Shown here in pieces: positions 1 through 64,000 of a stretch of DNA of 64,000 nt. The stretch covers positions 2,432,001 to 2,496,000 of the forward strand of contig OZ244561.1 of the NCBI GenBank assembly GCA_965217585.1, in the 5' to 3' direction. The DNA comes from Candidatus Latescibacterota bacterium (GTDB taxonomy: Bacteria; Latescibacterota; UBA2968; UBA8231). The notes under the pieces are model-generated. The model was not told the DNA's origin. It searched no databases and saw only the letters and a program-made list of their open reading frames with translations. The number at the start of each line of letters is the position of its first letter. Within the stretch, counting starts at the first letter, position 1. Both the position numbers and the translations under genes were made by a program.

Positions 1-338
1 ACTGCAGATGTATCGGCCACAGGGGTCATTGACCAGAACAGGCCTAGCCGATCGACGCCTGTATAGGTCCCCTCAACGGCTGCGCTCTTGGCAACATCGA
101 TTTTTCCCTCCCCATCCTCCTCGTATTTAGCGTGGGCATGCCACAACTGACCTTCGCGATCTTTCCTGACTACAGTCACACCTACCTGCTGGCCGGTCGC
201 CAGTCCGACAGCCGAGATGTGGACAGTTTCACCCCAGAGAATGGGGGACTGGGGCGAGACGATGAGCCGAGGAGATTCTGCCGTAGCAGGGCAGTAAGCC
301 AGAACACTCAGCGAGATTGCACAGTTTAGCGAACGCAT
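1..338 (-). CDS. Acyl-CoA thioester hydrolase/BAAT N-terminal domain protein (5' part; runs off the window start)
   Basis: Not in the ORF track. ATG at 338 with GGAGG at 344-348 (minus strand). Open frame MRSLNCAISLSVLAYCPATAESPRLIVSP...EDGEGKIDVAKSAAVEGTYTGVDRLGLFWSMTP; G.Y.GVD..GLFWSM is the BAAT_N signature. Signal-peptide-like N-terminus. Confidence 0.75.
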   Translation of the reverse strand, partial: MRSLNCAISLSVLAYCPATAESPRLIVSPQSPILWGETVHISAVGLATGQQVGVTVVRKDREGQLWHAHAKYEEDGEGKIDVAKSAAVEGTYTGVDRLGLFWSMTPVADTSA

Positions 339-570
339 AATGGCCTCCAGTGATAGGGTGCGTTTTGCGCCCTATAATATCCGGAGGTCCATCGCTACGC
401 TATTCTATTTTTAGACCAACGGCGACATGACTCGGCTAATAGCGTGAGAGAGGGGTGAATTGCAGGAGAACATTCGATTTTGCAAGGGCCTACCCCTCGT
501 CCGCGCCCAAAAACTTGCGCCATAGGCACCAAGGGATCCCGTCGGGACCGCGGAGCGCCTCGACTCGTCT

Positions 571-1022
571 GTCGAAGTCCGCGAGCGTCGAAACCAGCGC
601 CGCCATCCCGTTTATGCCCAGCCCGAGTTGATGGCCACCGCGCCCAATCAAGTGTGGATGTGGGATATAACGAAGCTGCGCGGACCGATCAAAGGCGTCT
701 ATTACTATAATTGTATGTCGTACTCGATCTGTTTAGCCGCTATGCCGTCGGCTGGATGATCGCCTCTAAAGAAACAGCACAGTTAGCCGACGTTTTCGTC
801 GAGACGCCCTGCCAACGGCAGGCCATTGCCGCCCCATCAACTCACTCTCCATGCTGACCAGGGCAGCCCCATGACTGCCAAGACCATGAGTGAATTGCTG
901 GTTGATCTGGGCGTGCTCAAAAGCCATTCCAGAACCCAAGTCTGTGATGACAACCCTATTCAGAGGCGCACTTCAAAACGCTCAAGTATCGACCCGACTT
1001 CCCCGAGCGCTTTGGCAGCTAT
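571..1022 (+). pseudogene. Degraded IS3-family transposase (rve/DDE integrase core fragment)
   Basis: Pieces read across three frameshifts: EVRERRNQRRHPVYAQPELMATAPNQVWMWDITKLRGP / LYVVLDLFSRYAVGWMI / QLTLHADQGSPM..LGVLKSHSR..DDNP / YSEAHFKTLKYRPDFPERFGS. This is a typical IS3 OrfB core. No inverted repeats or OrfA found. Confidence 0.9.
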
Positions 1023-1172
1023 CCTTTCTATATAGTCGTCCATCATCTCCTTCAGCACCGCACGCTGCACGCTGGCCCGAGGACGAGCCAAAAAGCCGAC
1101 CCAGGTGGTGGTTGGCCTCCTCCCACTTGCTGCGCAGCAAGCGCTGCTTTATGAGCCCCTGAGATAGAACCA

Positions 1173-1205
1173 ACATTGGGCAGAGAGAAACTCTCTGCCC
1201 AATGT
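1173..1205 (-). terminator. Perfect 15-bp hairpin, probable terminator of the tandem secreted-protein genes
   Basis: acattgggcagagag-aaa-ctctctgcccaatgt, about 50 nt downstream of the stop at 1255. The U-tract is weak. Confidence 0.65.
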
Positions 1206-1254
1206 CCGACGATAAGTGCAGTGCCAGAATGAAAAAATCAGGTGGAAAAGATAC

Positions 1255-2214
1255 TCAGCGCAACTGATTGCTCAGATGACTTTTGATCCGGCCCCAAGAG
1301 GAACTCTCCACTGCGGTCGCGGTCCCTGATCCTCCGGCATTCGGGCAGTCTTCGCATCCTATTAAAGTCCAGTCGGGAAACGCATCCCCCTGTGTGTCAT
1401 ATGAGTTCGGGTTTTGATCTCCGGTAAATCTATCCTTCAGCCACATATCGTGCTGATACAAGCTGCCGTCGCTATCGACGAGCCGCGGCCCAATGTGGGT
1501 GACCTGACCATCCTCATACACGTGCCTTACGCTCTCCGCCTCGGTCAGGCCAACGACGTCATAGGTTTTCAACCGGGCTTCCCAAGTGACCTCTACATCC
1601 AGGGTTCCGTGCTGGGCATCCGGCGGGGTAACCGTCCAGGCAAGATCCCATACGTCCGTGACGTTGCCAAAAAGATCTACATCCTGAGTCCAACTCAACT
1701 GCTCGTCGCCGAGCACCTCGATCTGGCTGTTGAAGGCCGCTACTCCATCCGGCCCCGGCAATATGCGCATATGATAGCGCTGGTGGTTGCTCGCCTCGTC
1801 CAGGTTGGCCCCTAGGCCGGGACCACCCGAGTGGTCGTTGTCGAGGTTGAACTGGGTGAAATCATCGTGCCACATGCGTTTCAAGTCTGGCTCCTGCCGC
1901 CGCAGGGAGTCGTCCTGAATCCGGAGAAAGAAGTAGAGCCGGTTGTCTGGCGGACGAGAATAGGCCAGCCGGAAAGTGGCAGCATAATCGTCTGCCCCAA
2001 CGACTTCGCCATTTGTCGCATAAAAATCCAAAGCGCTGTCCAAGGCGAGATCGTTGTCGAACCAGCCCCAGTCGCTGTCATCTCCGTCCATGGTCATGGC
2101 GTCAGGATCGGGCACTTCTTGCAGGAAAAACTCTAGGCCCGTGTGCCCCAAAGCCGGCCCGCTAAAAGCCAGAGCCAATGCACACGGCAAGAGCAAAACT
2201 ATGGATCTTTTCAT
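1255..2214 (-). CDS. Secreted CBM9/DOMON-like protein with C-terminal TAVESSSWGRIK tail (copy B)
   Basis: 319 aa, signal peptide (ALALAFSGPALG). MTMDGDDSDW and LYFFLRIQDD resemble the CBM9-like IDGxLxDW / LYxxxxVxDD motifs. GGAGA RBS upstream. Confidence 0.75.
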   Translation of the reverse strand: MKRSIVLLLPCALALAFSGPALGHTGLEFFLQEVPDPDAMTMDGDDSDWGWFDNDLALDSALDFYATNGEVVGADDYAATFRLAYSRPPDNRLYFFLRIQDDSLRRQEPDLKRMWHDDFTQFNLDNDHSGGPGLGANLDEASNHQRYHMRILPGPDGVAAFNSQIEVLGDEQLSWTQDVDLFGNVTDVWDLAWTVTPPDAQHGTLDVEVTWEARLKTYDVVGLTEAESVRHVYEDGQVTHIGPRLVDSDGSLYQHDMWLKDRFTGDQNPNSYDTQGDAFPDWTLIGCEDCPNAGGSGTATAVESSSWGRIKSHLSNQLR

Positions 2215-2343
2215 GCTTGATCTCCTCTCCTAATGGATGGTCTCCCAGTCTGCACATATGCGCCGACATGGGCTTGGGCCGGATCGCCCAAGGTAGGTTA
2301 CTAGAAGTTATCTCATAAACTCTGAATACGTCATCAGATGGTC

Positions 2344-3303
2344 TCAGTGCAACTGATTGCTCAGGTGACTTTTGATCCGGCCCCAAGAGGAACTCTCCAC
2401 TGCGGTCGCGGTCCCTGATCCTCCGGCATTCGGGCACTCTTCGCATCCTATTAAAGTCCAGTCGGGAAACTGATCCCCCTCTGTGCCATATTGGGCCGGG
2501 TTTTGATTTCCGGTAAATCTATCCTGCAGATAAAAATCGTACTGAAACAGGCTGCCGTCGTTATCGGTGAGCCGCGGCCCAAGGTGGGTGACCTGACCAT
2601 CCTCATACACGTGCCTTACGCTCTCTGCCTCGCTCAGGCCAACGGCGTCATAGGTTTTGAACCGGGCTTCCCAGGTGACCTCTATATCCAGAGTGCCGTG
2701 CTGGGCATCCGGCGGGGTAACCGTCCAAGCAAGATCCCATACGCCCGTGACGTTGCCAAAAAGATCTACATCCTGAGTCCAGCTCAACTGCTCGTCGCCG
2801 AGTACCTCGATCTGGCTGTTGAAGGCCGCTACTCCATCCGGACCCGGCAATATGCGCAGATGATAGCGCTGGTGGTTGCTCGCCTCGTCTAGGTTGGCCC
2901 CTAGGCCGGGACCGCCCGAGTGGTCGTTGTCGAGGTTGAACTGGGTGAAATCATCGTGCCACATGCGTTTCAAGTCTGGCTCCTGACGCCGCAGGGAGTC
3001 GTCCTGAATCCGGAGAAAGAAGTAGAGCCGGTTGTCTGGCGGACGAGAATAGGCTATCCGCCAAGTGGCAGAATAATCGTCTGGTTCAGCGACTTCACCT
3101 GATGTCACATAAAAATCCAAATTGCTGTCCAAGGCGAGATCGTTGTCGAACCAGCCCCAGTCGCTGTCATCTCCGTCCATGGTCATGGCGTCAGGATCGG
3201 GCACTTCTTGCAGGAAAAACTCCAAGCCCGTGTGCCCCAAAGCCGGCCCGCTAAAAGCCAGAGCCAACGCACACGGCAAAAGCAAAAGCATAGATTTTTT
3301 CAC
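2344..3303 (-). CDS. Secreted CBM9/DOMON-like protein with C-terminal TAVESSSWGRIK tail (copy A)
   Basis: A GTG start at 3303 after GAGGAG gives exactly 319 aa, colinear with 1255..2214 (285/319 identical by manual count). The ORF-track start at 3435 is an upstream extension. Confidence 0.75.
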   Translation of the reverse strand: MKKSMLLLLPCALALAFSGPALGHTGLEFFLQEVPDPDAMTMDGDDSDWGWFDNDLALDSNLDFYVTSGEVAEPDDYSATWRIAYSRPPDNRLYFFLRIQDDSLRRQEPDLKRMWHDDFTQFNLDNDHSGGPGLGANLDEASNHQRYHLRILPGPDGVAAFNSQIEVLGDEQLSWTQDVDLFGNVTGVWDLAWTVTPPDAQHGTLDIEVTWEARFKTYDAVGLSEAESVRHVYEDGQVTHLGPRLTDNDGSLFQYDFYLQDRFTGNQNPAQYGTEGDQFPDWTLIGCEECPNAGGSGTATAVESSSWGRIKSHLSNQLH

Positions 3304-3755
3304 TTTATAACTCCTCTTCCTAATAGATGGGCTCCCAGCCTGTATATATGCGTACAATTCAGGATTGGAAGGAATGGAAAACTGGATGCTACGCGAGGGA
3401 CGCTTTGCCTCCTTCCATTTTAATATCTTTCTCATAATTTTAGAACAATTATCTGCACGGCTCTAGCCGAAAAGCGAGCCATATCCGCATGTCTTTATTT
3501 ATGCGCCAAAGTCCCAAAGTCATTGGGGGCTATTTAAATAAAAAGGTTAGGGAAGTCAAGAATTTTTTCAAGTTATCGGCCTTTTACATGCGCGGTAGGG
3601 ATACTACTCAAATTCTACTTGTCGTATGAAGCCTCCTATATATATTGAAATAGTTGGCTCCCCGCCCTATCCCCGACGTAGCGATATGGTGAGCCGCGAG
3701 AACTGCTCGCACATTGTAATATCTGCTCGACAAGCCTGAATGGAGATCTAGCTCC

Positions 3756-4829
3756 ATGGCAACTTCTCGTCCAAAGGTAATGCTGGTCTGTGATCAGCAA
3801 GTTCGCGATAACTACTTGACAATCCCGGACCTGGAACGACTCAATGTTTTTGCCGACTGGCACTGGTTCGCCTGCGAGGACGGTGTGCCCTTCTTCAGCC
3901 CCAGCCCAAGCACGGAGTTGAAAACCCGATTGCTCGATCAGGTGGAGGACGTCGACGCGATCATCGTCTGCTGCGGTGCTCCGCGGATCGACGCCGAGGT
4001 CATGGAACGGGCAATCGGGCTGAAGATCGTCGGCGAGGTAGCGGGCGACCGATTCGCCGAACGCATCGATGTGGAAGCCGCCTGGGAGCGGGGCATCCGC
4101 ACGGTGGACACCACCAATGGCACCTCCTATCCAGTGGCCGAATGGGCCCTAGCCCTGATCCTTATTTCCCTGCGCAATGCCGGTGCCTATTTCCGCCGCA
4201 TCATCGCCGGCGATACTGACTTTTCCCGCAATGAAGATCCCGGCTATTTGCGCGGTGATCTGACCGGCAAGCGAGTCGGGTTGATCGGCTGCGGCCATAT
4301 CGGCCGGCGGTTGATTCAGTTTCTACGGCCCTTTGAGGCAGATATCCAAGTGTACGATCCTTATCTGCCCAGAGAAATGGCGGACGCCCTAGGTTTTCTC
4401 CAGACCTCGTTGGACAACATCCTCTCCCAGTCCGACGCCATTGTCTGTTTGGCACCACTGACCCCCCAGACTCAGGGCATGATCGGCCAGCGCGAATTGG
4501 ATCTGATTCCATCGGAGGCCGTGTTCATAAATGTTTCGCGCGGTCCGATCGTCGACTCCGATGCTCTGATCGAACGGCTGAAGCGGGGAGACATCATCGC
4601 TGGACTGGACGTTTTCGACCCAGAGCCGATCCCGGCTGACAGCGAGATTATCCATCTGCCCAATGTCTTTCTCAGTCCACACATCGCCGGGGTCACAGCC
4701 CCCAGCTACCCCCGTCTATTCACGCTGATGGTGGACGAGTTGGACCGCTTCTTCCACGGCCACGAAACCCTCTTCGACCTGACGCCCCGCTCATTGGCCA
4801 ATCGCCGGGGCACTGAGTCCCAGCCCTAG
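3756..4829 (+). CDS. D-isomer-specific 2-hydroxyacid dehydrogenase
   Basis: GCGHIG Rossmann motif, FINVSRGPIVD, AGLDVFDPEP, SPHIAG. Confidence 0.92.
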   Translation: MATSRPKVMLVCDQQVRDNYLTIPDLERLNVFADWHWFACEDGVPFFSPSPSTELKTRLLDQVEDVDAIIVCCGAPRIDAEVMERAIGLKIVGEVAGDRFAERIDVEAAWERGIRTVDTTNGTSYPVAEWALALILISLRNAGAYFRRIIAGDTDFSRNEDPGYLRGDLTGKRVGLIGCGHIGRRLIQFLRPFEADIQVYDPYLPREMADALGFLQTSLDNILSQSDAIVCLAPLTPQTQGMIGQRELDLIPSEAVFINVSRGPIVDSDALIERLKRGDIIAGLDVFDPEPIPADSEIIHLPNVFLSPHIAGVTAPSYPRLFTLMVDELDRFFHGHETLFDLTPRSLANRRGTESQP

Positions 4830-4833
4830 AGTT

Positions 4834-5622
4834 ATGATGGAACTAGCAGAGTTAACATCGGCCCAAAAAGCACAATATGAGCAGGATGGTTATACCATAC
4901 TCAAAGGTTTGTTCGATCCGGATGAATGCGATCAGTTCATCAGCCACATGATGGATCTTCATGCGGGGCGCGAGAAAATCGACGGTTTCCAGTTTACGGC
5001 TTGGGTCGTTAACATGGCACCCCGCAATGCCGATGACTGGAGTCGAACAAGAAATCAGCACCTGTACGATCCTATGACTATGGACTGGATGTTGAATCCC
5101 CGGCTGCGCCAGCCGCTGCGCACTTGTCTCGACGACGAGCCCGAGGCAATGCAGACTATGTACTTCTACAAAGGGTCGGAACAGCGCCGACACCAAGATG
5201 CCTATCACCTTCCGGGATGTATGTCGGCCTGGATTGCCCTCCAAGATGTCGACGAACGCAATGGCAGCATCCATGTCCAGCTCGGATCCCATAGAGGACC
5301 GATACTCGATAAAAAGGACTTCAAAGAGGATGAAGACGGCAAGCCCGGACCCTGGTACGGCTGGAACCACGAAGATGCGTTCGACGCCCTATTTGAGCGC
5401 AACGGGTTTCCGGAGATCGCGGTCGAAGCTAACAAGGGGGACACGGTGCTCTTCCACGGCAGATTGATTCATCGCGGTGGCCCCATTCTGGAACCGGACT
5501 CTTTCCGCCACGTTTTAGCGTGCCACTACCTCCCCTACAGTTTTAACCCTTGGCCCTATGAAGTCGCCCCCAGATTGCGGATTTCATTCGATGGGGCCTG
5601 TCGGTTTACCCCTACCCACTAA
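4834..5622 (+). CDS. Phytanoyl-CoA dioxygenase (PhyH) family Fe(II)/2OG dioxygenase
   Basis: YEQDGYTILKGLF, HQD motif, AWIALQDVDERNG, GSH, distal LIHRG, R in FRHVL. Confidence 0.9.
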   Translation: MMELAELTSAQKAQYEQDGYTILKGLFDPDECDQFISHMMDLHAGREKIDGFQFTAWVVNMAPRNADDWSRTRNQHLYDPMTMDWMLNPRLRQPLRTCLDDEPEAMQTMYFYKGSEQRRHQDAYHLPGCMSAWIALQDVDERNGSIHVQLGSHRGPILDKKDFKEDEDGKPGPWYGWNHEDAFDALFERNGFPEIAVEANKGDTVLFHGRLIHRGGPILEPDSFRHVLACHYLPYSFNPWPYEVAPRLRISFDGACRFTPTH

Positions 5623-5702
5623 TAACTTGTGCTTTGAATAGGCCAGATGCACCTCGAATCCTAGAAGATGGGACGCGAGGTGCATCTGGCGGCGGGCTTC
5701 CA

Positions 5703-7070
5703 CTATGGCTGGTTGCCCATAATGGTAATCTCGCCCCCAAAGCCACCGGCAATTATCCTAGCGGCGAATGCCTGGACCAGACCGCTCGGCAGGTTGGGGT
5801 TGTCCTCAATCCACAGGTACTCCCCGACGCTTTGCACGTTGTCCAAGGCTTTGAGGCTGGCCAGAGACATATTGCCATCTATCTGCAGGACGTTTCCGAC
5901 GCTTTGCAGATTGTCGAGGCCCTCGAGAGAGACCAGGGATGCATTTCGGTGGATCATCAGGCGACTCTCGATCCGAGTGAGCTTGTCCAGGCCCTTAAGG
6001 TCGGTCAGGGCATCGCTGCCCCAGATCGTCAGGCCCCCCCCGACGCTATGGAGGCTGCGCAGCCCCTCCAGGCTGGTCAGCAGTCTATTGTCGCGAATTA
6101 TCAATTCATCTCCGACGCTTTGCAGGTTGTGCAGACCTTCCAAGCTGGTCAGAGAGACATTGCGGTAGAGACTCAGGTTGCCCCCGATGCTTCGCAGGTT
6201 GTCCAAACCTTCCAGATTGGTCAGAAGGTCGTTGTGCAGGATATGCAGTTCGCCGCCGACGCTTTGCACGTTGTGCAGACCTTCCAGGCTGGTCAGAGCA
6301 AAATTGTGCTGGATGTGCAGATCGCCCGCGATGCTTTGCAGGCTGCGCAGCCCCTCCAGAGTAATTAGACCAAAGTTGTAGCCGATAATAGGGAGGCCGA
6401 GCTTCAGCGATCCCCCGATACTTTGCAGGTTGCGCAGCCCCTCCAGGTTGGACAGGGCCTCACCGTCGCTGAAGATACTTCCCTCGGACTCGCGCGCTGC
6501 TTGCTCATCGCCCTGGCTGCGAGTATGTCTTCGTTTTCTTTCGTCATAGTCCAGAGGTTCATTGCCGAAGATCCCCAAGTCTCCATCGATGCGGGTGACG
6601 TTGCGCAGGCCCTCCAGACTGGTCAGGGACGCATTGTCTCTGATTTCCAGCTTGCCTCCAATTCGGGCGAGCTTGTGCAAGCCATCCACATTGGTCAACG
6701 CTCGATTGTTGACAATTTCCAGGTCTCCATCGATGCGGGTGACGTTGCGAAAGCCGTCCAGACTGGTCAGGGCTGGATTGGCGCGCAGCCGCAAACCGCC
6801 GACACTATAAAGGTTGCCCAGGCCCTCCAGGCTGGTCAGGGTCGTTTCCTCAATGAACAGCTTGCCGCTGATACTGACGCAACTGCTGCCATCGCCTGCC
6901 AGAGCCTTTAGGTCCTCTAAGGTGCCGATCGAAAAGTCCCCTTCCCGGTTTATCCCTCCTTCAGAGCAGGCATTGCTCCCAATAGATGATGCCGGACCTG
7001 CGTCATCATCCCCGCAGCTGGCGAGCACGGCAGCGGCCATCGCAATCAACAGACCACAGACCATGCGCAT
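5703..7070 (-). CDS. Lipoprotein with Receptor-L-domain-type leucine-rich repeats
   Basis: Lipobox VLASC. About 13 repeats of ~25 aa with consensus LTSLEGLxNLxSIGGxLxIxxN; the matching 75-bp DNA periodicity is visible. Confidence 0.88.
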   Translation of the reverse strand: MRMVCGLLIAMAAAVLASCGDDDAGPASSIGSNACSEGGINREGDFSIGTLEDLKALAGDGSSCVSISGKLFIEETTLTSLEGLGNLYSVGGLRLRANPALTSLDGFRNVTRIDGDLEIVNNRALTNVDGLHKLARIGGKLEIRDNASLTSLEGLRNVTRIDGDLGIFGNEPLDYDERKRRHTRSQGDEQAARESEGSIFSDGEALSNLEGLRNLQSIGGSLKLGLPIIGYNFGLITLEGLRSLQSIAGDLHIQHNFALTSLEGLHNVQSVGGELHILHNDLLTNLEGLDNLRSIGGNLSLYRNVSLTSLEGLHNLQSVGDELIIRDNRLLTSLEGLRSLHSVGGGLTIWGSDALTDLKGLDKLTRIESRLMIHRNASLVSLEGLDNLQSVGNVLQIDGNMSLASLKALDNVQSVGEYLWIEDNPNLPSGLVQAFAARIIAGGFGGEITIMGNQP

Positions 7071-7082
7071 ATGCTCCTCTCT

Positions 7083-8771
7083 TTACTGCTTATATTCGGA
7101 TTCATCCGGTTCGTACAGGGTGAGTACCTGGTTCACCTCCATGCCCGTGAGCTGCTCGACGATGCCACTGGGCCAGCGGATCTCCACCAACTCGATTTTT
7201 TCCACCGCACCAAGCCCAAAATGAAGACGCAAATCATTCTGGGACAGAAAACTTGAACCACTCCTGACCTCGTCGATCTGCAAGCGGCCATCTGCCACGA
7301 CCTTGACCAAGGCTCCAATGCCGTCCCGATTGCTGGAGGGCCTCCGGGGTCGGCCCTGTGAGGCACCGGAGGAGGCGCGGGGGCCATTCCCGATCAGTTT
7401 GACGCCCAGCCAGCGATTCCGATTTCCACCGTCGTTGCGCAGGAGTGCGGCTGGCTGGTTGTTATTGGAGACCACCAGATCCAGATCCCCATCCTCATCG
7501 TAGTCTCCGACCGCCGCCCCGCGGCTCACCTGCACCAGCGCCAAGCCCGGTCCCGCCGAATTAGTCACATCGGCGAACCTGCCCTGACCGTCGTTTCTGA
7601 AAAGTTGGTTCTGCTGGGCATAGGCCACACTAGTGTCGAATAGCTCCACATTGTCATCCAAGTGGCCATTGGCCACGAAGAGGTCGCAGTCTCCGTCGTT
7701 GTCGTAGTCGAAGAAAACCGTCCCCCAGGCCAGAAATCTCAGGCTCGGTATGCCCAATCCCGACTCGAAGGTGGTATCGGCGAAAAACCCGTTGCCCAGG
7801 TTTCGGTAGAGATTGTTGGTCTCCCACTGGTAGTTGGTCACGAAAAAGTCGAAGAACCCATCGTGGTCGTAGTCTCCCGCAGCGACCCCCATCCCGGCCA
7901 AGGCCTCTCCGGCGTCGTCAAAAGCGACCCCGGCCAAGAAACCGACTTCGGTGAAGCGGCCCCCATCATTGCGGTAGAGCAGATTGGGCGTGCGATCCCC
8001 GGCCACGTAAAGATCCAAGTCGCCGTCCTGATCGTAGTCGCTGAAGAGGGCCCCCAGTTCCTTGGCCGCCCGGGGCCGCAAGCCGACTGTATCGCTAATG
8101 TCTACAAAGGTTCCGTCCCCCTCGTTTCGGAAGAAGACATCCGCCTGTGGATCGAAGGCCTCGGGTCCGCAGTAGACCTGTAGCCCTTTAGCTTGAATGC
8201 AGGGCGGGTTTACCTCCGGCGGGTACTCCACGTAATTGGCCACATAGAGGTCGGGATCGCCGTCCTGGTCGTAGTCTGCAAAAGCCGCTCCTGTGCTAAA
8301 ACCCGGATGGCCCACTCCCGAGCGGCTTGTCACATTGGTAAAGCTCCCATCGCCATTGTTGCGGTAGAGGATATTGGGCCCGTAGCAAGTGATGTAGAGG
8401 TCGAGATCGCCGTCCTGGTCGTAGTCTGCCGCGGCACAGCCCATCCCGTGGCCCGATTCGGCCACCCCGGCAGTGGCTGTGGTCTCCTCGAAGCGCCCGT
8501 CGCCCCGATTGCGGTAGAGGGCCCCCGACCCGGCGCTGTTGGCAAAGTATAGGTCGAGCCAGCCATCGGCGTCGTGATCAAAGAAAACCACCCCCGAACC
8601 CTGCGTCTCCGGGAAATGCTTTTCCCCTGTCGCCCCATTCTGGTGGCGAAAGGCAATCCCGGCCATAGCAGTGACATCGACGAACTGGACCTCGGCCTTT
8701 GCCGGCAGTTGAAGAAGAACCGCTGCTGCGAGGCAGCACCCGGACAAAGAAATATACCTTACCTTCGCCAA
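7083..8771 (-). CDS. CRTAC1-family protein (FG-GAP/VCBS beta-propeller plus ASPIC/UnbV domain)
   Basis: Signal peptide; repeated DYDxDGDxDLYV motifs; C-terminal NRDGIGALV..GSSFLSQNDLRLHFGLG..IRWPSG. Confidence 0.93.
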   Translation of the reverse strand: MAKVRYISLSGCCLAAAVLLQLPAKAEVQFVDVTAMAGIAFRHQNGATGEKHFPETQGSGVVFFDHDADGWLDLYFANSAGSGALYRNRGDGRFEETTATAGVAESGHGMGCAAADYDQDGDLDLYITCYGPNILYRNNGDGSFTNVTSRSGVGHPGFSTGAAFADYDQDGDPDLYVANYVEYPPEVNPPCIQAKGLQVYCGPEAFDPQADVFFRNEGDGTFVDISDTVGLRPRAAKELGALFSDYDQDGDLDLYVAGDRTPNLLYRNDGGRFTEVGFLAGVAFDDAGEALAGMGVAAGDYDHDGFFDFFVTNYQWETNNLYRNLGNGFFADTTFESGLGIPSLRFLAWGTVFFDYDNDGDCDLFVANGHLDDNVELFDTSVAYAQQNQLFRNDGQGRFADVTNSAGPGLALVQVSRGAAVGDYDEDGDLDLVVSNNNQPAALLRNDGGNRNRWLGVKLIGNGPRASSGASQGRPRRPSSNRDGIGALVKVVADGRLQIDEVRSGSSFLSQNDLRLHFGLGAVEKIELVEIRWPSGIVEQLTGMEVNQVLTLYEPDESEYKQ

Positions 8772-8808
8772 GAAGACCCCCGTGAGACTACTTCTAACCC
8801 CTCTGATT

Positions 8809-10167
8809 TCATTCTGTCAGACGTCGGTAGATCTCCAGTTCCGCCTCGCCCTCTGCCCGCCGGTCTTGCCCAAGGTAGATCATGCCCAAGCTGTAGTGCG
8901 CATCGCCGTGGTTGGGCTCTATCTTGATAACTTTCTGGAAAGCCCGGATCGCCCGCGGCGCATCGCCCATGGCCAAGTAGGCGGTCCCGAGGTTGTAGTA
9001 GGCCTGGACATAGCGGGAATTGAGCGCCAAGATCTTCTCGTATTGGCCGATCGCCGCGGCCATTTTCCCTTGCCGGAGGAAGATATTGGCCAAGTTGTTG
9101 CGGGCGCTCAGGTCGGTGGGATTGATGGCCAAAGCTTGTTGGTATTCGGCCGCCGCCGCCGGGAAATGGCCCAAGCCAGCGTAGAGCACCCCGAGATTGT
9201 AACGGGCATCTGCGTCCTCCGGGTAGAGCGTCAGGATATATCGGTAGCGCCTGATTTCATCGCTCGCTTTTCGCAGGCGCTGGAAAGCGGCCAGTAGCTT
9301 TTGGCCTTCCTCAGTCCTTGCCTGTCTGAGGTAGAGCTTTCCAAGCCGGTGATAGGCTTCTTTTTCAAAGGGGTCGGCGGCAAGAGCTTTCTGAAGAGCA
9401 GTCTCCGCTTCGGCGGTCCGCCCTTGCTGGAGAAGCACCTGTCCCAGCAAGGTATAAGCATTGGCGTATCCCGGATTGTGGCGGAGAACGGCTCTGGAGC
9501 TCGCCTCGGCCTCCTCAAGGCGCCCCAACTTGGTATAGATCTGTCCGAGATGATAGTACGCATCAGCGTAGGAGGAATCGAATGCTACTGTCTGCTCGTA
9601 CGCGGCAATGGCAGACTCGGAGCGGGCCTGTTGCTCGTAGACCACTCCCAGATTGTAGTGGATGGCGGCATTCTCCGGTTCGAGCCGAAGCGCCTTGGTC
9701 AAGGCTGCGGCCGCATCGTCATAGCGGCCCTGAGCGCTAAGGACTATGGCAAGCTTGCGATAGGGAGAAACGCGGTCGGGAGCCAGCAAGATCGCCTCTT
9801 CGTAAGCCACGGCGGCAGAGTGATTCCGGCGCTCCCGCATGTACAGATCGCCCAGCGCAATGCGGGCTTCGACATCGTCCGGATAGAGCTGCACGGCTTG
9901 GGCGATGTGTCGCGTAGCCAGCTCAAACTTGCCCTGCTTCTGAAGGATGGAACCGGCAAGCAGGAGGACCTCGAGATGGGTCGAATCCACTTCCAGGGCT
10001 TGCTGGCAAGCTGCGATAGCTTTGAGATAGCTGCCGGCCTCGGCCAGACGCTTGGCCTCGGCGTATGCCGCCTCGACCCGCTTCTGCGACCTCTGGTCGC
10101 CACAGCCGCTGGTGGCGAGGACAGTAAAAAGGGCGAAGCACCAAACTTTAAATACCGGCTTCTGCAT
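8809..10167 (-). CDS. Tetratricopeptide repeat lipoprotein
   Basis: Lipobox ATSGC; about 11 TPR units (A.YNLG..Y...G....A...Y..AL...P). Confidence 0.9.
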   Translation of the reverse strand: MQKPVFKVWCFALFTVLATSGCGDQRSQKRVEAAYAEAKRLAEAGSYLKAIAACQQALEVDSTHLEVLLLAGSILQKQGKFELATRHIAQAVQLYPDDVEARIALGDLYMRERRNHSAAVAYEEAILLAPDRVSPYRKLAIVLSAQGRYDDAAAALTKALRLEPENAAIHYNLGVVYEQQARSESAIAAYEQTVAFDSSYADAYYHLGQIYTKLGRLEEAEASSRAVLRHNPGYANAYTLLGQVLLQQGRTAEAETALQKALAADPFEKEAYHRLGKLYLRQARTEEGQKLLAAFQRLRKASDEIRRYRYILTLYPEDADARYNLGVLYAGLGHFPAAAAEYQQALAINPTDLSARNNLANIFLRQGKMAAAIGQYEKILALNSRYVQAYYNLGTAYLAMGDAPRAIRAFQKVIKIEPNHGDAHYSLGMIYLGQDRRAEGEAELEIYRRLTE

Positions 10168-11806
10168 CCATCTTCTTCAAGCGGTCCTCAAATAGGACGA
10201 TCTTAGAGGCGTACTTCTCCTTCAGGCTGAGAAGTAAGGTGCTGATTAGCTCCTCTTCCTTCTCCTTCCTCAGCCAGTATCGCGCCCTCGTCGACGCCTT
10301 CTCAAAGGGATCGGGCATCAAACCGCTCTTCTCCACCACCTTGAATACTGTATAGCCTTCCTCGAGCTGTAAGGGACCTTTCAGCTCTCCCACCTCTGCC
10401 TGCAAAGCCTCGTCGTAGAGGGGACCGTAATGCGCCTGTCCATAGGTGTGCATATTAATGAAGCCTTTGGTTTTCTCGGCCCCACTTCTGATACTATAGC
10501 GCTCGGCCAAACGCTCCATTTCCTCCCCGTTCAGAATCCGTTTCAAGACCTCCTCGGCCTCTTCCCGGGTTGTACACAGAATCTCCTGGACGGTGATCTG
10601 TTCGGGCTTTTTAAAAAGATGTAGATGGCTTTCGTAGTAGGAGCGCACCGCTTCGTCGCTCAGGTCGATCCGCCGATCCACCTCCCACTCTTTTAAAGTT
10701 TCGATCAGCATAGCCTTTTTCTTGGCCTCCAGCCAAGCGGCTACCGACGAGTCCTGATCAATTCCCTGCTTCAGAGCTGCTGCGGACAGGAGTGGGACCG
10801 GCAAGAGCTCCCGATAGATGAACTCGGCGATGCCGCTGCTGTCAAATCTGACCGATCGGAAGCGGCGGACTCTCTGGTAGGTGTCGGCGAAATCTTTCAA
10901 GGTCAACTGTCCGCCATCGAAACGGCACAGAACCACCTCCTGTTCCCGTTTTGCTATATCCAGAGTATCTGCGCCAGAGCTTGGAGCCCTTTCTAATAAG
11001 AATGAGATGCCTTCCTGGTCTAGCTGCACCTCGAATTGGGTGGCCAGCTCCTCTATCAGCTCTTTATGGCGGGCCCGGGAGGTTTCCGTAAGCTGGACCC
11101 GGGCATAAATAAAGGCGTAACTAGCGGGGGGAGGCCCCTCGGCCACGACATGGAAGATCTCGTACCTATCTCCTATCTCGAAAGGCTGGCTGATCTTCCC
11201 CACCTCTAGCGCGAAAACTTCCTCTGCCACCTCCACCGGCATCCCCTGCTCTTCCACGTTTCCACGCCCGTAGAGGGGACCGAGCAAGCCACCTTGGGAG
11301 GCGGTCTCTCGATCGGTAGAACGAAGTTTGGCCACTTCCCCGAACCCTTTTCCCTGCTCGAGCTCTTCCATTACCTCCCGGGCATCCTTCTCGGTCTCCA
11401 CCTGGATATGGGCCAGCTTCAGCATGCGGTTCCACTTGGACTGCTCGAAGCTACGTCGCAATTCGCCTGATGAAAGATTGATCTTTTCTTGGACTTCCCG
11501 GCGGAGAATCTCCCCGAGCAGTTTTTGCCGCCGCTCGTGCTCCCATTTACCCAGAAACTCCGAATCCTGGTCTATGCCCTGCTTCCGGGCCTCGAGTAAC
11601 ATCAGCTCCATATCGACCATGCTGTCGAGGTATTCGCGCCACACCTGAACGCCCTCCTCCTCAGAGCGGAGCAGAGCGGGCATATCCACATTGAACCGAA
11701 GCAGGTCTTCGACCGTAATCTCCACTGTATCGACCCGGGCTACCACATTGTCGTCCGCTGTGTCACCGCAGCCGGACAGCCACAAAAAAAACGCGACTAG
11801 CGCCAA
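10148..11806 (-). CDS. Parvulin-type peptidylprolyl isomerase/foldase lipoprotein (PrsA/SurA-like, two PpiC domains)
   Basis: TTG start with AGGAGG; lipobox LSGC; VVARVD..EITVEDL N-domain; LAHIQV..FGEVAK..S.D..GGLLG and a second VQEIL..LAERYS domain. Confidence 0.88.
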   Translation of the reverse strand: MALVAFFLWLSGCGDTADDNVVARVDTVEITVEDLLRFNVDMPALLRSEEEGVQVWREYLDSMVDMELMLLEARKQGIDQDSEFLGKWEHERRQKLLGEILRREVQEKINLSSGELRRSFEQSKWNRMLKLAHIQVETEKDAREVMEELEQGKGFGEVAKLRSTDRETASQGGLLGPLYGRGNVEEQGMPVEVAEEVFALEVGKISQPFEIGDRYEIFHVVAEGPPPASYAFIYARVQLTETSRARHKELIEELATQFEVQLDQEGISFLLERAPSSGADTLDIAKREQEVVLCRFDGGQLTLKDFADTYQRVRRFRSVRFDSSGIAEFIYRELLPVPLLSAAALKQGIDQDSSVAAWLEAKKKAMLIETLKEWEVDRRIDLSDEAVRSYYESHLHLFKKPEQITVQEILCTTREEAEEVLKRILNGEEMERLAERYSIRSGAEKTKGFINMHTYGQAHYGPLYDEALQAEVGELKGPLQLEEGYTVFKVVEKSGLMPDPFEKASTRARYWLRKEKEEELISTLLLSLKEKYASKIVLFEDRLKKMDAEAGI

Positions 11807-11818
11807 CGCTCTTCCCTC

Positions 11819-12586
11819 CTACTGCCCCGGGGCGGGCGGCTCGAGGGCATAGTTGACCTCCCGGGTGAACTGATAGGGAATATCGACTTTCTCCATTGGC
11901 TCGTCCCGGTAGTCGAAGCGCAAGGTCATTTTCTCGATCCGAACCTCGAACTCCTCGACATCGTCGTCCAGCGCAGGAAAAACGACAAACCCTCCCTTTT
12001 CCTGACCACTGAAGATCATATCATCGTTGAAGAGCGTCTTCCTCAGAATGCTCTCTCGCTCCTTGAATGGCTTGTAGGTATTGCCCGCGTAGGCGATTGC
12101 ATAGGGCCAGTAGTATTCGATCAGGGCAGTGAGGCTGAGCGACTGATAGCGCCGTCCGTTGGGGGCTGTGATCTCAATCAAGGCCGGATCCACGCGCACC
12201 TTTGGATAGGCGTAGTTCTTTATCTTTAGCAGAAAGACCGCAAAACGGGCCGGTGCCTGTTCCTCACCCGACGGCTTCCAGTCGCCGTAGGTATAAGGAT
12301 TGACTGGAGCTTGGTACGGATTATCCCGGTAAAAGCCCGCAGGAGAGGTCGAATGAACTTCAAACTGCCGGTTCAGCATTTCGGCAGTTATAGGTTGCAG
12401 GCTGACCTCCAAGCGGCCCTTGACAAAGGTGATGCTGCGGTCATCTCCAACGTTAAATTCCTCGGTCTGCTGGGTCTCGGCAATGGGCACTATGGGTCCG
12501 GGAAAGTGCCGATAGCCCAATTTATAGCCGCAACCACCCAACAGCAGGGCTACTGACGCGATTGTGCTGAGTACAAATATCCCCAT
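11819..12586 (-). CDS. Conserved hypothetical lipoprotein
   Basis: ATG 12586 after GAGGTG; lipobox LGGC. Beta-rich C-half (VFLLKIKN..GFVVFP) is compatible with an Ig-like/DUF4352-like fold (inference). Confidence 0.75.
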   Translation of the reverse strand: MGIFVLSTIASVALLLGGCGYKLGYRHFPGPIVPIAETQQTEEFNVGDDRSITFVKGRLEVSLQPITAEMLNRQFEVHSTSPAGFYRDNPYQAPVNPYTYGDWKPSGEEQAPARFAVFLLKIKNYAYPKVRVDPALIEITAPNGRRYQSLSLTALIEYYWPYAIAYAGNTYKPFKERESILRKTLFNDDMIFSGQEKGGFVVFPALDDDVEEFEVRIEKMTLRFDYRDEPMEKVDIPYQFTREVNYALEPPAPGQ

Positions 12587-12626
12587 CCTAATCACCTCTT
12601 GGCGAGATCTTGCGACGCTTCTAAGT

Positions 12627-14702
12627 TCAATAAGCCACACCTACTACCTGCAATTGATCGAAATCCCCTTGGTCCGCCCCCACCCGTACCCGCGCCACAT
12701 ACACCCCTGGCGGCACCAATGCGCCGGCGGCGTCCCGGCCATCCCATTCCACCACCTCCTGCGGACCGACTCTCTGTACCTCCAGCACCTGCTGCCATAC
12801 CCGCTGTCCCTCTAAGCTGTACATGCCCACCTCCACCTCTGTCCCCCCCAGCACCTGGAACAAAGTGAAGCGGATCGACACTACATCATTAATGCCATCC
12901 CCCTGAGGTGTAAACACCGACGGCTGCACCTCTAACTGGCGCAGAACAGATCCCAGCGACGATTCGACCGCGACCATGCGCAACTGGTTAGTGCCCATCT
13001 CGTCACTGACATCTCCGCTCTCCACTTCCTGCGGCAACCCGGCTTGTTCACGGCGAAATACCTCGGCTCGCAGTGCGCCCGAGGCGCTGTACAATGTTGT
13101 CTCCAGCCGCAGCCGCAACCGCTGGTCGCCGTCTGGACTGAGCGGACGTGGCAAGTACACGGTGAACCCCTGCTCATCAGGCACCACATCGGCTGGATCC
13201 ACAGGCACCGGCTGCAGCGGGTCACCCATCTCCAGACTCAAAAACTCGGCGGCCGAGGGCGCCAATACCCGCACCCCATCAAAACCGGCCTGACCGGCGA
13301 CGAACTCGGCGCCTATTTCGTAGACCAACTCGGTCAGCTCGCCGACGGGCAGCAGGGCCACTCTGCCTTCGGGCTGCAAATCGTCCACCACAGCCACCTC
13401 GCCCAGTATCCGCTCGGCCAACAGCGACGAGGTCTCCACCACCAGCGAGTCGATGCGGGCAAACGATTCTAGGCTCTCACTGTCCATTTCCACCCGCAGC
13501 ATGATAAAGCGGCCGCGCGGCACCCGGGGCTTTTCGCCGGACTGCTCGAGCGGGGGCGACCAGAAGCTCCAGTTGTCCCGGTCTTCAGTGATCGGTCCGG
13601 CCCAGCCGGCCGCCAGCGGGTCAAAGGGCCAGCGCCGCGGTTTGAGGCGAGCGTAATCGGTGGCGCTCACCTCGGTAGGCTGGCGCAAGTCGTTGTAGGT
13701 GTGGTAGGCCACCGGTTCGTCGTCCAGGCCGGTGCGCACGGACACCCTGACCTGAGTGGGCGCTTCGGGATCGGGTTGGGGCTCGGACGCGACCGCGTCC
13801 TTGCGCCAAGTGCTGACACCGAAGTGGATCTGGCCGATGTTGACGATCTGTCCCAGGTCTATGACCTTGGACTCCCAGCGGACCTCGGGCACGACGCCGC
13901 GACCGTACACCTCCAACTCGGACACCGCATACCGCGCGAACGCGGTATTTTGACCTTCTCTACAACATTGCGAGTCCGGAATAAAGCGCAGGCGAAAGAA
14001 GCGCATGTACTGGCGCGGAAAGATAACCTCGATCGTGGATTCGAGATTGCCTTCCACCGAGGCCAGCACAATGTCCAACGGAATGTAGAAACCGTTGCAC
14101 CAAAAGTGATTGGTACACCAAGTGCCGTCTTGCAGCTTTATCACCACCTCATCGTTGCTAGCGGTCAATTCGTAGCGGGGGAAGAAGTAGTTGGGGTCGT
14201 AGGGTTCTTGGGTGATCGGCTCGGTGCCTTCCGGTGGAAGCATTACAAAGCGCTCGGCGGGAATTCGCGTACCTAGATCGATGGAATAAAACTCGCCCTC
14301 CACCCCCCCTTGACCACCGGCTGCGGTAAAGCCTGAGGAGGCATAATAGGTGTCGCGGTCCCCATCTACGAATATCAGCGCATCGGCAACTCGGCCGACC
14401 TCGCGGATGGAGCCAACAGCCCGCCAGACATGAGGCATGCCGGGACGAAAGTCGAACTCGACCGGCTCGCGGAAGCGGAACCAAGGGCCGATCTGGGTGA
14501 CCACGTTCACGTTGGGATCGAGGAAAAGGGGCTGGATCGCTCCTAAGCTAGAGGTCAAATCTACCATCACGTTCAAGGCGGTCTGGTCGGCCCAGGACTG
14601 GCCGTTCTCACCGCCAAGACGCAGCTCAATTAGCTGGGTGGCCGACTCGCGGGGGCTAACTAGCAGCCCTAGGGCAACCAGCGCAAAAAAAGCTCCTCTC
14701 AT
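12627..14702 (-). CDS. Secreted protein with discoidin-like region and C-terminal FlgD-Ig/CHU_C-like domain (paralog 3)
   Basis: Signal peptide; FVDGDRDT, IDLG, SELEVYG; C-terminus FTPQGDGIND..WDGRD..G.LVPPGVY..VGVAY. Confidence 0.82.
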   Translation of the reverse strand: MRGAFFALVALGLLVSPRESATQLIELRLGGENGQSWADQTALNVMVDLTSSLGAIQPLFLDPNVNVVTQIGPWFRFREPVEFDFRPGMPHVWRAVGSIREVGRVADALIFVDGDRDTYYASSGFTAAGGQGGVEGEFYSIDLGTRIPAERFVMLPPEGTEPITQEPYDPNYFFPRYELTASNDEVVIKLQDGTWCTNHFWCNGFYIPLDIVLASVEGNLESTIEVIFPRQYMRFFRLRFIPDSQCCREGQNTAFARYAVSELEVYGRGVVPEVRWESKVIDLGQIVNIGQIHFGVSTWRKDAVASEPQPDPEAPTQVRVSVRTGLDDEPVAYHTYNDLRQPTEVSATDYARLKPRRWPFDPLAAGWAGPITEDRDNWSFWSPPLEQSGEKPRVPRGRFIMLRVEMDSESLESFARIDSLVVETSSLLAERILGEVAVVDDLQPEGRVALLPVGELTELVYEIGAEFVAGQAGFDGVRVLAPSAAEFLSLEMGDPLQPVPVDPADVVPDEQGFTVYLPRPLSPDGDQRLRLRLETTLYSASGALRAEVFRREQAGLPQEVESGDVSDEMGTNQLRMVAVESSLGSVLRQLEVQPSVFTPQGDGINDVVSIRFTLFQVLGGTEVEVGMYSLEGQRVWQQVLEVQRVGPQEVVEWDGRDAAGALVPPGVYVARVRVGADQGDFDQLQVVGVAY

Positions 14703-14755
14703 AACACATCTTCCTTAAAAGATTGCGCTCAATCCATCCTCATAATGTGTATATA

Positions 14756-17401
14756 TCAATCTGTACCTGTACTGGCAAATATGCGCACGAAACCGATGGA
14801 TTCATCTCTGGCATCCTCTTCTTTGAACTTGGTACGCCGCAGTTGCAGACCTGTATTCGCGGTTATCTGGTAGCCCAAGTAGGCAGAAGTGTTGGAAATG
14901 AGGATCGAATAAACCTGGCTGCGGAAGTCGTCGACAAAGCCCGGGGGCGGCTCTTCCGGTCGCTCCTCCAAGTTTTCAAACCAGCTAAATTCGACCCCGC
15001 CTTCCAGCCATGTTCCCGGAAGCAGCGAGTAGCGGGTAATCAGAAATAGGGTTTCCTCAAGGTCGCGGGATTTCAGGCTCGATTTTGTCGAAGGGGTCTC
15101 GCGCCGAAATGTGCTCTTCCACCTAGGCCAGAGTATCAGGTCTTCCCCCACTTGAAGAGTGTACCCCGCCTTGTTGATCAAGCCGAAAAACGAGCGATTG
15201 CGCAGCTCGTCGGCCTGTTCTCCCCGCTGGTTGAAGATTTCGTACTTGATCTTGCCCTGAATATCCAGATCGCGAATCCGGTTGTACCTGGCCTGGAGGT
15301 ACAAGGTGTTGACAAAGGTGTCCTGATTCTCCAGGGGATCGCTGAAGTTCTCCGATCCCGTGGGATCTTTCCAGACCAGCCGGTCGTCCTTGATATTATC
15401 CTTTACCAGCTTGGCATGTTCGACCAGACCGATGTTCCACCCGGGCATATTCACCTCTGCCGTAAACAGTCCGTAGGTAGCGCGACTCTTCCTAGCGCTG
15501 CTAGGCATTCGTTCCTTCAGCCGGCCGATGGTAATTTGCGCTCTCTTAGCGAGCATCAGCCCTCCGTAGATATTGTATCCCCGGCGGTCCCGTTCGTAGG
15601 GAAAGTCCGGCTGCCGATCGTCCTCGAAGCGGTCGATGAGTGTGTTGTTGTTCAGGTCCATTCCGAAGAGGAACTCTGGAGGATCCACTGCGTAGCGCAG
15701 GAAGGGCTCGGCATAGTCGGGTCTAGAGTTGGCATTCTGGTTGAAATCGGAGACAAAGTCGTTGTTCTCGTCGAGTCCGGGGAAGACGTTGTTGTCGGCT
15801 CCCGCCCCTCCCACATCCCCGACCAGTCCGATCTGATTGATGCGTTGCCAGTCCGGAAAGCGGTCCTGGTCGTCGTTGTCGTCGACGAACTCAAACAGGT
15901 GCCTCTGCTCGTCGCTGTAGTCGATGCCCCCCAGTGAATTGGAGATGAAGGCCGTGGTGCTGTAGTCGGGAGCCATGTCAAAGGCCTCTGTGTAGACGAA
16001 CCAGGGATAGTTATTGTAGGAGGCCGTAACATAGGCCGCTTCGGCCTGGTCTTTTTCTGGATCGAGGTCGTTGACCCCAAAGTTCTGGTTGGGGAAGCGC
16101 CGGAAACGTCGGTTTACTGCGTACTCGGCGCGCAGGTCTAGGCCTCCTAAGTTGTTTATCTCCAAATCCAGACCAATTACCTCGTGGGCTGTGGGCAGGC
16201 CGTACTCAAACCTAATGAAGCGCTGATTGGACCCATCGATGACCTCCTTCTCAGCTTGGGCAACTGGCAAAAAAACTTGGCCTCCCAAGCGATCTGTTTG
16301 TTTGTTGGATGAAACCTCCACCCGGTAGTCGTTGGCTATGATCAGCTCGAACTCCAGCTTGGAAATATCCCCCAAGGTCGGCACCTCTTCCGTCGGTCTG
16401 AAGTCGTTCCTGACATCGTAGATCAGCTCAATCACATCTGTGCCGCGCGCCTCGAGGTTGCCCTCACTGCGAATCCCGCCTCGTATCAAGGGGGTGATCT
16501 CCGGATGTGGCTTCCCGTTGATCACCACTTGGTCGAAGAAGAGGAGTGCCCCCGATTGCGGGGTTTCCGGAGAATCGTCCGAGATCCGGACGACCACGGT
16601 TTCCACGCTGCCCTGGTTCTGGGGCTCGGTCAGCACGCCTTTTAAGGAGTTGTCTCCCAGAGTCAGGGTACTGGTGGTGTTGGCGACGTTGACCCAGGTC
16701 AGCCCGATTTGCGCGAAGTCTCCTAACTGTCCAACCCCTCTGCCTGCCAAAAGCCTCGAGGTGTTCTCGGATCGGTTAGCTCCGGATGTCTGCGTGAGGG
16801 CCGAAAAGCCGGGCGCACTGAGTCGAGACGCCAAGATGGTCATAGCGTACTTGTCGGTGAGGAAGTCCCACTGGATACCATTAAAGGTCGGCTTGGAAAA
16901 GGTGAGGGGTGTCAAGGTCGTGCGGAGCGCATCGCCGATGGTCAGGGAAGTGTGGAACTGGCCTTTCTGGGCAGACGACACGATGACATTGTTGAACCAA
17001 CTCTGGTAAAACGCGTTCTTGAATATCTCGCTTCCGAGCCGCTCCGGACTGTTCTCGGTCCAGTCGTAGATCTTCCATCCCCGGGCGATATAATTACCAA
17101 AGAGGTCGTATTGCCGGGTTCCTTCGAGCAGAATGTTCACGTAGCGCTGATAGTTTTGCCGGGCATAGTTACTGTACTCCCACCCCCGCCAGCTATATTC
17201 ATAGTACAGATTCTGGGGAAGATACCACTTCCGGCGGTTGGGAGCCAAGGCACCAGGGCGGACCCGTGCTCCGTAGATTCCCGGCTCTTCGACAGGGCGG
17301 TACCCGGTGAATAACTGAGCGTTTGCTGGGATTTCTCCCAATATGATACTGCTCAAGAAAAGCAACATTACCGGTCTTAAATGGCCTATTGCCTGCGACA
17401 T
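14756..17401 (-). CDS. Large exported protein, predicted outer-membrane beta-barrel with Asp/Asn-rich Ca-binding-like loops
   Basis: 881 aa, signal peptide (ANA/Q). Many alternating amphipathic strands (LYLQARY, KIKYEIF, LINKAGY, LFLITRY, GVEFSWF, GFVRIFA). Loops DDNDDQDRFPD, DENNDFVSD, NQNANSRPD, DLNNNTLID. The fold is inferred. Confidence 0.65.
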   Translation of the reverse strand: MSQAIGHLRPVMLLFLSSIILGEIPANAQLFTGYRPVEEPGIYGARVRPGALAPNRRKWYLPQNLYYEYSWRGWEYSNYARQNYQRYVNILLEGTRQYDLFGNYIARGWKIYDWTENSPERLGSEIFKNAFYQSWFNNVIVSSAQKGQFHTSLTIGDALRTTLTPLTFSKPTFNGIQWDFLTDKYAMTILASRLSAPGFSALTQTSGANRSENTSRLLAGRGVGQLGDFAQIGLTWVNVANTTSTLTLGDNSLKGVLTEPQNQGSVETVVVRISDDSPETPQSGALLFFDQVVINGKPHPEITPLIRGGIRSEGNLEARGTDVIELIYDVRNDFRPTEEVPTLGDISKLEFELIIANDYRVEVSSNKQTDRLGGQVFLPVAQAEKEVIDGSNQRFIRFEYGLPTAHEVIGLDLEINNLGGLDLRAEYAVNRRFRRFPNQNFGVNDLDPEKDQAEAAYVTASYNNYPWFVYTEAFDMAPDYSTTAFISNSLGGIDYSDEQRHLFEFVDDNDDQDRFPDWQRINQIGLVGDVGGAGADNNVFPGLDENNDFVSDFNQNANSRPDYAEPFLRYAVDPPEFLFGMDLNNNTLIDRFEDDRQPDFPYERDRRGYNIYGGLMLAKRAQITIGRLKERMPSSARKSRATYGLFTAEVNMPGWNIGLVEHAKLVKDNIKDDRLVWKDPTGSENFSDPLENQDTFVNTLYLQARYNRIRDLDIQGKIKYEIFNQRGEQADELRNRSFFGLINKAGYTLQVGEDLILWPRWKSTFRRETPSTKSSLKSRDLEETLFLITRYSLLPGTWLEGGVEFSWFENLEERPEEPPPGFVDDFRSQVYSILISNTSAYLGYQITANTGLQLRRTKFKEEDARDESIGFVRIFASTGTD

Positions 17402-17455
17402 ACATCACCTCCCATTATCCTTCTGAGAACTGCTCGCCCGAAATAGCCAAACCCA

Positions 17456-19765
17456 CTAATAGACCACGCTGATTGTCTGGGCCAAGGCCTCATCACTGGT
17501 CTGCGCCTCTATATCGATCCGGCATAGATAGATCCCGGGAGGCACCAGAGTCTGGCTATGGTCCTGACCGGACCAAGTAAAGAGCCATAACCCGTCCGTC
17601 TGACGCTGTCCCTCCAGTTGCCGCACCAAGCTACCGTCCAAGGTGTAGATCTGAACCTGGGCCGGCATGTCCACTTTCAAAATATTAAAGCGGATCTCTG
17701 CCTCGTCCCCTACGCCATCGCCGTTGGGAGTAAAGACAGGCTGGACCGAAAGATTGGCAATAAGCCGGTCACTCGAAACGACGTCGGGCAAGAAGACCGT
17801 GGTCGAGAAGCGCACATCGGCATCGGGATCAACTGGTTGCCAGAGTTCGGGGTTTTGAGTGTTACCGACAAAGGCCTTAAAATGATACGGGCTCTGCACT
17901 ACATTGACATACATCTCAATGTCTACTGGCTGCTGCTCCACTAGCTGGGGAAGCTCCACTATGAGAGAATCCGGGAAAAACTGCACGGCCTCGGTCGCCA
18001 GCACCACTGGGCTGCCATCTATCTGGACCGAGAAGCTGTCGGCATCCGCCTGGGAGGGGGTTTCCACCCGGATGCGGTCAAAGCCGGAATCTCCCGGACC
18101 GAACTGGGGCCGAAGGTGATATACAAATTTCTGGGCAACGCCCGGCCGGGCCTCTTTGGGCTCAATCTCGCCCACCGCCCCGATCAGAAAAGCATCGTCG
18201 AAATCGAGAGAAAGCGAACGCAAGGTCGCCGCTGTGTCCGGTCGGTCCGAAATCAGGGAGACCGCAAACTGCACGTACCGACGCGGACTTGGAGAAAGAA
18301 ACTCCTGCCCGGAAAATCGATAGGGATTGCTCCAGCCGCTCCAGTCTGCTCCTTCCACTAGGACTGCCTCTTTTTTGCCTCTCCGGGGTTTGGGCAATTT
18401 GTTGTAGAGTTCCTCGGTAACCTCGTTGCCATTTTTATCGTAGTAAATGGTCTGCTCTTCAAAGGTATTGCCCGAGCGGGTCTGGGCTTGCACCTTGGTA
18501 CCTGCGGGCAAGTCCGCATCCCAGCTGAGCGAGCGAAGCACCTTGGGCCGATCTCCCAAATCCTCAAAGCCCGAGGTCATCTCTACTTTGGCTATGTATC
18601 CGACCGGGAAGACGGCGATATCGTTGAGAATACTGCTCCTGTTGCCGACGTAAATATGCAGCATGTGGCGGATAGACTTAGGAGGGAACATGAGATAGTT
18701 CAGCCACTGGGGTGTGTTCCAGCCAATCGCATCGGGAAAATCGAAGAGCAGATCGAATTCTATCTCTCCGGCCAGAGTGCGTCTGGACCCGTCCGAGACA
18801 AATAACTGGACTCTCTGGTGGCCCGAGGTGGCGGCGTATGCCCCTTGCCCCTGACCCGCGTCCAGCGGCGCTAGTTCGAGAATCCGGTTTACCCAGAAAT
18901 GGGCCCCCAGATCCCAACTCCAGCTGAACTTGGCAGTCGGGTCCGTACTACTCACCTGCCAAGTGGTGCTGAGGTCCCCATCGACCAAGGCACTGGCGCG
19001 ACCAGTCGGCTCGGTTATAGTGCCGCCTCGATCAAAGATGCTAAGGGCAATATTCTGTCCAAAGGTGAAGACTTCCACTTCGGCAAGGGCCGCATCCGCA
19101 GTTTGGGCATCTACGACAATGCGCACGAACTGGATTGGTCCGTAGGTGGTCGAGGTATCTGTACCCGCCAGGGCTGCAGGACCAAATAGGCGGTTATTAG
19201 ACACCCTGCCGAAGGCCTGAACCGGGTATTCGATCAGAGTCTGTTCGTTCAGCCTGCTGGTGCCGCCAATTAAGTCGAAAAAAAAGAAATCCTGGCCTTG
19301 CGCTTGTCTAACGCCATTCGAGCCGAGGACTCGGAACACCCCTAGGGGCTTTGCCCCTTCTTGGTCGGGAAAGTGCAGGCGGATCTTGCTGGTCGGGACC
19401 GCCCGTCCCAAGTTGATCTCGATCCACCAATTCTCCACAGGGTCATTCGGATCGGGCTTCCAGAAGGTCTCGAGATCGCCATCAATGATATTGGCGGCAG
19501 CGTTCGGGTTTGATCCGACTTTCCACACTCCTCCTTGCACTTCTCCCTGCTCTTTTGTCTCATGGGTAAATTGATCCGCGTCGAGCGCGGCGTTGATGGA
19601 CGACTCGAACTTTATCGGGGTGATGGAGCCATCTGCCCCAAACTCGAGGGTTCCGGCAGGAAAATTCCACTCCTGGTCCACCTGGAACACCTGCCCTCTG
19701 GCCCCTTCTTCTATCAACGGGACTAGCAGGAAAGAAAAAGCGCAGAACTTGACCAGATTCTTCAT
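17456..19765 (-). CDS. Secreted protein with F5/8 (discoidin)-like domains and C-terminal FlgD-Ig/CHU_C-like domain (paralog 2)
   Basis: Signal peptide; NIIDGDLETFW..WIEINLG and LVDGDLSTTW..WDLG; C-terminus FTPNGDGVGD..WSGQD..LVPPGIY..ISVVY. Confidence 0.82.
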   Translation of the reverse strand: MKNLVKFCAFSFLLVPLIEEGARGQVFQVDQEWNFPAGTLEFGADGSITPIKFESSINAALDADQFTHETKEQGEVQGGVWKVGSNPNAAANIIDGDLETFWKPDPNDPVENWWIEINLGRAVPTSKIRLHFPDQEGAKPLGVFRVLGSNGVRQAQGQDFFFFDLIGGTSRLNEQTLIEYPVQAFGRVSNNRLFGPAALAGTDTSTTYGPIQFVRIVVDAQTADAALAEVEVFTFGQNIALSIFDRGGTITEPTGRASALVDGDLSTTWQVSSTDPTAKFSWSWDLGAHFWVNRILELAPLDAGQGQGAYAATSGHQRVQLFVSDGSRRTLAGEIEFDLLFDFPDAIGWNTPQWLNYLMFPPKSIRHMLHIYVGNRSSILNDIAVFPVGYIAKVEMTSGFEDLGDRPKVLRSLSWDADLPAGTKVQAQTRSGNTFEEQTIYYDKNGNEVTEELYNKLPKPRRGKKEAVLVEGADWSGWSNPYRFSGQEFLSPSPRRYVQFAVSLISDRPDTAATLRSLSLDFDDAFLIGAVGEIEPKEARPGVAQKFVYHLRPQFGPGDSGFDRIRVETPSQADADSFSVQIDGSPVVLATEAVQFFPDSLIVELPQLVEQQPVDIEMYVNVVQSPYHFKAFVGNTQNPELWQPVDPDADVRFSTTVFLPDVVSSDRLIANLSVQPVFTPNGDGVGDEAEIRFNILKVDMPAQVQIYTLDGSLVRQLEGQRQTDGLWLFTWSGQDHSQTLVPPGIYLCRIDIEAQTSDEALAQTISVVY

Positions 19766-19781
19766 CGGAACAATCCTTTCC

Positions 19782-21728
19782 TCAGTACACTATTCCCACA
19801 GTCTCCGCCCGCACAAAGCTTTCCTGGTCGGCGTTAACCGAAACCTTGACCAGATAAATGCCCACTGGAAGCAGTTCCTCGCTGTCGTCCCGTCCATCCC
19901 ATGGCCTTATATGATTTCCGCTCCGCTCCTCCCCGGCCAGGGTCCGCACTCTCCGACCCGCCAGATCGAAGATTTCCACCTCCACCTCCACAGGCTCTAC
20001 CAGCTGTGAAAGGGTGAGCGCGATCAAAGCCTTTTCGTTGATCGCATCCCCATTGGGCGAGAACACCCTCGGAGTGACCTCGAAAGAGGACAGGATCTCC
20101 CTAGCGGACTCGGCTGCAGTCAGCACCCGCAGCGTATTGGTCGTTACCTCGGGGTTGGCATCGCCCGACAAAACCCTCTGAGGCACCTCTTCGCTTTGGG
20201 TATCGAAGACCTCGGCGTTCAAGAAGCTCCCTTGGACAAACACCTGAGCCTCGAAAATAATCTGCAGGACGTCTCGGCCAACTATCCGATGGGAAGAGGG
20301 GAAGAGTAAGGTCAGGCTGCCGAGTTCCTCTATAATCTCGGTGGGTTCTACCTTTTCAGGAGGATCTCCTATGAAGAGTTCCCCGAATTTTGGCTGCGAC
20401 GAGGGGGTGAATATCCGGATGCCATCAAAGCCGATGTCCGTTCCCGCAACATCGGCGATGAGATCGTAGACAAAGGTGACGAACTGGCCGACCGGCACGA
20501 CGGCCACACTGCGCGGAGGACGGGGCTCGTCCAGCACAGAGACCTCTCCGATTAATTGCTGGGCCAGCGGCGGAATAGAGTGCTCCACACTCAGAGAAGT
20601 GACCTGCATGCCGTCTAAAATGGACTGGCTCCTCATGGCGATCTCGAACTGAAAGTAGCGGCGCGGACTGGGCAGGGTGATTCTCTGCCCGGAGGCGGTA
20701 AAGGGCGATGACCAAAGACTCCAATTGATCTGGTCGTCTTGAATCCCGCCCTGTTCGTTTTGACCTAACTTGTTGTATTCGTCCTCTGTCACTACCTCTC
20801 GCTCCCGGGTAAACCGATCTACCAGCCGAAAAAAAACCCGGGGATTGTCGTCCGTCCCCGTGCGCATCCGGACGGAGATCTCTGTGTCGGCGTCTTCCAC
20901 TACGACCGGACTGTCGCCTTCCTGGCGCAGTCCCTCGACCGCCCATTCAAGCCGGCTGAAATTGGCCACCTCCCCTAAGTCAATGATCTTGGAGGTATAA
21001 CTGGCTTGGGGAGCGAAGCCTTTGCCGAAAAGCTGAAATTCGGCGATTTCGAATGGATTCGGAGAATTTACATGCAGGCGGATAAAGCGAATAAACTGCA
21101 GCGGAAACAAGACCTCCGCCGTGTCCTCACGGGTGAATTCCACCTGCCGGAGGAGGCTGTAATCCGGCCTATTGTCTTGGGTAAAGCTCAGCCCGTCGCT
21201 GGAGAAGAGACTGTAGCTCCGGATAAAATCCTCACTATAAGGTCGTCCTTGATCATCTACGCCAAACGGACGTGGAAAAAAGAGAATTCTATTCATCGGG
21301 ATCCGGGTCCCCAAGTCGAATTCAAATCTTCTCCCATTCTGTTGGACCCCGAATACCTTGAACTGATCCCCGGTGGAGGTAGTATCTTGCCCATCTACGA
21401 TCACCAGTTGCGACTCTCTCAAGGTGGTATTGTCCCAGATATGGGCCTGGGCACGCTCTTCAAGAAACCCTATCGGGCGGGCGCTGACCCAGCTCAACTG
21501 CTGGGTGATATTGTTCTGGGGATCGAATCCCAAACTCTTGATAGTTCCCGCCTGGGAAAAATCGAGAGCCGTCGAAGCCAGCTCCTGCGAAGCCCAAGAT
21601 TCGCCGCCTTCTCCCACCTTCCACTCCCTCACCTCTCCCCAGCTAATCCCCGACATGGCCGCAATCCAGATCGCCGTGATCGCCACCACAGCCGGCCTTT
21701 TCGATTGGGGCTTCATTGTTTTCCGCAT
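19782..21728 (-). CDS. Secreted protein with discoidin-like region and C-terminal FlgD-Ig/CHU_C-like domain (paralog 1)
   Basis: Signal peptide; IVDGQDTT, FDLG, EIAEFQLFG, PSPRRYFQ; C-terminus FSPNGDAINE..WDGRD..LLPVGIY..VGIVY. Confidence 0.82.
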   Translation of the reverse strand: MRKTMKPQSKRPAVVAITAIWIAAMSGISWGEVREWKVGEGGESWASQELASTALDFSQAGTIKSLGFDPQNNITQQLSWVSARPIGFLEERAQAHIWDNTTLRESQLVIVDGQDTTSTGDQFKVFGVQQNGRRFEFDLGTRIPMNRILFFPRPFGVDDQGRPYSEDFIRSYSLFSSDGLSFTQDNRPDYSLLRQVEFTREDTAEVLFPLQFIRFIRLHVNSPNPFEIAEFQLFGKGFAPQASYTSKIIDLGEVANFSRLEWAVEGLRQEGDSPVVVEDADTEISVRMRTGTDDNPRVFFRLVDRFTREREVVTEDEYNKLGQNEQGGIQDDQINWSLWSSPFTASGQRITLPSPRRYFQFEIAMRSQSILDGMQVTSLSVEHSIPPLAQQLIGEVSVLDEPRPPRSVAVVPVGQFVTFVYDLIADVAGTDIGFDGIRIFTPSSQPKFGELFIGDPPEKVEPTEIIEELGSLTLLFPSSHRIVGRDVLQIIFEAQVFVQGSFLNAEVFDTQSEEVPQRVLSGDANPEVTTNTLRVLTAAESAREILSSFEVTPRVFSPNGDAINEKALIALTLSQLVEPVEVEVEIFDLAGRRVRTLAGEERSGNHIRPWDGRDDSEELLPVGIYLVKVSVNADQESFVRAETVGIVY

Positions 21729-22053
21729 GTCAACCCCCCAAAAAAGTGAGAGGACTATGTCCGCTCCTCCCCATCCATATTGAGCCTACATGTTCTGACA
21801 ATCTGAGTGGTCTGTCAACTAAATTATTGCACTATATATTCTTAAATATAGGGGTGCGTATGCCTTCACCTTTTCACGGCGCTTGCCCCTAGGACCTGGT
21901 CCCCGGCAGGCCGACCAAATCAGTGATACTTGTTCACAAATTAGGCGATTAGTATACTTGATGACGATGGTCCTGCCGGGGCTTGTTATCAGTCGGCGGC
22001 GGAGAAGCGACGGGTGGGAATAGTCTGAAATATAAGCCCTACCGCTGGCAACT

Positions 22054-24027
22054 TTGCGCACACCTTCACGGCTAGGCTGGTCAGCGATCTCTTCGTCCTC
22101 CAAAGCGTCTTCCCCTTTCACACTCAGAGCGATTTCAGTAGGCTGCTTTTGTGCCTTCTCTGTCTCGGCCGGAGCGGCGTATGGGACCTTGTACCTGCAC
22201 GGGTCGTTTATGGCGCTAGGGACCAGCATGCCTGGGGCCGTCTTTTTGTTGTTTGTCCTCACTTTGATCTTAAACCCCCTGCTCAAGCTGATCCATCCCC
22301 GAGCGGGCCTCAACCGAGGGGAACTACTGGTCGTCTATATAATGATGGTCATGGCCTCGCCGATTCCCACCCTCTTCGTCGGCAAGTTCCTCAGTGCTAT
22401 CAGTTATCCCTATTATTACGCCACGCCCGAAAACGAGTGGAGGGAACTCATCCATCCCTACATCCCCGACTGGCTGATGGTGCATAATGTTGATATCGTC
22501 AAAAAGTTCTACGAGGGTGGGGGCCGGAATGAGCCGATTCCCTGGGCGATCTGGCGGCCGGTGTTTTTGGCTTGGCTGCCCTTCGTCTGGGCCCTGTTCT
22601 TAGTGATGATTTCCCTCATGATCATTATGCGCAAGCAGTGGGTCGAACACGAGCGTCTGATCTATCCGCTGATGCAGGTGTCCTTAGCCATGACCGAACA
22701 AGGCCGTTATGGCGAACGCGTCAGCCCTTTTTTTAAAAACCCGGTGATGTGGGCCGGCTTTGCCCTCCCGGCCCTGTGGGGCACGCTGCACGGACTCTAC
22801 AACTACTTCCCGGAGATTATACCCATTGCCAAGGAGATAGACCCGCTCCACCTGAGATTGCCGATATTCTACGGCGTAGCCGATATGTACGTGCTTCTGC
22901 GTTTCAACATTATTGGCTTTTTCTACTTTCTCAAAACCGAGATCGCCTTCAGTCTGTGGTTTTTCAATTTACTAGCCTACGTGGTTCGGGGGATTTTCGG
23001 AATTCTGGGCATTACCAGCCCGCAGACACAATCCGCCGGACATGGGGTACACAATCTAATCCTAGCCCAGCAGGCCATGGGAGCGATGCTAGTGTTGTTT
23101 TTGGGGGGTCTGTGGTCGGCGCGCAGGCACTTAAGAGGAGTTTTGCGCAAAGCCTTCTTAGGAGATCCAGGTGTGGATGATTCCGAGGAGATCCTCTCCT
23201 ACCGGGGGGCGGTGATCGCACTGATGGCCAGTAGTGTGATCATGGTGGGGTGGTTGTGGTTGGCAGGACTGCCAATGGTGTTTGGATTGGCCATACTCTT
23301 TTTAGGGATGGTGGTCCTCTTCGGATACTCCCGAGTTGTGGCAGAAGGCGGCCTGTCGGATGGCGAACCGCCGGTGGTGCCGGCCGGCATCCTGGTGTCG
23401 GCGGTGGGTTCGTCGGTCATTGGGCCTCAAGGACTAGTCGTGCTGGCAACCACATTCCTGTGGACCACTGGGCGTAATTTCGTCATGGTATCGTGCGCCA
23501 ACAGCCTCCGGTTGGGCGAGGAGTTGGGAGGCGAAAAACGGGCGCTGTTCTGGGTGATTCTCCTGGCCCTAGCTGTATCCCTAGGCGCGGCGATCTGGAT
23601 GATCATGACCTTGGGACATCAGTACGGGGCCATCAACTTGTGGATCTGGGGAGGGGGGGAGTACAGCTATGCGGAAAAATTGATCCGCACACCAATGGAG
23701 CCGTATGCGTGGAGCTGGATCAATACCGCCATCGGGGCGGCGATTATGACGCTGCTGATGGTGGCGCGCTGGCTCTATGTGTGGTGGCCATTACATCCTT
23801 TGGGCTATGCCATCGGGCCAATATGGATCATAGACGCTCTCTGGTTCAATATGTTCTTGGCCTGGCTGATCAAGGTTGTAGTTCTCAAGTACGGGGGAGT
23901 GGGGCTCTATCGGCGAACCCGTCCCTTCTTTATGGGCATGATTTTGGGATACTTCACACCGGCCGGCTTCTACCTCATCGTCGACCACTTCACAGGGATG
24001 ACCTGGAACATTATTTTTTGGGGTTGA
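22054..24027 (+). CDS. DUF6785/DUF6784 multi-pass membrane protein (putative transporter)
   Basis: About 16 hydrophobic segments; RKQWVEHERLIYPL, WWPLHPLGY and LKYGG..YR..RPFFMGMILG motifs of this family. Start codon uncertain. Confidence 0.8.
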   Translation: MRTPSRLGWSAISSSSKASSPFTLRAISVGCFCAFSVSAGAAYGTLYLHGSFMALGTSMPGAVFLLFVLTLILNPLLKLIHPRAGLNRGELLVVYIMMVMASPIPTLFVGKFLSAISYPYYYATPENEWRELIHPYIPDWLMVHNVDIVKKFYEGGGRNEPIPWAIWRPVFLAWLPFVWALFLVMISLMIIMRKQWVEHERLIYPLMQVSLAMTEQGRYGERVSPFFKNPVMWAGFALPALWGTLHGLYNYFPEIIPIAKEIDPLHLRLPIFYGVADMYVLLRFNIIGFFYFLKTEIAFSLWFFNLLAYVVRGIFGILGITSPQTQSAGHGVHNLILAQQAMGAMLVLFLGGLWSARRHLRGVLRKAFLGDPGVDDSEEILSYRGAVIALMASSVIMVGWLWLAGLPMVFGLAILFLGMVVLFGYSRVVAEGGLSDGEPPVVPAGILVSAVGSSVIGPQGLVVLATTFLWTTGRNFVMVSCANSLRLGEELGGEKRALFWVILLALAVSLGAAIWMIMTLGHQYGAINLWIWGGGEYSYAEKLIRTPMEPYAWSWINTAIGAAIMTLLMVARWLYVWWPLHPLGYAIGPIWIIDALWFNMFLAWLIKVVVLKYGGVGLYRRTRPFFMGMILGYFTPAGFYLIVDHFTGMTWNIIFWG

Positions 24028-24046
24028 GCAAGTTCGCAAAAAGAGC

Positions 24047-26614
24047 ATGCGATACCAAAATATAGTCGGGGCGGGGGTCTTCATCATTGCCTTGGGCCTC
24101 TACCTGAAGACCATGGCTCCCACCATCTCTTTGTGGGACAGCGGCGAATTCATCGCCTGTGCCTACACTCTGGGCATACCCCATCCTCCTGGAGCCCCGC
24201 TCTATATCCTTTGGGGCCGGCTTTTTGCGCTTTTGCCCATCGGCTCGGTGGAGCAGCGCGTGGTGCTCATATCGCCCCTGGTATCGGCCGCCGCCATCTG
24301 GTGCGTCTTCTCCACTACTACTCTCCTTGCCCGAGGTGCCCTCAAGTGCGAAGGGACGCCGTCTCCCGGCCAGGACCAGCGGCAGCGGCTGGCGGCCCTA
24401 GCCGGGGGAGTGGTCGCCGCCCTGTCTTTGGCCTGTTCGTACACATTCTGGTTCAACGCCACTGAGGCCGAAGTTTATGCCTGTTCCATTTTTTTTGTCT
24501 GTGTGACCGTCTGGTTGGCGCTGCGCTGGTCGGTCGGGCCGCTCGATAAGCACAGTTACAAATGGCTCTTGTTCATCGCATATATGTTTGGTCTGAGTGG
24601 CGGGGTCCATCTTCTCTGCCTGCTGACCATTCCAGCGATCCTGATCCTGATCAGGTGCGCCGACTCGAGCCGCCGGCGACTGATTTGGGTCCTACTCGTC
24701 CTGGGTGGAAGCGGTCTGATAGTGATGGCGGTATGGGGGCCAAGCAAGACGGGCGGGGCAGCACTAATTTTGGCGCTAGCTGCCGGTCTCTATTATCTCT
24801 ACCGCCGCGACAGACATTCATGCGGGCTGCTGATAGCCGCGCTGGTGCTCTTCGGCCTAGGTTATTCCACCTATGCGACCCTCTATATTCGCTCGGGACT
24901 GAATCCGGTCATCGACGAGAACGACCCGGAAACCTGGGCCGCTCTTATCAAATTTCTTGGACGCGAGCAATACGGCACGGAGAGTCTGCTGGCGGGCATG
25001 CTGGAAGCCAAGGCTTCGCGCCTCTATCAGTTTTGGCACCTCCAGATGAAGTACTTTTTCGAGCAGTTTCAATTTCCCCTAGGGGAAAGCGCAGGGGAAT
25101 TCCGCCGGGCCACCGATCCTTCCCGCCAGTCAGTAGCCGTCTCGGTCCTGCCCTACCTGCTGGGTCTGGGCGGCCTGCTGTGGCAGGCCCGCAGGGACTG
25201 GCAGCGCTTTCTGGCCGTCCTAGCACTCTTCACGACCATGGGCTTTGGGCTGTCTGCCTACCTAAACATGTCCGATCCGCAACCGCGGGAACGCCACTAC
25301 GTCTTTGTTGGTATGTTCTATGCTTTTGCCCTGTGGATGGGTCTGGGTTGGAGTGGCTTGGTCGAGACCTTGGGGCGGCGCTTGTGCCTTTCTAACGGCT
25401 GGCTGATGGCCCTAGCGGGTGCCGGCGTTCTCCTGCCGGTGGGGATGGGCGTCAAGCTATATAATCAAGTAGACCGGACGGGAGACTATCTGGGGCGCGA
25501 TTACGGGTACAATCTGCTGCAGTCGTGTGCCCCCAACAGCATCCTGTTCACTAACGGAGATAACGATACCTTTCCACTGTGGTTTCTGCAGGAAGTGGAG
25601 GGCATTCGCCCGGATGTGGGCGTCGTCCATCTGGGACTTTTGAATACCGGCTGGTACATCAAACAGCTACGCCAGCGTCTCCCCGCCATCGACATTCGCT
25701 ATACTGATACTTATATCGATTCGGTGCTGACCGATACCCAGCGGGTTGATCTGGGTCTACGCCACTGGCCTAGACCTAAAACTATTGAACTGGCGGGCCT
25801 GGAAATCGAAGTGGTACCCTTCGAGCAACGCATGCTTCGCATTCAGGATATCGCGGTGCTGAAAATCGTCGAGTGGAACGACTGGAAAAGGCCCATTTTT
25901 TTTTCGGTCGCAGTTCCGGTCGAAAACCAGGTCGGACTGACGCCCTACCTGTCTTTAAATGGCCTAGCTTACCGACTAGTTAGGGAGCGCGAACCGGGAC
26001 TCGACCAGAAGGAGATGGAACGCAACTTCTATCGCGTCTTTCAATGGCGCAACCTCCTTGGGCGGGAGATGACCAGCGATCCCGGAATCGCTCCCTTGTT
26101 GTTCAATTACCAAGCCGCTGTCATGCAGCTAGCCGACTTCTATCGGCAAAAGGGCATGGATGAGGCGCTGGCCCAGCTGCTAGCGTGGGCCAGCCAGCGC
26201 ATCCCTTTCGTCTGGCATGCGTATTACAGCGCCTCTACTTACCTGCAGCAGATGGGCAAGCACCAGTTGGCCTTCGAATACGCCGAGCGCGCTGTGCAAA
26301 AACTGTTAGATACCTACGGTGCTAGTGGGGACGCGACCTACGACGATCTTATTGATTTGATGGACGAGTTGACAAAGAAGTACAGGGACTCCGCATGGTC
26401 CGCCAAGTTCTATCGCCAGATCATCGAGGTCGAACCCGGCAGATGGGAGGCTTACCACCGCCTGGCTTCCCTCATGGGGGTGCAAGGCGATTACAGTGGC
26501 GGCCTGCAGGTGGTGGACGAGTACGTCGGCCGCTACGGGGAAGTACGCCCGTTGGTGCGCCTGCGGCAGAACTTGCGGCAGGCTCTTCGCAAAGAGAGCA
26601 GTGCGCCTGAGTGA
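24047..26614 (+). CDS. DUF2723 / TMEM260-like (GT117) membrane glycosyltransferase with C-terminal TPR-like region
   Basis: APTISLWDSGEFIA..LGIPHPPGAPLY, ATEAEVY, PQPRERHY, FTNGDNDTFPLW. Confidence 0.87.
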   Translation: MRYQNIVGAGVFIIALGLYLKTMAPTISLWDSGEFIACAYTLGIPHPPGAPLYILWGRLFALLPIGSVEQRVVLISPLVSAAAIWCVFSTTTLLARGALKCEGTPSPGQDQRQRLAALAGGVVAALSLACSYTFWFNATEAEVYACSIFFVCVTVWLALRWSVGPLDKHSYKWLLFIAYMFGLSGGVHLLCLLTIPAILILIRCADSSRRRLIWVLLVLGGSGLIVMAVWGPSKTGGAALILALAAGLYYLYRRDRHSCGLLIAALVLFGLGYSTYATLYIRSGLNPVIDENDPETWAALIKFLGREQYGTESLLAGMLEAKASRLYQFWHLQMKYFFEQFQFPLGESAGEFRRATDPSRQSVAVSVLPYLLGLGGLLWQARRDWQRFLAVLALFTTMGFGLSAYLNMSDPQPRERHYVFVGMFYAFALWMGLGWSGLVETLGRRLCLSNGWLMALAGAGVLLPVGMGVKLYNQVDRTGDYLGRDYGYNLLQSCAPNSILFTNGDNDTFPLWFLQEVEGIRPDVGVVHLGLLNTGWYIKQLRQRLPAIDIRYTDTYIDSVLTDTQRVDLGLRHWPRPKTIELAGLEIEVVPFEQRMLRIQDIAVLKIVEWNDWKRPIFFSVAVPVENQVGLTPYLSLNGLAYRLVREREPGLDQKEMERNFYRVFQWRNLLGREMTSDPGIAPLLFNYQAAVMQLADFYRQKGMDEALAQLLAWASQRIPFVWHAYYSASTYLQQMGKHQLAFEYAERAVQKLLDTYGASGDATYDDLIDLMDELTKKYRDSAWSAKFYRQIIEVEPGRWEAYHRLASLMGVQGDYSGGLQVVDEYVGRYGEVRPLVRLRQNLRQALRKESSAPE

Positions 26615-26737
26615 TGATACCTCCGGGCAGTGCGAGCCCGGCGGTCTATTTGACTTCAAAATGACTCCGCATTCTTTTGTACCCGGGTCGGTTATGCATC
26701 TCAAATGGGATTAAAAATTAGCTAGGAGGCACAGATT

Positions 26738-28732
26738 GTGACACGGCAGACAACGACACAAGCAGGGCTCGTCCTTCTAACCATCCTCGCGACCATCGGA
26801 TCGCTGTTTATCGCATCCTGCGATAGGCCCTCCACCAATAGCGATGACCAGCCCTCGACTTCCACCGGGCAAGCTGATCCACTCCAGTTGCCTTTTCCCC
26901 AGGAAATCATCGATCCTCCATGGCTGGAAAGTCGCAGACAGGCTCAACTCGAGACCGTTGGACAGTTCGATGTATTTTGCGACTTTGCCTTCTCCGACCG
27001 GCTCGAAGACAGTGCTATCCGCTTCCGCAACAGGATCACTGCCGATTCGGGCAAGGACTACAGGCCGAATCACTACGACCACGGCAATGGGATAGCCATT
27101 GCCGACGTGGACGGGGATGGCCTCTACGATATCTATTTCGTCAGCCAGGTTGGCGACAACGAACTGTGGAGAAATCTGGGAGGTGGCAAATTTGAGAATA
27201 TCACCCAGAAGGCAGGCGTGGCGGCCGAATCGATCGGGGTATCGGCCTCTTTCGCCGATATCGACAACGACGGCGATCCAGACCTCTACGTGACCGTTCT
27301 GCGCCGGGGCAATATCCTCTTTGAAAACGACGGTACCGGCACATTCAAAGATATTTCCAAAGACTCCGGCCTCGACTATAAGGGACATCCCTCTGCCGCA
27401 GTCTTCTTTGACTACAACGGCGATGGGTTGTTGGATATTTTTCTCACTGTTGTGGGCCAGTACACTACCGACGAGCTTAAAAAGGCGAGCCGTCCTAGCG
27501 GCAGCAAAGAAAAAAACAGCCAGTACAAGTACTATGCGGGATTCAACGACGGCTTCAGCGGACACCTCAAGCCCGAACGCAGCGAAACGAGCCTCCTCTT
27601 CAAAAACGAGGGTGGTAACCGCTTTGTCGACGTCAGCGAAAAGGTGGGTTTGCAGGACGGGAGTTGGTCGGGCGCCGCCAGCCCTATCGACGTCAATGAG
27701 GACGGCTGGCCCGATCTATACGTTTTGAATATGCAGGGACACGACCAGTACTACGAAAATGTCGGGGGCAAACATTTTGTCGACAAGAGCCGCGAGGTTT
27801 TTCCCAAAACCCCCTGGGGGTCGATGGGAGTCAAAGTTTTCGATTACAATAACGATGGCAAAATGGATCTCTATATCACCGACATGCATTCCGACATGAG
27901 CGAAAACATCGGAGTCGAGCGCGAAAAACTCAAATCCCGCATGCAATGGTCTGAAGAGTTCCTGCGCAGCGGCGGCAATAGCATCTTTGGCAATGCGTTC
28001 TACCTGAACAGAGGGGGCGGGCACTTCGAAGAAATTTCGGACCAAATCGGCACCGAGAACTACTGGCCCTGGGGATTCAGCGTCGGCGACCTCAATGCCG
28101 ATGGGTACGAGGACGTTTTTATAACCTCCAGCATGAATTACCCGTTCCGATATGGGGTCAACTCTGTTCTGTTGAACAACCGGAGCGAAAGATTTTTGGA
28201 CAGCGAATTCATCTTGGGGGTAGAGCCTAGGCGCGGCGGACGCACGGCCCAATCTTGGTTCGAACTGGATTGTGCCTGGAAAGACCGCAACCACCAGCAC
28301 TGTCAGAACCGAAGCGGCACTGTTGTGGTCTGGGGCGCATTGGGAAGCCGTTCTTCGGCGATCTTCGACCTAGACGACGACGGCGACCTGGATATCGTCA
28401 CCAACGATTTTAATTCCGAGCCTACTGTGCTGATCAGCAATCTGAGTGCTAAAAAGCAGAACCTGTCTTTTCTCAAGGTTGAGCTGATCGGCACGGCGTC
28501 GAACCGCAGCGGGCTGGGTGCCACGGTGAAGGTTCGAGCTGGCACTCAGACTTATACCAAAATCCACGATGGACAGTCGGGCTACCTCTCCCAAAGTCTC
28601 TATCCACTCTACTTTGGGCTGGGCGATGCCGAAGTAGTCGATCAGATCGCCGTGCGCTGGCCCTCGGGGAGGGAACAGATTGTCTCTGGCCCCATCGCAA
28701 CCAATTCACTGGTTGAGGTAAGAGAGCTTTAG
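26738..28732 (+). CDS. CRTAC1-family lipoprotein (FG-GAP repeats plus ASPIC/UnbV)
   Basis: GTG after AGGAGG; lipobox IASC; seven DxDxDGxxD repeats; GYLSQS..LYFGLG..RWPSG. Confidence 0.92.
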   Translation: MTRQTTTQAGLVLLTILATIGSLFIASCDRPSTNSDDQPSTSTGQADPLQLPFPQEIIDPPWLESRRQAQLETVGQFDVFCDFAFSDRLEDSAIRFRNRITADSGKDYRPNHYDHGNGIAIADVDGDGLYDIYFVSQVGDNELWRNLGGGKFENITQKAGVAAESIGVSASFADIDNDGDPDLYVTVLRRGNILFENDGTGTFKDISKDSGLDYKGHPSAAVFFDYNGDGLLDIFLTVVGQYTTDELKKASRPSGSKEKNSQYKYYAGFNDGFSGHLKPERSETSLLFKNEGGNRFVDVSEKVGLQDGSWSGAASPIDVNEDGWPDLYVLNMQGHDQYYENVGGKHFVDKSREVFPKTPWGSMGVKVFDYNNDGKMDLYITDMHSDMSENIGVEREKLKSRMQWSEEFLRSGGNSIFGNAFYLNRGGGHFEEISDQIGTENYWPWGFSVGDLNADGYEDVFITSSMNYPFRYGVNSVLLNNRSERFLDSEFILGVEPRRGGRTAQSWFELDCAWKDRNHQHCQNRSGTVVVWGALGSRSSAIFDLDDDGDLDIVTNDFNSEPTVLISNLSAKKQNLSFLKVELIGTASNRSGLGATVKVRAGTQTYTKIHDGQSGYLSQSLYPLYFGLGDAEVVDQIAVRWPSGREQIVSGPIATNSLVEVREL

Positions 28733-28763
28733 CAGATGCAGACTAACCTTAGGAGGAAGCATT

Positions 28764-29597
28764 ATGAGACTCAAATTGGCCTGTGCTGACTTCACTTTTC
28801 CGCTTCTGCCCCACGATCACGTCCTCGACTTGATTGCGATGTTGAAGCTCAAGGGGGTGGATATCGGCCTTTTCGAAGATCGCTCTCACTTGCAGCCATC
28901 GCGCGAATTCGAGAATGTGCGGCGCTCGGCCCGACGGCTGAGGAAGAAACTAGAAGCTAGAGGCCTGGTTGCTGCCGACGTGTTCATGCAGACAGCACTG
29001 GACTTCGAGTCCTACGCCATCAACAATCCCCAAAAGATGCGTCGGCGCAAAGCGCGTGACTGGTTCCTCAAAACCCTGGAATACGCCCTCGAGTGCGGTT
29101 CCAAGCACGTTAGCGGGCTGCCCGGGGTACACTTCCGGGGCGAGAAGCGCGGCGACTCTTGGGCCCGGTCAGTGGACGAGCTGAGCTGGCGAGTGGAACA
29201 GGCTCGCCAGCACCGCATCATCTACGGAATCGAACCCCACATCGGCTCGCTGGCTTCCCATCCTAAGTCGGCGGCTAGATTAGTGCGGGACGTTCCAGGA
29301 TTGACCTTGACCTTGGACTACAGCCATTTCGTTCCGCGCGGCATCCCCGAATCCGAGGTGGAGGTCTTGATTCAGCACGCCAGTCACTTCCATGTCCGAG
29401 GGGCGTGCCGGGGCAACGGCCAAGCGACCTTTGAGCGCAATACCTTGGATTTCGGGCGCATATTGGAGGTCATGCGCACGAGCGGCTATCGCGGCTGGCT
29501 CGAGCTGGAGTACTGCTGGGGGGAGGGCCACGAAGGCTGCGACATGCTGGCGGAGACCATCCGCTTCCGCGACCATTTGCGGGCGCTGGCGGCATGA
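28764..29597 (+). CDS. Sugar phosphate isomerase/epimerase (xylose isomerase-like TIM barrel)
   Basis: IEPH, LDYSH, HFHVR, GYRGWLELEY metal-ligand pattern. Confidence 0.87.
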   Translation: MRLKLACADFTFPLLPHDHVLDLIAMLKLKGVDIGLFEDRSHLQPSREFENVRRSARRLRKKLEARGLVAADVFMQTALDFESYAINNPQKMRRRKARDWFLKTLEYALECGSKHVSGLPGVHFRGEKRGDSWARSVDELSWRVEQARQHRIIYGIEPHIGSLASHPKSAARLVRDVPGLTLTLDYSHFVPRGIPESEVEVLIQHASHFHVRGACRGNGQATFERNTLDFGRILEVMRTSGYRGWLELEYCWGEGHEGCDMLAETIRFRDHLRALAA

Positions 29598-29691
29598 GAA
29601 GCCGGCCGCCGGTTGACGGCGATTTCTGGGGTGCGCATTTTCCGAGTCGTGGACGTGCAAGGCGTCAACTCTGAATCATGGAGGAGAACAA

Positions 29692-30972
29692 ATGACCGAT
29701 TCGTGTAAGCCGGTATTTCGGAAGCCGGTTCCGAACGGGGTTGTCGAACATCTGGGTGTCGGCGCCGGGAGCGCGACGGCTGTGGTGGAGGTCGAGGATG
29801 GGCTGATGATGATCGCGGGACGCCGCTGCTATCGATCCGGAGATGGGGGGCAAACCTGGCGCGAATCCGAGGCTCTGGACTGGACGATCCTCGGAGAACC
29901 GACCTCTCTGTCGTGCATCCGCTTGCAGTCCGGCAGTCTGGCGCTGGCGCATCTGGGCAGGAATAACCGGGATCCTGGCACGGAGATGTTCAACTGGAAT
30001 CCGTTCTTTCTCTCGGTGTCGGTGGACGATGGACGGAGCTGGACCGGGGAATGGCCGATGAATCTGCTGGGCGGGCCGTACTATGACGCGATGATCCAGA
30101 TGCCGAACGGGCGCATGGTCATGCCGAGCCGGATCTGCCACAGCAACAACCATCATCTGGGGATGGAGTACAAGCGGGTGAGCAGTTACGGCTATTGGAA
30201 GGGATTGCGCCTCCAGGTCAGCGGGCACTATCACTATCCGGAGGTGGATATTGCGGCGGCGAGTTACTCGGATGACGAGGGGCGGACCTGGCGGAGGTGC
30301 AGGGGGCAGTTGATGGGCTGGTTCGATGCGGACGGCATTCCCAACGGGCGGGGCGGGATTACGGCAGTGGACGAACCGAGTGTTGCAGTGTGTTCGGATG
30401 GGCGCTTGATGATGATGGCGAGGTCCACTGTGGGGCGCCTGGTGCAGACGTATAGCGAAGATGGCGGGGAAACCTGGACGCCGGTGCTGCCAAGCGATCT
30501 CGCGGCTTCGTATTCTCCGCCGCGGCTGCGGCGGATCCCCAGTACCGGAGACCTGTTGTGCGTGTGGAACCAGACGTCGCGGGAGGAGATCTTGAGGGGG
30601 TATCGACGGGGCCGCTTGTCTGCGGCGATTTCAACGGACTGCGGGGCGAGCTGGTCGCATTTCAAGACGATCGAGGTCAGCGGGGGAATGGAGGACGTGA
30701 ATCGGGTCCCGTCGCAGTATCCCGTCAGTCCCGTGATCGCGCTGCCGGAATTGGGAAGTTTGCCCGAGGACTTTGCCACGTTTGACTATGCAAATGCGTG
30801 GTTCCACGGAGATCGCGTTCTGCTGATGTATCATCGAAGCTGGGTCGAGGCCGATGAACATTCCGAAGAGGCGGTGACGTTGGGGGAGCGGAAGAGTACA
30901 GCCCGTAAACCGGGGGAACTGGTGCTGCGTGTCTATCCGCTGGGATGGTTTTACGACAGCGACGGGTCCTGA
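29692..30972 (+). CDS. Sialidase-family (BNR/Asp-box) beta-propeller protein
   Basis: Five Asp boxes: SGDGGQTW, SVDDGRSW, SDDEGRTW, SEDGGETW, STDCGASW; DEPSV and MMAR motifs. Confidence 0.85.
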   Translation: MTDSCKPVFRKPVPNGVVEHLGVGAGSATAVVEVEDGLMMIAGRRCYRSGDGGQTWRESEALDWTILGEPTSLSCIRLQSGSLALAHLGRNNRDPGTEMFNWNPFFLSVSVDDGRSWTGEWPMNLLGGPYYDAMIQMPNGRMVMPSRICHSNNHHLGMEYKRVSSYGYWKGLRLQVSGHYHYPEVDIAAASYSDDEGRTWRRCRGQLMGWFDADGIPNGRGGITAVDEPSVAVCSDGRLMMMARSTVGRLVQTYSEDGGETWTPVLPSDLAASYSPPRLRRIPSTGDLLCVWNQTSREEILRGYRRGRLSAAISTDCGASWSHFKTIEVSGGMEDVNRVPSQYPVSPVIALPELGSLPEDFATFDYANAWFHGDRVLLMYHRSWVEADEHSEEAVTLGERKSTARKPGELVLRVYPLGWFYDSDGS

Positions 30973-31137
30973 GACCCGTCCGGCGCGTACGAAGAAACTG
31001 CAGAATGATGTACTTCTCTTGCTTTCGAGGAAGGGGGGACTGACCAACAAGGAAAGGCTTCTGTGGAAAAAGCTGGCGAAACAGAGAAACTACCGTGGCT
31101 GACGCCCTGGAGCCGCAACAACATGGAGCAATGACAA

Positions 31138-32025
31138 ATGGAAACTCGGACTCTCGGTAAGACCGACCTGGCCGTCTCTCGCCTCGGTTTCGGCGGCGCC
31201 CGGATCGGCTATGAAGATGTGACGCTGGACCAGGCCGACCAGTTGCTCAATGGCCTCATCGATGTCGGCGTAACCCTGATCGACACGGCGGCCTGCTATG
31301 ACGACAGCGAGGAACAGATAGGCAAGTGGATCGGCAGCCGGCGGGATGAATATGTCCTCGCCTCGAAGTGTGGGCACGTGACCGGCGGCGCAACCGGCCT
31401 GCCGTGGTCTGCCGACACGATCGCTCACAGCATAGATCGATCCCTTCAGCGTCTGAAGACGGATCGAATCGACCTGATTCAGCTTCACAGCTGCTCGGCA
31501 GAGGTGCTAGCTGGAGGAGAAGCGGTCGAGGCCATCCTGAAGGCAAAGGAGGCGGGCAAGGTTCGGTACATCGGCTACAGCGGCGATGGGGACGACGCAC
31601 TGTACGCCATAGGAATGGGCGTTTTCAGCACCCTTCAGACCTCGTACAACGTCGTCGACCAGGACGCACGCCGCAAAGTCCTCCCGGCGGCCCAGGCAGC
31701 TGGCATGGGGGTCATCGCCAAGCGTCCCCTGGCAAACGCATCTTTCAAGACCGTCGCATCGCGGTACGACTACGCGGACGTCTACTGGGAGCGTTCGCAG
31801 AGCATGGTGTTTCCGGAAGACGCGCCAATCGACGGCGTCGAGCTCGCGCTCCGGTTCAATCTTGCGCACGAGTTGATCGACTCCGCCATCGTGGGCACCA
31901 CCAGGATCGAAAACGCCAGGAAGAACATCGAGACAATCGGAAAGGGCAATCTTCCCGCAGAGGTCCTTGCGTCGCTGTTCGAGCAGTTCGACCGGATGGG
32001 TGGAAGCTGGGAGCCGCGAGGCTAG
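31138..32025 (+). CDS. Aldo/keto reductase
   Basis: LGKTDLAVSRLGFG, IDTAACY, SLQRLKTDRIDLIQLH, GKVRYIG. Confidence 0.93.
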   Translation: METRTLGKTDLAVSRLGFGGARIGYEDVTLDQADQLLNGLIDVGVTLIDTAACYDDSEEQIGKWIGSRRDEYVLASKCGHVTGGATGLPWSADTIAHSIDRSLQRLKTDRIDLIQLHSCSAEVLAGGEAVEAILKAKEAGKVRYIGYSGDGDDALYAIGMGVFSTLQTSYNVVDQDARRKVLPAAQAAGMGVIAKRPLANASFKTVASRYDYADVYWERSQSMVFPEDAPIDGVELALRFNLAHELIDSAIVGTTRIENARKNIETIGKGNLPAEVLASLFEQFDRMGGSWEPRG

Positions 32026-32135
32026 CAAGTCACCGATGCAGATCCTGCCCGACATCTACCTTCTCGACGGCTTCGCAGTTGGCGAGGCAACGCGACAATC
32101 CGTTCTGGGGTTGGATCCGGAGGCAAAAGGAATAG

Positions 32136-34148
32136 TCAGTCCAAATACACCACGCTCAGCCCATAGACGATCAAACTCGGCACCTTGAAATCCACTCGTC
32201 CGGCGCGTCTGTGGTGCGGCAAAACCACGGCCTCCTCTCGCTCCGGATAGAGCCATTCAACCCGCTCCACCCTTTGCCCATCCGGCACTGCCAGACTCAC
32301 CTGCAGCGGCCCGACGGGCTGCGGCACCTCGATATCGCTGCTCTCATCCTGGCGATAGTTGACCCAGTGCAAGACCAGTGCCTCGATTCCGTCCGGTTGC
32401 CAAGCCCGCACCCGCACGAACCACGGCGCGTCCGTCTCCAGCCACGCCGCCCCGAGCAAGTCCTTCAAGCCCTTGAGGAATTGCCGTCCCAACGCGTCCC
32501 GCTGGGCCACCGGATAGACCAGCACCTCCTGCTCGGGGCGCAGCGCCACTTTTTCCGGCCCCCATGTCCGTTTGCCCAGGTACTGCACCCCTGCCGGCAC
32601 CCCGCTCCGCCAGTCGGCCAACAAGCCCGCGGCATGCGGCGTCCCGTCCACATCCAAATCCCCGGTCGCACCGGCGAATACCACCTTGCCGCCACCGGCC
32701 ACATAGCGCCGCAAAAAAGCACCCTCGGCCGCTGTCAGGCGCTCGATTCCAGGCAGCACCAGCGCGGCGTACCCATCGCCCTCGGCCACCAGTTGGGCCT
32801 CCAAGATCATGTCGAACAACACGTGGCCATCCTCCATATAGCGCCCCAATTGCTTGAGCGGCTCCACGCAGTCCGCCTCCTGCTCCAGCTCGGCCCGGCG
32901 CGGGTACACCAAGCCCACTTGCGACCAAGGACGGGCCGGATGGATCAATTCTTGGTGGTCGGCCAAAAAACGCTGATAGCGGCACACCGGTCCCATGTAA
33001 TCGTCCAAGGCGTAATCGCTATTGGCGTCCTGGCCCCAGTGAAAGGCCAGTGCCGCGCTGTGGTTGGCTCCCGCCTCGGCGATGGACAGGCGCAAACGGT
33101 GGCCGTCGTACTTGTTGAGCACCATGGGCTTGCCCCCGCTCATGGCGTACGCATAGCGCGCTGACAAGCCCGTATCGGCCAAGTGCCCCTGGGCCACATT
33201 GCTGAAGTTCTTGTTGCCACCCTGGCTGTACCAGATATAATCCTCGCCTCGGGCCCAATCCTCCTCCGGCAACAGGCAGCGCTCGTCCCAAGCCGACAGA
33301 TCGTATTTGTGGTACCACTGGGCCAGTAGCAAATCCGGCTTGAGGGCGCGGCCGTAGTCCACGAACAACTCGTCGAAGAATTCCTTGCGCCGCCGGTACA
33401 CCAACTGAGCCAGCAAGCGCTCGATCCGCTGGCGCAAATCCCGCGGTGCCGCAGCGCGCACGGCTAGGGGGGCGCTGTATTCGGCCGTGGCCGGCGGCCC
33501 GGCTGGGTCGAGCCCGCGCTGCAGTTCGTCGTCGCTGAATTCCCGGGCCAAATGCTCCATCAAATAGTGGCGGCAATGGGCGCACTGGCAGAATTGCTCG
33601 AAATTGTGGTGCGCGTTAAAGCCGTCCATGCCCAGTTCAATGGCCTTTTTGACCATGGGCTTCAACAGCGCCAGCCAATGGGGATTGCACATACACCCGC
33701 TATAAGTCCGGTACGGCCTACCCTCTATGGGCCAGCAGCGCAGTTCCCCGCCGACTGTGCGCTGCAGGGCCACGGCCACCTCATCGCAGGGGGGCGGTCC
33801 CAATAAATCCTCTGTCCAGATCCGCGCCCAATTGCCAAACAGCCCCTTGCCCGTCTCGTGATCGCCATAGATCCAGCCCAGGCTCAACTGCCCCACCACC
33901 TTGGCTCCAGCCTCCTGGACGCGCGGGATGAGATCGCCGGCTAGGGCCAAATTCTCCTCGATGCCAATGCAGGGCATGCCCGCCCAACTGCGCTCGACCT
34001 CCGCATCGTCGGCCAGGCCGTAGAACATGGGGCCGTACGTCCCCATCTGCACCAGTTGCACCCGACCCCGCCGCACGTGCTCGACCAGATCTAGCCGCTG
34101 CGGCACCGTCCAGTGCTCGGCCATCCTGTTAAACCAGAATTCCGCCAT
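32136..34148 (-). CDS. Hypothetical glycoside-hydrolase-like protein (TIM barrel plus GATase-like trimerisation domain)
   Basis: CMCNPHW, DGF, FCQCAHC (GH42-like Zn motif), LVLPG..L..YV.GGGKVV, LVLHWVNY. Substrate unknown. Confidence 0.6.
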   Translation of the reverse strand: MAEFWFNRMAEHWTVPQRLDLVEHVRRGRVQLVQMGTYGPMFYGLADDAEVERSWAGMPCIGIEENLALAGDLIPRVQEAGAKVVGQLSLGWIYGDHETGKGLFGNWARIWTEDLLGPPPCDEVAVALQRTVGGELRCWPIEGRPYRTYSGCMCNPHWLALLKPMVKKAIELGMDGFNAHHNFEQFCQCAHCRHYLMEHLAREFSDDELQRGLDPAGPPATAEYSAPLAVRAAAPRDLRQRIERLLAQLVYRRRKEFFDELFVDYGRALKPDLLLAQWYHKYDLSAWDERCLLPEEDWARGEDYIWYSQGGNKNFSNVAQGHLADTGLSARYAYAMSGGKPMVLNKYDGHRLRLSIAEAGANHSAALAFHWGQDANSDYALDDYMGPVCRYQRFLADHQELIHPARPWSQVGLVYPRRAELEQEADCVEPLKQLGRYMEDGHVLFDMILEAQLVAEGDGYAALVLPGIERLTAAEGAFLRRYVAGGGKVVFAGATGDLDVDGTPHAAGLLADWRSGVPAGVQYLGKRTWGPEKVALRPEQEVLVYPVAQRDALGRQFLKGLKDLLGAAWLETDAPWFVRVRAWQPDGIEALVLHWVNYRQDESSDIEVPQPVGPLQVSLAVPDGQRVERVEWLYPEREEAVVLPHHRRAGRVDFKVPSLIVYGLSVVYLD

Positions 34149-34149
34149 T

Positions 34150-34944
34150 CTATTTCCTCCTTGCCGTGTCCGGCTCCGGCAACTCAGCGGTAACCGGCTC
34201 GAACTGGCGCGCCACCACCCAATCGGGACGAGGATTCTCGACGCCGTTCGGCACGTTGTCGATGGCGGCGAAGGCGTAGATCAGACTGTAGCGCTGCGCG
34301 GGTGAGAAGTTGTGGTTCGAGCCGTGCACGATCCGGCAGTCGAAGAAACAGACGTCGCCAGCGTCGCCCTCGATCGGAATGATCATCGACTCATCGGTGA
34401 TGTGCTCGCGCAGCGCCTCCGGCGTGATGCACCACTGCTTGTAGCTGGTGGTGATCTCGTCGCTGTAGTGGTCCAGCACGCCCCAGCGATGTGAACCCTT
34501 CACCAGCGCGATGCAGCCGTTGTTGCGCGTGTTCGGACCCAACATGACCAGCGCGGAGGCCAACCGATCGTCGACGCCGTCATAGCGCCAGTAGCCGTAG
34601 TCCTGGTGCCAGAGCCACACGGTGCCCTCGAATGACTCCTTGTAGTTCAGCTTGCTGTGGAAGATATAGGCGTCGCTCCCGAAGATCTGCTTGATCGGCC
34701 CGGCGATCGGTGCAGAGCGGCACAGATCTCGGAACGGCTGCACATTGCGGTGCATGCAGAACACCGAGCGCACCGGACCGCTCTGCTCGCGCACCACGTG
34801 CACCTCCGGCGGGTTGTCGGCCTGCTCAGACATCATCTCGTCGGCCGCCGAGCGCAATCGCTCGATCTGATCCGGCGGGATCAGTCCGCGCTGTACCAGA
34901 AACCCCTGCTCGCGATAGGTGGTCAATTGTCTTTCGCTCCACAT
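34150..34944 (-). CDS. PhyH-family Fe(II)/2OG dioxygenase (ectoine/proline hydroxylase-like clade)
   Basis: HSKLNYK..WHQDYGYW, NGC..GSH, IVHGS.HN.S..R. Confidence 0.9.
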   Translation of the reverse strand: MWSERQLTTYREQGFLVQRGLIPPDQIERLRSAADEMMSEQADNPPEVHVVREQSGPVRSVFCMHRNVQPFRDLCRSAPIAGPIKQIFGSDAYIFHSKLNYKESFEGTVWLWHQDYGYWRYDGVDDRLASALVMLGPNTRNNGCIALVKGSHRWGVLDHYSDEITTSYKQWCITPEALREHITDESMIIPIEGDAGDVCFFDCRIVHGSNHNFSPAQRYSLIYAFAAIDNVPNGVENPRPDWVVARQFEPVTAELPEPDTARRK

Positions 34945-34972
34945 GGGCGTTCAGCCTCCTTCAATGGTCGAT

Positions 34973-36052
34973 CTATACTCGGTAGCGCTCGACCGCGTCC
35001 AGGTCCAGGTCCGCGCCCAGGCCGGGTTTGTCCGGAATTATCACCTGGCCATTCTCTATCTTCAGGGGCTCCTGCAGCAGCTGGTGCTCGAGCAGCAAGA
35101 AGAGGGAGACGTGGGCAAGCGTGGCGTTGGGGATGGCCGCGGCCATGTGCAGCATGAAGAGCACGGAAATCCCCGTAGCTTCGGTGCCCAACTGCATCCA
35201 GAAAGGTTTGTTCCGGGCAGCGCAGATATGGGCGTTGCGCATGGTGTTGGCAACTCTGGCACCTAAAATGAAGTAGTCGTAGACGTCCGAATGCAGGGCA
35301 TCGATGGGTTCGGGGTTGCCCATGTGGTGCGCCAGGGGGTAACCCAGTTCCCGCTTGAGGGCCCGGTAGCCTTCGATATCGCCCTGGTGGATGGGGGATT
35401 CCAGGCAGTGGACTTGAGGATATATCTTCAACTCCCTGCCGACCGCGAGGGCGCGTTCGAGCGTGCCGAAGGTCTGGTTGGCATCGATGGTGAGCTCGTA
35501 GTCTTCCGGGGTTACTTCCGCTATCGCGGCTACCTGTTCCACCACGTCGGTGTGGGCGCGGCGCTTGAACTTGTGCACCTTGAAACCCATCTCCAGGGCG
35601 ATTTTCGCTTCTTGCTGCATCGTCTCGGGTGGAAAGCATTGCGACCAGTAGGCCAGAGGCGCACTCTCCCGGCTCGGGCCCAAGAGCCGGGCGATGGGCA
35701 GACCGAGAAACTGGCCCATGAGATCGTAGAAAGCCATCTGCAAGGGACCGGGGCTATCGTCCATGATGAACTCGAAAGGACTGCGGCCCACGTAGGTCTG
35801 AAGCTGATCGTCCGGAAGGGCCACACCTTCGCCCAGCCCGATCAGGCCTTCGTCGGTATGCACCCGGTAGAGGGAGTCCTGCACCGAGGGAGGCGACGAT
35901 TCCCTCCACTGCCGGTGAAGCTCGTCTTTCCTTTCCTCGAATTCCTCGTCCGTGGCGCGGTTGCCCAAGTTCCAGCCTTTTCTCAGGTGCTCGCGGACCC
36001 GCTCCTTGTAGGGCAGGTGCAAGGCGACGCGGTCTATCCTGGTGATTCTCAT
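34973..36052 (-). CDS. Mandelate racemase/muconate lactonizing enzyme (enolase superfamily)
   Basis: VHTDEGLIGLGE, MAFYDLMG, KFK, IDANQ, ESP, PDKPGLG. Confidence 0.88.
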   Translation of the reverse strand: MRITRIDRVALHLPYKERVREHLRKGWNLGNRATDEEFEERKDELHRQWRESSPPSVQDSLYRVHTDEGLIGLGEGVALPDDQLQTYVGRSPFEFIMDDSPGPLQMAFYDLMGQFLGLPIARLLGPSRESAPLAYWSQCFPPETMQQEAKIALEMGFKVHKFKRRAHTDVVEQVAAIAEVTPEDYELTIDANQTFGTLERALAVGRELKIYPQVHCLESPIHQGDIEGYRALKRELGYPLAHHMGNPEPIDALHSDVYDYFILGARVANTMRNAHICAARNKPFWMQLGTEATGISVLFMLHMAAAIPNATLAHVSLFLLLEHQLLQEPLKIENGQVIIPDKPGLGADLDLDAVERYRV

Positions 36053-36230
36053 GGCTCCTTCCTAGCGAAACTTACTTACCGCGCCAGCAGCATTCGTCGA
36101 GGTTGTTTTTTCAGGTGTTTTTGATTCCAACACGCTTTTTTCTATTTTCTTGAAATGTTAGTAAAATAGCTGGCGGTATCGGAAGTATAAACGGGCATTT
36201 GAATCTTGGCCAACCCCAATTGGGAGGAAC

Positions 36231-37892
36231 ATGCAATTGACCGGCGGTGAAGCAGTCGTCCGCACTCTGGAAGCACAGGGCGTAGACACAGTTTTCGGGA
36301 TGCCGGGCGTCCACAATCTGGCCATATACGACGCCCTTCGGGATTCGGGTATCCGGCACATCGTCGCGCGGCACGAACAGGGTGCCGCCTTCATGGCCGA
36401 TGGGTACGCCCGCGCCACCGGCCGCGTCGGCGTCTGCCTCTGCACTTCCGGTCCAGCCCTGCTCAACACCGCCACGCCGCTGGGCACCGCCTACTGCGAC
36501 TCCTCGCCGGTGTTGTGCATCGCCAGTCAGATACCATCCTACGCCATTGGCAAGGAGAAGGGGTACATCCACGAGTGCCGAGATCAATTGGGCTGCGTGC
36601 GGCCGGTGACCGCATGGAGTGAGCGAGCGAATGCAGTGGCGTCAATTCCCGCGGTGCTGAATGAGGCGTTTGCCCGCATGAGAAACGGCCGGCCCCGGCC
36701 GGTAGTGGTTGAGATCCCGTGCGACGTACTCGACGGGAGGGACAACGCGAAATTCCCCCCCGTGGATGCCACCCAGCCGGCGGCAGCCGACGGATCCGCA
36801 ACTCAGCGGGAACAGATCGAACGGGCCGTCCGACTGTTGCGCCAGGCCCGGCGGCCCATCATCTGGGCCGGCGGCGGGGTGACTATCAGCGGTGGCAGCG
36901 ACCAAGTGCGGCAGTTGGCCGAACTCCTCGGCGCGCCGGTCTTGACCACGGTCCAGGGCAAGGGTTCGATTCCGGAGGACCACCCGCTGGCCTTGGGGAG
37001 CACACCCGTGCACCCGGCCGTCGTCGACTACTTGGCCAGCTGCGACGTCATGCTGGCGGTGGGCACTCGATTCACCGAAGAGGATACGCTCGAGTTCAGC
37101 ATCCAGGTACCGCCGACGATGATTCACGTGGAGATCGACCCAGAGGAGGTCGGTCGGAATTACGCACCAACGCTGGGAGTGATCGGCGACGCCCGCCACG
37201 TGCTCGGGCAGATGCTGTTGCACCTAGCCGACGATTCGACCCGGTCCAGTGATCGCGCCGAGGAGGTTGCCACCTTGCGGCAACGGATTCTACGAGACTG
37301 CCGAGATTTGGCACCGGCCGGCGTTGAGTTGGTGGAGACGCTGCGGCTGGCACTGCCGCGTCAAACCGTGGTCGTCAGCGACCTGGCGATCGGTGCTTAC
37401 TGGTGCCGCCGCTTGTTCGACGTGTACGAACCCCGCTCCTTCATCTATCCGTGGGGCTTTTGCACCCTCGGATTCGGTCTCCCGGCGGGTATCGGTGCCA
37501 AAGCGGCACGACCGGATCGGCCGGTGGTCGTGCTCACCGGCGACGGCGGCTTCATGTTCAACTGCCAAGAGCTGGCAGTATCCGCTCAGTTCCAGCTTCC
37601 CGTGATTGTGGTGTTGTTCAACAACCGGGGTTTCGGGGTCATGAGACCGCAGCAACAGGTCCGATACGGACGCACCCTCGCCGTCGACTTGGTGAATCCC
37701 GATTTCGCTCTGCTGGCTCGGGCCTTCGGGTTTGCAGCGCGGAGGGTCTCCGAGATCCCCGAATTGGGTCCGGCGGTGGCCGCCGCGGTGGAATCGGAAA
37801 CGACATGCCTGATCGAGGTGACGGCCGACCTGCCCCTGCAGGTAATGGAGCCGGCTATGCGGCGCATACACCTAGCGCTTACAGCCAATTGA
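36231..37892 (+). CDS. Thiamine pyrophosphate-binding enzyme (acetolactate synthase-like/decarboxylase)
   Basis: FGMPGVHN, RHEQGAAFMADGYAR, GDGGF...NN TPP motif, NPDF. Confidence 0.92.
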   Translation: MQLTGGEAVVRTLEAQGVDTVFGMPGVHNLAIYDALRDSGIRHIVARHEQGAAFMADGYARATGRVGVCLCTSGPALLNTATPLGTAYCDSSPVLCIASQIPSYAIGKEKGYIHECRDQLGCVRPVTAWSERANAVASIPAVLNEAFARMRNGRPRPVVVEIPCDVLDGRDNAKFPPVDATQPAAADGSATQREQIERAVRLLRQARRPIIWAGGGVTISGGSDQVRQLAELLGAPVLTTVQGKGSIPEDHPLALGSTPVHPAVVDYLASCDVMLAVGTRFTEEDTLEFSIQVPPTMIHVEIDPEEVGRNYAPTLGVIGDARHVLGQMLLHLADDSTRSSDRAEEVATLRQRILRDCRDLAPAGVELVETLRLALPRQTVVVSDLAIGAYWCRRLFDVYEPRSFIYPWGFCTLGFGLPAGIGAKAARPDRPVVVLTGDGGFMFNCQELAVSAQFQLPVIVVLFNNRGFGVMRPQQQVRYGRTLAVDLVNPDFALLARAFGFAARRVSEIPELGPAVAAAVESETTCLIEVTADLPLQVMEPAMRRIHLALTAN

Positions 37893-37934
37893 TTCTGGCT
37901 AGATCCCGTCAGATCAAGCGTTCAAAAGCTGGCC

Positions 37935-40193
37935 CTAACGGCTCCCGTCGGCACCGCGCAGCGCCTCGACGCGCCATGCGAACTCTTCCTTCAGATGGGA
38001 GTCGCTGCCCCCTCCCCGTTTGACGAACTGGATATAGCCGTCGCCATCGACGAACCAAGTCGTAGGCCAACCCTTGATGTCGGCCGTTTGCACATACCCG
38101 TCGTCCATTAATACGGTGAAATCGTATTCGTTCTCCGCCATGTACTTATCGACCTCGTCGCGCGACTTGTCGTTGCTGATGGAAATTACTTCCACTTCGG
38201 GATCCTCTAGATAGCGCGCGTGGAACTTCTGATACTCGGGTAGCTCTGCGACGCAGGGGCCACACCAGGTCCCCCAGAAGTGGATGACGCCGATCTTGCC
38301 ATCGAGCTCGGCGGAATCGACCTGCTCTCCGTCGAGCTTGGGGAGGGCGAACGGTTCGTAGGTGCGGGCCGTATCGAGCCGTGATTCCAAAATCCGTTGG
38401 CGTCTTTGGAGCCGTTCCCGCTCGTAAAACGCGGCGAGATACTCGTCGAGCCCTTCGCGCGAACCGTGCCGGCGCTCGTACAGCGCTTCTAGCGCCTCTT
38501 GGCTGGGATTTTTCCCCCAGCTTCTGGCCTCGAGGCCAGCGATGTAGGACTCCTCCGCCTTGTCGAGCCAGTTGCGGGCCGCCTCGGCTGCATCCTGAGC
38601 CTCGGTCTCTGTCCTCAAAACGATGGTCTTAGAATCCCGCCCTTGAAGAGCCGCCTCGGCCTCGGTCGCCATGTGCTCGAACACTTGGCCTAGGTGGTAG
38701 TGAGCACTGGTGTTGCTCTCCGAGAGCTCCAGCGCCTGCTCAAGCTCTTTGCGGCCTTCCTCGATGCGACCTGCTTTGTAGCTAGCCCATCCGATGGCGT
38801 CGTGGACGAGGCCCAAGTAGTAATTCAGGCTACCCTCTTCCCACTCCTCCTCTTCGGCTCTATCCATTATGGCTTGTATGCCGCCCCGAGCGAGTTCTGC
38901 CGCCTCCTCGGCGTATGGAGTGTGGTCGATCATCGAGATAAGGGCTATGGAGTACACTATGTGCGGATTGAGCCGCTCGTACTGGACCAATCCGCGAACC
39001 GCATCGGCGAGTTCCTCGGCCGGAATCGGGTTCATGGCGCTTAGGGTATAGAAGAGATCTAGGTACGCCCGCCCGCGGAAGCTATCGTGGTAGAGGGGTT
39101 TCTCTAAGAGCCGATAGACCGCGTCGCGGAAGAGGCGAAGCTGGTCTTGGTACTCCTGCGAGTCCTCGCCATGCTCGCGCTCAATGCGGTCAAGCTCGGA
39201 CTCTACGCGTTTGTATTCTTGCTGGTAAACCCACGACGCCTGTCTACTCTCGGGAGCCAGCGCTAGCACCTTCGCTTCGAACTCCGCCGCTTTCTCTTCG
39301 TCCTCTAGGAAGTAACTATAGACCGTGGCGAGCATGGTTAGGCCGTGTACAGCCTCCGGCACGGCCTTCTGGTACTCAGCGATGCCAGCCTCAATGGCGG
39401 GGCGTCGCTCCTCGGCGGGGAGCAGATCCGTCTCGTTGAGGATCTTCCAGTGCCAGTAGCGCACATCGGCGGAGCCCGGCGCGAGACGAACCGCCTCTTC
39501 GATCATAGAGAGCGCCTCCTGCGGCTTGCTGGACTCGTGCAGATATTCCGCGGCGCGACGGTAGCCGCTGACGTGGTCGGGCCAATGCTCGCGGAGCATG
39601 GCCAAGGTAGCGAGGCTGGTGTCCACATAGGCAGGATCCTCCCGCTCGTAACGTGCCCGGTACTCGAGTTCCGCGCGGGCATGGAGAACCTCGGGATGCT
39701 GAAGTGTCGCTGCATCCACTGAGTCCAGAAACGCCATCCCCTCTTCCGCGCTTAGATGCGTCTGAAGGTGCGTCGCGGCGAACTCCGGCCGGGGCAGCAG
39801 CTCCCAAGCGCGCAGGCTGGGCGCGACCGCCTCGGAATGCTTCCAGTCTGCCAGAAACGCGAGCGCCTGCGCATAGAACCCCCACGGGTTGTCCGGATCC
39901 CGTTCCAAGATCGCGTCGGCTTGCTCTTGGATCTCTCTGCGCCCGTAGATCTGCCCGTGCAACTGACGCGCGTAGAGCGCCCGCAACTCGGCGTCCTCAG
40001 GCGCGCGGTTTAACCATTCTTGGCCGAGTATGGCTCCCGCCTCGAACGACCACAGCCGATTGTGCTCGCGCAGCTCCGCTTTCGCCGCTTCCAGATCTTG
40101 GGGCGAGTAGCCCTGCTCGGTCCCGCAGCTAGCACAGACGACGAGAACGGCCAAGGAGCCAGAGATTAAACGGATTGGGAATTGATATGACAT
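37935..40193 (-). CDS. TPR-repeat lipoprotein with C-terminal TlpA/ResA thioredoxin domain
   Basis: ATG 40193 after GGAGG; lipobox CASC; TPR-like helices; FWGTWCGPC and WPTT cis-Pro motif. Confidence 0.85.
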   Translation of the reverse strand: MSYQFPIRLISGSLAVLVVCASCGTEQGYSPQDLEAAKAELREHNRLWSFEAGAILGQEWLNRAPEDAELRALYARQLHGQIYGRREIQEQADAILERDPDNPWGFYAQALAFLADWKHSEAVAPSLRAWELLPRPEFAATHLQTHLSAEEGMAFLDSVDAATLQHPEVLHARAELEYRARYEREDPAYVDTSLATLAMLREHWPDHVSGYRRAAEYLHESSKPQEALSMIEEAVRLAPGSADVRYWHWKILNETDLLPAEERRPAIEAGIAEYQKAVPEAVHGLTMLATVYSYFLEDEEKAAEFEAKVLALAPESRQASWVYQQEYKRVESELDRIEREHGEDSQEYQDQLRLFRDAVYRLLEKPLYHDSFRGRAYLDLFYTLSAMNPIPAEELADAVRGLVQYERLNPHIVYSIALISMIDHTPYAEEAAELARGGIQAIMDRAEEEEWEEGSLNYYLGLVHDAIGWASYKAGRIEEGRKELEQALELSESNTSAHYHLGQVFEHMATEAEAALQGRDSKTIVLRTETEAQDAAEAARNWLDKAEESYIAGLEARSWGKNPSQEALEALYERRHGSREGLDEYLAAFYERERLQRRQRILESRLDTARTYEPFALPKLDGEQVDSAELDGKIGVIHFWGTWCGPCVAELPEYQKFHARYLEDPEVEVISISNDKSRDEVDKYMAENEYDFTVLMDDGYVQTADIKGWPTTWFVDGDGYIQFVKRGGGSDSHLKEEFAWRVEALRGADGSR

Positions 40194-40244
40194 AGGAACC
40201 CTCCCAGTGACGGAATTACCGATCCTCCCCTTCACAGACCATTT

Positions 40245-41339
40245 TCACGGTGCAGACCCCGTTTGCAAAAACGCATTTAAGGTATTCAAGTCCATGCCCT
40301 CAATGCCCAGTTCGCGCACACTCCGCCCCGTGGCCCACCCATCAGCCCCCATCACCACGGACCCGATATCCACCAACCCGCGCATCAAAGGCGCGTCCAC
40401 GCCGTATTGCGCGCCCACATCGTGCCAAGTTGAAAGACCGTATGGAATATCCTCGCTGAGCCAACGGCTCTCGAGCGACCCGGGAGCTTTGAGTTGCGTG
40501 AGCATTAGGCTGCCATTAATCGTTGCCCACAAATCCCCCCGAGGGCCAAAACCCGCGCGGTAAAACGCTTCATCGGCCGCTACGAGATCGTAACCTAAAG
40601 CTGTTGCGATGGCCCTCCGCTCTGCATCCACGGCCATGATCGTCTCTGCCACCGATGGGGATACCCCTTCTTCGTAGAAATAGAACTCACCGTGCGAATA
40701 TTCGATTCGTCCTGCGTTCATCAACACACCCGCAGGATGCACGACCGGATTCATCGCGGACAAACCACAGGCCATCACGGTGGGATAGGTCTGAATGCCC
40801 GGGAACAGCGACGACAGACGAGCGCGCACGCGATCTGTTTCTGTCGCTGGCAACCCCCCCAAGCCCAAGCCCGTCACGGCACCCCAAATCGTCGCGGTAT
40901 CCGGCGCTGTTTTCCGACACACATAAGGCGCGGTATCCACCTCCGCAAGCACGATGTCTGCTACTCCTTGGTCGCGCAATAGCGTCGCCCATTCCAATGT
41001 GCCCAATGTGCCCGGCATCAGCACGACCATGTGTTCGGGTCTGAGATGGGGGGCGCAGGCAATGGCAAATGGCTTGTGGGCATACGCCGGCACGATTAAC
41101 AGGATCAAGTCAGACGCATTCAGAGCCACTTCAATATCCGTGGTCGTGCAGTGAATTTTTGCGGCCCCCGCCTCTTCGACCCCCACCAAATGAATCACGC
41201 CTTGGTCGCGCACCGGATCGAGCGTGTGCCCAAATTCTGGCAATTCGCAAAGCGTAATATCAAAACCTTTCAGGGTCAGATTTGCAGCCGTGGCAAATGC
41301 CGTATTGCCGCCACCGAGAATGGTAATGTGTTCGGACAT
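40245..41339 (-). CDS. NAD/NADP octopine/nopaline (opine) dehydrogenase family
   Basis: ILGGGN, VPAYAH, NPVVHP, FYEEG, RWLSEDIPYGL. Confidence 0.9.
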   Translation of the reverse strand: MSEHITILGGGNTAFATAANLTLKGFDITLCELPEFGHTLDPVRDQGVIHLVGVEEAGAAKIHCTTTDIEVALNASDLILLIVPAYAHKPFAIACAPHLRPEHMVVLMPGTLGTLEWATLLRDQGVADIVLAEVDTAPYVCRKTAPDTATIWGAVTGLGLGGLPATETDRVRARLSSLFPGIQTYPTVMACGLSAMNPVVHPAGVLMNAGRIEYSHGEFYFYEEGVSPSVAETIMAVDAERRAIATALGYDLVAADEAFYRAGFGPRGDLWATINGSLMLTQLKAPGSLESRWLSEDIPYGLSTWHDVGAQYGVDAPLMRGLVDIGSVVMGADGWATGRSVRELGIEGMDLNTLNAFLQTGSAP

Positions 41340-41454
41340 GGAAGTATCCTTTTTTCTTTTGCCTTAGACGACGTTCTCTGGCGACCGCCAGCAGGTTCCT
41401 GAGTCCATCGCCCTACGCATTATTTAGCACGGCTTTTGGCTTGTGATCGGGCGC

Positions 41455-42897
41455 TCAATAGAGGTTGTCTTTTGTCGTAATGGAGCACCAGCGCGAGTTG
41501 AACAGTGCGCGCAGCAAAATATCCAGTGCGTCGGGCGTGTCAATTTGTTTTAACCCATAAGCGGCGTAAAATCGGTTGTAGCGGTTGTCGTCCTCGAGCA
41601 TCTCGCGCAATGCCTCAAGCGCAATACAACCCGCTTCGCCGGACTTGGCCAAGGTTAGCGCGGCGTTGCGGCGCACGCGGTAGTCCTCATCGCCAAGTGC
41701 GTCTGTCAGGTCTGCAATCAGCTCAGCAGAAAAAACGCCGATGGCGCTCAAAGCCTCAAGCGCATTGCGGCGCACCCACCAGTGGCGATCGCTCATCGCC
41801 TTTCTCAGGGCGGGTTCTGCCTCCATTGCGCTCGCGCCCAAGCGTCCCAACACATGGGCGGCGACCGCTCGCACCCACCAGTGCTCATCGGACAACATCC
41901 CCGCCAAAGCCCCTGCGGCCGGTTCGCCTATCGACGCCAATGCCAGCGCCGCACAACCACTCGTGGGATTGGTTCCGTGGGCATTGTCCGGCGTCTTGGC
42001 CTCGGTCTCTGCGATCGTGGCCAGTGCTTCCTCCCGCATGGCGGCGACGAGTTCAGGCACGGCCGGCGCGCCAAACTCGGCTAGCCCATACGCCGCATCC
42101 AAGCGCTCGCACTCCGATCCGCGCTTTAAGACCGAGAGCAAGTTTTTCAGATCGCCTTTTGGGGGCTGCTGTTTTTTCTTGGGCTTTCCGCACAACCAGT
42201 ACCAGACATCTCGCGATATGGCCGGATGCCGATCCTCCATGCCGGGCGACCACGCACGACTTTGATGATCCCAAGTCGGTTTCTCTGGCTCCCGTGTACG
42301 CGCAAACTGAAATTTCAGCATATACCGATTTTTAGTACTGACATTCTCTGTTGCGCGATGCCAAGAATCAAAGTGAACAAGCGCCACCGTCCCCGCAGGA
42401 CCGCAGAATGCCCGCGCTTCTTCCTGCGTTTGCTCAGGATCCACAGCGCTAATGGTTTTGTACATCTGCATCCCGGGCAACACGCCCGAAGGCCCCATAT
42501 CCTCTGTCGTATCTTGCGGAAAGTAAAAAGCGAGCACCCAATAAAATCTCGGATGCCGCAAATTGTGATCGTACACATAACAATCCTTGTGCCATTGCTG
42601 TCCGCTGCGCCCGGGCGGATTCAAGTGGCAATGTCGATGGGGGTTCAAAATGTAATCTGGCCCCAATAAACTGGTCAGGGCGCCCTGCACATTGGGGTGC
42701 TCAAACACGCGTCCGATCTGCGGAACCCGAGGCAAAATGTTATTTCCGGGATTGCCTTCTTCCGCAAAAACCGCCTCAATCTGATCGCGAATACCGGCGT
42801 GAAATGAGGGTGGATAATCCGCCTGCACAGTCAGACATCCATCCACGATAAATCGCTGCACCTCTTCGTCGCTCAACAACTGAATTGAATCCGCCAT
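41455..42897 (-). CDS. PhyH-like dioxygenase fused to HEAT/PBS-lyase repeats
   Basis: WHKD, MGPS..PG, WHRA, RYMLK; C-terminal repeats L.D..WWVR..A...L..IG. Confidence 0.87.
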   Translation of the reverse strand: MADSIQLLSDEEVQRFIVDGCLTVQADYPPSFHAGIRDQIEAVFAEEGNPGNNILPRVPQIGRVFEHPNVQGALTSLLGPDYILNPHRHCHLNPPGRSGQQWHKDCYVYDHNLRHPRFYWVLAFYFPQDTTEDMGPSGVLPGMQMYKTISAVDPEQTQEEARAFCGPAGTVALVHFDSWHRATENVSTKNRYMLKFQFARTREPEKPTWDHQSRAWSPGMEDRHPAISRDVWYWLCGKPKKKQQPPKGDLKNLLSVLKRGSECERLDAAYGLAEFGAPAVPELVAAMREEALATIAETEAKTPDNAHGTNPTSGCAALALASIGEPAAGALAGMLSDEHWWVRAVAAHVLGRLGASAMEAEPALRKAMSDRHWWVRRNALEALSAIGVFSAELIADLTDALGDEDYRVRRNAALTLAKSGEAGCIALEALREMLEDDNRYNRFYAAYGLKQIDTPDALDILLRALFNSRWCSITTKDNLY

Positions 42898-42930
42898 AGG
42901 AAACTCCTCCGCTAAAAATTTCTACGATCG

Positions 42931-43707
42931 TCAATCGACCAAACCCCAGAGACGCTGCCGCGCCTCGGGCCAGTCCGGCCAGTCCGGATGCAGGTGCTTC
43001 AGCGCCGCCAAGTCGCGCTTGCGGCCGCCCGGCGGGAAGTAATTCCATCCCATGGCGCGTCGCGGGCCAGCGGCCGTCTTCACCCCGGTAGCGTGCCAGC
43101 ACGAGGGCGTCCACACCAAAGTCCACCGAGGGTCGAGGACGACCTCGACTTCGCTAGGATGACGGGCGAAGCAGTGCGTCGGCACCTCGTCGTGGGTGCC
43201 GGTGGCCAGTTCGAGCTGTAGCAATTCAGCCGCCACCTCCTCGCGGGAACGGTGCTGACTGCCGGGCAGCACCCGCAGCGGTGCATTGCTGGCGTCGTGG
43301 CGGTCGAGGGCGGTGCGGAAGGAGACCTGCTTCACCTCCGGCCCGCCGTCCACGTGCCAGTGGACCTGCCGCTGCGGTCGGCCGTCGGCGCTGACAATCT
43401 TCGAGGCATCTCCGATGCCGCAGGCACCCACGTGTACCTCTTCGGCACCTAATATCCGCCGCGCCGCTTCGACCAACTCAGGGTGCTCCACCATCTGCAG
43501 CAGCGGCTCGCCGATCATCAGGAACTGGCAGGCCAGCCGATTGCAGCCCTCGGGGAACTCGGTGCGCCCCCACTCCGGCTCCACCTCTTGTTGCCGGAAG
43601 TCAATCTGGCGCATCCCCTCGACACCGAGGGGGTTGGGTATCAGGAAGAACCCAGTGCGCTCGAAGTGGACGAGTTGCTCGTCGGTGATGTCGAGAGAAC
43701 CGCCCAT
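42931..43707 (-). CDS. PhyH-family dioxygenase
   Basis: ATG 43707 overlaps the upstream stop (TGATG). FERTGF, WHVD, LRVLPGS, CWHAT, RR. Confidence 0.82.
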   Translation of the reverse strand: MGGSLDITDEQLVHFERTGFFLIPNPLGVEGMRQIDFRQQEVEPEWGRTEFPEGCNRLACQFLMIGEPLLQMVEHPELVEAARRILGAEEVHVGACGIGDASKIVSADGRPQRQVHWHVDGGPEVKQVSFRTALDRHDASNAPLRVLPGSQHRSREEVAAELLQLELATGTHDEVPTHCFARHPSEVEVVLDPRWTLVWTPSCWHATGVKTAAGPRRAMGWNYFPPGGRKRDLAALKHLHPDWPDWPEARQRLWGLVD

Positions 43708-44561
43708 CAGGCACTCCCCACTGCACTTTCTTGTTGGACGATGCTTTTGATTTTTTGGAAGGGTGCCACTTCGATCAACTCGAGGGTTTCGGGCGAGAGG
43801 CGCACCTTCACGCCCTCGGGCAAGGGGTTGGAAGCGGGAATGTGCTGGCTGCAATAGCGCAGGGTCAAAAAGCGGCGCTGGCGGTCTTTGGGCTGCCAAG
43901 AAAGGGCACCGTGGACGACCAGCTCGGAAATGACGACCACATCCCCGGCCTTGGGGTTGAAATTGGCCACACCCTCGGGGACTTCGGTGGAGTTGTAGTC
44001 GTCGTTATACGTGCCATCCTTGTAACTGCCCGGATAAAACATCTCCTGCGGGCGAGGGAAATTGGCCTTGTGCGAGCCAGGTAGGACAATGAGGCCGCCG
44101 TCGCCCGGATGCACATCCGTGAGGTAAAAGAAAAAGACCAAGTCATTGCAGGAAATGCGGCCGTTGTGAATTTGGTAGCGACGCCAGCCCGGCACTTCCG
44201 CCCGCAGTGAACCCTCGTGGCCCGAGTGCAGGGGGTGGAAGGGTTTGCCGTGGAAATCGACCATCATATTGCCGCCGCCGAGCCGCGGCCGATCATCGAG
44301 CAATTCTTTGACGATCGGCCAAGTCTCCGGGTGCATGGTCAGGGCTTCGAGGGCCTTGTCAAAGGCAAAGGCGTGCAAATACCAGTTGAAGTGCTCGCGC
44401 TCCAGATTGATCTCAAAGCCGTCGGGCACCTGATCGGGCGGGGTGTCGATATAGCGCTGAGCTGCCTCTTGGGCCTTTTGCAAGGCTGCGCCTTGGAGCA
44501 CGCCTTCAAGGTGCAGATAGCCGGTCAAATCGAAGAAGTAGCGCTGTTCGGGGGTCATCAT
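43707..44561 (-). CDS. PhyH-family Fe/2OG enzyme with HxG (LHSG) in place of HxD
   Basis: YFFDLTGYL, LHSG, LTDV.PGDGG..LPGSHKANF, VHG, RR.L.LRY. Confidence 0.85.
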   Translation of the reverse strand: MMTPEQRYFFDLTGYLHLEGVLQGAALQKAQEAAQRYIDTPPDQVPDGFEINLEREHFNWYLHAFAFDKALEALTMHPETWPIVKELLDDRPRLGGGNMMVDFHGKPFHPLHSGHEGSLRAEVPGWRRYQIHNGRISCNDLVFFFYLTDVHPGDGGLIVLPGSHKANFPRPQEMFYPGSYKDGTYNDDYNSTEVPEGVANFNPKAGDVVVISELVVHGALSWQPKDRQRRFLTLRYCSQHIPASNPLPEGVKVRLSPETLELIEVAPFQKIKSIVQQESAVGSA

Positions 44562-44648
44562 CGGCGGGCCTTTGCTAAGCGCATGGCGGGCATTAGATTG
44601 TGCCGGCGCAAGGTAGTGAATCTGCTCTTGCCTTTCAAGGAGGAAAAC

Positions 44649-45302
44649 ATGGGATTTGAAGTTTACGATTGTCGCCGGGATATCCGCAATATTCTGGTGC
44701 GGCCGCAGATCCGCGCCCGCTTCTGCCGCCTAGAGCCAGGCACAGGCTCGCTCGACGCTTGGCACACGCATGATCTAGGCGACGAGATCTTCATCATTTT
44801 GGCGGGTCGGGTGGAGTTCAAAATCAACGGCGAGGTGAAAGAAATTGGACCGGGGCAAATGTGCTACGCCCGAACCGACGAGCCGCACTCGGTGCGAGTC
44901 ATCGGCGACGAGCCGGTCTATATGTACCTCTCGGTGACGCCGCACATCCAGCCGACGCATACGTTCTACGACGAAAAGGGCGAGCGTCAGCGGCCCCACT
45001 TCAGGCCGTCGAGCGATTACAATACCGAGACGGATTCGACCACGCCGGTGGCCGAGTTGATCGACAGCCACATCGATGCAGTGCGCGCCCTAGCGGCCCA
45101 AGCACAGGAGAGCGCACAAATCCAAGAGGAGCAAGGCCGCGAACTCAAGCAGGCCCTAATGGCCGGCGATATGGAAGCGGCCAGCCGCGTGCGCGAGGCC
45201 ATGTGGGCACCGCTTCTACAGCTTTTTAAGCAGACGAGCGCAGTGGCGGACGGCTGGAACGGACTGGCACCCCGGGCGGGGTCTGTCGATGCGGTATACT
45301 GA
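44649..45302 (+). CDS. Cupin domain protein with C-terminal helical extension
   Basis: ATG 44649 after GGAGG; WHTHDLGDEIF and EPHSV cupin motifs. Confidence 0.85.
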   Translation: MGFEVYDCRRDIRNILVRPQIRARFCRLEPGTGSLDAWHTHDLGDEIFIILAGRVEFKINGEVKEIGPGQMCYARTDEPHSVRVIGDEPVYMYLSVTPHIQPTHTFYDEKGERQRPHFRPSSDYNTETDSTTPVAELIDSHIDAVRALAAQAQESAQIQEEQGRELKQALMAGDMEAASRVREAMWAPLLQLFKQTSAVADGWNGLAPRAGSVDAVY

Positions 45303-45311
45303 GACGCCTCG

Positions 45312-46184
45312 ATGCTGAAGCCAAGGCCAAAACCCCCATCTGATGCTCTTGTATCCATCCACGGTGGACATAGCAAAGAATTCGGCGACGCAAATGATTC
45401 CTCGCTTGAGGAGATCATCTGCGCTTACGTTTCTAAGGGCTTTAAATGGGTAGGAGTGACTGAACATATCCCTCCCGTTTCAGCAGATTTTCTGTTTCCT
45501 TGGGACGCTGAGGAAGGACACACAGTGCAGTCAATGCTCAGACGATTCGAAAACTATTTCTCCGTCGCCCGCAAGCTGCAAGAGAAGTATCGCGATTCCA
45601 TTCGGATTTTAGTTGGGTTCGAAACAGAGAGCTACACGGGCTATGTAGCGCACGTAAACAATCTGCGGGATCGATTTCAACCTGACTACATCGTAGGCTC
45701 GGTTCATCACGTGAAAGACATCTGTATCGATGGTCCGCCAGCATGGTATGCCCAGGCCATTGAGGAGGTCGGAGGAATCGATGCGCTTTTCTGTGCGTAC
45801 TTCGACCAACAGTACGAGCTACTAGAGCAACTCGAACCCGAGGTGGTCGGACATTTTGATCTAATTCGAATGCACGACACGGACTATCGTCAGCGCTTAG
45901 AAACCCCAAAAATCAAGGAGAGAATCCGAAGAAATCTTGAGAAGATCAAGGATCTTGGATCGATTTTAGATTTCAATCTCAGAGCCTTCGAAAAGGGGGG
46001 ATCTGAACCCTATGTATCCAGATCTATTTTGGCAATGGCGCTGGATCTTGGAGTCCCCTGCGTCCCGGGAGATGATTCACATGGCGTCGCGGGAGTTGGA
46101 TTGAATCTCGAAAAAGGGATCGCAATACTAAAGCAGTCTGGTTTCAGCACGGATTGGCAGATGCCTAGGAGATACGGCACATAA
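45312..46184 (+). CDS. hisJ: Histidinol-phosphatase, PHP (HisJ) family
   Basis: SIHGGHS, TEH, GFETE, GSVHH, GHFD, GDDSH. Confidence 0.8.
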   Translation: MLKPRPKPPSDALVSIHGGHSKEFGDANDSSLEEIICAYVSKGFKWVGVTEHIPPVSADFLFPWDAEEGHTVQSMLRRFENYFSVARKLQEKYRDSIRILVGFETESYTGYVAHVNNLRDRFQPDYIVGSVHHVKDICIDGPPAWYAQAIEEVGGIDALFCAYFDQQYELLEQLEPEVVGHFDLIRMHDTDYRQRLETPKIKERIRRNLEKIKDLGSILDFNLRAFEKGGSEPYVSRSILAMALDLGVPCVPGDDSHGVAGVGLNLEKGIAILKQSGFSTDWQMPRRYGT

Positions 46185-46258
46185 CATAATCGAGCGCGGG
46201 GCTCACGTCGTTGCGATCGACGCGAGTTCTGAATTTGCTTTCGGGCCAAGAAGATGGC

Positions 46259-46993
46259 ATGAGCGAACGTACCAATAGCCTTGGACAGCCCATCAGCTTC
46301 GCACTGCCTGATTGGACGTCACCACCCAATCCGCCGCGAGAATGCATAGAAGGTCACTTCTGTCGGTTGGAACCACTGCAAGTCGATAGCCATCTCGACG
46401 ACTTGTATCAGGCCAACGCCTTTGATGCGGAAGGCAAGAGTTGGACGTACTTGGCATACGGCCCATTCTCCGACAAAGACAGCTACCGGGACTGGATGAA
46501 CAAGACGTGCCTGGGAGACGATCCACTGTTCTTTGCCATCGTGGACAAGAGTATTGGGGCTGCCTGCGGTGTCGCGAGCTATCTCAACATTGTACCTGCA
46601 AGCGGCGCTATTGAGGTGGGGCACATCCACTATTCCCCGCGGCTACAGCGAACGCCTTTGGCCACCGAGGCCATGTACCTCATGATGAAGAAGGCATTCG
46701 AATTGGGCTATCGACGCTACTCGTGGAAGTGCGACCGCCTGAACCAAGCATCGCGGGCGGCCGCCCAACGTCTGGGATTTTCGTTTGAGGGAATTTTTCG
46801 CCAAGCAACGGTCTATAACGGGCGCAATCGCGACACCGCATGGTACGCAGCCATTGATTCGGAGTGGCCGGAGCTGGAAAAAGCCTTCCTGACTTGGTTA
46901 GCCCCAGACAATTTTGACGACCAAGGCAAGCAGCGATTGCGCCTCTCAGACCTCACCCGACCTATCCTCAAAAACCAAGGAAATAACCGATGA
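46259..46993 (+). CDS. GNAT N-acetyltransferase (RimJ/RimL-like)
   Basis: WTYLAYGPF, IEVGHI, GYRRYSWKC..N.ASR.AA.RLGF.FEG.FRQ..GRNRDTAWY. Confidence 0.9.
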   Translation: MSERTNSLGQPISFALPDWTSPPNPPRECIEGHFCRLEPLQVDSHLDDLYQANAFDAEGKSWTYLAYGPFSDKDSYRDWMNKTCLGDDPLFFAIVDKSIGAACGVASYLNIVPASGAIEVGHIHYSPRLQRTPLATEAMYLMMKKAFELGYRRYSWKCDRLNQASRAAAQRLGFSFEGIFRQATVYNGRNRDTAWYAAIDSEWPELEKAFLTWLAPDNFDDQGKQRLRLSDLTRPILKNQGNNR

Positions 46994-47778
46994 GCCAGAT
47001 CATCCCCGAGCAATACATGTGCTACCGCGCCAAAGAACCCCTCACCATCGACGGCCACCTCACCGAAGCATCCTGGAAGCGCGCGCGCCGCACTCCCTTG
47101 TTCGTCGATATCGAAGGCGACAAAAAGCCCCTGCCTCGCTTTGCCACCCGAGTCGCCATGCTGTGGGACGACGACTATTTCTACTTTGGTACCGACATGG
47201 AAGAGCCGCACGTATGGGGCACGCTGACCAAGCGCGACTCGGTCATTTGCAATGACAACGATTTCGAGATCTTCATCGACCCGGACGATGACGGCGAGCA
47301 CTATATGGAATTTGAGATCAACCCGCTCAACGTGGCCTGGGATCTCTATCTGCCCAAGCAATACAACCGCGGCGGCGAGGCCAATTGGGGCTTCGACTTT
47401 GCAGGTATCAAGCACGCTGTGCAGATCGATGGCACCCTCAATTGCTCGGACGATGTGGATCGGGGCTGGTCGGTGGAAGTGGCTATTCCCTGGAGCAGCA
47501 TGGAGCAATACGCCGGCACCGCCTGCCCCCCCAATCCCGGTGACCGCTGGCGCGTGAACTTCTCCCGCGTCGAGTGGGAGTTCGACCGCTACAAAGGCGG
47601 TTATTTGAAGAAGGAGGGCGTTCCCTGCGACAATTGGGTGTGGTCGCCGATGGGAGTGATCAATATGCACGAGCCCCACATGTGGGGATACGTGCAATTT
47701 TCCGCCATCACTGTGGGCGAGGGAGAGGACGCATTCTCGGCGACGCCAGCGGCGCGGCCAGCACCGGAAACGTCGTAG
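46990..47778 (+). CDS. Carbohydrate-binding family 9-like (DOMON-like) protein, no signal peptide
   Basis: IDGHLTEASW, LWDDDYFY, DNDFEIFIDP, WSVEVAIPW, WRVNFSRV, MHEP..WG. Confidence 0.87.
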   Translation: MSQIIPEQYMCYRAKEPLTIDGHLTEASWKRARRTPLFVDIEGDKKPLPRFATRVAMLWDDDYFYFGTDMEEPHVWGTLTKRDSVICNDNDFEIFIDPDDDGEHYMEFEINPLNVAWDLYLPKQYNRGGEANWGFDFAGIKHAVQIDGTLNCSDDVDRGWSVEVAIPWSSMEQYAGTACPPNPGDRWRVNFSRVEWEFDRYKGGYLKKEGVPCDNWVWSPMGVINMHEPHMWGYVQFSAITVGEGEDAFSATPAARPAPETS

Positions 47779-47864
47779 CTACGTGGGCATCGCGGCCTCT
47801 GCGGTCAGGAACCCTTGTACTCTAACTCTCGGGACCAGACCACATTGCAGTACTGCCTATCTCG

Positions 47865-49625
47865 TTACCCCTCGTCCGCGCCCACTCGGCGCATATATCT
47901 CGCGTACGCCCCTCGCAACGCTACCCCCAGCGCCAGCGCCACCAACCCGCCGACCAACGCCACGGTCCAGCGCCCCACGTAAAACCCCGAAAAGCCGATA
48001 ACACCCCCTCCCACGGCCACCGCACCGAGCAGGGCGAGACCCAAGCCGTGCGCGATCGGTGCGCCGCCACCGGTCTCAACACCCGCCTTTTGCGCGATCG
48101 GCCCCCACCATCCCATCGGCCGCGCCTCTTTATAGAAGGCCAAGAGCTTTTCCTCTAACTCTGGCTCGGTGCAAAGCGCCACCGCGATCCAGAGCAGACA
48201 CGTCGCGGCAATCGACGAGAGAACTATCACATACGCCACATCCTGCCCTGCGTCGATCAAATGGACGAAAACCACGTACTTGTTCAATAGAAAGACTATC
48301 GGCCCGCCGAAAGAGGCGGCTAATCGCGCCTTGCCGTTAAAGCGCCACCACCACCACTGGCCCCAATTGGCCGTCAGTTCGGCCGAGGAAAGCCCGAGCA
48401 TGAAAACCGCGATATCAATGACGTTCTCGGCCTGTAGCGCGACCGCCAGCGAGAGGCCCATGATCGCTAGCATCACCACCCGACCGACACTCATGTAGTG
48501 CGCCATCTCAGCGCCGTGCTTGATAAAGCGCCGATACACGTCGTTGATAAAGACCTGAGCCCCGAAATTCATGTTGGAATCCACCGTGGACATGATCGAG
48601 GCGAACATCGCCACCAGCGCCAACCCCAGAAGACCCGAGGGCAGGTAGTGGCCCAACAAGAGACCGTAGGCTAGTTCTTTGTCCATGCTGCCGTCGTACA
48701 GGCCCGGCCATTTGACCATCGCCCCCAGAGCGGGCAGAGTCAGCACCGCCAGCATTAGGAAGAGCGTGATCTCGGTCCAGATGTACATCCGCGTTGCCTC
48801 GCGGCTGTTGCGGCACGAGAGCAGCCTTTGGCCCTCCATCGCTCCGGCCATCGGGGCCACGTCGCCGCCATAGCCGATAGCGGTCCCCATCGTCCAAGCG
48901 ATAATCCCCACCACCCCCAAAAGTTCGTGACTCATCGGCGGATGCCAGCTAACGACCCCTTCCCCAAACTGCGTCACCAACGCCTGATAAAGCCCCGTCG
49001 GCCCGCCGAAGTCGGCCCAGACCAAGCCCATCAGTACCAGTGAGGACGCGATCATGATCGCGGTCTGGATCAAATCCGACACCACCACGCCCATATAGCC
49101 GGAGAGCACCACATAGACCAAAATGATCGGAATGACCAGCAAAAAGGTCTCAAAGCGCGACCAGCCCAAGAGCGCCTCGGACACTTTCGTCAGCCCCAAA
49201 AGCCCGGCTCCGGTCCAAGCTACCACTGCGATAAAGGCACTGCGCAGCGAAACCCAAGCGCGCATCGTCGGCGCGGCCGCACCGCCAAAGCGGAGTTCGT
49301 AAAATTCCGGCGAGGTGAAAATTTTCAACCGCCGCCAGCACACAGCGAAGAGCAACCCACCGATCATCAGCGCCAGCCCGAAGCGGCTCAAATACCACCA
49401 GCAGATAAAGGTCCCAGTGATGACCGTCATGCCGCAATACGCCGGTGCTACGTCGGCGTTCATGCAGGTGACCGCATAACTGGTACCGCTCATCCACCCC
49501 TTCATCTTGCGCCCACCCAAGAAGTAATTTTCCATACTCTCCTGGGCGAACCTCCTGTAGTACAGTCCCATCCCCACCAAGAAGAGCATATAGAGCGCCA
49601 TCAGTGCGTAATCCAGACTCGACAA
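47865..49625 (-). CDS. Sodium:solute symporter family protein
   Basis: YFLGGR, EFYELRF, GVVVSDLIQ, ASIMSTVDS, WWWRFN; multi-TM. TTG start after GGAGG. Confidence 0.9.
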   Translation of the reverse strand: MSSLDYALMALYMLFLVGMGLYYRRFAQESMENYFLGGRKMKGWMSGTSYAVTCMNADVAPAYCGMTVITGTFICWWYLSRFGLALMIGGLLFAVCWRRLKIFTSPEFYELRFGGAAAPTMRAWVSLRSAFIAVVAWTGAGLLGLTKVSEALLGWSRFETFLLVIPIILVYVVLSGYMGVVVSDLIQTAIMIASSLVLMGLVWADFGGPTGLYQALVTQFGEGVVSWHPPMSHELLGVVGIIAWTMGTAIGYGGDVAPMAGAMEGQRLLSCRNSREATRMYIWTEITLFLMLAVLTLPALGAMVKWPGLYDGSMDKELAYGLLLGHYLPSGLLGLALVAMFASIMSTVDSNMNFGAQVFINDVYRRFIKHGAEMAHYMSVGRVVMLAIMGLSLAVALQAENVIDIAVFMLGLSSAELTANWGQWWWWRFNGKARLAASFGGPIVFLLNKYVVFVHLIDAGQDVAYVIVLSSIAATCLLWIAVALCTEPELEEKLLAFYKEARPMGWWGPIAQKAGVETGGGAPIAHGLGLALLGAVAVGGGVIGFSGFYVGRWTVALVGGLVALALGVALRGAYARYMRRVGADEG

Positions 49626-49814
49626 AATCCCTCCTTTGTACGGGAAGCAGCTAGTTTTTGTGCCGCCCTCTATGCAGAATTAAAAACGCCGCGTCAAGCT
49701 GTGGCACTAGACTGACTTGGGACAACGTCGCTTGCAATCCGCATGGCCAATTTGCTTTATATTCGTTGAGCAAGCAGCGCATTGATCCTTCTCTACAGCA
49801 AAAAGGCCCGCCTC

Positions 49815-51146
49815 ATGCCCGCACCCATCCTCCTGACCGACGCCCAAGTCCAAGCCTACCTGACCAATGGCTATATCACCGTGCAAGCCGCTCACTCGCC
49901 TGCGGTCCACCAAAATATCCACCAGCAGATCGAAACCCTCTTCGCCACCGAGGGCAATCCCGGCAACGAGATCCTCCCCAAAGTCCCGGACCTATACCAG
50001 ATCCTCCGCGACCCCGCTGTTGATGGTGCTCTCCAGAGCCTCCTCGGCCCCTCCTACCTCATCCACCCGCACCGCCACTGCCACCACAACCCCAGCGGAT
50101 CCCAAGGCCAAGGTATGCACCAAGACAGCTATGAAAACGACCAGAACGTCCGCCACCACCGCACTCGCTGGACCATGGCCTTCTACTATCCGCAGGACGT
50201 CAGCTTGGACATGGGTCCGACCGCGATCTTACCGGCCACCCAGTACTACAATTCATCGAAACAAGCCTACGAGCGGGAAGAACAGCCCCTCTGCGGCCGG
50301 GCTGGAACGGTGACCATCGTCCACTACGACCTCTGGCACCGCGCCATGCCCAACGCCAGCGACCGCGACCGCTTCATGGTCAAGTTCCTCTTCACCCGCA
50401 TGGGCGAGCCGCGGGCACCTTCGTGGGACCATCGCGACGGCACTTGGCAAGCCGAAGGCACCGACCCACCCACCGAGCTATGCCGCCGTGCTTGGGACTG
50501 GATGCGCAGCACCGATGGCACCGCAGCCCCTACGGCGGTTGCGTTCGACGAGTTGCGTCAGACTCTAGACGCCGAAGCCGAAGCCGAGCGGCTGCGCGCC
50601 GTATATGTCTTGGCTGCTCGCGGCAAAGAAGCAATGCCCGTCCTCTTGAACGCGCTACGCGGCGAGGCCGCTGAGCGTCTCGAAGCCAACCTAGCCAACG
50701 CACACACCAACCCCAGCCAACTCGACGCGGTCTTCGCCCTTTCAGCCGTTAGCCGCCCCGCTGTGCCCCACATGGTGGAACTGCTCGACGAAAACGACTG
50801 GTGGCTCCGCGCCGCGGCCGCCGATGTGCTCGGCGACTTGGGCACCACAGCGTCCGACACCGTGCCCCATCTCACCCGTGTCCTTGACGACGAGGCTGAG
50901 TGGGTGCGGCGCAACGCGGTTGAAGCACTGGGCAATATCGGTCCGGCCGCCGCCGAAGCCGTGCCCGCCTTGAGCCGTCGCTTGCAAGACTCCGAGAGCT
51001 GGATCCGCCACAACGCCGCACTCGCGCTGGCCAAGATCGGTCCAGCCGCTGCCGAAGCTGTGCCCGCACTGCGCAAAAACATCGACGACGAGGACCGCTA
51101 CGCCCGTGCCAACGCGGCCGTGGCTTTGGAGCGCATCGGCGCGTAG
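49815..51146 (+). CDS. PhyH-like dioxygenase fused to HEAT/PBS-lyase repeats
   Basis: Paralog of 41455..42897: EGNPGN.ILP.VP, HRHCH, HQD, LWHRA; five HEAT repeats. ATG 49815 preferred. Confidence 0.87.
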   Translation: MPAPILLTDAQVQAYLTNGYITVQAAHSPAVHQNIHQQIETLFATEGNPGNEILPKVPDLYQILRDPAVDGALQSLLGPSYLIHPHRHCHHNPSGSQGQGMHQDSYENDQNVRHHRTRWTMAFYYPQDVSLDMGPTAILPATQYYNSSKQAYEREEQPLCGRAGTVTIVHYDLWHRAMPNASDRDRFMVKFLFTRMGEPRAPSWDHRDGTWQAEGTDPPTELCRRAWDWMRSTDGTAAPTAVAFDELRQTLDAEAEAERLRAVYVLAARGKEAMPVLLNALRGEAAERLEANLANAHTNPSQLDAVFALSAVSRPAVPHMVELLDENDWWLRAAAADVLGDLGTTASDTVPHLTRVLDDEAEWVRRNAVEALGNIGPAAAEAVPALSRRLQDSESWIRHNAALALAKIGPAAAEAVPALRKNIDDEDRYARANAAVALERIGA

Positions 51147-51274
51147 CGCATTGCCGATGCTCCGGTAGCACTTACTCTCCGCAAAATCAAAACGGACGAG
51201 GACGCTCCGAGATTTTCTCGTTGACATGATTACGCCTTTTCCGCGCCTTTTACTTTTTAGCCCTTCTCAGGAAA

Positions 51275-52801
51275 GTGCCCATGACGACTGCATCGGCCCG
51301 GCCAGCGTTTGACGACGCCCTCCGGCACTACGCCGCAACACTCGGCTTCCCGTCCCTTTCGAGCTATATCATCTGGTGCCGCAAAAACGGCCTAGCGCTC
51401 CAGCGCGACAAAACCGAGAACCAGCTTGCAATCGAGCGTCAACTCGCCGCCGACACCTTGCGACCGGTCGCGCCGCACCCCGGCCGCAGCCACACCCCGG
51501 GACGCGCCCGCCTCATCAACCGGGCCTTCCGCGGCGAAATCCCTCCGGATGAAAGGTATCCGCTCAGCCGTAAGCTCATCGCGCTCGTCGCCGCGGCCGA
51601 AGACCCCAAGCGCCGTCAAGCTCTCTACCGCCTGCTCAAGCACATAGAGCGACGCGCCGACCTCCTCGGCCTCAAAACGGGATTCCTCAACCGGCCGCGC
51701 GAAGAGGGCAACAACTACGAGGACGCCCTCGGTCAACTCGCCCGCCACTACGGCGACTGGCTCCGGCCCGTCGAGGAGTGGCGCACCGACCTCCTCAGCC
51801 CTCGGGCGCAGTTCCGCAGCCTCACGCGGCATCTGCTGTCCCGCTACGAGGTGCCGCCTTTTATGGACACCGCCTTCCTCCAAGGAGACCTTCCGACGGC
51901 GCACCGCGAGCAGGAGTGGTTCAAGCACATCGGCATCGGCCAGAACATCCGCAAGGCCGACCTACCGCTGCGGCTGACCAAGCGCATGGCGCACCTTTTT
52001 CCCACCGCCAATCGGCACTGGCCGGTCTCGCGCGCCCTGCGCTGGGCGCAATTCGCCGGCATGGATGGACGCACCTGTCGGGCCGTTTTATCCACGCGGC
52101 TGAAGGACTACCAGCGAGACGAGCCGTTCTGGGAGACAGTGATGCTCTTTTTTGCCAACCAACCCATGCTGGAGCCCACCTACATCGGCCCGATTGTCGA
52201 TTACATCCACTACCAGAAATTCGTGCCCCAGCAATTGCCTGGCCCCAATGGCCAGTTCATTGAGGGGCCGCCGGCTCAGCCCAACTTCTCGATGAAAGGC
52301 CGCAGCATCACCAAGCTGCTGCGTTTGGTTGATGAGTGGCACGGCGATCTCAACGCCGACGACTACGCCCTCGGCGAGGAAGATGCGTGGGAGGCGTCTG
52401 GCTTTCGCGGACTCGAGTGGGAGGAAGAAGACGCATTCTCGGGCGAGCGCGTGCGGTGGTCAATACGCGAGTTGTGCACCGCACTCGACCTGCTAGCCGA
52501 AGGGCGCGTCATGCACCACTGCGCCGCCTCGTATGCCCAGCGCTGCTCGGAGGGCGAGCGGTCCGTGTGGTCGATGCAGATGACCTACCCGGCCAAGCTG
52601 CCGCAGCGCATTCTGACCATTGCCCTCGACAACCACAAGAAGACCGTCGTCGATTATCGAGGGAAGTACAACATGCACCCTCACGACAACAAGCGCACCG
52701 CCAAAAAGCATTGGCAGGACCGGCCCTATCTCTATTATCTGCGGCAATCACCGCGCATCTTGCGCTTGTGGATGGAGCGCGAGGATCTGCGGCACGACTA
52801 G
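51275..52801 (+). CDS. PcfJ-domain-containing protein
   Basis: C-terminal EL..DLLAEGRVMHHCAASYA..C..SVWS..LTI..YRGKYN; Y.VP.FMD, IGIGQNIRK, FSMKGR..WH. Confidence 0.82.
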   Translation: MPMTTASARPAFDDALRHYAATLGFPSLSSYIIWCRKNGLALQRDKTENQLAIERQLAADTLRPVAPHPGRSHTPGRARLINRAFRGEIPPDERYPLSRKLIALVAAAEDPKRRQALYRLLKHIERRADLLGLKTGFLNRPREEGNNYEDALGQLARHYGDWLRPVEEWRTDLLSPRAQFRSLTRHLLSRYEVPPFMDTAFLQGDLPTAHREQEWFKHIGIGQNIRKADLPLRLTKRMAHLFPTANRHWPVSRALRWAQFAGMDGRTCRAVLSTRLKDYQRDEPFWETVMLFFANQPMLEPTYIGPIVDYIHYQKFVPQQLPGPNGQFIEGPPAQPNFSMKGRSITKLLRLVDEWHGDLNADDYALGEEDAWEASGFRGLEWEEEDAFSGERVRWSIRELCTALDLLAEGRVMHHCAASYAQRCSEGERSVWSMQMTYPAKLPQRILTIALDNHKKTVVDYRGKYNMHPHDNKRTAKKHWQDRPYLYYLRQSPRILRLWMEREDLRHD

Positions 52802-52960
52802 CGAGGCGGTATGCGCAGGTGATCGCAGCACCTTTTTGTCTGACGAGCTCGCTGTTGTGTAGCTGCTTTCTGCATCTAATGGCAGACAATGTGATCCCCG
52901 CCCTATACAGCCGACTCTCCCCTTGATAGCTGCCCATCAGGCCCTATCTTGTTTGTCGCC

Positions 52961-54004
52961 ATGACTACAACCTTTCGCATCGGTGTCACCCGCGACTTTC
53001 TCAAGGCCGACGGCACCCTCGGCTTCGGCGATATTGGTCTCGACCTGCTCGACGAAGCCCCAAAGGTCGAGTGGGAATTCCTCGCGGAAAACACCACCGA
53101 GCTGCGCCCCGACCAGATTCGCGACTACGACGGCCTGCTAGTTCTCGCCTCAATAGTCAGCGCTGAGACCTTGCAGGGAGCAGACAAGCTGGCGATCGTC
53201 GCCCGCTTCGGCGTCGGCTACGACAGTATTGACGTGGCAGCTTGCAACGAGCAGGGCGTGCTCCTGACGATTACCCCCGACGGCGTGCGCCGGCCAGTGG
53301 CGGTCATGGCCCTGACGTATCTCTTGGCCCTCAGCCACAAGATGCTGGCCAAGGATCGCTTGGTGCGCGAGGGCCGCTGGCATGAGCGCCTCGACTACAT
53401 AGGCATGGGCGTCACGGACCGCACGCTGGGGCTGGTCGGCCTAGGCAATATCGGCCGCGAGATCTGCACCCTAGCCACGCCCTTCGGCATTCGCTGCATT
53501 GCCGCCGATCCTTTCGTCGATGCGGCACAGGCGCGCGCAGCTGGTACCGAACTAGTCGAACTCGACCAATTGCTGCAACGCGCAGACTACGTCTGTATCT
53601 GCTGTGCCCTAACGGAGGAGACCCATCACCTCATCGGCGAGCGCGAGCTCTCACTGATGAAGGAAAGCGCCTACCTCATCAACACGGCCCGCGGCCCCAT
53701 CGTCAATCAGCAGGCCCTCACCCATGCCCTGCAACAGGGGCAGATCGCCGGTGCCGGCCTCGATGTCTTTGAAACAGAGCCTGTACCCCAGGACGAGCCG
53801 GTGCTGGCATTCACCGACCAGACCATCGTCGCCCCGCACGGGCTTTGCTGGACCGACGAGTGCTTCCGCCTCATCGGCCGCAGCGCCTGCCGCAGCCTCA
53901 TCGAAGTGGCCTCCGGTCGCCTGCCCCAGCACCTCGTCAACCCCCAAGCTGCCGACCACCCCTGTCTGAAAGAAAAACTGAACCGCTATCGAGCTATCGG
54001 ATGA
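52961..54004 (+). CDS. D-isomer-specific 2-hydroxyacid dehydrogenase
   Basis: RFGVGYD, GLGNIG, INTARGPIV, GAGLDVFETEP, APH. Confidence 0.92.
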   Translation: MTTTFRIGVTRDFLKADGTLGFGDIGLDLLDEAPKVEWEFLAENTTELRPDQIRDYDGLLVLASIVSAETLQGADKLAIVARFGVGYDSIDVAACNEQGVLLTITPDGVRRPVAVMALTYLLALSHKMLAKDRLVREGRWHERLDYIGMGVTDRTLGLVGLGNIGREICTLATPFGIRCIAADPFVDAAQARAAGTELVELDQLLQRADYVCICCALTEETHHLIGERELSLMKESAYLINTARGPIVNQQALTHALQQGQIAGAGLDVFETEPVPQDEPVLAFTDQTIVAPHGLCWTDECFRLIGRSACRSLIEVASGRLPQHLVNPQAADHPCLKEKLNRYRAIG

Positions 54005-54783
54005 AACCCAACAAAGTCAAACGCACCCTCAAAGAAGGCGGCACGGCCATCGGCACCATGACCTTCGAGTTTTGCACTCCGGGCATTGCCCGTCTCTCTG
54101 CCGAGGCTGGTGCCGAATTCATTATGTACGACATGGAGCACACCGGCTGGAGTGTCGAGACGGTGCGCGACCTGATCGCCACCACCAACGCCGACCACAT
54201 CGAGCCGTTTGTGCGAGTGCCGGCGACCCAATACCACTTCATCGCTCGCGTCCTCGACGTGGGGGCTCGAGGCGTCATGGTGCCGATGGTTAGCGATGCG
54301 CAGCAGACCGAGGTCATCGTGCAGTCGGGCAAGTACCCGCCCATTGGCCAGCGCGGCGCAGCCTTCCAAATCGCCCACGACCACTTCGCCGAAGGCTCCA
54401 TCGTTGGCAAGATCGACCACGCCAACACCGAGGGCCTGCTAATCGCTCAGATCGAAAACCGCCCCGGACTCGAAAACGTCGACCGCATCGCCGCCGTGGA
54501 GGGGATTGATGTGCTGTGGATAGGGGGTTTTGACTTGAGCAACTTCTTGGGGATTCCCGGGCAGTTTGACCATCCCGAATTCACCGCCGCCCTTGACCGC
54601 GTCGTCGATGCCTGCGAGCGCCACGGCAAGGCCGCTGGCTACTTGGTCAATACCATCGAGGAGGGAACGGAGATGCTGCGCCGAGGCTTCCGCTGCATAG
54701 CGTATGGCGGCGACTTGTGGCTCTACCGCCGCGCCTTGGCCGAAGGCATCGAAGGGCTGCGGACGAGCGTCTGGCGGCGGTAA
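54001..54783 (+). CDS. HpcH/HpaI aldolase family
   Basis: ATGA overlap with the upstream stop; DMEH, VRVP, LDVGARGVMVP, KYPPIGQRG, QIE, IGGFDLS. Confidence 0.92.
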   Translation: MKPNKVKRTLKEGGTAIGTMTFEFCTPGIARLSAEAGAEFIMYDMEHTGWSVETVRDLIATTNADHIEPFVRVPATQYHFIARVLDVGARGVMVPMVSDAQQTEVIVQSGKYPPIGQRGAAFQIAHDHFAEGSIVGKIDHANTEGLLIAQIENRPGLENVDRIAAVEGIDVLWIGGFDLSNFLGIPGQFDHPEFTAALDRVVDACERHGKAAGYLVNTIEEGTEMLRRGFRCIAYGGDLWLYRRALAEGIEGLRTSVWRR

Positions 54784-54854
54784 GTGGTCTGTCAATCAAA
54801 TTCATTTCTTAATGCCCTAGACTTCTGTTTGTCTTGCTTCCGCAAGGTGAAGAT

Positions 54855-54880
54855 GTCATTCCCGCGAAAGCGGGAATCCA
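54855..54880. repeat. Palindromic REP/dRS3-like element GTCATTCCCGCGAAAGCGGGAATCCA
   Basis: Exact ATTCCC-N8-GGGAAT palindrome (58858-style core at 54858-54877) between two convergent genes; single copy in this window. Confidence 0.75.
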
Positions 54881-54965
54881 GCCTACACTAAGAAGCCACA
54901 TCTGCGCCCATCTGCGGATACATTGCCGCCGGGCAGGGCGGGCGTCCACCAGCAGCGGCGCTGAC

Positions 54966-55754
54966 CTATTCGCCCTCCAGCGCCCGCCGCATCGCCTCGC
55001 CTTGGTCGCGCCAATACCCGTATAGCACCGCTATATCCGTGCCGACGCAGAAGTGCCGCACCCCCATGTCGAGATAGCGCTTGGCGTCGTCGGCTGTGTT
55101 GATCTCGGCGCGCGGATGGACGCCCATCTCCAAGGCCGTCTTAAAGACCTTCTCTTCGGCTGCGGCAATTTCTGGCGCGCCGCGCTGGCCGGCCTTGCCG
55201 ACGCTCATAGAGTAATCGGCCCCTCCCCATTGGACCATCTCGACCCCTTTTACCGAGAGCATGGCCTCTAGATCGGCGACGGCACTTTCCTTTTCGATCA
55301 TCAAAACCACGACCACGTCGCGCAGAGCTTGGACGTATTCTGGGGTGCCGCCATAGGCCATATAGGCGATGCGCCGCATGGCTACCCCATAGGTGCCTTC
55401 GTCCCCGGGCGCGTCGGCGCGCACGCAGCGCACACAGGCCCGTGCGTCGTCCGGATCGCGCACATCGGCAAAGAGCACGCTGCCGAAGCCCGACCCTATG
55501 GCTCGTTGGGCCACATAAGCGCGGTTCTCGGCATCGACCTTGATCATCGTTCCCAAATCCCATAGCTCGGCGGCTCGGGCGAGGTTGTCCAAGTCGTGCA
55601 GATCAAAGGGGCCATACTCGGCGACAAATTCCACATAGTCGTACGCGCCCGTATGCCCTAGGGCTTCGACGATCGAAGGCCAAGTGGTGTGGATGTGGGT
55701 GCCTAGCGTAGGTTCGCCGGCGTTGAGTTTTTCGCGCAGCTTGTTCGGTCTCAT
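54966..55754 (-). CDS. HpcH/HpaI aldolase-like protein (variant active site)
   Basis: NKLREKL..G; EFVAEY in place of DxEH; MIEK and GGADYS metal ligands; GTD. Confidence 0.82.
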   Translation of the reverse strand: MRPNKLREKLNAGEPTLGTHIHTTWPSIVEALGHTGAYDYVEFVAEYGPFDLHDLDNLARAAELWDLGTMIKVDAENRAYVAQRAIGSGFGSVLFADVRDPDDARACVRCVRADAPGDEGTYGVAMRRIAYMAYGGTPEYVQALRDVVVVLMIEKESAVADLEAMLSVKGVEMVQWGGADYSMSVGKAGQRGAPEIAAAEEKVFKTALEMGVHPRAEINTADDAKRYLDMGVRHFCVGTDIAVLYGYWRDQGEAMRRALEGE

Positions 55755-55766
55755 CGTTTTTCTCCT

Positions 55767-56738
55767 TTAAAACTGAACTTCGTCGCGGTCGGTAGCTGGC
55801 GGCGGTGCGATCGAAAGCGCCGACACTTCGGCGCGCATCTCGTCCGACATGACAAAGTCGAGCGCGGCGAGCGACGGCTTTAGCTGGTCTAGGTCGCGCC
55901 CGCCGACGATCGGCGCGGTCACGTCTCGATGCCCCATTACCCAGGCGACGGCCAAGGTCGCCGGATGCACGCCCTGGTCGCCGGCATAGCGCACGAAGCG
56001 CTCAGCGATCTCGTAGAACACGGGATTGGCGTAGCGCTTGATGTAGTTGTCCTGCTGCAAAAGCCGACCCCGCTCGGGCCGCTTGTCGATCCCGTACTTG
56101 CCGGTCAGTAAGCCGCCTCCTAAGGGGCTATAGGTAATCACGCCCAAGCCCTCTGAGCGGGCCAGCGGCAGGATTTCTACCTCCACTTGCCGTTTGGCCA
56201 AGCTGTACATGGGCTGAATGCAGGCAAAGGGCGCCAGCCCCTCGCGGGCGCAATGGCCGAGGGCTTTGGCAATTTGCCAAGCGGCCCAGTTGCTCACGGC
56301 CGGATAGAGGATTTTGCCGCCGCGCACCAAGTCGTCGAGCGCGGCGAGGGTCTCTTCCATCGGCGTATCTTCGTCGAAGTTGTGGACGAAGTAGAAGTCG
56401 AGGCGGTCCGTCTGCAATCGCCTGAGACTGGCCTCTACGGCCTGCACAATATGCCGCCGCGACAAGCCCCGGTCGTTGGGGCCGTCGCCCATCGCGCCGC
56501 AGACTTTCGAGGTGATGACCAACTCGTCGCGCTCGCCTTGGATCAACCGGCCCAGTATCTCCTCGGAACTCCCGTTGGAATAGACATTGGCCGTGTCGAA
56601 GAAATTGATCCCCAACTCGCGGCAGTAGCGATACATCTGCCCGGAGGTCGCCTCGTCCGCATCGCCGCCAAAGGCCATAGTACCATAGCACAGGGAAGAC
56701 ACTTTGACGCCTGTGCGGCCTAGGGTATTGTACTGCAT
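55767..56738 (-). CDS. Aldo/keto reductase
   Basis: LGRTGVKVS.LCYGTM, FDTANVY, SLRRLQTDRLD, YSPLGGGLLTGKY. Confidence 0.93.
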   Translation of the reverse strand: MQYNTLGRTGVKVSSLCYGTMAFGGDADEATSGQMYRYCRELGINFFDTANVYSNGSSEEILGRLIQGERDELVITSKVCGAMGDGPNDRGLSRRHIVQAVEASLRRLQTDRLDFYFVHNFDEDTPMEETLAALDDLVRGGKILYPAVSNWAAWQIAKALGHCAREGLAPFACIQPMYSLAKRQVEVEILPLARSEGLGVITYSPLGGGLLTGKYGIDKRPERGRLLQQDNYIKRYANPVFYEIAERFVRYAGDQGVHPATLAVAWVMGHRDVTAPIVGGRDLDQLKPSLAALDFVMSDEMRAEVSALSIAPPPATDRDEVQF

Positions 56739-56893
56739 CTTCTATTTTCTCCTTTAGTAGAATTCCGTGCGGCAGGGCAAGCTAAGGAAGAGGGGAGTTA
56801 CTATCAAGAGGCGTCATTGGCCGCGCCGCACCGCCTTTCTATATTAAGCGCTGCGCTGTACACACCCCGCATCACAGGAGTGATTCACCCCCA

Positions 56894-57178
56894 ATGGACG
56901 CACCCCGCCAACGCCTGCTCTACTTGCAGGCGCGCACCCCTAGCGTCATGTCCAACATCATCGGCCTAACGCTCATCGAGCCGGTCGCGGGCTTTGCGCC
57001 CGAAATCCACGCCGAATCAGCACCCGATTGGCCCTACGAAACCGTACACGACGCCGTAGTTGACGGCTGGCAAATCGTCCAATTTCCTCACCTCCAGGCC
57101 CCGTTCGACGACAGGGAGTTGGACGTAATTGGCTATGAATTCATCCTACAGAAAATGGAGGTTATCGCCGATGAATGA
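56894..57178 (+). CDS. Small conserved hypothetical protein coupled to a PhyH gene
   Basis: AGGAG RBS; 94 aa with RQRLLYL, PYETV.DA..DGWQIVQFP, YEFILQKME. Its stop overlaps the next start. Confidence 0.72.
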   Translation: MDAPRQRLLYLQARTPSVMSNIIGLTLIEPVAGFAPEIHAESAPDWPYETVHDAVVDGWQIVQFPHLQAPFDDRELDVIGYEFILQKMEVIADE

Positions 57179-57950
57179 GCATCTGCTCAGCGACGCCGAA
57201 GTGGCCCGTTTCCTCGTCTCCGGCTACCACCTCGTCGAGCCTGAATTGCCCGCCGGGCTCAACGAGTCCATCGCCGCCCAGCTCGACGTTTTGAACCACA
57301 ACCCCGGCGACGCCATCACCGAAACCGTGCCCCAACTCTGGCAAGTACTCGACCATCCGGCCGTCACAGGCGCGCTCGTCAGCCTGCTCGGCCCGGACTA
57401 CGAAGTGCAGTCGCATCGCCACTGGCACTGCAAGCAGCCGAACTCCCCGCACATGAACTGGCACCAAGACGGTCTCAACAACCGCGATGTGCTGCTCAAC
57501 CGCTTCCTAGGGCTGTATTACCCGACCGACGTCACTCCCGATATGGGGCCGACGATCATCGTCCCCGGCACCCAGTTCCGCAACGCGCCGACGGATCGCA
57601 TGGCCACGTACTCCAACATTCGCGGCCAAGTGCCGCTCGTGGTCAAGGCCGGTACCGTAGCCTTCACGCACTACGATCTCTGGCACGGCACAGCCGCCAA
57701 CCGCTCGCCGCACAAGCGCCACATGATCAAGGTTCTTTTCCGCCGCACTCAGGACAACACAGCACCCACTTGGAATCACGACCCAGAGGCGGCTGACAAA
57801 CCTGCCGACTGGAACGAGCGCGACCGGGCCGAGGACGCCACCAACATCCTCAACTTCACCAATCCGCTAGGCGTCTCCCAGAGCGACCACTACAAGGAGC
57901 GCGCCATCCGCCGTCAGAACTGGAACTACCTCATGGGTCTGTCGGCCTAA
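57171..57950 (+). CDS. PhyH-family dioxygenase (same clade as the HEAT fusions, without HEAT repeats)
   Basis: ATG 57171 after GGAGG; HRHWH, WHQD, YYPTDVTPDMGPT, HYDLWHG. Confidence 0.87.
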   Translation: MNEHLLSDAEVARFLVSGYHLVEPELPAGLNESIAAQLDVLNHNPGDAITETVPQLWQVLDHPAVTGALVSLLGPDYEVQSHRHWHCKQPNSPHMNWHQDGLNNRDVLLNRFLGLYYPTDVTPDMGPTIIVPGTQFRNAPTDRMATYSNIRGQVPLVVKAGTVAFTHYDLWHGTAANRSPHKRHMIKVLFRRTQDNTAPTWNHDPEAADKPADWNERDRAEDATNILNFTNPLGVSQSDHYKERAIRRQNWNYLMGLSA

Positions 57951-57978
57951 TCCTAAACCCTAGCAAAGAAAGCATGTT

Positions 57979-58656
57979 ATGACCGTCCAAATCGCCCGCG
58001 TTGAAGAGCGTTTCAAATGTCCCGGACCTCAGCCCAACGGCCTGCAAGCCGCACCCGACGGCCTCTGGTGCATCGACCAAGTTGACCTCAAGATTTATAA
58101 ATTCGACTACGAAAGCGGCGAGACCCTTTTTGAAGCCCAGACCGACACCGCACACTCCAGCGGCATTACCCTCGGCGACGGCTCTATGTGGATCGCCTCG
58201 ACCTTTGAGCTTAAGATCGCCCGCCTCGACCCGGCTACGGGCCAGACCATCGCCAAGCTGGATTCGCCGGGCAATGGCGTCGTCGCTTGGGTCGCCGACC
58301 AGCAAAATGGCCGCGTCACCGGGGCCCACGGCCTCGAGTGGAAGGACGGCAAGGTGTACGTGGCCTCGCCGCCTTCGCAGTTCGTTCACGTGATGGATGC
58401 CAGCACTTGGGAAGAAGTCCATTCCTTCCGCGTCCCCGGCCTTCGGGTTCACGGCCTAGCTTGGGCTGACGACGGCACCCTCTGGGTCGCCGACACCTCA
58501 GCCGGCACCATCAACCGCCTCGATCCCGAAGACGGGCGCATCTGGGAGGTCATCCGCGTCGAAGCTCCCACCGAAGTCCACGGACTGACCATCCACGAGG
58601 GCGTACTCTGGTACTGCGACGCTGCCACGCGCACAATCGGCCAACTGCACCTATAA
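57979..58656 (+). CDS. Beta-propeller protein (Vgb/glutaminyl-cyclase/NHL-like repeats)
   Basis: Five repeats of the type xGL/I.W.DG.LW.D (PNGL, SSGI, AHGL, VHGL, VHGL). Confidence 0.72.
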   Translation: MTVQIARVEERFKCPGPQPNGLQAAPDGLWCIDQVDLKIYKFDYESGETLFEAQTDTAHSSGITLGDGSMWIASTFELKIARLDPATGQTIAKLDSPGNGVVAWVADQQNGRVTGAHGLEWKDGKVYVASPPSQFVHVMDASTWEEVHSFRVPGLRVHGLAWADDGTLWVADTSAGTINRLDPEDGRIWEVIRVEAPTEVHGLTIHEGVLWYCDAATRTIGQLHL

Positions 58657-58671
58657 AAGAAAGGGATTCCA

Positions 58672-59805
58672 TTGAAGATCACCGATGTCAAGACCGCCGA
58701 AGTGCGCATAAAGGCCAACGGCCAACCCCGCTATCTCTACCATTACGTTCGCATCCACACCGACGAGGGCATCTACGGCACCGGCGAGGCCAGCCACGTC
58801 GATGGCGGCTGGCGCGGCTCCACCCAGTCCATGGCCGACCAACTCATCGGCAAGGACCCACGCGATGTCGATGCGCTCTTTGAAGGTATTCGCCGCAGCT
58901 ACATCTTCCGCGGCGGCATGTCGGGTCTGGCGATTTCGGCGCTGACCGGCCTTGAGGTCGCGCTTTGGGACTTGGCTGGCAAGGCCCAAGGCATACCCGT
59001 TTACCGGCTCTTGGGCGGCAAGTTCCGCGACCGGGTGCGCCTCTACGTCGATAGCGCCCATTCGGACTACAAACAGCGCGCCGAGGACGCGCGCGCAAAA
59101 GGTTTCACCGCGATTAAGTTCGATCTCGACGACGCGGGCCATCCCGAAAAGCTCGATCCTTGGAATTGGTCGGTGACCCCTGCTGAGTTGGAGGATCTAG
59201 TCGCCCAAGCGCACCAGATCCGCGAGGCGGTTGGCCCCCACATGGACTTGGCCATTGACCTGCACGGCCGCTACGACGCCACCGCCGGGATGAAGTTCGC
59301 CCACGCGCTCGAGGACCTGAATCTGATGTGGCTCGAAGAGCCGGTGCCGCCCGAGAATATCGACGCCCTCAAGCGCATCACCGACTCGACCCGCACCCCG
59401 ATCTGCGCTGGCGAGAACGCCTATCTGCGCTACGGCTTCCGCGACATGCTCGAACAGCAGGCGGTCGATATCATCATGCCCGACATTTCCAAGTGCGGCG
59501 GCCTCTCCGAGTGCCGCAAGATCGCCAACATGGCCGAGACTTACTACATCCCCTTTGCCCCGCACAACAATTCCAGCGCCTTGAGCACAGTGGCCGACGC
59601 TCACGTCTGCGCCAGTGTGCCCAATTTTCTCGCCTTGGAGTTCCACCGCTACGACGACCCCACCTGGAACGACGTGGTCCTTTCCGACGAGCCGGTGATT
59701 CAGGAAGGGCACGTGGTGCTGAGCGAAAAGCCAGGGCTAGGGGTGGAGTTGAACGAGGCGTTTCTGCAGAGTATGATGGAGGACGGGGAGCCGCTCTGGC
59801 AGTAA
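58672..59805 (+). CDS. Mandelate racemase family, acid-sugar dehydratase-like
   Basis: TDEGIYGTGE, ALWDLAGK, KFD, DLH, WLEEP, AGEN, APHN, LEFH. Confidence 0.9.
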   Translation: MKITDVKTAEVRIKANGQPRYLYHYVRIHTDEGIYGTGEASHVDGGWRGSTQSMADQLIGKDPRDVDALFEGIRRSYIFRGGMSGLAISALTGLEVALWDLAGKAQGIPVYRLLGGKFRDRVRLYVDSAHSDYKQRAEDARAKGFTAIKFDLDDAGHPEKLDPWNWSVTPAELEDLVAQAHQIREAVGPHMDLAIDLHGRYDATAGMKFAHALEDLNLMWLEEPVPPENIDALKRITDSTRTPICAGENAYLRYGFRDMLEQQAVDIIMPDISKCGGLSECRKIANMAETYYIPFAPHNNSSALSTVADAHVCASVPNFLALEFHRYDDPTWNDVVLSDEPVIQEGHVVLSEKPGLGVELNEAFLQSMMEDGEPLWQ

Positions 59806-59852
59806 TACCAGTGCAAGAATAAATCTGAGACCGCTATAATAGGATACCCACC

Positions 59853-60251
59853 ATGACCCAACGCAAAGCATACAACCCCGCCTGGCCCTGGACCGAGAAT
59901 TTCCGCATCTCACAGGCCGTGCAGGTGGGCGATACGATCTATGTCTCCGGCCAAGGGCCGCTCGACTCGGAGGGGCACCTCGTCGGCGAAGGCGACATGG
60001 CCGCGCAGTCGCGCCAAGTGTTTGCCAATATCCGCGCCGTGCTCGCCGAGGCCGGCGCGACCATGGACGACGTGGTCAAGATCACCTCGTTTATCACCGA
60101 CACGGGTCGCTACGCCGAATATGCGGCCGCCCGCGCCGAAGCCTTTCCCAACCAAGTCCCCGCCAGCTCTACCGTGACGGTCGCCGATCTAGTCCTGACC
60201 GGAATGCTCGTCGAGGTTGAGGCTATAGCCGTGCCCGGCAGCGGGAGCTAG
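59853..60251 (+). CDS. RidA/YjgF family protein
   Basis: SQAV..YVSGQ, VVK, PASSTV, LVEVEAIA. The position of the catalytic Arg reads Ser (PASS), so it is possibly a non-deaminase Rid subfamily. Confidence 0.88.
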   Translation: MTQRKAYNPAWPWTENFRISQAVQVGDTIYVSGQGPLDSEGHLVGEGDMAAQSRQVFANIRAVLAEAGATMDDVVKITSFITDTGRYAEYAAARAEAFPNQVPASSTVTVADLVLTGMLVEVEAIAVPGSGS

Positions 60252-60301
60252 TCAGAGATAAACCTCTTCAGAAGAAAATCCTTGACGCCTGCACAAGTCT
60301 T

Positions 60302-60448
60302 TGCCAAATAGGCTGTCAATTATCCCGTCAGATAAGGGTGAATTTTTGCCCAACTTCCTTGTTAAAAGGATATAAATCCATTATATTCTTTATGTTAAGC
60401 ATTTGTCCTATCTGTCAAATTAACTGTCAAATAAGGGGACAAATATGG
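60302..60448 (+). promoter_or_regulatory. Two triplets of 12-bp direct repeats upstream of the Fic gene (putative operator array)
   Basis: tgccaaataggc/tgtcaattatcc/cgtcagataagg (60302-60337) and tgtcaaattaac/tgtcaaataagg/ggacaaatatgg (60413-60448). Inverted pair atttgtcc (60401) and ggacaaat (60437). Confidence 0.5.
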
Positions 60449-61638
60449 ACTGGGAAAGGTTCTCCTTCGAGTACGATCTTAACGCTCAAGATCTCTTTCA
60501 GGATCTCGTCTCTATCGAGGCATACAAGGAAGCCTCTCTGAACCTAGCGTTCCCACAGGAGTGGCAGAATCAGCTCGACAGGCTGAACCGAGTGCGTGCG
60601 GTTCATGGAACGACTGCGATAGAAGGCAACCCCCTTTCCGAGGCGGAGGTTGCTCAACAGATGGAACGACTCGAACAACAAGATCACGACGATCAAGGGA
60701 AGACTGCGACAAAGGAACAATTGCAGATCAGGAACGCCGGAGTGGCTCAATCCTGGGTAAAAAAACGATTTCTTCCGGACAGCCGGCCTGTTGACTTGCA
60801 AGACATCCTCACAATGCACGAAACGATCACCCGGGATTCGGATACCCACAACAATATTCCTGGAGAACTCCGCAGATCTCCCGTTAAGGTGGGCGCTGAA
60901 GACCTTGGAGGAGTCCATAGAGGTGCCCCGTACGAACGGCTGCCTCGTTTGATGGAGGAGTACATCGATTTCATCAACTCCCGCCGGTTCGATGGCATTC
61001 ATCCGGTTATACGCGCCCTGCTCGCCCACTTCTTCCTAGTGACGATTCACCCCTTCGGAGACGGCAATGGCAGAGTCTCCCGGCTCGTGGAGGCAGGCAT
61101 CCTCTTTCAGCGCGGGTATAATGTCCATGGCTTCTACGGGCTATCCAACTACTTCTATAGCCACGAACAGGAATACAAATCAATCCTACAACAATGCCGA
61201 AAAAGCCAGCCTTTCGACGTGATGCCATTTATTCGCTTTGGCGTGGCTGGCTTTGCGAGTGAGCTCAAAGGCATAAACAATTTCGTCAAAGCAAGGATCA
61301 ATCGGTTAGTGTACCGAACGATGATCATCCGCGCTTTCAGTAAAAGAATGGGGCCCCGGCGGCGGCTCTTGAACCAGAGAGAGTACAATCTTCTCGACTT
61401 TCTCCTGAGCGAGACAGAGCCTGTAGATCCCTTCTCAGATGCCTCGTCCCGCAAAATCAGTCTGTCAGAGCTACTGGAGGCAAATTACGTGCAGTCGGCA
61501 TACCGGAATGTCACGAGACGAACTTTTCATAGGGAGTTGATGCGACTCGGGGAACTTGGGTTCATCGAGTTCACTATAGATGAGTCGGTTCAGGACTGGG
61601 GCGTGGAGCTAGATTTTGGAGCTATCTCAAAGTATTAA
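60445..61638 (+). CDS. Fic family protein (class II, N-terminal inhibitory helix) with C-terminal winged-HTH-like region
   Basis: HPFGDGNGRVSR catalytic motif; TTAIEGN inhibitory motif; RRTFHREL..L...GFI C-terminal HTH-like segment. Confidence 0.92.
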   Translation: MDWERFSFEYDLNAQDLFQDLVSIEAYKEASLNLAFPQEWQNQLDRLNRVRAVHGTTAIEGNPLSEAEVAQQMERLEQQDHDDQGKTATKEQLQIRNAGVAQSWVKKRFLPDSRPVDLQDILTMHETITRDSDTHNNIPGELRRSPVKVGAEDLGGVHRGAPYERLPRLMEEYIDFINSRRFDGIHPVIRALLAHFFLVTIHPFGDGNGRVSRLVEAGILFQRGYNVHGFYGLSNYFYSHEQEYKSILQQCRKSQPFDVMPFIRFGVAGFASELKGINNFVKARINRLVYRTMIIRAFSKRMGPRRRLLNQREYNLLDFLLSETEPVDPFSDASSRKISLSELLEANYVQSAYRNVTRRTFHRELMRLGELGFIEFTIDESVQDWGVELDFGAISKY

Positions 61639-61730
61639 ACATTGCACGAAGCGCTGGTGCCAAACCAAGCTAAAATTTCAAAAATAACCACTACTACCCC
61701 ATTTTTGGCCTAGGCACACGCTTGAGACCA

Positions 61731-61787
61731 CAGGGGGCGGTTGTTCATAACCCGATCAGTGGTGGGAGAGGGCAGCCGCCTCCGCTG
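61731..61787 (+). other. Long G:U-rich stem-loop upstream of the AT-rich gene
   Basis: gggggcggttgttc (61733-61746) pairs fully with gggcagccgcctcc (61770-61783) using four G:U pairs; inner ccc..ggg helix. Confidence 0.5.
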
Positions 61788-61806
61788 ACACCAAGGAAAA
61801 GAAAAA

Positions 61807-62310
61807 ATGAGTGAAGAGTCAAAAATGTACTATCATCTTGCCCGTCAAGTAGATGAAACAGAGATCGGTCAGGAGAAAGAGACTGCTAAAGATTTATCAT
61901 ATTATTGGCAAGGTGTTATTTCTAGAACTGAAAACAACTATATATATCAGTTTCGAAAAGAATATATAGTTGAAGAGATACGAAAATCTGAGTTTCCTGA
62001 TCTTCCTTCTCGAAAAAGAAGCCTTTTTATGATAGACACACAATGGGAAGAATATGCTGAATTATTTTTACGTGGGATGGGATTTAGAGATTCAAACTTA
62101 AATGGACGGACCTTGACTATAGTTGAGCCACTTCAAGGAAACTTTCATCTCGCTGATATGGAAAAACTAAACGTAGAAGCTCCAGATTGTTCAGTGATAG
62201 AAGACGCAGCCCGTGAATACTGGAATGGCATGGAATCGTATATTCCCATGTACGAGATACTCTTTGAAGGTTCTTATATCATCCGTGACATAGTCAAGAC
62301 ATATCAATAG
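61807..62310 (+). CDS. DUF2441-like protein (possible ADP-ribosyltransferase fold), AT-rich
   Basis: E.IVEEIR..FPDLPSRKRSLF, A.EYW.G..EILFEG..I motifs; visibly much lower GC than the flanks. Confidence 0.65.
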   Translation: MSEESKMYYHLARQVDETEIGQEKETAKDLSYYWQGVISRTENNYIYQFRKEYIVEEIRKSEFPDLPSRKRSLFMIDTQWEEYAELFLRGMGFRDSNLNGRTLTIVEPLQGNFHLADMEKLNVEAPDCSVIEDAAREYWNGMESYIPMYEILFEGSYIIRDIVKTYQ

Positions 62311-62395
62311 TATCGACCATCTTGAATTCTCTATGGGATCAAAAGACAAGTCGGTCATTTGCATTAATTCTTATTGGCCAATCCGCTCATAAGAA

Positions 62396-64000
62396 CTACC
62401 TCGGCTCCCGATAGACATCCGGCCCGGAGCCGCCGACCAAGATGTCCAAGTCAACGCCCTTGTCGGCTTGGAGCACGTGCCGGACGTAGAGGCCGGCATA
62501 ACCCCGCGTGACGATCGGCGCGGGCGGCGTCCACGCTTGCCGCCTTCTTTGTAACTCCTCATCGGGCACGGCCATATTCAACGACCGCTTCTCCACGTCT
62601 AGCTCAATCAGGTCGCTGTCTTGCACCAAGGCCAACGGCCCGCCCACGGCGGCTTCAGGCGCGACGTGCAGAATCACCGTCCCGTAGGCCGTGCCGCTCA
62701 TCCGCCCGTCCGAGATGCAAACCATATCGCGCACGCCCTGCTGCAACAGCTTCTTGGGCAAACCGAACTTCCCGGCTTCGGGCATACCGGGGAACCCTTT
62801 TGGGCCGATGCCCTTTAAGACCAGCACGCTGTCTTTGTCCACGTCGAGATTGGGATCGTCAATCCGCTCCCTGTAGTCTTCTATACTCTCAAACACCACG
62901 GCTCGGCCGCAGTGCTGCATCAGCTCGGGCGAGGCGGCCGACGGCTTGATAATCGCCCCATCCGGGCAGAGGTTGCCCCGGAGCACGGCGATCCCGGCCG
63001 CTTCCTTGAGCGGCTTGTCAATAGCGGCGATAACCTCTCGATTGTAGCATTGGGCACCCGAGGTATTTTCGCCAAGCGACTTGCCGGTCACGGTCAACGC
63101 ATCGAGATAAAGATGCTCCTTCATCTCTTGGATCACAGCGGGCAAGCCCCCGGCGTAGAAGAAATCCTCCATCAGGTATTCGCCCGAGGGCATTAGGTTG
63201 ACCAAGTGCGGCATGCGGCTGCCCAAGCGGTCGAAGTCGTCCAGTTCCAACTCGACGTCGAGCCGTCCGGCGATGGCCAACAGATGCACCACGAAGTTGG
63301 TCGAGCCGCCCAGTGCTGCGTTGACCTTGATGGCGTTTTCTACGGCTGGTCGCGTCACAATGCGCGACATGCGCAAGTCTTCTCGCACCATCTCGACGAT
63401 GCGATTGCCCGCCAAATGCCCCAAGCGCTTGCGCCGCGCATCTGGTCCCGGAATCGCCGCGCCGCTCGGCAGCGTCAGCCCGAGGGTCTCGACCATGCAG
63501 GCCATTGTCGAGGCCGTACCCATGGTCATGCAGTGGCCGTCCGAGCGCGAAATCCCAGCCTCGGCCTCCAGGTAATCCAAACGCGAGATGCTCCCGGCTC
63601 GCAGCTCAGTCGTAAAGCGATAGACATCCGTGCCGGAGCCGATATTCTCATTGCGGAACTTGCCGTTGAGCATCGGCCCGCCCGTCACCGCGATGGTCGG
63701 CAAGTCCACGCTCGCCGCCCCCATCAGACAGGCTGGCGTCGTTTTGTCGCAGCCGGTCAGCAGCACCACTCCGTCGAGCGGGTTGGCGCGGATGCTTTCC
63801 TCCACGTCCATACTCGCCAAGTTGCGGTAGAGCATGGTCGTCGGCTTCATCAGCGTCTCGCCGAGCGAGGTAACCGGAAACTCGAGCGGAAAACCCCCGG
63901 TCTCATACACCCCGCGCTTGACCTGCTCGGCTAAGATCCGCAGATGGGCGTTGCAAGGATTCAAGTCCGACCACGTGTTGCAGATCCCGATCACGGGCCG
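62396..64000 (-). CDS. IlvD/Edd-family dehydratase, sugar-acid (pentonate) dehydratase-like; 5' end lies beyond the window
   Basis: PVIGICNTWSDLNPCNAH, GCDKT, HCMTMGTASTM, GGSTN, SDGRMSGT. Confidence 0.92.
   Translation of the reverse strand, partial: RPVIGICNTWSDLNPCNAHLRILAEQVKRGVYETGGFPLEFPVTSLGETLMKPTTMLYRNLASMDVEESIRANPLDGVVLLTGCDKTTPACLMGAASVDLPTIAVTGGPMLNGKFRNENIGSGTDVYRFTTELRAGSISRLDYLEAEAGISRSDGHCMTMGTASTMACMVETLGLTLPSGAAIPGPDARRKRLGHLAGNRIVEMVREDLRMSRIVTRPAVENAIKVNAALGGSTNFVVHLLAIAGRLDVELELDDFDRLGSRMPHLVNLMPSGEYLMEDFFYAGGLPAVIQEMKEHLYLDALTVTGKSLGENTSGAQCYNREVIAAIDKPLKEAAGIAVLRGNLCPDGAIIKPSAASPELMQHCGRAVVFESIEDYRERIDDPNLDVDKDSVLVLKGIGPKGFPGMPEAGKFGLPKKLLQQGVRDMVCISDGRMSGTAYGTVILHVAPEAAVGGPLALVQDSDLIELDVEKRSLNMAVPDEELQRRRQAWTPPAPIVTRGYAGLYVRHVLQADKGVDLDILVGGSGPDVYREPR

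Follow-up and report, generated by a model that had tools for sequence, protein, structure and literature searches.

A conserved, multicopy cell-envelope gene cassette of Latescibacterota built around a new family of large predicted outer-membrane beta-barrels

Within a 64,000-nucleotide stretch of Candidatus Latescibacterota DNA (hereafter the window), we find one copy of a real, conserved and multicopy cell-envelope gene set of Latescibacterota, whose copies have diverged from one another and of which no published description was found in the literature searched. Tentatively, with a probability of about 0.48, we read this cassette as a self-contained outer-membrane station for capture and uptake of a substrate from outside the cell (a glycan being the likeliest), and as a counterpart of the SusC/SusD PULs of Bacteroidota. 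We infer the surface location of the cassette proteins, their association in a physical complex, the direction of transport and the substrate from the evidence laid out below.

Nine minus-strand open reading frames fill positions 5703-21728 exactly and are separated, from the 21728 end downward, by 16, 54, 53, 40, 12, -20, 37 and 12 nt, in agreement with the original prediction of nine co-oriented genes with gaps of -20 to 54 nt; the 40-nt gap becomes -14 nt if the long ORF of the 255-aa protein, starting at 12640, is used. This spacing suggests that the nine genes form a single transcript, and scans of positions 1-19999 returned 7 promoter-like sites (8.8 expected) and 16 terminator-like sites (18.3 expected), none of them above chance. 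Pfam and NCBIfam searches of the nine proteins agree with the domain assignments made beforehand, and the statement that no T9SS, chaperone-usher or curli/Fap core gene is recognisable holds within the window. The limits first drawn around the cluster are right for the nine genes but too narrow for the conserved set, which reaches beyond them to two copies of a gene that we call x309 and to a DUF6785 gene. Inspection of the translations by eye gave the signal peptides and lipoboxes, the lipoboxes among the operon proteins being LLGGC, LSGC, TSGC and LASC.

The anchor gene of the cassette (14756-17401, minus strand) encodes an 881-aa protein with no Pfam or NCBIfam match, for which PDB sequence-profile searches gave nothing credible. 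Based on an AF2 model from a 135-sequence alignment (pLDDT 88.7, pTM 0.85), whose Foldseek neighbours in the PDB are all outer-membrane barrels at TM values of at most 0.31, we confidently predict a large outer-membrane beta-barrel of a new family; a barrel had been proposed from the outset as the point on which the prediction could fail, and the confident model is one. MtrB is the top structural match (E 2.4e-9), SlpA structures rank 2-4 (E ~3e-7) with the highest query-relative TM of all matches (0.28), FimD ushers are listed at E 4.7e-7 with TM 0.17-0.24, and LptD ranks 9. The DSSP string and alignments point to ~22-24 long antiparallel strands, with a signal peptide (by eye), a conserved N-terminal region at ~31-148 and a beta-sandwich insert at ~268-382. 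An Asp/Asn-rich region at ~505-605 is nearly invariant, and its three D-x-[DN]-x-[DN] loops appear from the alignments to resemble EF-hand calcium sites. Homologs of the protein number 671, and representatives at 50% identity 948. The LptD/LptE and MtrB/MtrC pairs likewise encode a large barrel with a lipoprotein partner, which is obligatory there; however, the cassette barrel reaches TM values of only 0.21-0.31 and has no LptD/OstA or MtrB/PioB match, and the cassette contains no cytochrome or LPS-transport genes.

The 255-aa lipoprotein (11819-12586, minus strand, ATG start, lipobox LLGGC) has no Pfam or NCBIfam family match, and its PDB profile search was empty. All of its 353 homologs are unnamed or "hypothetical", its alignment contains invariant NPYT and NY.YPK motifs, and its conservation is about equal to that of the barrel.

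Three secreted proteins, C1 (648 aa, 19782-21728), C2 (769 aa, 17456-19765) and C4 (691 aa, 12627-14702), all on the minus strand, carry plain signal peptides that by eye lack a lipobox. They had been described as paralogous, and pairwise identity supports this: C1 and its sister C4 are 32% identical over 666 columns (E 1e-92), and a second comparison among the tailed proteins gives 28% over 530 columns (E 6e-37). Judged against a 27-bit Pfam cutoff, only two of their six FlgD_ig and CHU_C tail matches reach it, FlgD_ig in C1 (33.1 bits) and CHU_C in C2 (29.5 bits), with CHU_C in C1 at 25.8 bits and both C4 matches below cutoff; across the C1 family, FlgD_ig is matched by 22/22 members and CHU_C by 19/22. 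In C1, a galactose-binding-like N-terminus resembling discoidin and CBM32 is followed by conserved domains in the middle and a FlgD-Ig/CHU_C-like C-terminus; a profile search of the PDB finds the FlgD Ig domain (E 9.4e-8), with CBM32 and the N-terminal domain of galactose oxidase at E 7e-4 to 1e-3 and, as a local match, the PorU C-terminus at E 0.022. C2, which has an F5_F8_type_C match of 35.5 bits, places two discoidin/F-lectin-like domains ahead of a C1-type C-terminal domain, with profile matches to FlgD (E 1.2e-6), the F-type lectin FBP32 (E 2.6e-5) and the CBM32 of an alpha-N-acetylglucosaminidase (E 4e-3). A terminal Tyr is invariant at the end of these C-terminal domains.

Candidate surface binding is not restricted to the tailed proteins. 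The commonest unannotated ORF beside the barrel in related loci encodes x309, a secreted protein of ~300 aa, and tblastn places this family in the window (~42% identity, E 1e-75) as two tandem copies, 89% identical, at 1255-2214 and 2344-3435 on the minus strand. The only matches are weak, to CBM9_1 (E 0.0064) and the xylanase 7nwn (E 0.19), making a CBM9-like fold possible. A TAVE..SWGRIK motif conserved at the C-terminus is essentially specific to x309, as 32 of the 37 ORFs containing it fall in the x309 cluster and the remaining 5 look like additional members.

The rest of the operon includes a 552-aa lipoprotein (10148-11806, minus strand) with two parvulin PPIase domains (Pfam Rotamase, 80.6 bits over two stretches) and, below cutoffs, SurA_N_3 (Pfam) and PrsA/EpsD-type (NCBIfam) matches; we presume this SurA/PrsA-like protein to be a periplasmic folding helper. 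Next to it lie a 452-aa lipoprotein (8809-10167, minus strand) that matches many TPR families in Pfam and NCBIfam, with NCBIfam matches to PrsT, BcsC and PgaA that stay below threshold, and a 562-aa FG-GAP/UnbV_ASPIC (CRTAC1-like) propeller (7083-8771, minus strand; FG-GAP_3 174.6 bits, UnbV_ASPIC 77.1 bits), the TPR and ASPIC genes being usually paired in related loci. A second FG-GAP/UnbV_ASPIC copy is present in the window at 26738-28732. That the foldase and the TPR protein are dedicated assembly helpers is a reasonable inference, which fits uptake and export alike. The ninth gene, a 455-aa Receptor-L/LRR lipoprotein (5703-7070, minus strand; Pfam Recep_L_domain 73.8 bits), had been counted into the system and is by position co-transcribed here, yet it is not a conserved cassette member, recurring in 2 of 48 loci, the near-identical L001 and L002.

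Synteny was counted over 48 related loci in which the barrel gene has 8 kb or more of flanking sequence on each side. A C1/C4-type gene neighbours the barrel in 46 of them, the 255-aa lipoprotein in 41, x309 in 38, C2 and the PPIase in 35 each, TPR in 32 and ASPIC in 25; 42 loci have two or three tailed paralogs, 5 have a single one and 1 lacks them. This co-occurrence bears out the earlier idea of a conserved gene set over a chance neighbourhood. Among the best 80 of 395 confirmed barrel matches, single genomes contribute 3-5 cassette loci, with OZ247580.1 carrying at least five (L001, L005, L018, L027 and L035), and the barrel tree places cassettes of the same genome in separate, deeply branching clades; in a distant branch of the family, at least 13 members lie on one 5.87-Mb contig. 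The partners diverge together with the barrel, their distances correlating with barrel distances at Mantel r values of 0.967 (lipoprotein), 0.985 (C2) and 0.963 (PPIase), with 0/999 permutations reaching the observed r for any of the three.

A membrane transporter was found at 33 of the 48 loci, a raw count without a background control from random 20-kb stretches. In the window, this is a 657-aa polytopic protein with ~13-15 hydrophobic segments (22054-24027, plus strand; DUF6785 and DUF6784, Pfam 392.9 and 97.7 bits), encoded divergently from the operon and a candidate inner-membrane transporter of the cassette system. DUF6785 genes occur in 19/48 loci, inside the cassette or at its edge, in five arrangements. 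One Atlas neighbour cluster with 11% OPT-family members provides a lead towards OPT, which Pfam did not match at E up to 10 in any of 6/6 DUF6785 members. Other loci carry ABC importers, either SBP_bac_1 with two BPD_transp_1 (9/48) or Peripla_BP_1 with ABC_tran and BPD_transp_2 (5/48); binding-protein-dependent ABC systems are importers. The transporters are often on the same strand as the cassette and contiguous with it, and their type tracks barrel clades, each type having been gained more than once or being placed differently. Genes near transporter-bearing cassettes, often ones for sugar catabolism, encode DHDPS-family, GFO/IDH/MocA, xylose-isomerase-like, MR_MLE and BNR proteins. We also noted BNR proteins near some loci and, at L069, one GH130 as well as a MotA/ExbB gene after the cassette, the latter at this locus only.

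In a capture and uptake station, the new barrel and the 255-aa lipoprotein would sit together in the outer membrane, the two or three lectin-domain paralogs and the CBM9-like x309 would bind substrate at the surface, and the FlgD-Ig/CHU_C-like C-terminal domain would hold the tailed paralogs on the cell. The substrate or its pieces would pass through the barrel, cross the inner membrane via the adjoining transporter (DUF6785 here, binding-protein-dependent ABC importers elsewhere) and be degraded by the neighbouring sugar-acid and sugar enzymes, with the two-parvulin and TPR lipoproteins as cassette-specific assembly helpers and the diverged cassettes of a genome presumably serving one substrate class each. 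We favour uptake over export because the cassettes are multicopy and co-diverging, contain lectin- and CBM-like domains and are linked to transporters, and it is on the lectin domains, diverged copies and transporter linkage that a SusC/D-like import complex, named in the original prediction as its alternative, is now preferred. A published genome analysis of Latescibacteria assumed only non-specific porins for passage across the outer membrane (PMC4454575), a gap that an uptake gate of this kind would close.

In common with the cassette, the SusC/SusD PULs, including RagAB-type peptide importers, come in many diverged copies per genome, each of which pairs an outer-membrane barrel with a co-conserved lipoprotein, adds further binding proteins at the surface whose domains are of carbohydrate-binding type, and is linked to inner-membrane importers and catabolic enzymes. 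There is, however, no homology: the cassette barrel lacks Plug/TonB_dep_Rec, the lipoprotein is not SusD-like, the binding proteins are non-lipoproteins with a T9SS-CTD-like tail, and a private PPIase, a TPR lipoprotein and an ASPIC propeller are added. Several observations count against uptake. For energy coupling, the barrel shows neither a Plug or TonB-dependent-receptor signature in Pfam or NCBIfam nor, by eye, an evident TonB box; glycoside hydrolases, lyases and peptidases are not among the regular genes of the cassette, the first of these being a further difference from PULs; 15 of the 48 loci have no transporter within 10 kb; and a private foldase and TPR protein together with T9SS-like C-terminal domains are more usual in export and assembly.

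These last features belong to a second explanation, in which the barrel and lipoprotein serve only to translocate or anchor the tailed paralogs, comparably to the PorP/SprF-type partners of T9SS cargo or to an usher, the foldase and TPR protein escort these paralogs across the periplasm as chaperones, and the end product is a displayed adhesin or lectin array with nothing transported through the barrel. The tails described above, with their FlgD_ig and CHU_C matches, local likeness to the PorU C-terminus and invariant terminal Tyr, speak for it, as do the missing lipoboxes, by which the paralogs would need another route to the surface, the PPIase and TPR genes travelling with the barrel, the usual position of C2 directly upstream of the barrel gene and the FimD ushers in the Foldseek list. 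Type-B (CHU_C) T9SS cargo also ends in an Ig-like sorting or anchoring-type domain, and its genes likewise adjoin one for an outer-membrane beta-barrel. Such cargo depends on PorP/SprF partners. No usher, PapD, PorP/SprF, PorV or SprA model, however, is matched by the cassette proteins, the 881-aa barrel included, in Pfam or NCBIfam, the cassette tails score around or below family cutoffs, no T9SS core gene lies in the window, and the usher TM values are low. To our knowledge, secretion systems as a rule have one machine and many cargoes, whereas here machine and "cargo" are duplicated together in each cassette and co-diverge like subunits of one complex; export would also leave unexplained why DUF6785 or ABC importers recur beside the cassettes together with catabolic genes. 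We therefore no longer favour export of the paralogs as cargo, which had been the main reading at the outset, and consider it unlikely in this pure form, although export and uptake could be compatible if the barrel both holds lectin subunits and conducts substrate.

A poorer prospect still is that the protein is a distant SlpA/OmpM-type barrel and that the cassette, rather than transporting anything, builds an envelope scaffold or an S-layer-like coat in which the barrel holds an array of Ig- and lectin-domain proteins. SlpA/OmpM connectors of Deinococcus-Thermus and diderm Firmicutes are likewise very large single-chain barrels, and besides their Foldseek ranks and TM, sub-threshold Pfam SlpA_C matches recur in 10/50 and 4/14 distant representatives of the barrel family, always over the same profile segment, with a precomputed PF21620 label on many members of the distant branch. 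According to one study, SlpA is a 30-strand barrel that organises the Deinococcus envelope, with its SLH domain and coiled coil as the parts making it a connector (PMC9388160). By Pfam, the window barrel has neither of these parts, nor does it or any of 9/9 close representatives match SlpA_C; it also has fewer predicted strands, and diverged copies with their own partners and different transporters would be unexpected of a single coat.

Least probable, and very much so, is polymer export through an exit resembling the PgaA, BcsC or AlgK/AlgE systems, in which DUF6785 would export the polymer across the inner membrane or partner its synthase, and the TPR lipoprotein and barrel would form the way out: these last two are indeed co-encoded, the PPIase has a sub-threshold EpsD-type match, and a TMEM260-like GT-C glycosyltransferase gene follows DUF6785 in the window, but the TPR matches to PrsT, BcsC and PgaA are generic and far below cutoffs, the TMEM260-like gene is linked at only 2/48 loci, families of polymer synthases, polymerases or flippases are absent from the cassettes, and ABC importers replace DUF6785 in other clades.

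The operon was found where the original prediction placed it: nine consecutive minus-strand ORFs occupy 5703-21728, their coordinates give gaps of -20 to 54 nt, the domains listed for them were reproduced by Pfam and NCBIfam, and the claimed signal peptides and lipoboxes are visible when the translations are read by eye. Three proteins of 648, 769 and 691 aa (C1, C2 and C4) carry a C-terminal FlgD_ig/CHU_C-like domain, hereafter the tail, to which the 769-aa protein adds an F5/8 type C domain, and pairwise comparison (E 1e-92 and 6e-37) bears out that they are paralogs. The same databases recognize a two-parvulin lipoprotein of 552 aa (PPIase), a TPR lipoprotein of 452 aa, an FG-GAP/UnbV_ASPIC propeller of 562 aa (ASPIC) and a Receptor-L-domain lipoprotein of 455 aa, and return nothing for the 881-aa protein (14756-17401, minus strand; E up to 0.01) or the 255-aa lipoprotein (11819-12586, minus strand), the latter also being without a detectable relative of known structure in a PDB profile search. 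A promoter and terminator scan of the first 20 kb of the window gave nothing that exceeds chance; its strongest terminator-like hairpin (1206-1172, minus strand) has a 16-bp stem and lies directly after the downstream copy of x309, a secreted protein of about 300 aa. No Rfam families or tRNAs were detected within the 64-kb window.

The 881-aa protein belongs to a family with 671 database homologs (47-97% identity, nearly all 870-890 aa), of which the few that are named are 'hypothetical protein' entries from Latescibacteria or Handelsmanbacteria MAGs. Searched against 1.84 billion representatives, its profile reached 948 clusters at E up to 1e-3, counted as representatives at 50% identity, and 299 at E up to 1e-30. 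An AF2 model built from 135 sequences, distant representatives included, is confident (pLDDT 88.7, pTM 0.85) and replaces a poor model from 20 sequences (pLDDT 52.4), whose Foldseek list it supersedes. The model predicts some 22-24 long antiparallel strands (residues 149-243, 402-476 and 606-877), a highly conserved, small-stranded N-terminal region (residues 31-148), a beta-sandwich insert at residues 268-382 and no long helix. Judging by loop lengths in the model, the insert would sit in an extracellular loop and not form a periplasmic plug. The stretch from about residue 505 to 605 is irregular, rich in Asp and Asn and nearly invariant; its three D-x-[DN]-x-[DN] loops are, by their sequence, putative calcium sites. 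Foldseek against the PDB returned only outer-membrane barrels (MtrB, SlpA, FimD, LptD, porins and TonB-dependent transporters; best E 2.4e-9, TM at most 0.31) and sequence-profile searches of the PDB gave nothing credible, which together indicate a large outer-membrane barrel of a new family; the barrel fold originally predicted for this protein thus stands. The sole PDB profile match, 44 residues of a restriction-enzyme subunit at E 0.026, is a chance match, and DUF6029, the nearest named cluster in the ESM Atlas (0.89, below the reliability line; other clusters unnamed), was not accepted as a relative. A predicted complex of barrel residues 92-881 with lipoprotein residues 46-255 scored 0.00 against a mark of 0.32, a result that speaks neither for nor against binding.

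The barrel's structural neighbors resemble it only as large outer-membrane barrels, and this holds for ushers, LptD, MtrB and SlpA alike. LptD is at Foldseek TM 0.21-0.23, and Pfam and NCBIfam give no LptD (OstA) or LptE match. SlpA reaches a Foldseek TM of 0.28, yet the SLH domain and coiled coil that define SlpA connectors (PMC9388160) are absent from the barrel, with no SLH match in Pfam and no long helix in the model. SlpA_C (PF21620) matches 10 of 50 and 4 of 14 distant barrel representatives, always over the same profile segment and at 16-30 bits against a cutoff of 35, and matches neither the window barrel nor any of nine close representatives. Remote kinship with the SlpA barrel is possible. 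Many members of a distant branch of barrels of about 980 aa (P0419-P0508) bear a precomputed PF21620 label; one 5.87-Mb contig contains at least 13 distinct members of this branch, and two other contigs contain several.

The cassette is conserved well beyond this genome. Scanning one genome per species confirmed 395 barrel loci, of which the best 80 were kept. All of these come from MAGs that are unclassified or carry the label Latescibacterota, Handelsmanbacteria or Gemmatimonadota; one locus of 2.3 kb (L012) was dropped for want of a barrel ORF call, and synteny was counted in the 48 loci with at least 8 kb on both sides of the barrel. As the original prediction expected, the barrel co-occurs with tailed paralogs (C1/C4-type in 46 loci, C2 in 35), the lipoprotein (41), PPIase (35), TPR (32) and ASPIC, the CRTAC1-like propeller (25), all lower bounds given the use of BLAST best matches, coverage of at least 0.5 and greedy ORF choice. 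The Receptor-L gene, which had been counted as part of the system, drops out, being present in only 2 of the 48 loci, as is a TMEM260-like gene. The commonest unannotated neighbor is x309 (38 loci), present in the window as two tandem copies of 89% identity (1255-2214 and 2344-3435, minus strand) that lie outside the span first proposed, with two metabolic genes between them and the operon. Most often the genes run in the order x309, lipoprotein, C1, C1/C4, C2 and barrel, with PPIase, TPR and ASPIC before, after or convergent. Four 'orphan' barrels of the same family (L042, L045, L048 and L056) lack the cassette and adjoin, in fixed order, MR_MLE, BNR, APH-like kinase, phosphomannose isomerase, NTP_transferase and aminotransferase genes.

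Single genomes contribute three to five of the best 80 of the 395 loci. In a maximum-likelihood tree of 48 barrels, from a quick search in which some long-branch joins are flagged, about eight deep clades with short tips are seen, and copies from the same genome fall in different clades. Barrel distances follow those of the lipoprotein, C2 and PPIase of the same locus (Mantel r 0.967, 0.985 and 0.963; none of 999 permutations as high). It follows from this correlation and the placement of the copies that whole cassettes were duplicated long ago and diverged as units.

The tailed paralogs are lectin-like. In the PDB, their profiles match the Ig domain of FlgD (E 9e-8) and, at E 7e-4 to 4e-3, both CBM32 modules and the galactose-binding N-domain of galactose oxidase; the C2 profile also matches the F-type lectin FBP32 (E 2.6e-5). 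FlgD_ig scores are 33.1, 26.5 and 20.8 for the three window proteins and CHU_C scores 29.5 for the 769-aa protein (cutoff 27) and 25.8 and 24.1 for the others; among relatives the tail is recognized by FlgD_ig in 22 of 22 and by CHU_C in 19 of 22 (E up to 0.01), with an invariant terminal Tyr. The NCBIfam models of T9SS sorting domains score narrowly or clearly under cutoff on the tails (TIGR04183, 21.2 bits vs a cutoff of 23; TIGR04131, 18.3 vs 35). A 708-aa FG-GAP protein at locus L075 (20042-22165, minus strand) ends in a FlgD_ig domain (46.3 bits), so other secreted proteins of these organisms also bear this tail. In x309 only weak CBM9-type signals were seen, and a PDB profile search gave no credible match; its C-terminal motif is confined to its own family and was therefore rejected as a general sorting signal.

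Transporter and catabolic genes accompany many cassettes. The DUF6785/DUF6784 gene (22054-24027, plus strand), divergent from the operon in the window, encodes a polytopic membrane protein and is found in 19 of the 48 loci, in other clades within the cassette or at its margin, in five different arrangements; assignment to the OPT family, an Atlas lead, was not confirmed by Pfam for any of six members (E up to 10). Among loci without it, nine have SBP_bac_1 with two BPD_transp_1 permeases and five have Peripla_BP_1, ABC_tran and BPD_transp_2. In many cases these ABC importer genes directly adjoin the cassette on the same strand and are followed by DHDPS-family, GFO/IDH/MocA, xylose-isomerase-like or MR_MLE genes. 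Transporters thus occur at 33 of the 48 loci, a raw count not set against the transporter density of these genomes, and the other 15 have none within 10 kb. Transporter type tracks the barrel clades (8 changes on the tree vs 24.2 in shuffles), a contrast that near-copies inflate. In one of the 15 (L069:15928-21151), the cassette is succeeded by a MotA/ExbB-family gene, the only hint of a TonB-type energizer beside a cassette, followed by DUF4159, a GH130 mannooligosaccharide phosphorylase-type gene and an FGGY sugar kinase. Downstream of the barrel, L061, L062 and L066 share a recurrent trio of DUF4956, a phytase-like/SdiA-regulated beta-propeller and a calcineurin-like phosphoesterase, and L061 and L062 have an Omp85-family gene nearby. 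In the window, the DUF6785 gene is followed by genes for an 855-aa TMEM260-like GT-C glycosyltransferase (24047-26614, plus strand) and a second FG-GAP/UnbV_ASPIC protein (26738-28732, plus strand); this trio is common only to the near-identical loci L001 and L002 and is probably a local addition.

We put the probability that the cassette is a capture-and-uptake station, similar to a polysaccharide utilization locus (PUL), at a little under one half. A secretion machine as a rule has many cargoes; here machine and 'cargo' were duplicated together and co-diverge, and the 'cargo' is lectin-like. Subunits of one surface complex behave in this way, and the importers and catabolic genes linked to the cassette recall a PUL. 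The functional hallmark of SusC/D loci, namely paralogous loci per genome with lectin- or CBM-like domains, importers and catabolic genes, is shared, though not by homology. Pfam and NCBIfam find no Plug or TonB_dep_Rec domain in the 881-aa protein (E up to 0.01), TonB-dependent transporters appear only low in its Foldseek list (E 5e-4 to 1e-3, TM 0.14-0.26), and the 255-aa lipoprotein is not SusD-like by Pfam, NCBIfam or PDB profile, so the cassette is not a member of this class. Of the two readings first offered, the SusC/D-like import alternative is thus the one we favor, without its SusC/SusD membership, over the export machine that was then preferred. Against uptake, the cassettes have no regular hydrolase, the barrel lacks a Plug or TonB signature as well as a known energy coupling, DUF6785 is a putative transporter that may work in either direction, and the chaperones and CTDs are more in the style of an export system.

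We rank a dedicated export or display machine second and regard it as rather unlikely. The cassette shares with T9SS type-B cargo and its PorP/SprF partners both a CTD-like tail and the placement of cargo next to a barrel, but NCBIfam and Pfam do not assign the barrel to PorP/SprF, and they recognize none of SprA, PorV, PorU, PorK/L/M/N or GldK-N among all 49 window ORFs. Just as originally stated, Pfam and NCBIfam also recognize no chaperone-usher or curli/Fap core gene in the window, whether usher (PF00577), PapD-like chaperone, CsgG- or FapF-type channel or amyloid subunit; FimD and PapC do appear in the barrel's Foldseek list (E down to 4.7e-7) at TM 0.17-0.24 and rmsd above 30 A. The SurA/PrsA-like foldase and TPR lipoprotein private to the cassette are best explained as assembly helpers under uptake or export, so the chaperone role first proposed for them fits without being specific to export. 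Uptake and export also overlap, in that the barrel may both hold lectin subunits by their tails and conduct substrate. A structural coat module, to which the SlpA likeness and the missing SLH domain are both relevant, is improbable, and polymer export is very unlikely.

More tentatively, the uptake reading can be extended to a hitherto undescribed class of outer-membrane nutrient-uptake machine that would have evolved independently of SusC/D and would serve Latescibacterota, along with MAGs labelled Gemmatimonadota or Handelsmanbacteria, as their counterpart of the PUL. A new, putatively calcium-binding barrel of about 22-24 strands with its own lipoprotein would hold lectin subunits attached via T9SS-CTD-like domains, be assembled by its private SurA-like foldase and TPR protein and feed a DUF6785 or ABC importer, with one diverged cassette per substrate and, in the distant branch, up to a dozen or more per genome.

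Latescibacterota occur widely in sediments, soils and sponges, where complex polymers are their presumed food, and to our knowledge no member has been cultured. The 2015 Latescibacteria genome paper (PMC4454575) assumes 'non-specific porins' for outer-membrane passage. If the uptake reading is true, the cassette, being conserved and present in several copies, would offer a first concrete candidate for how substrates cross the Latescibacterota outer membrane; rated as above, it would be a nutrient-uptake locus made from unrelated, unannotated parts, the core barrel, lipoprotein and x309 families being without any annotation. It would then represent a second, independent solution to the problem solved by SusC/D in Bacteroidota, and give DUF6785/DUF6784, and possibly bacterial CRTAC1/ASPIC propellers, their first functional context. 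Confirmation of the mechanism would merit the name of a new outer-membrane machine class. The cassette is also a practical genomic marker, since from the number and classes of its copies one could predict which substrates are open to uncultured lineages, as is done with PUL counts in Bacteroidota. Our search of openly accessible full texts turned up no paper that describes the cassette, DUF6785 or, in Latescibacterota, any T9SS- or PUL-like system, and nothing joining FG-GAP with SusC and SusD polysaccharide utilization. ASPIC/UnbV genes often stand beside SusC/D pairs in Bacteroidota, a pattern for which we found no paper and which is not used as evidence here. PMC11495043 makes no statement on T9SS.

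Elsewhere in the window, six PhyH-family dioxygenase paralogs occur within 64 kb (4834-5622, 34150-34944, 41455-42897, 42931-43899, 49782-51146 and 57129-57950), those at 41455-42897 and 49782-51146 fused to HEAT repeats, amid 2-hydroxyacid dehydrogenases, enolase-superfamily dehydratases, aldo-keto reductases, an ILVD/EDD dehydratase, a BNR protein and an SSF symporter; in loci L003-L011, too, a PhyH gene lies ahead of DUF6785. No Pfam or NCBIfam match was obtained for several larger ORFs (670, 294, 144 and 118 aa; recorded sites 32136-34148, 46813-47697 and 53986-54795, all minus strand). GC content dips to 0.50 at 60001-62000 around a Fic-domain gene (60445-61638, plus strand), and this stretch, like the gene for a PcfJ-like protein (51275-52801, plus strand), may be mobile or foreign DNA. 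Finally, a 766-aa protein (37935-40235, minus strand) combines a TPR region with a C-terminal AhpC/TSA-thioredoxin-like domain of the ResA/TlpA-like kind.
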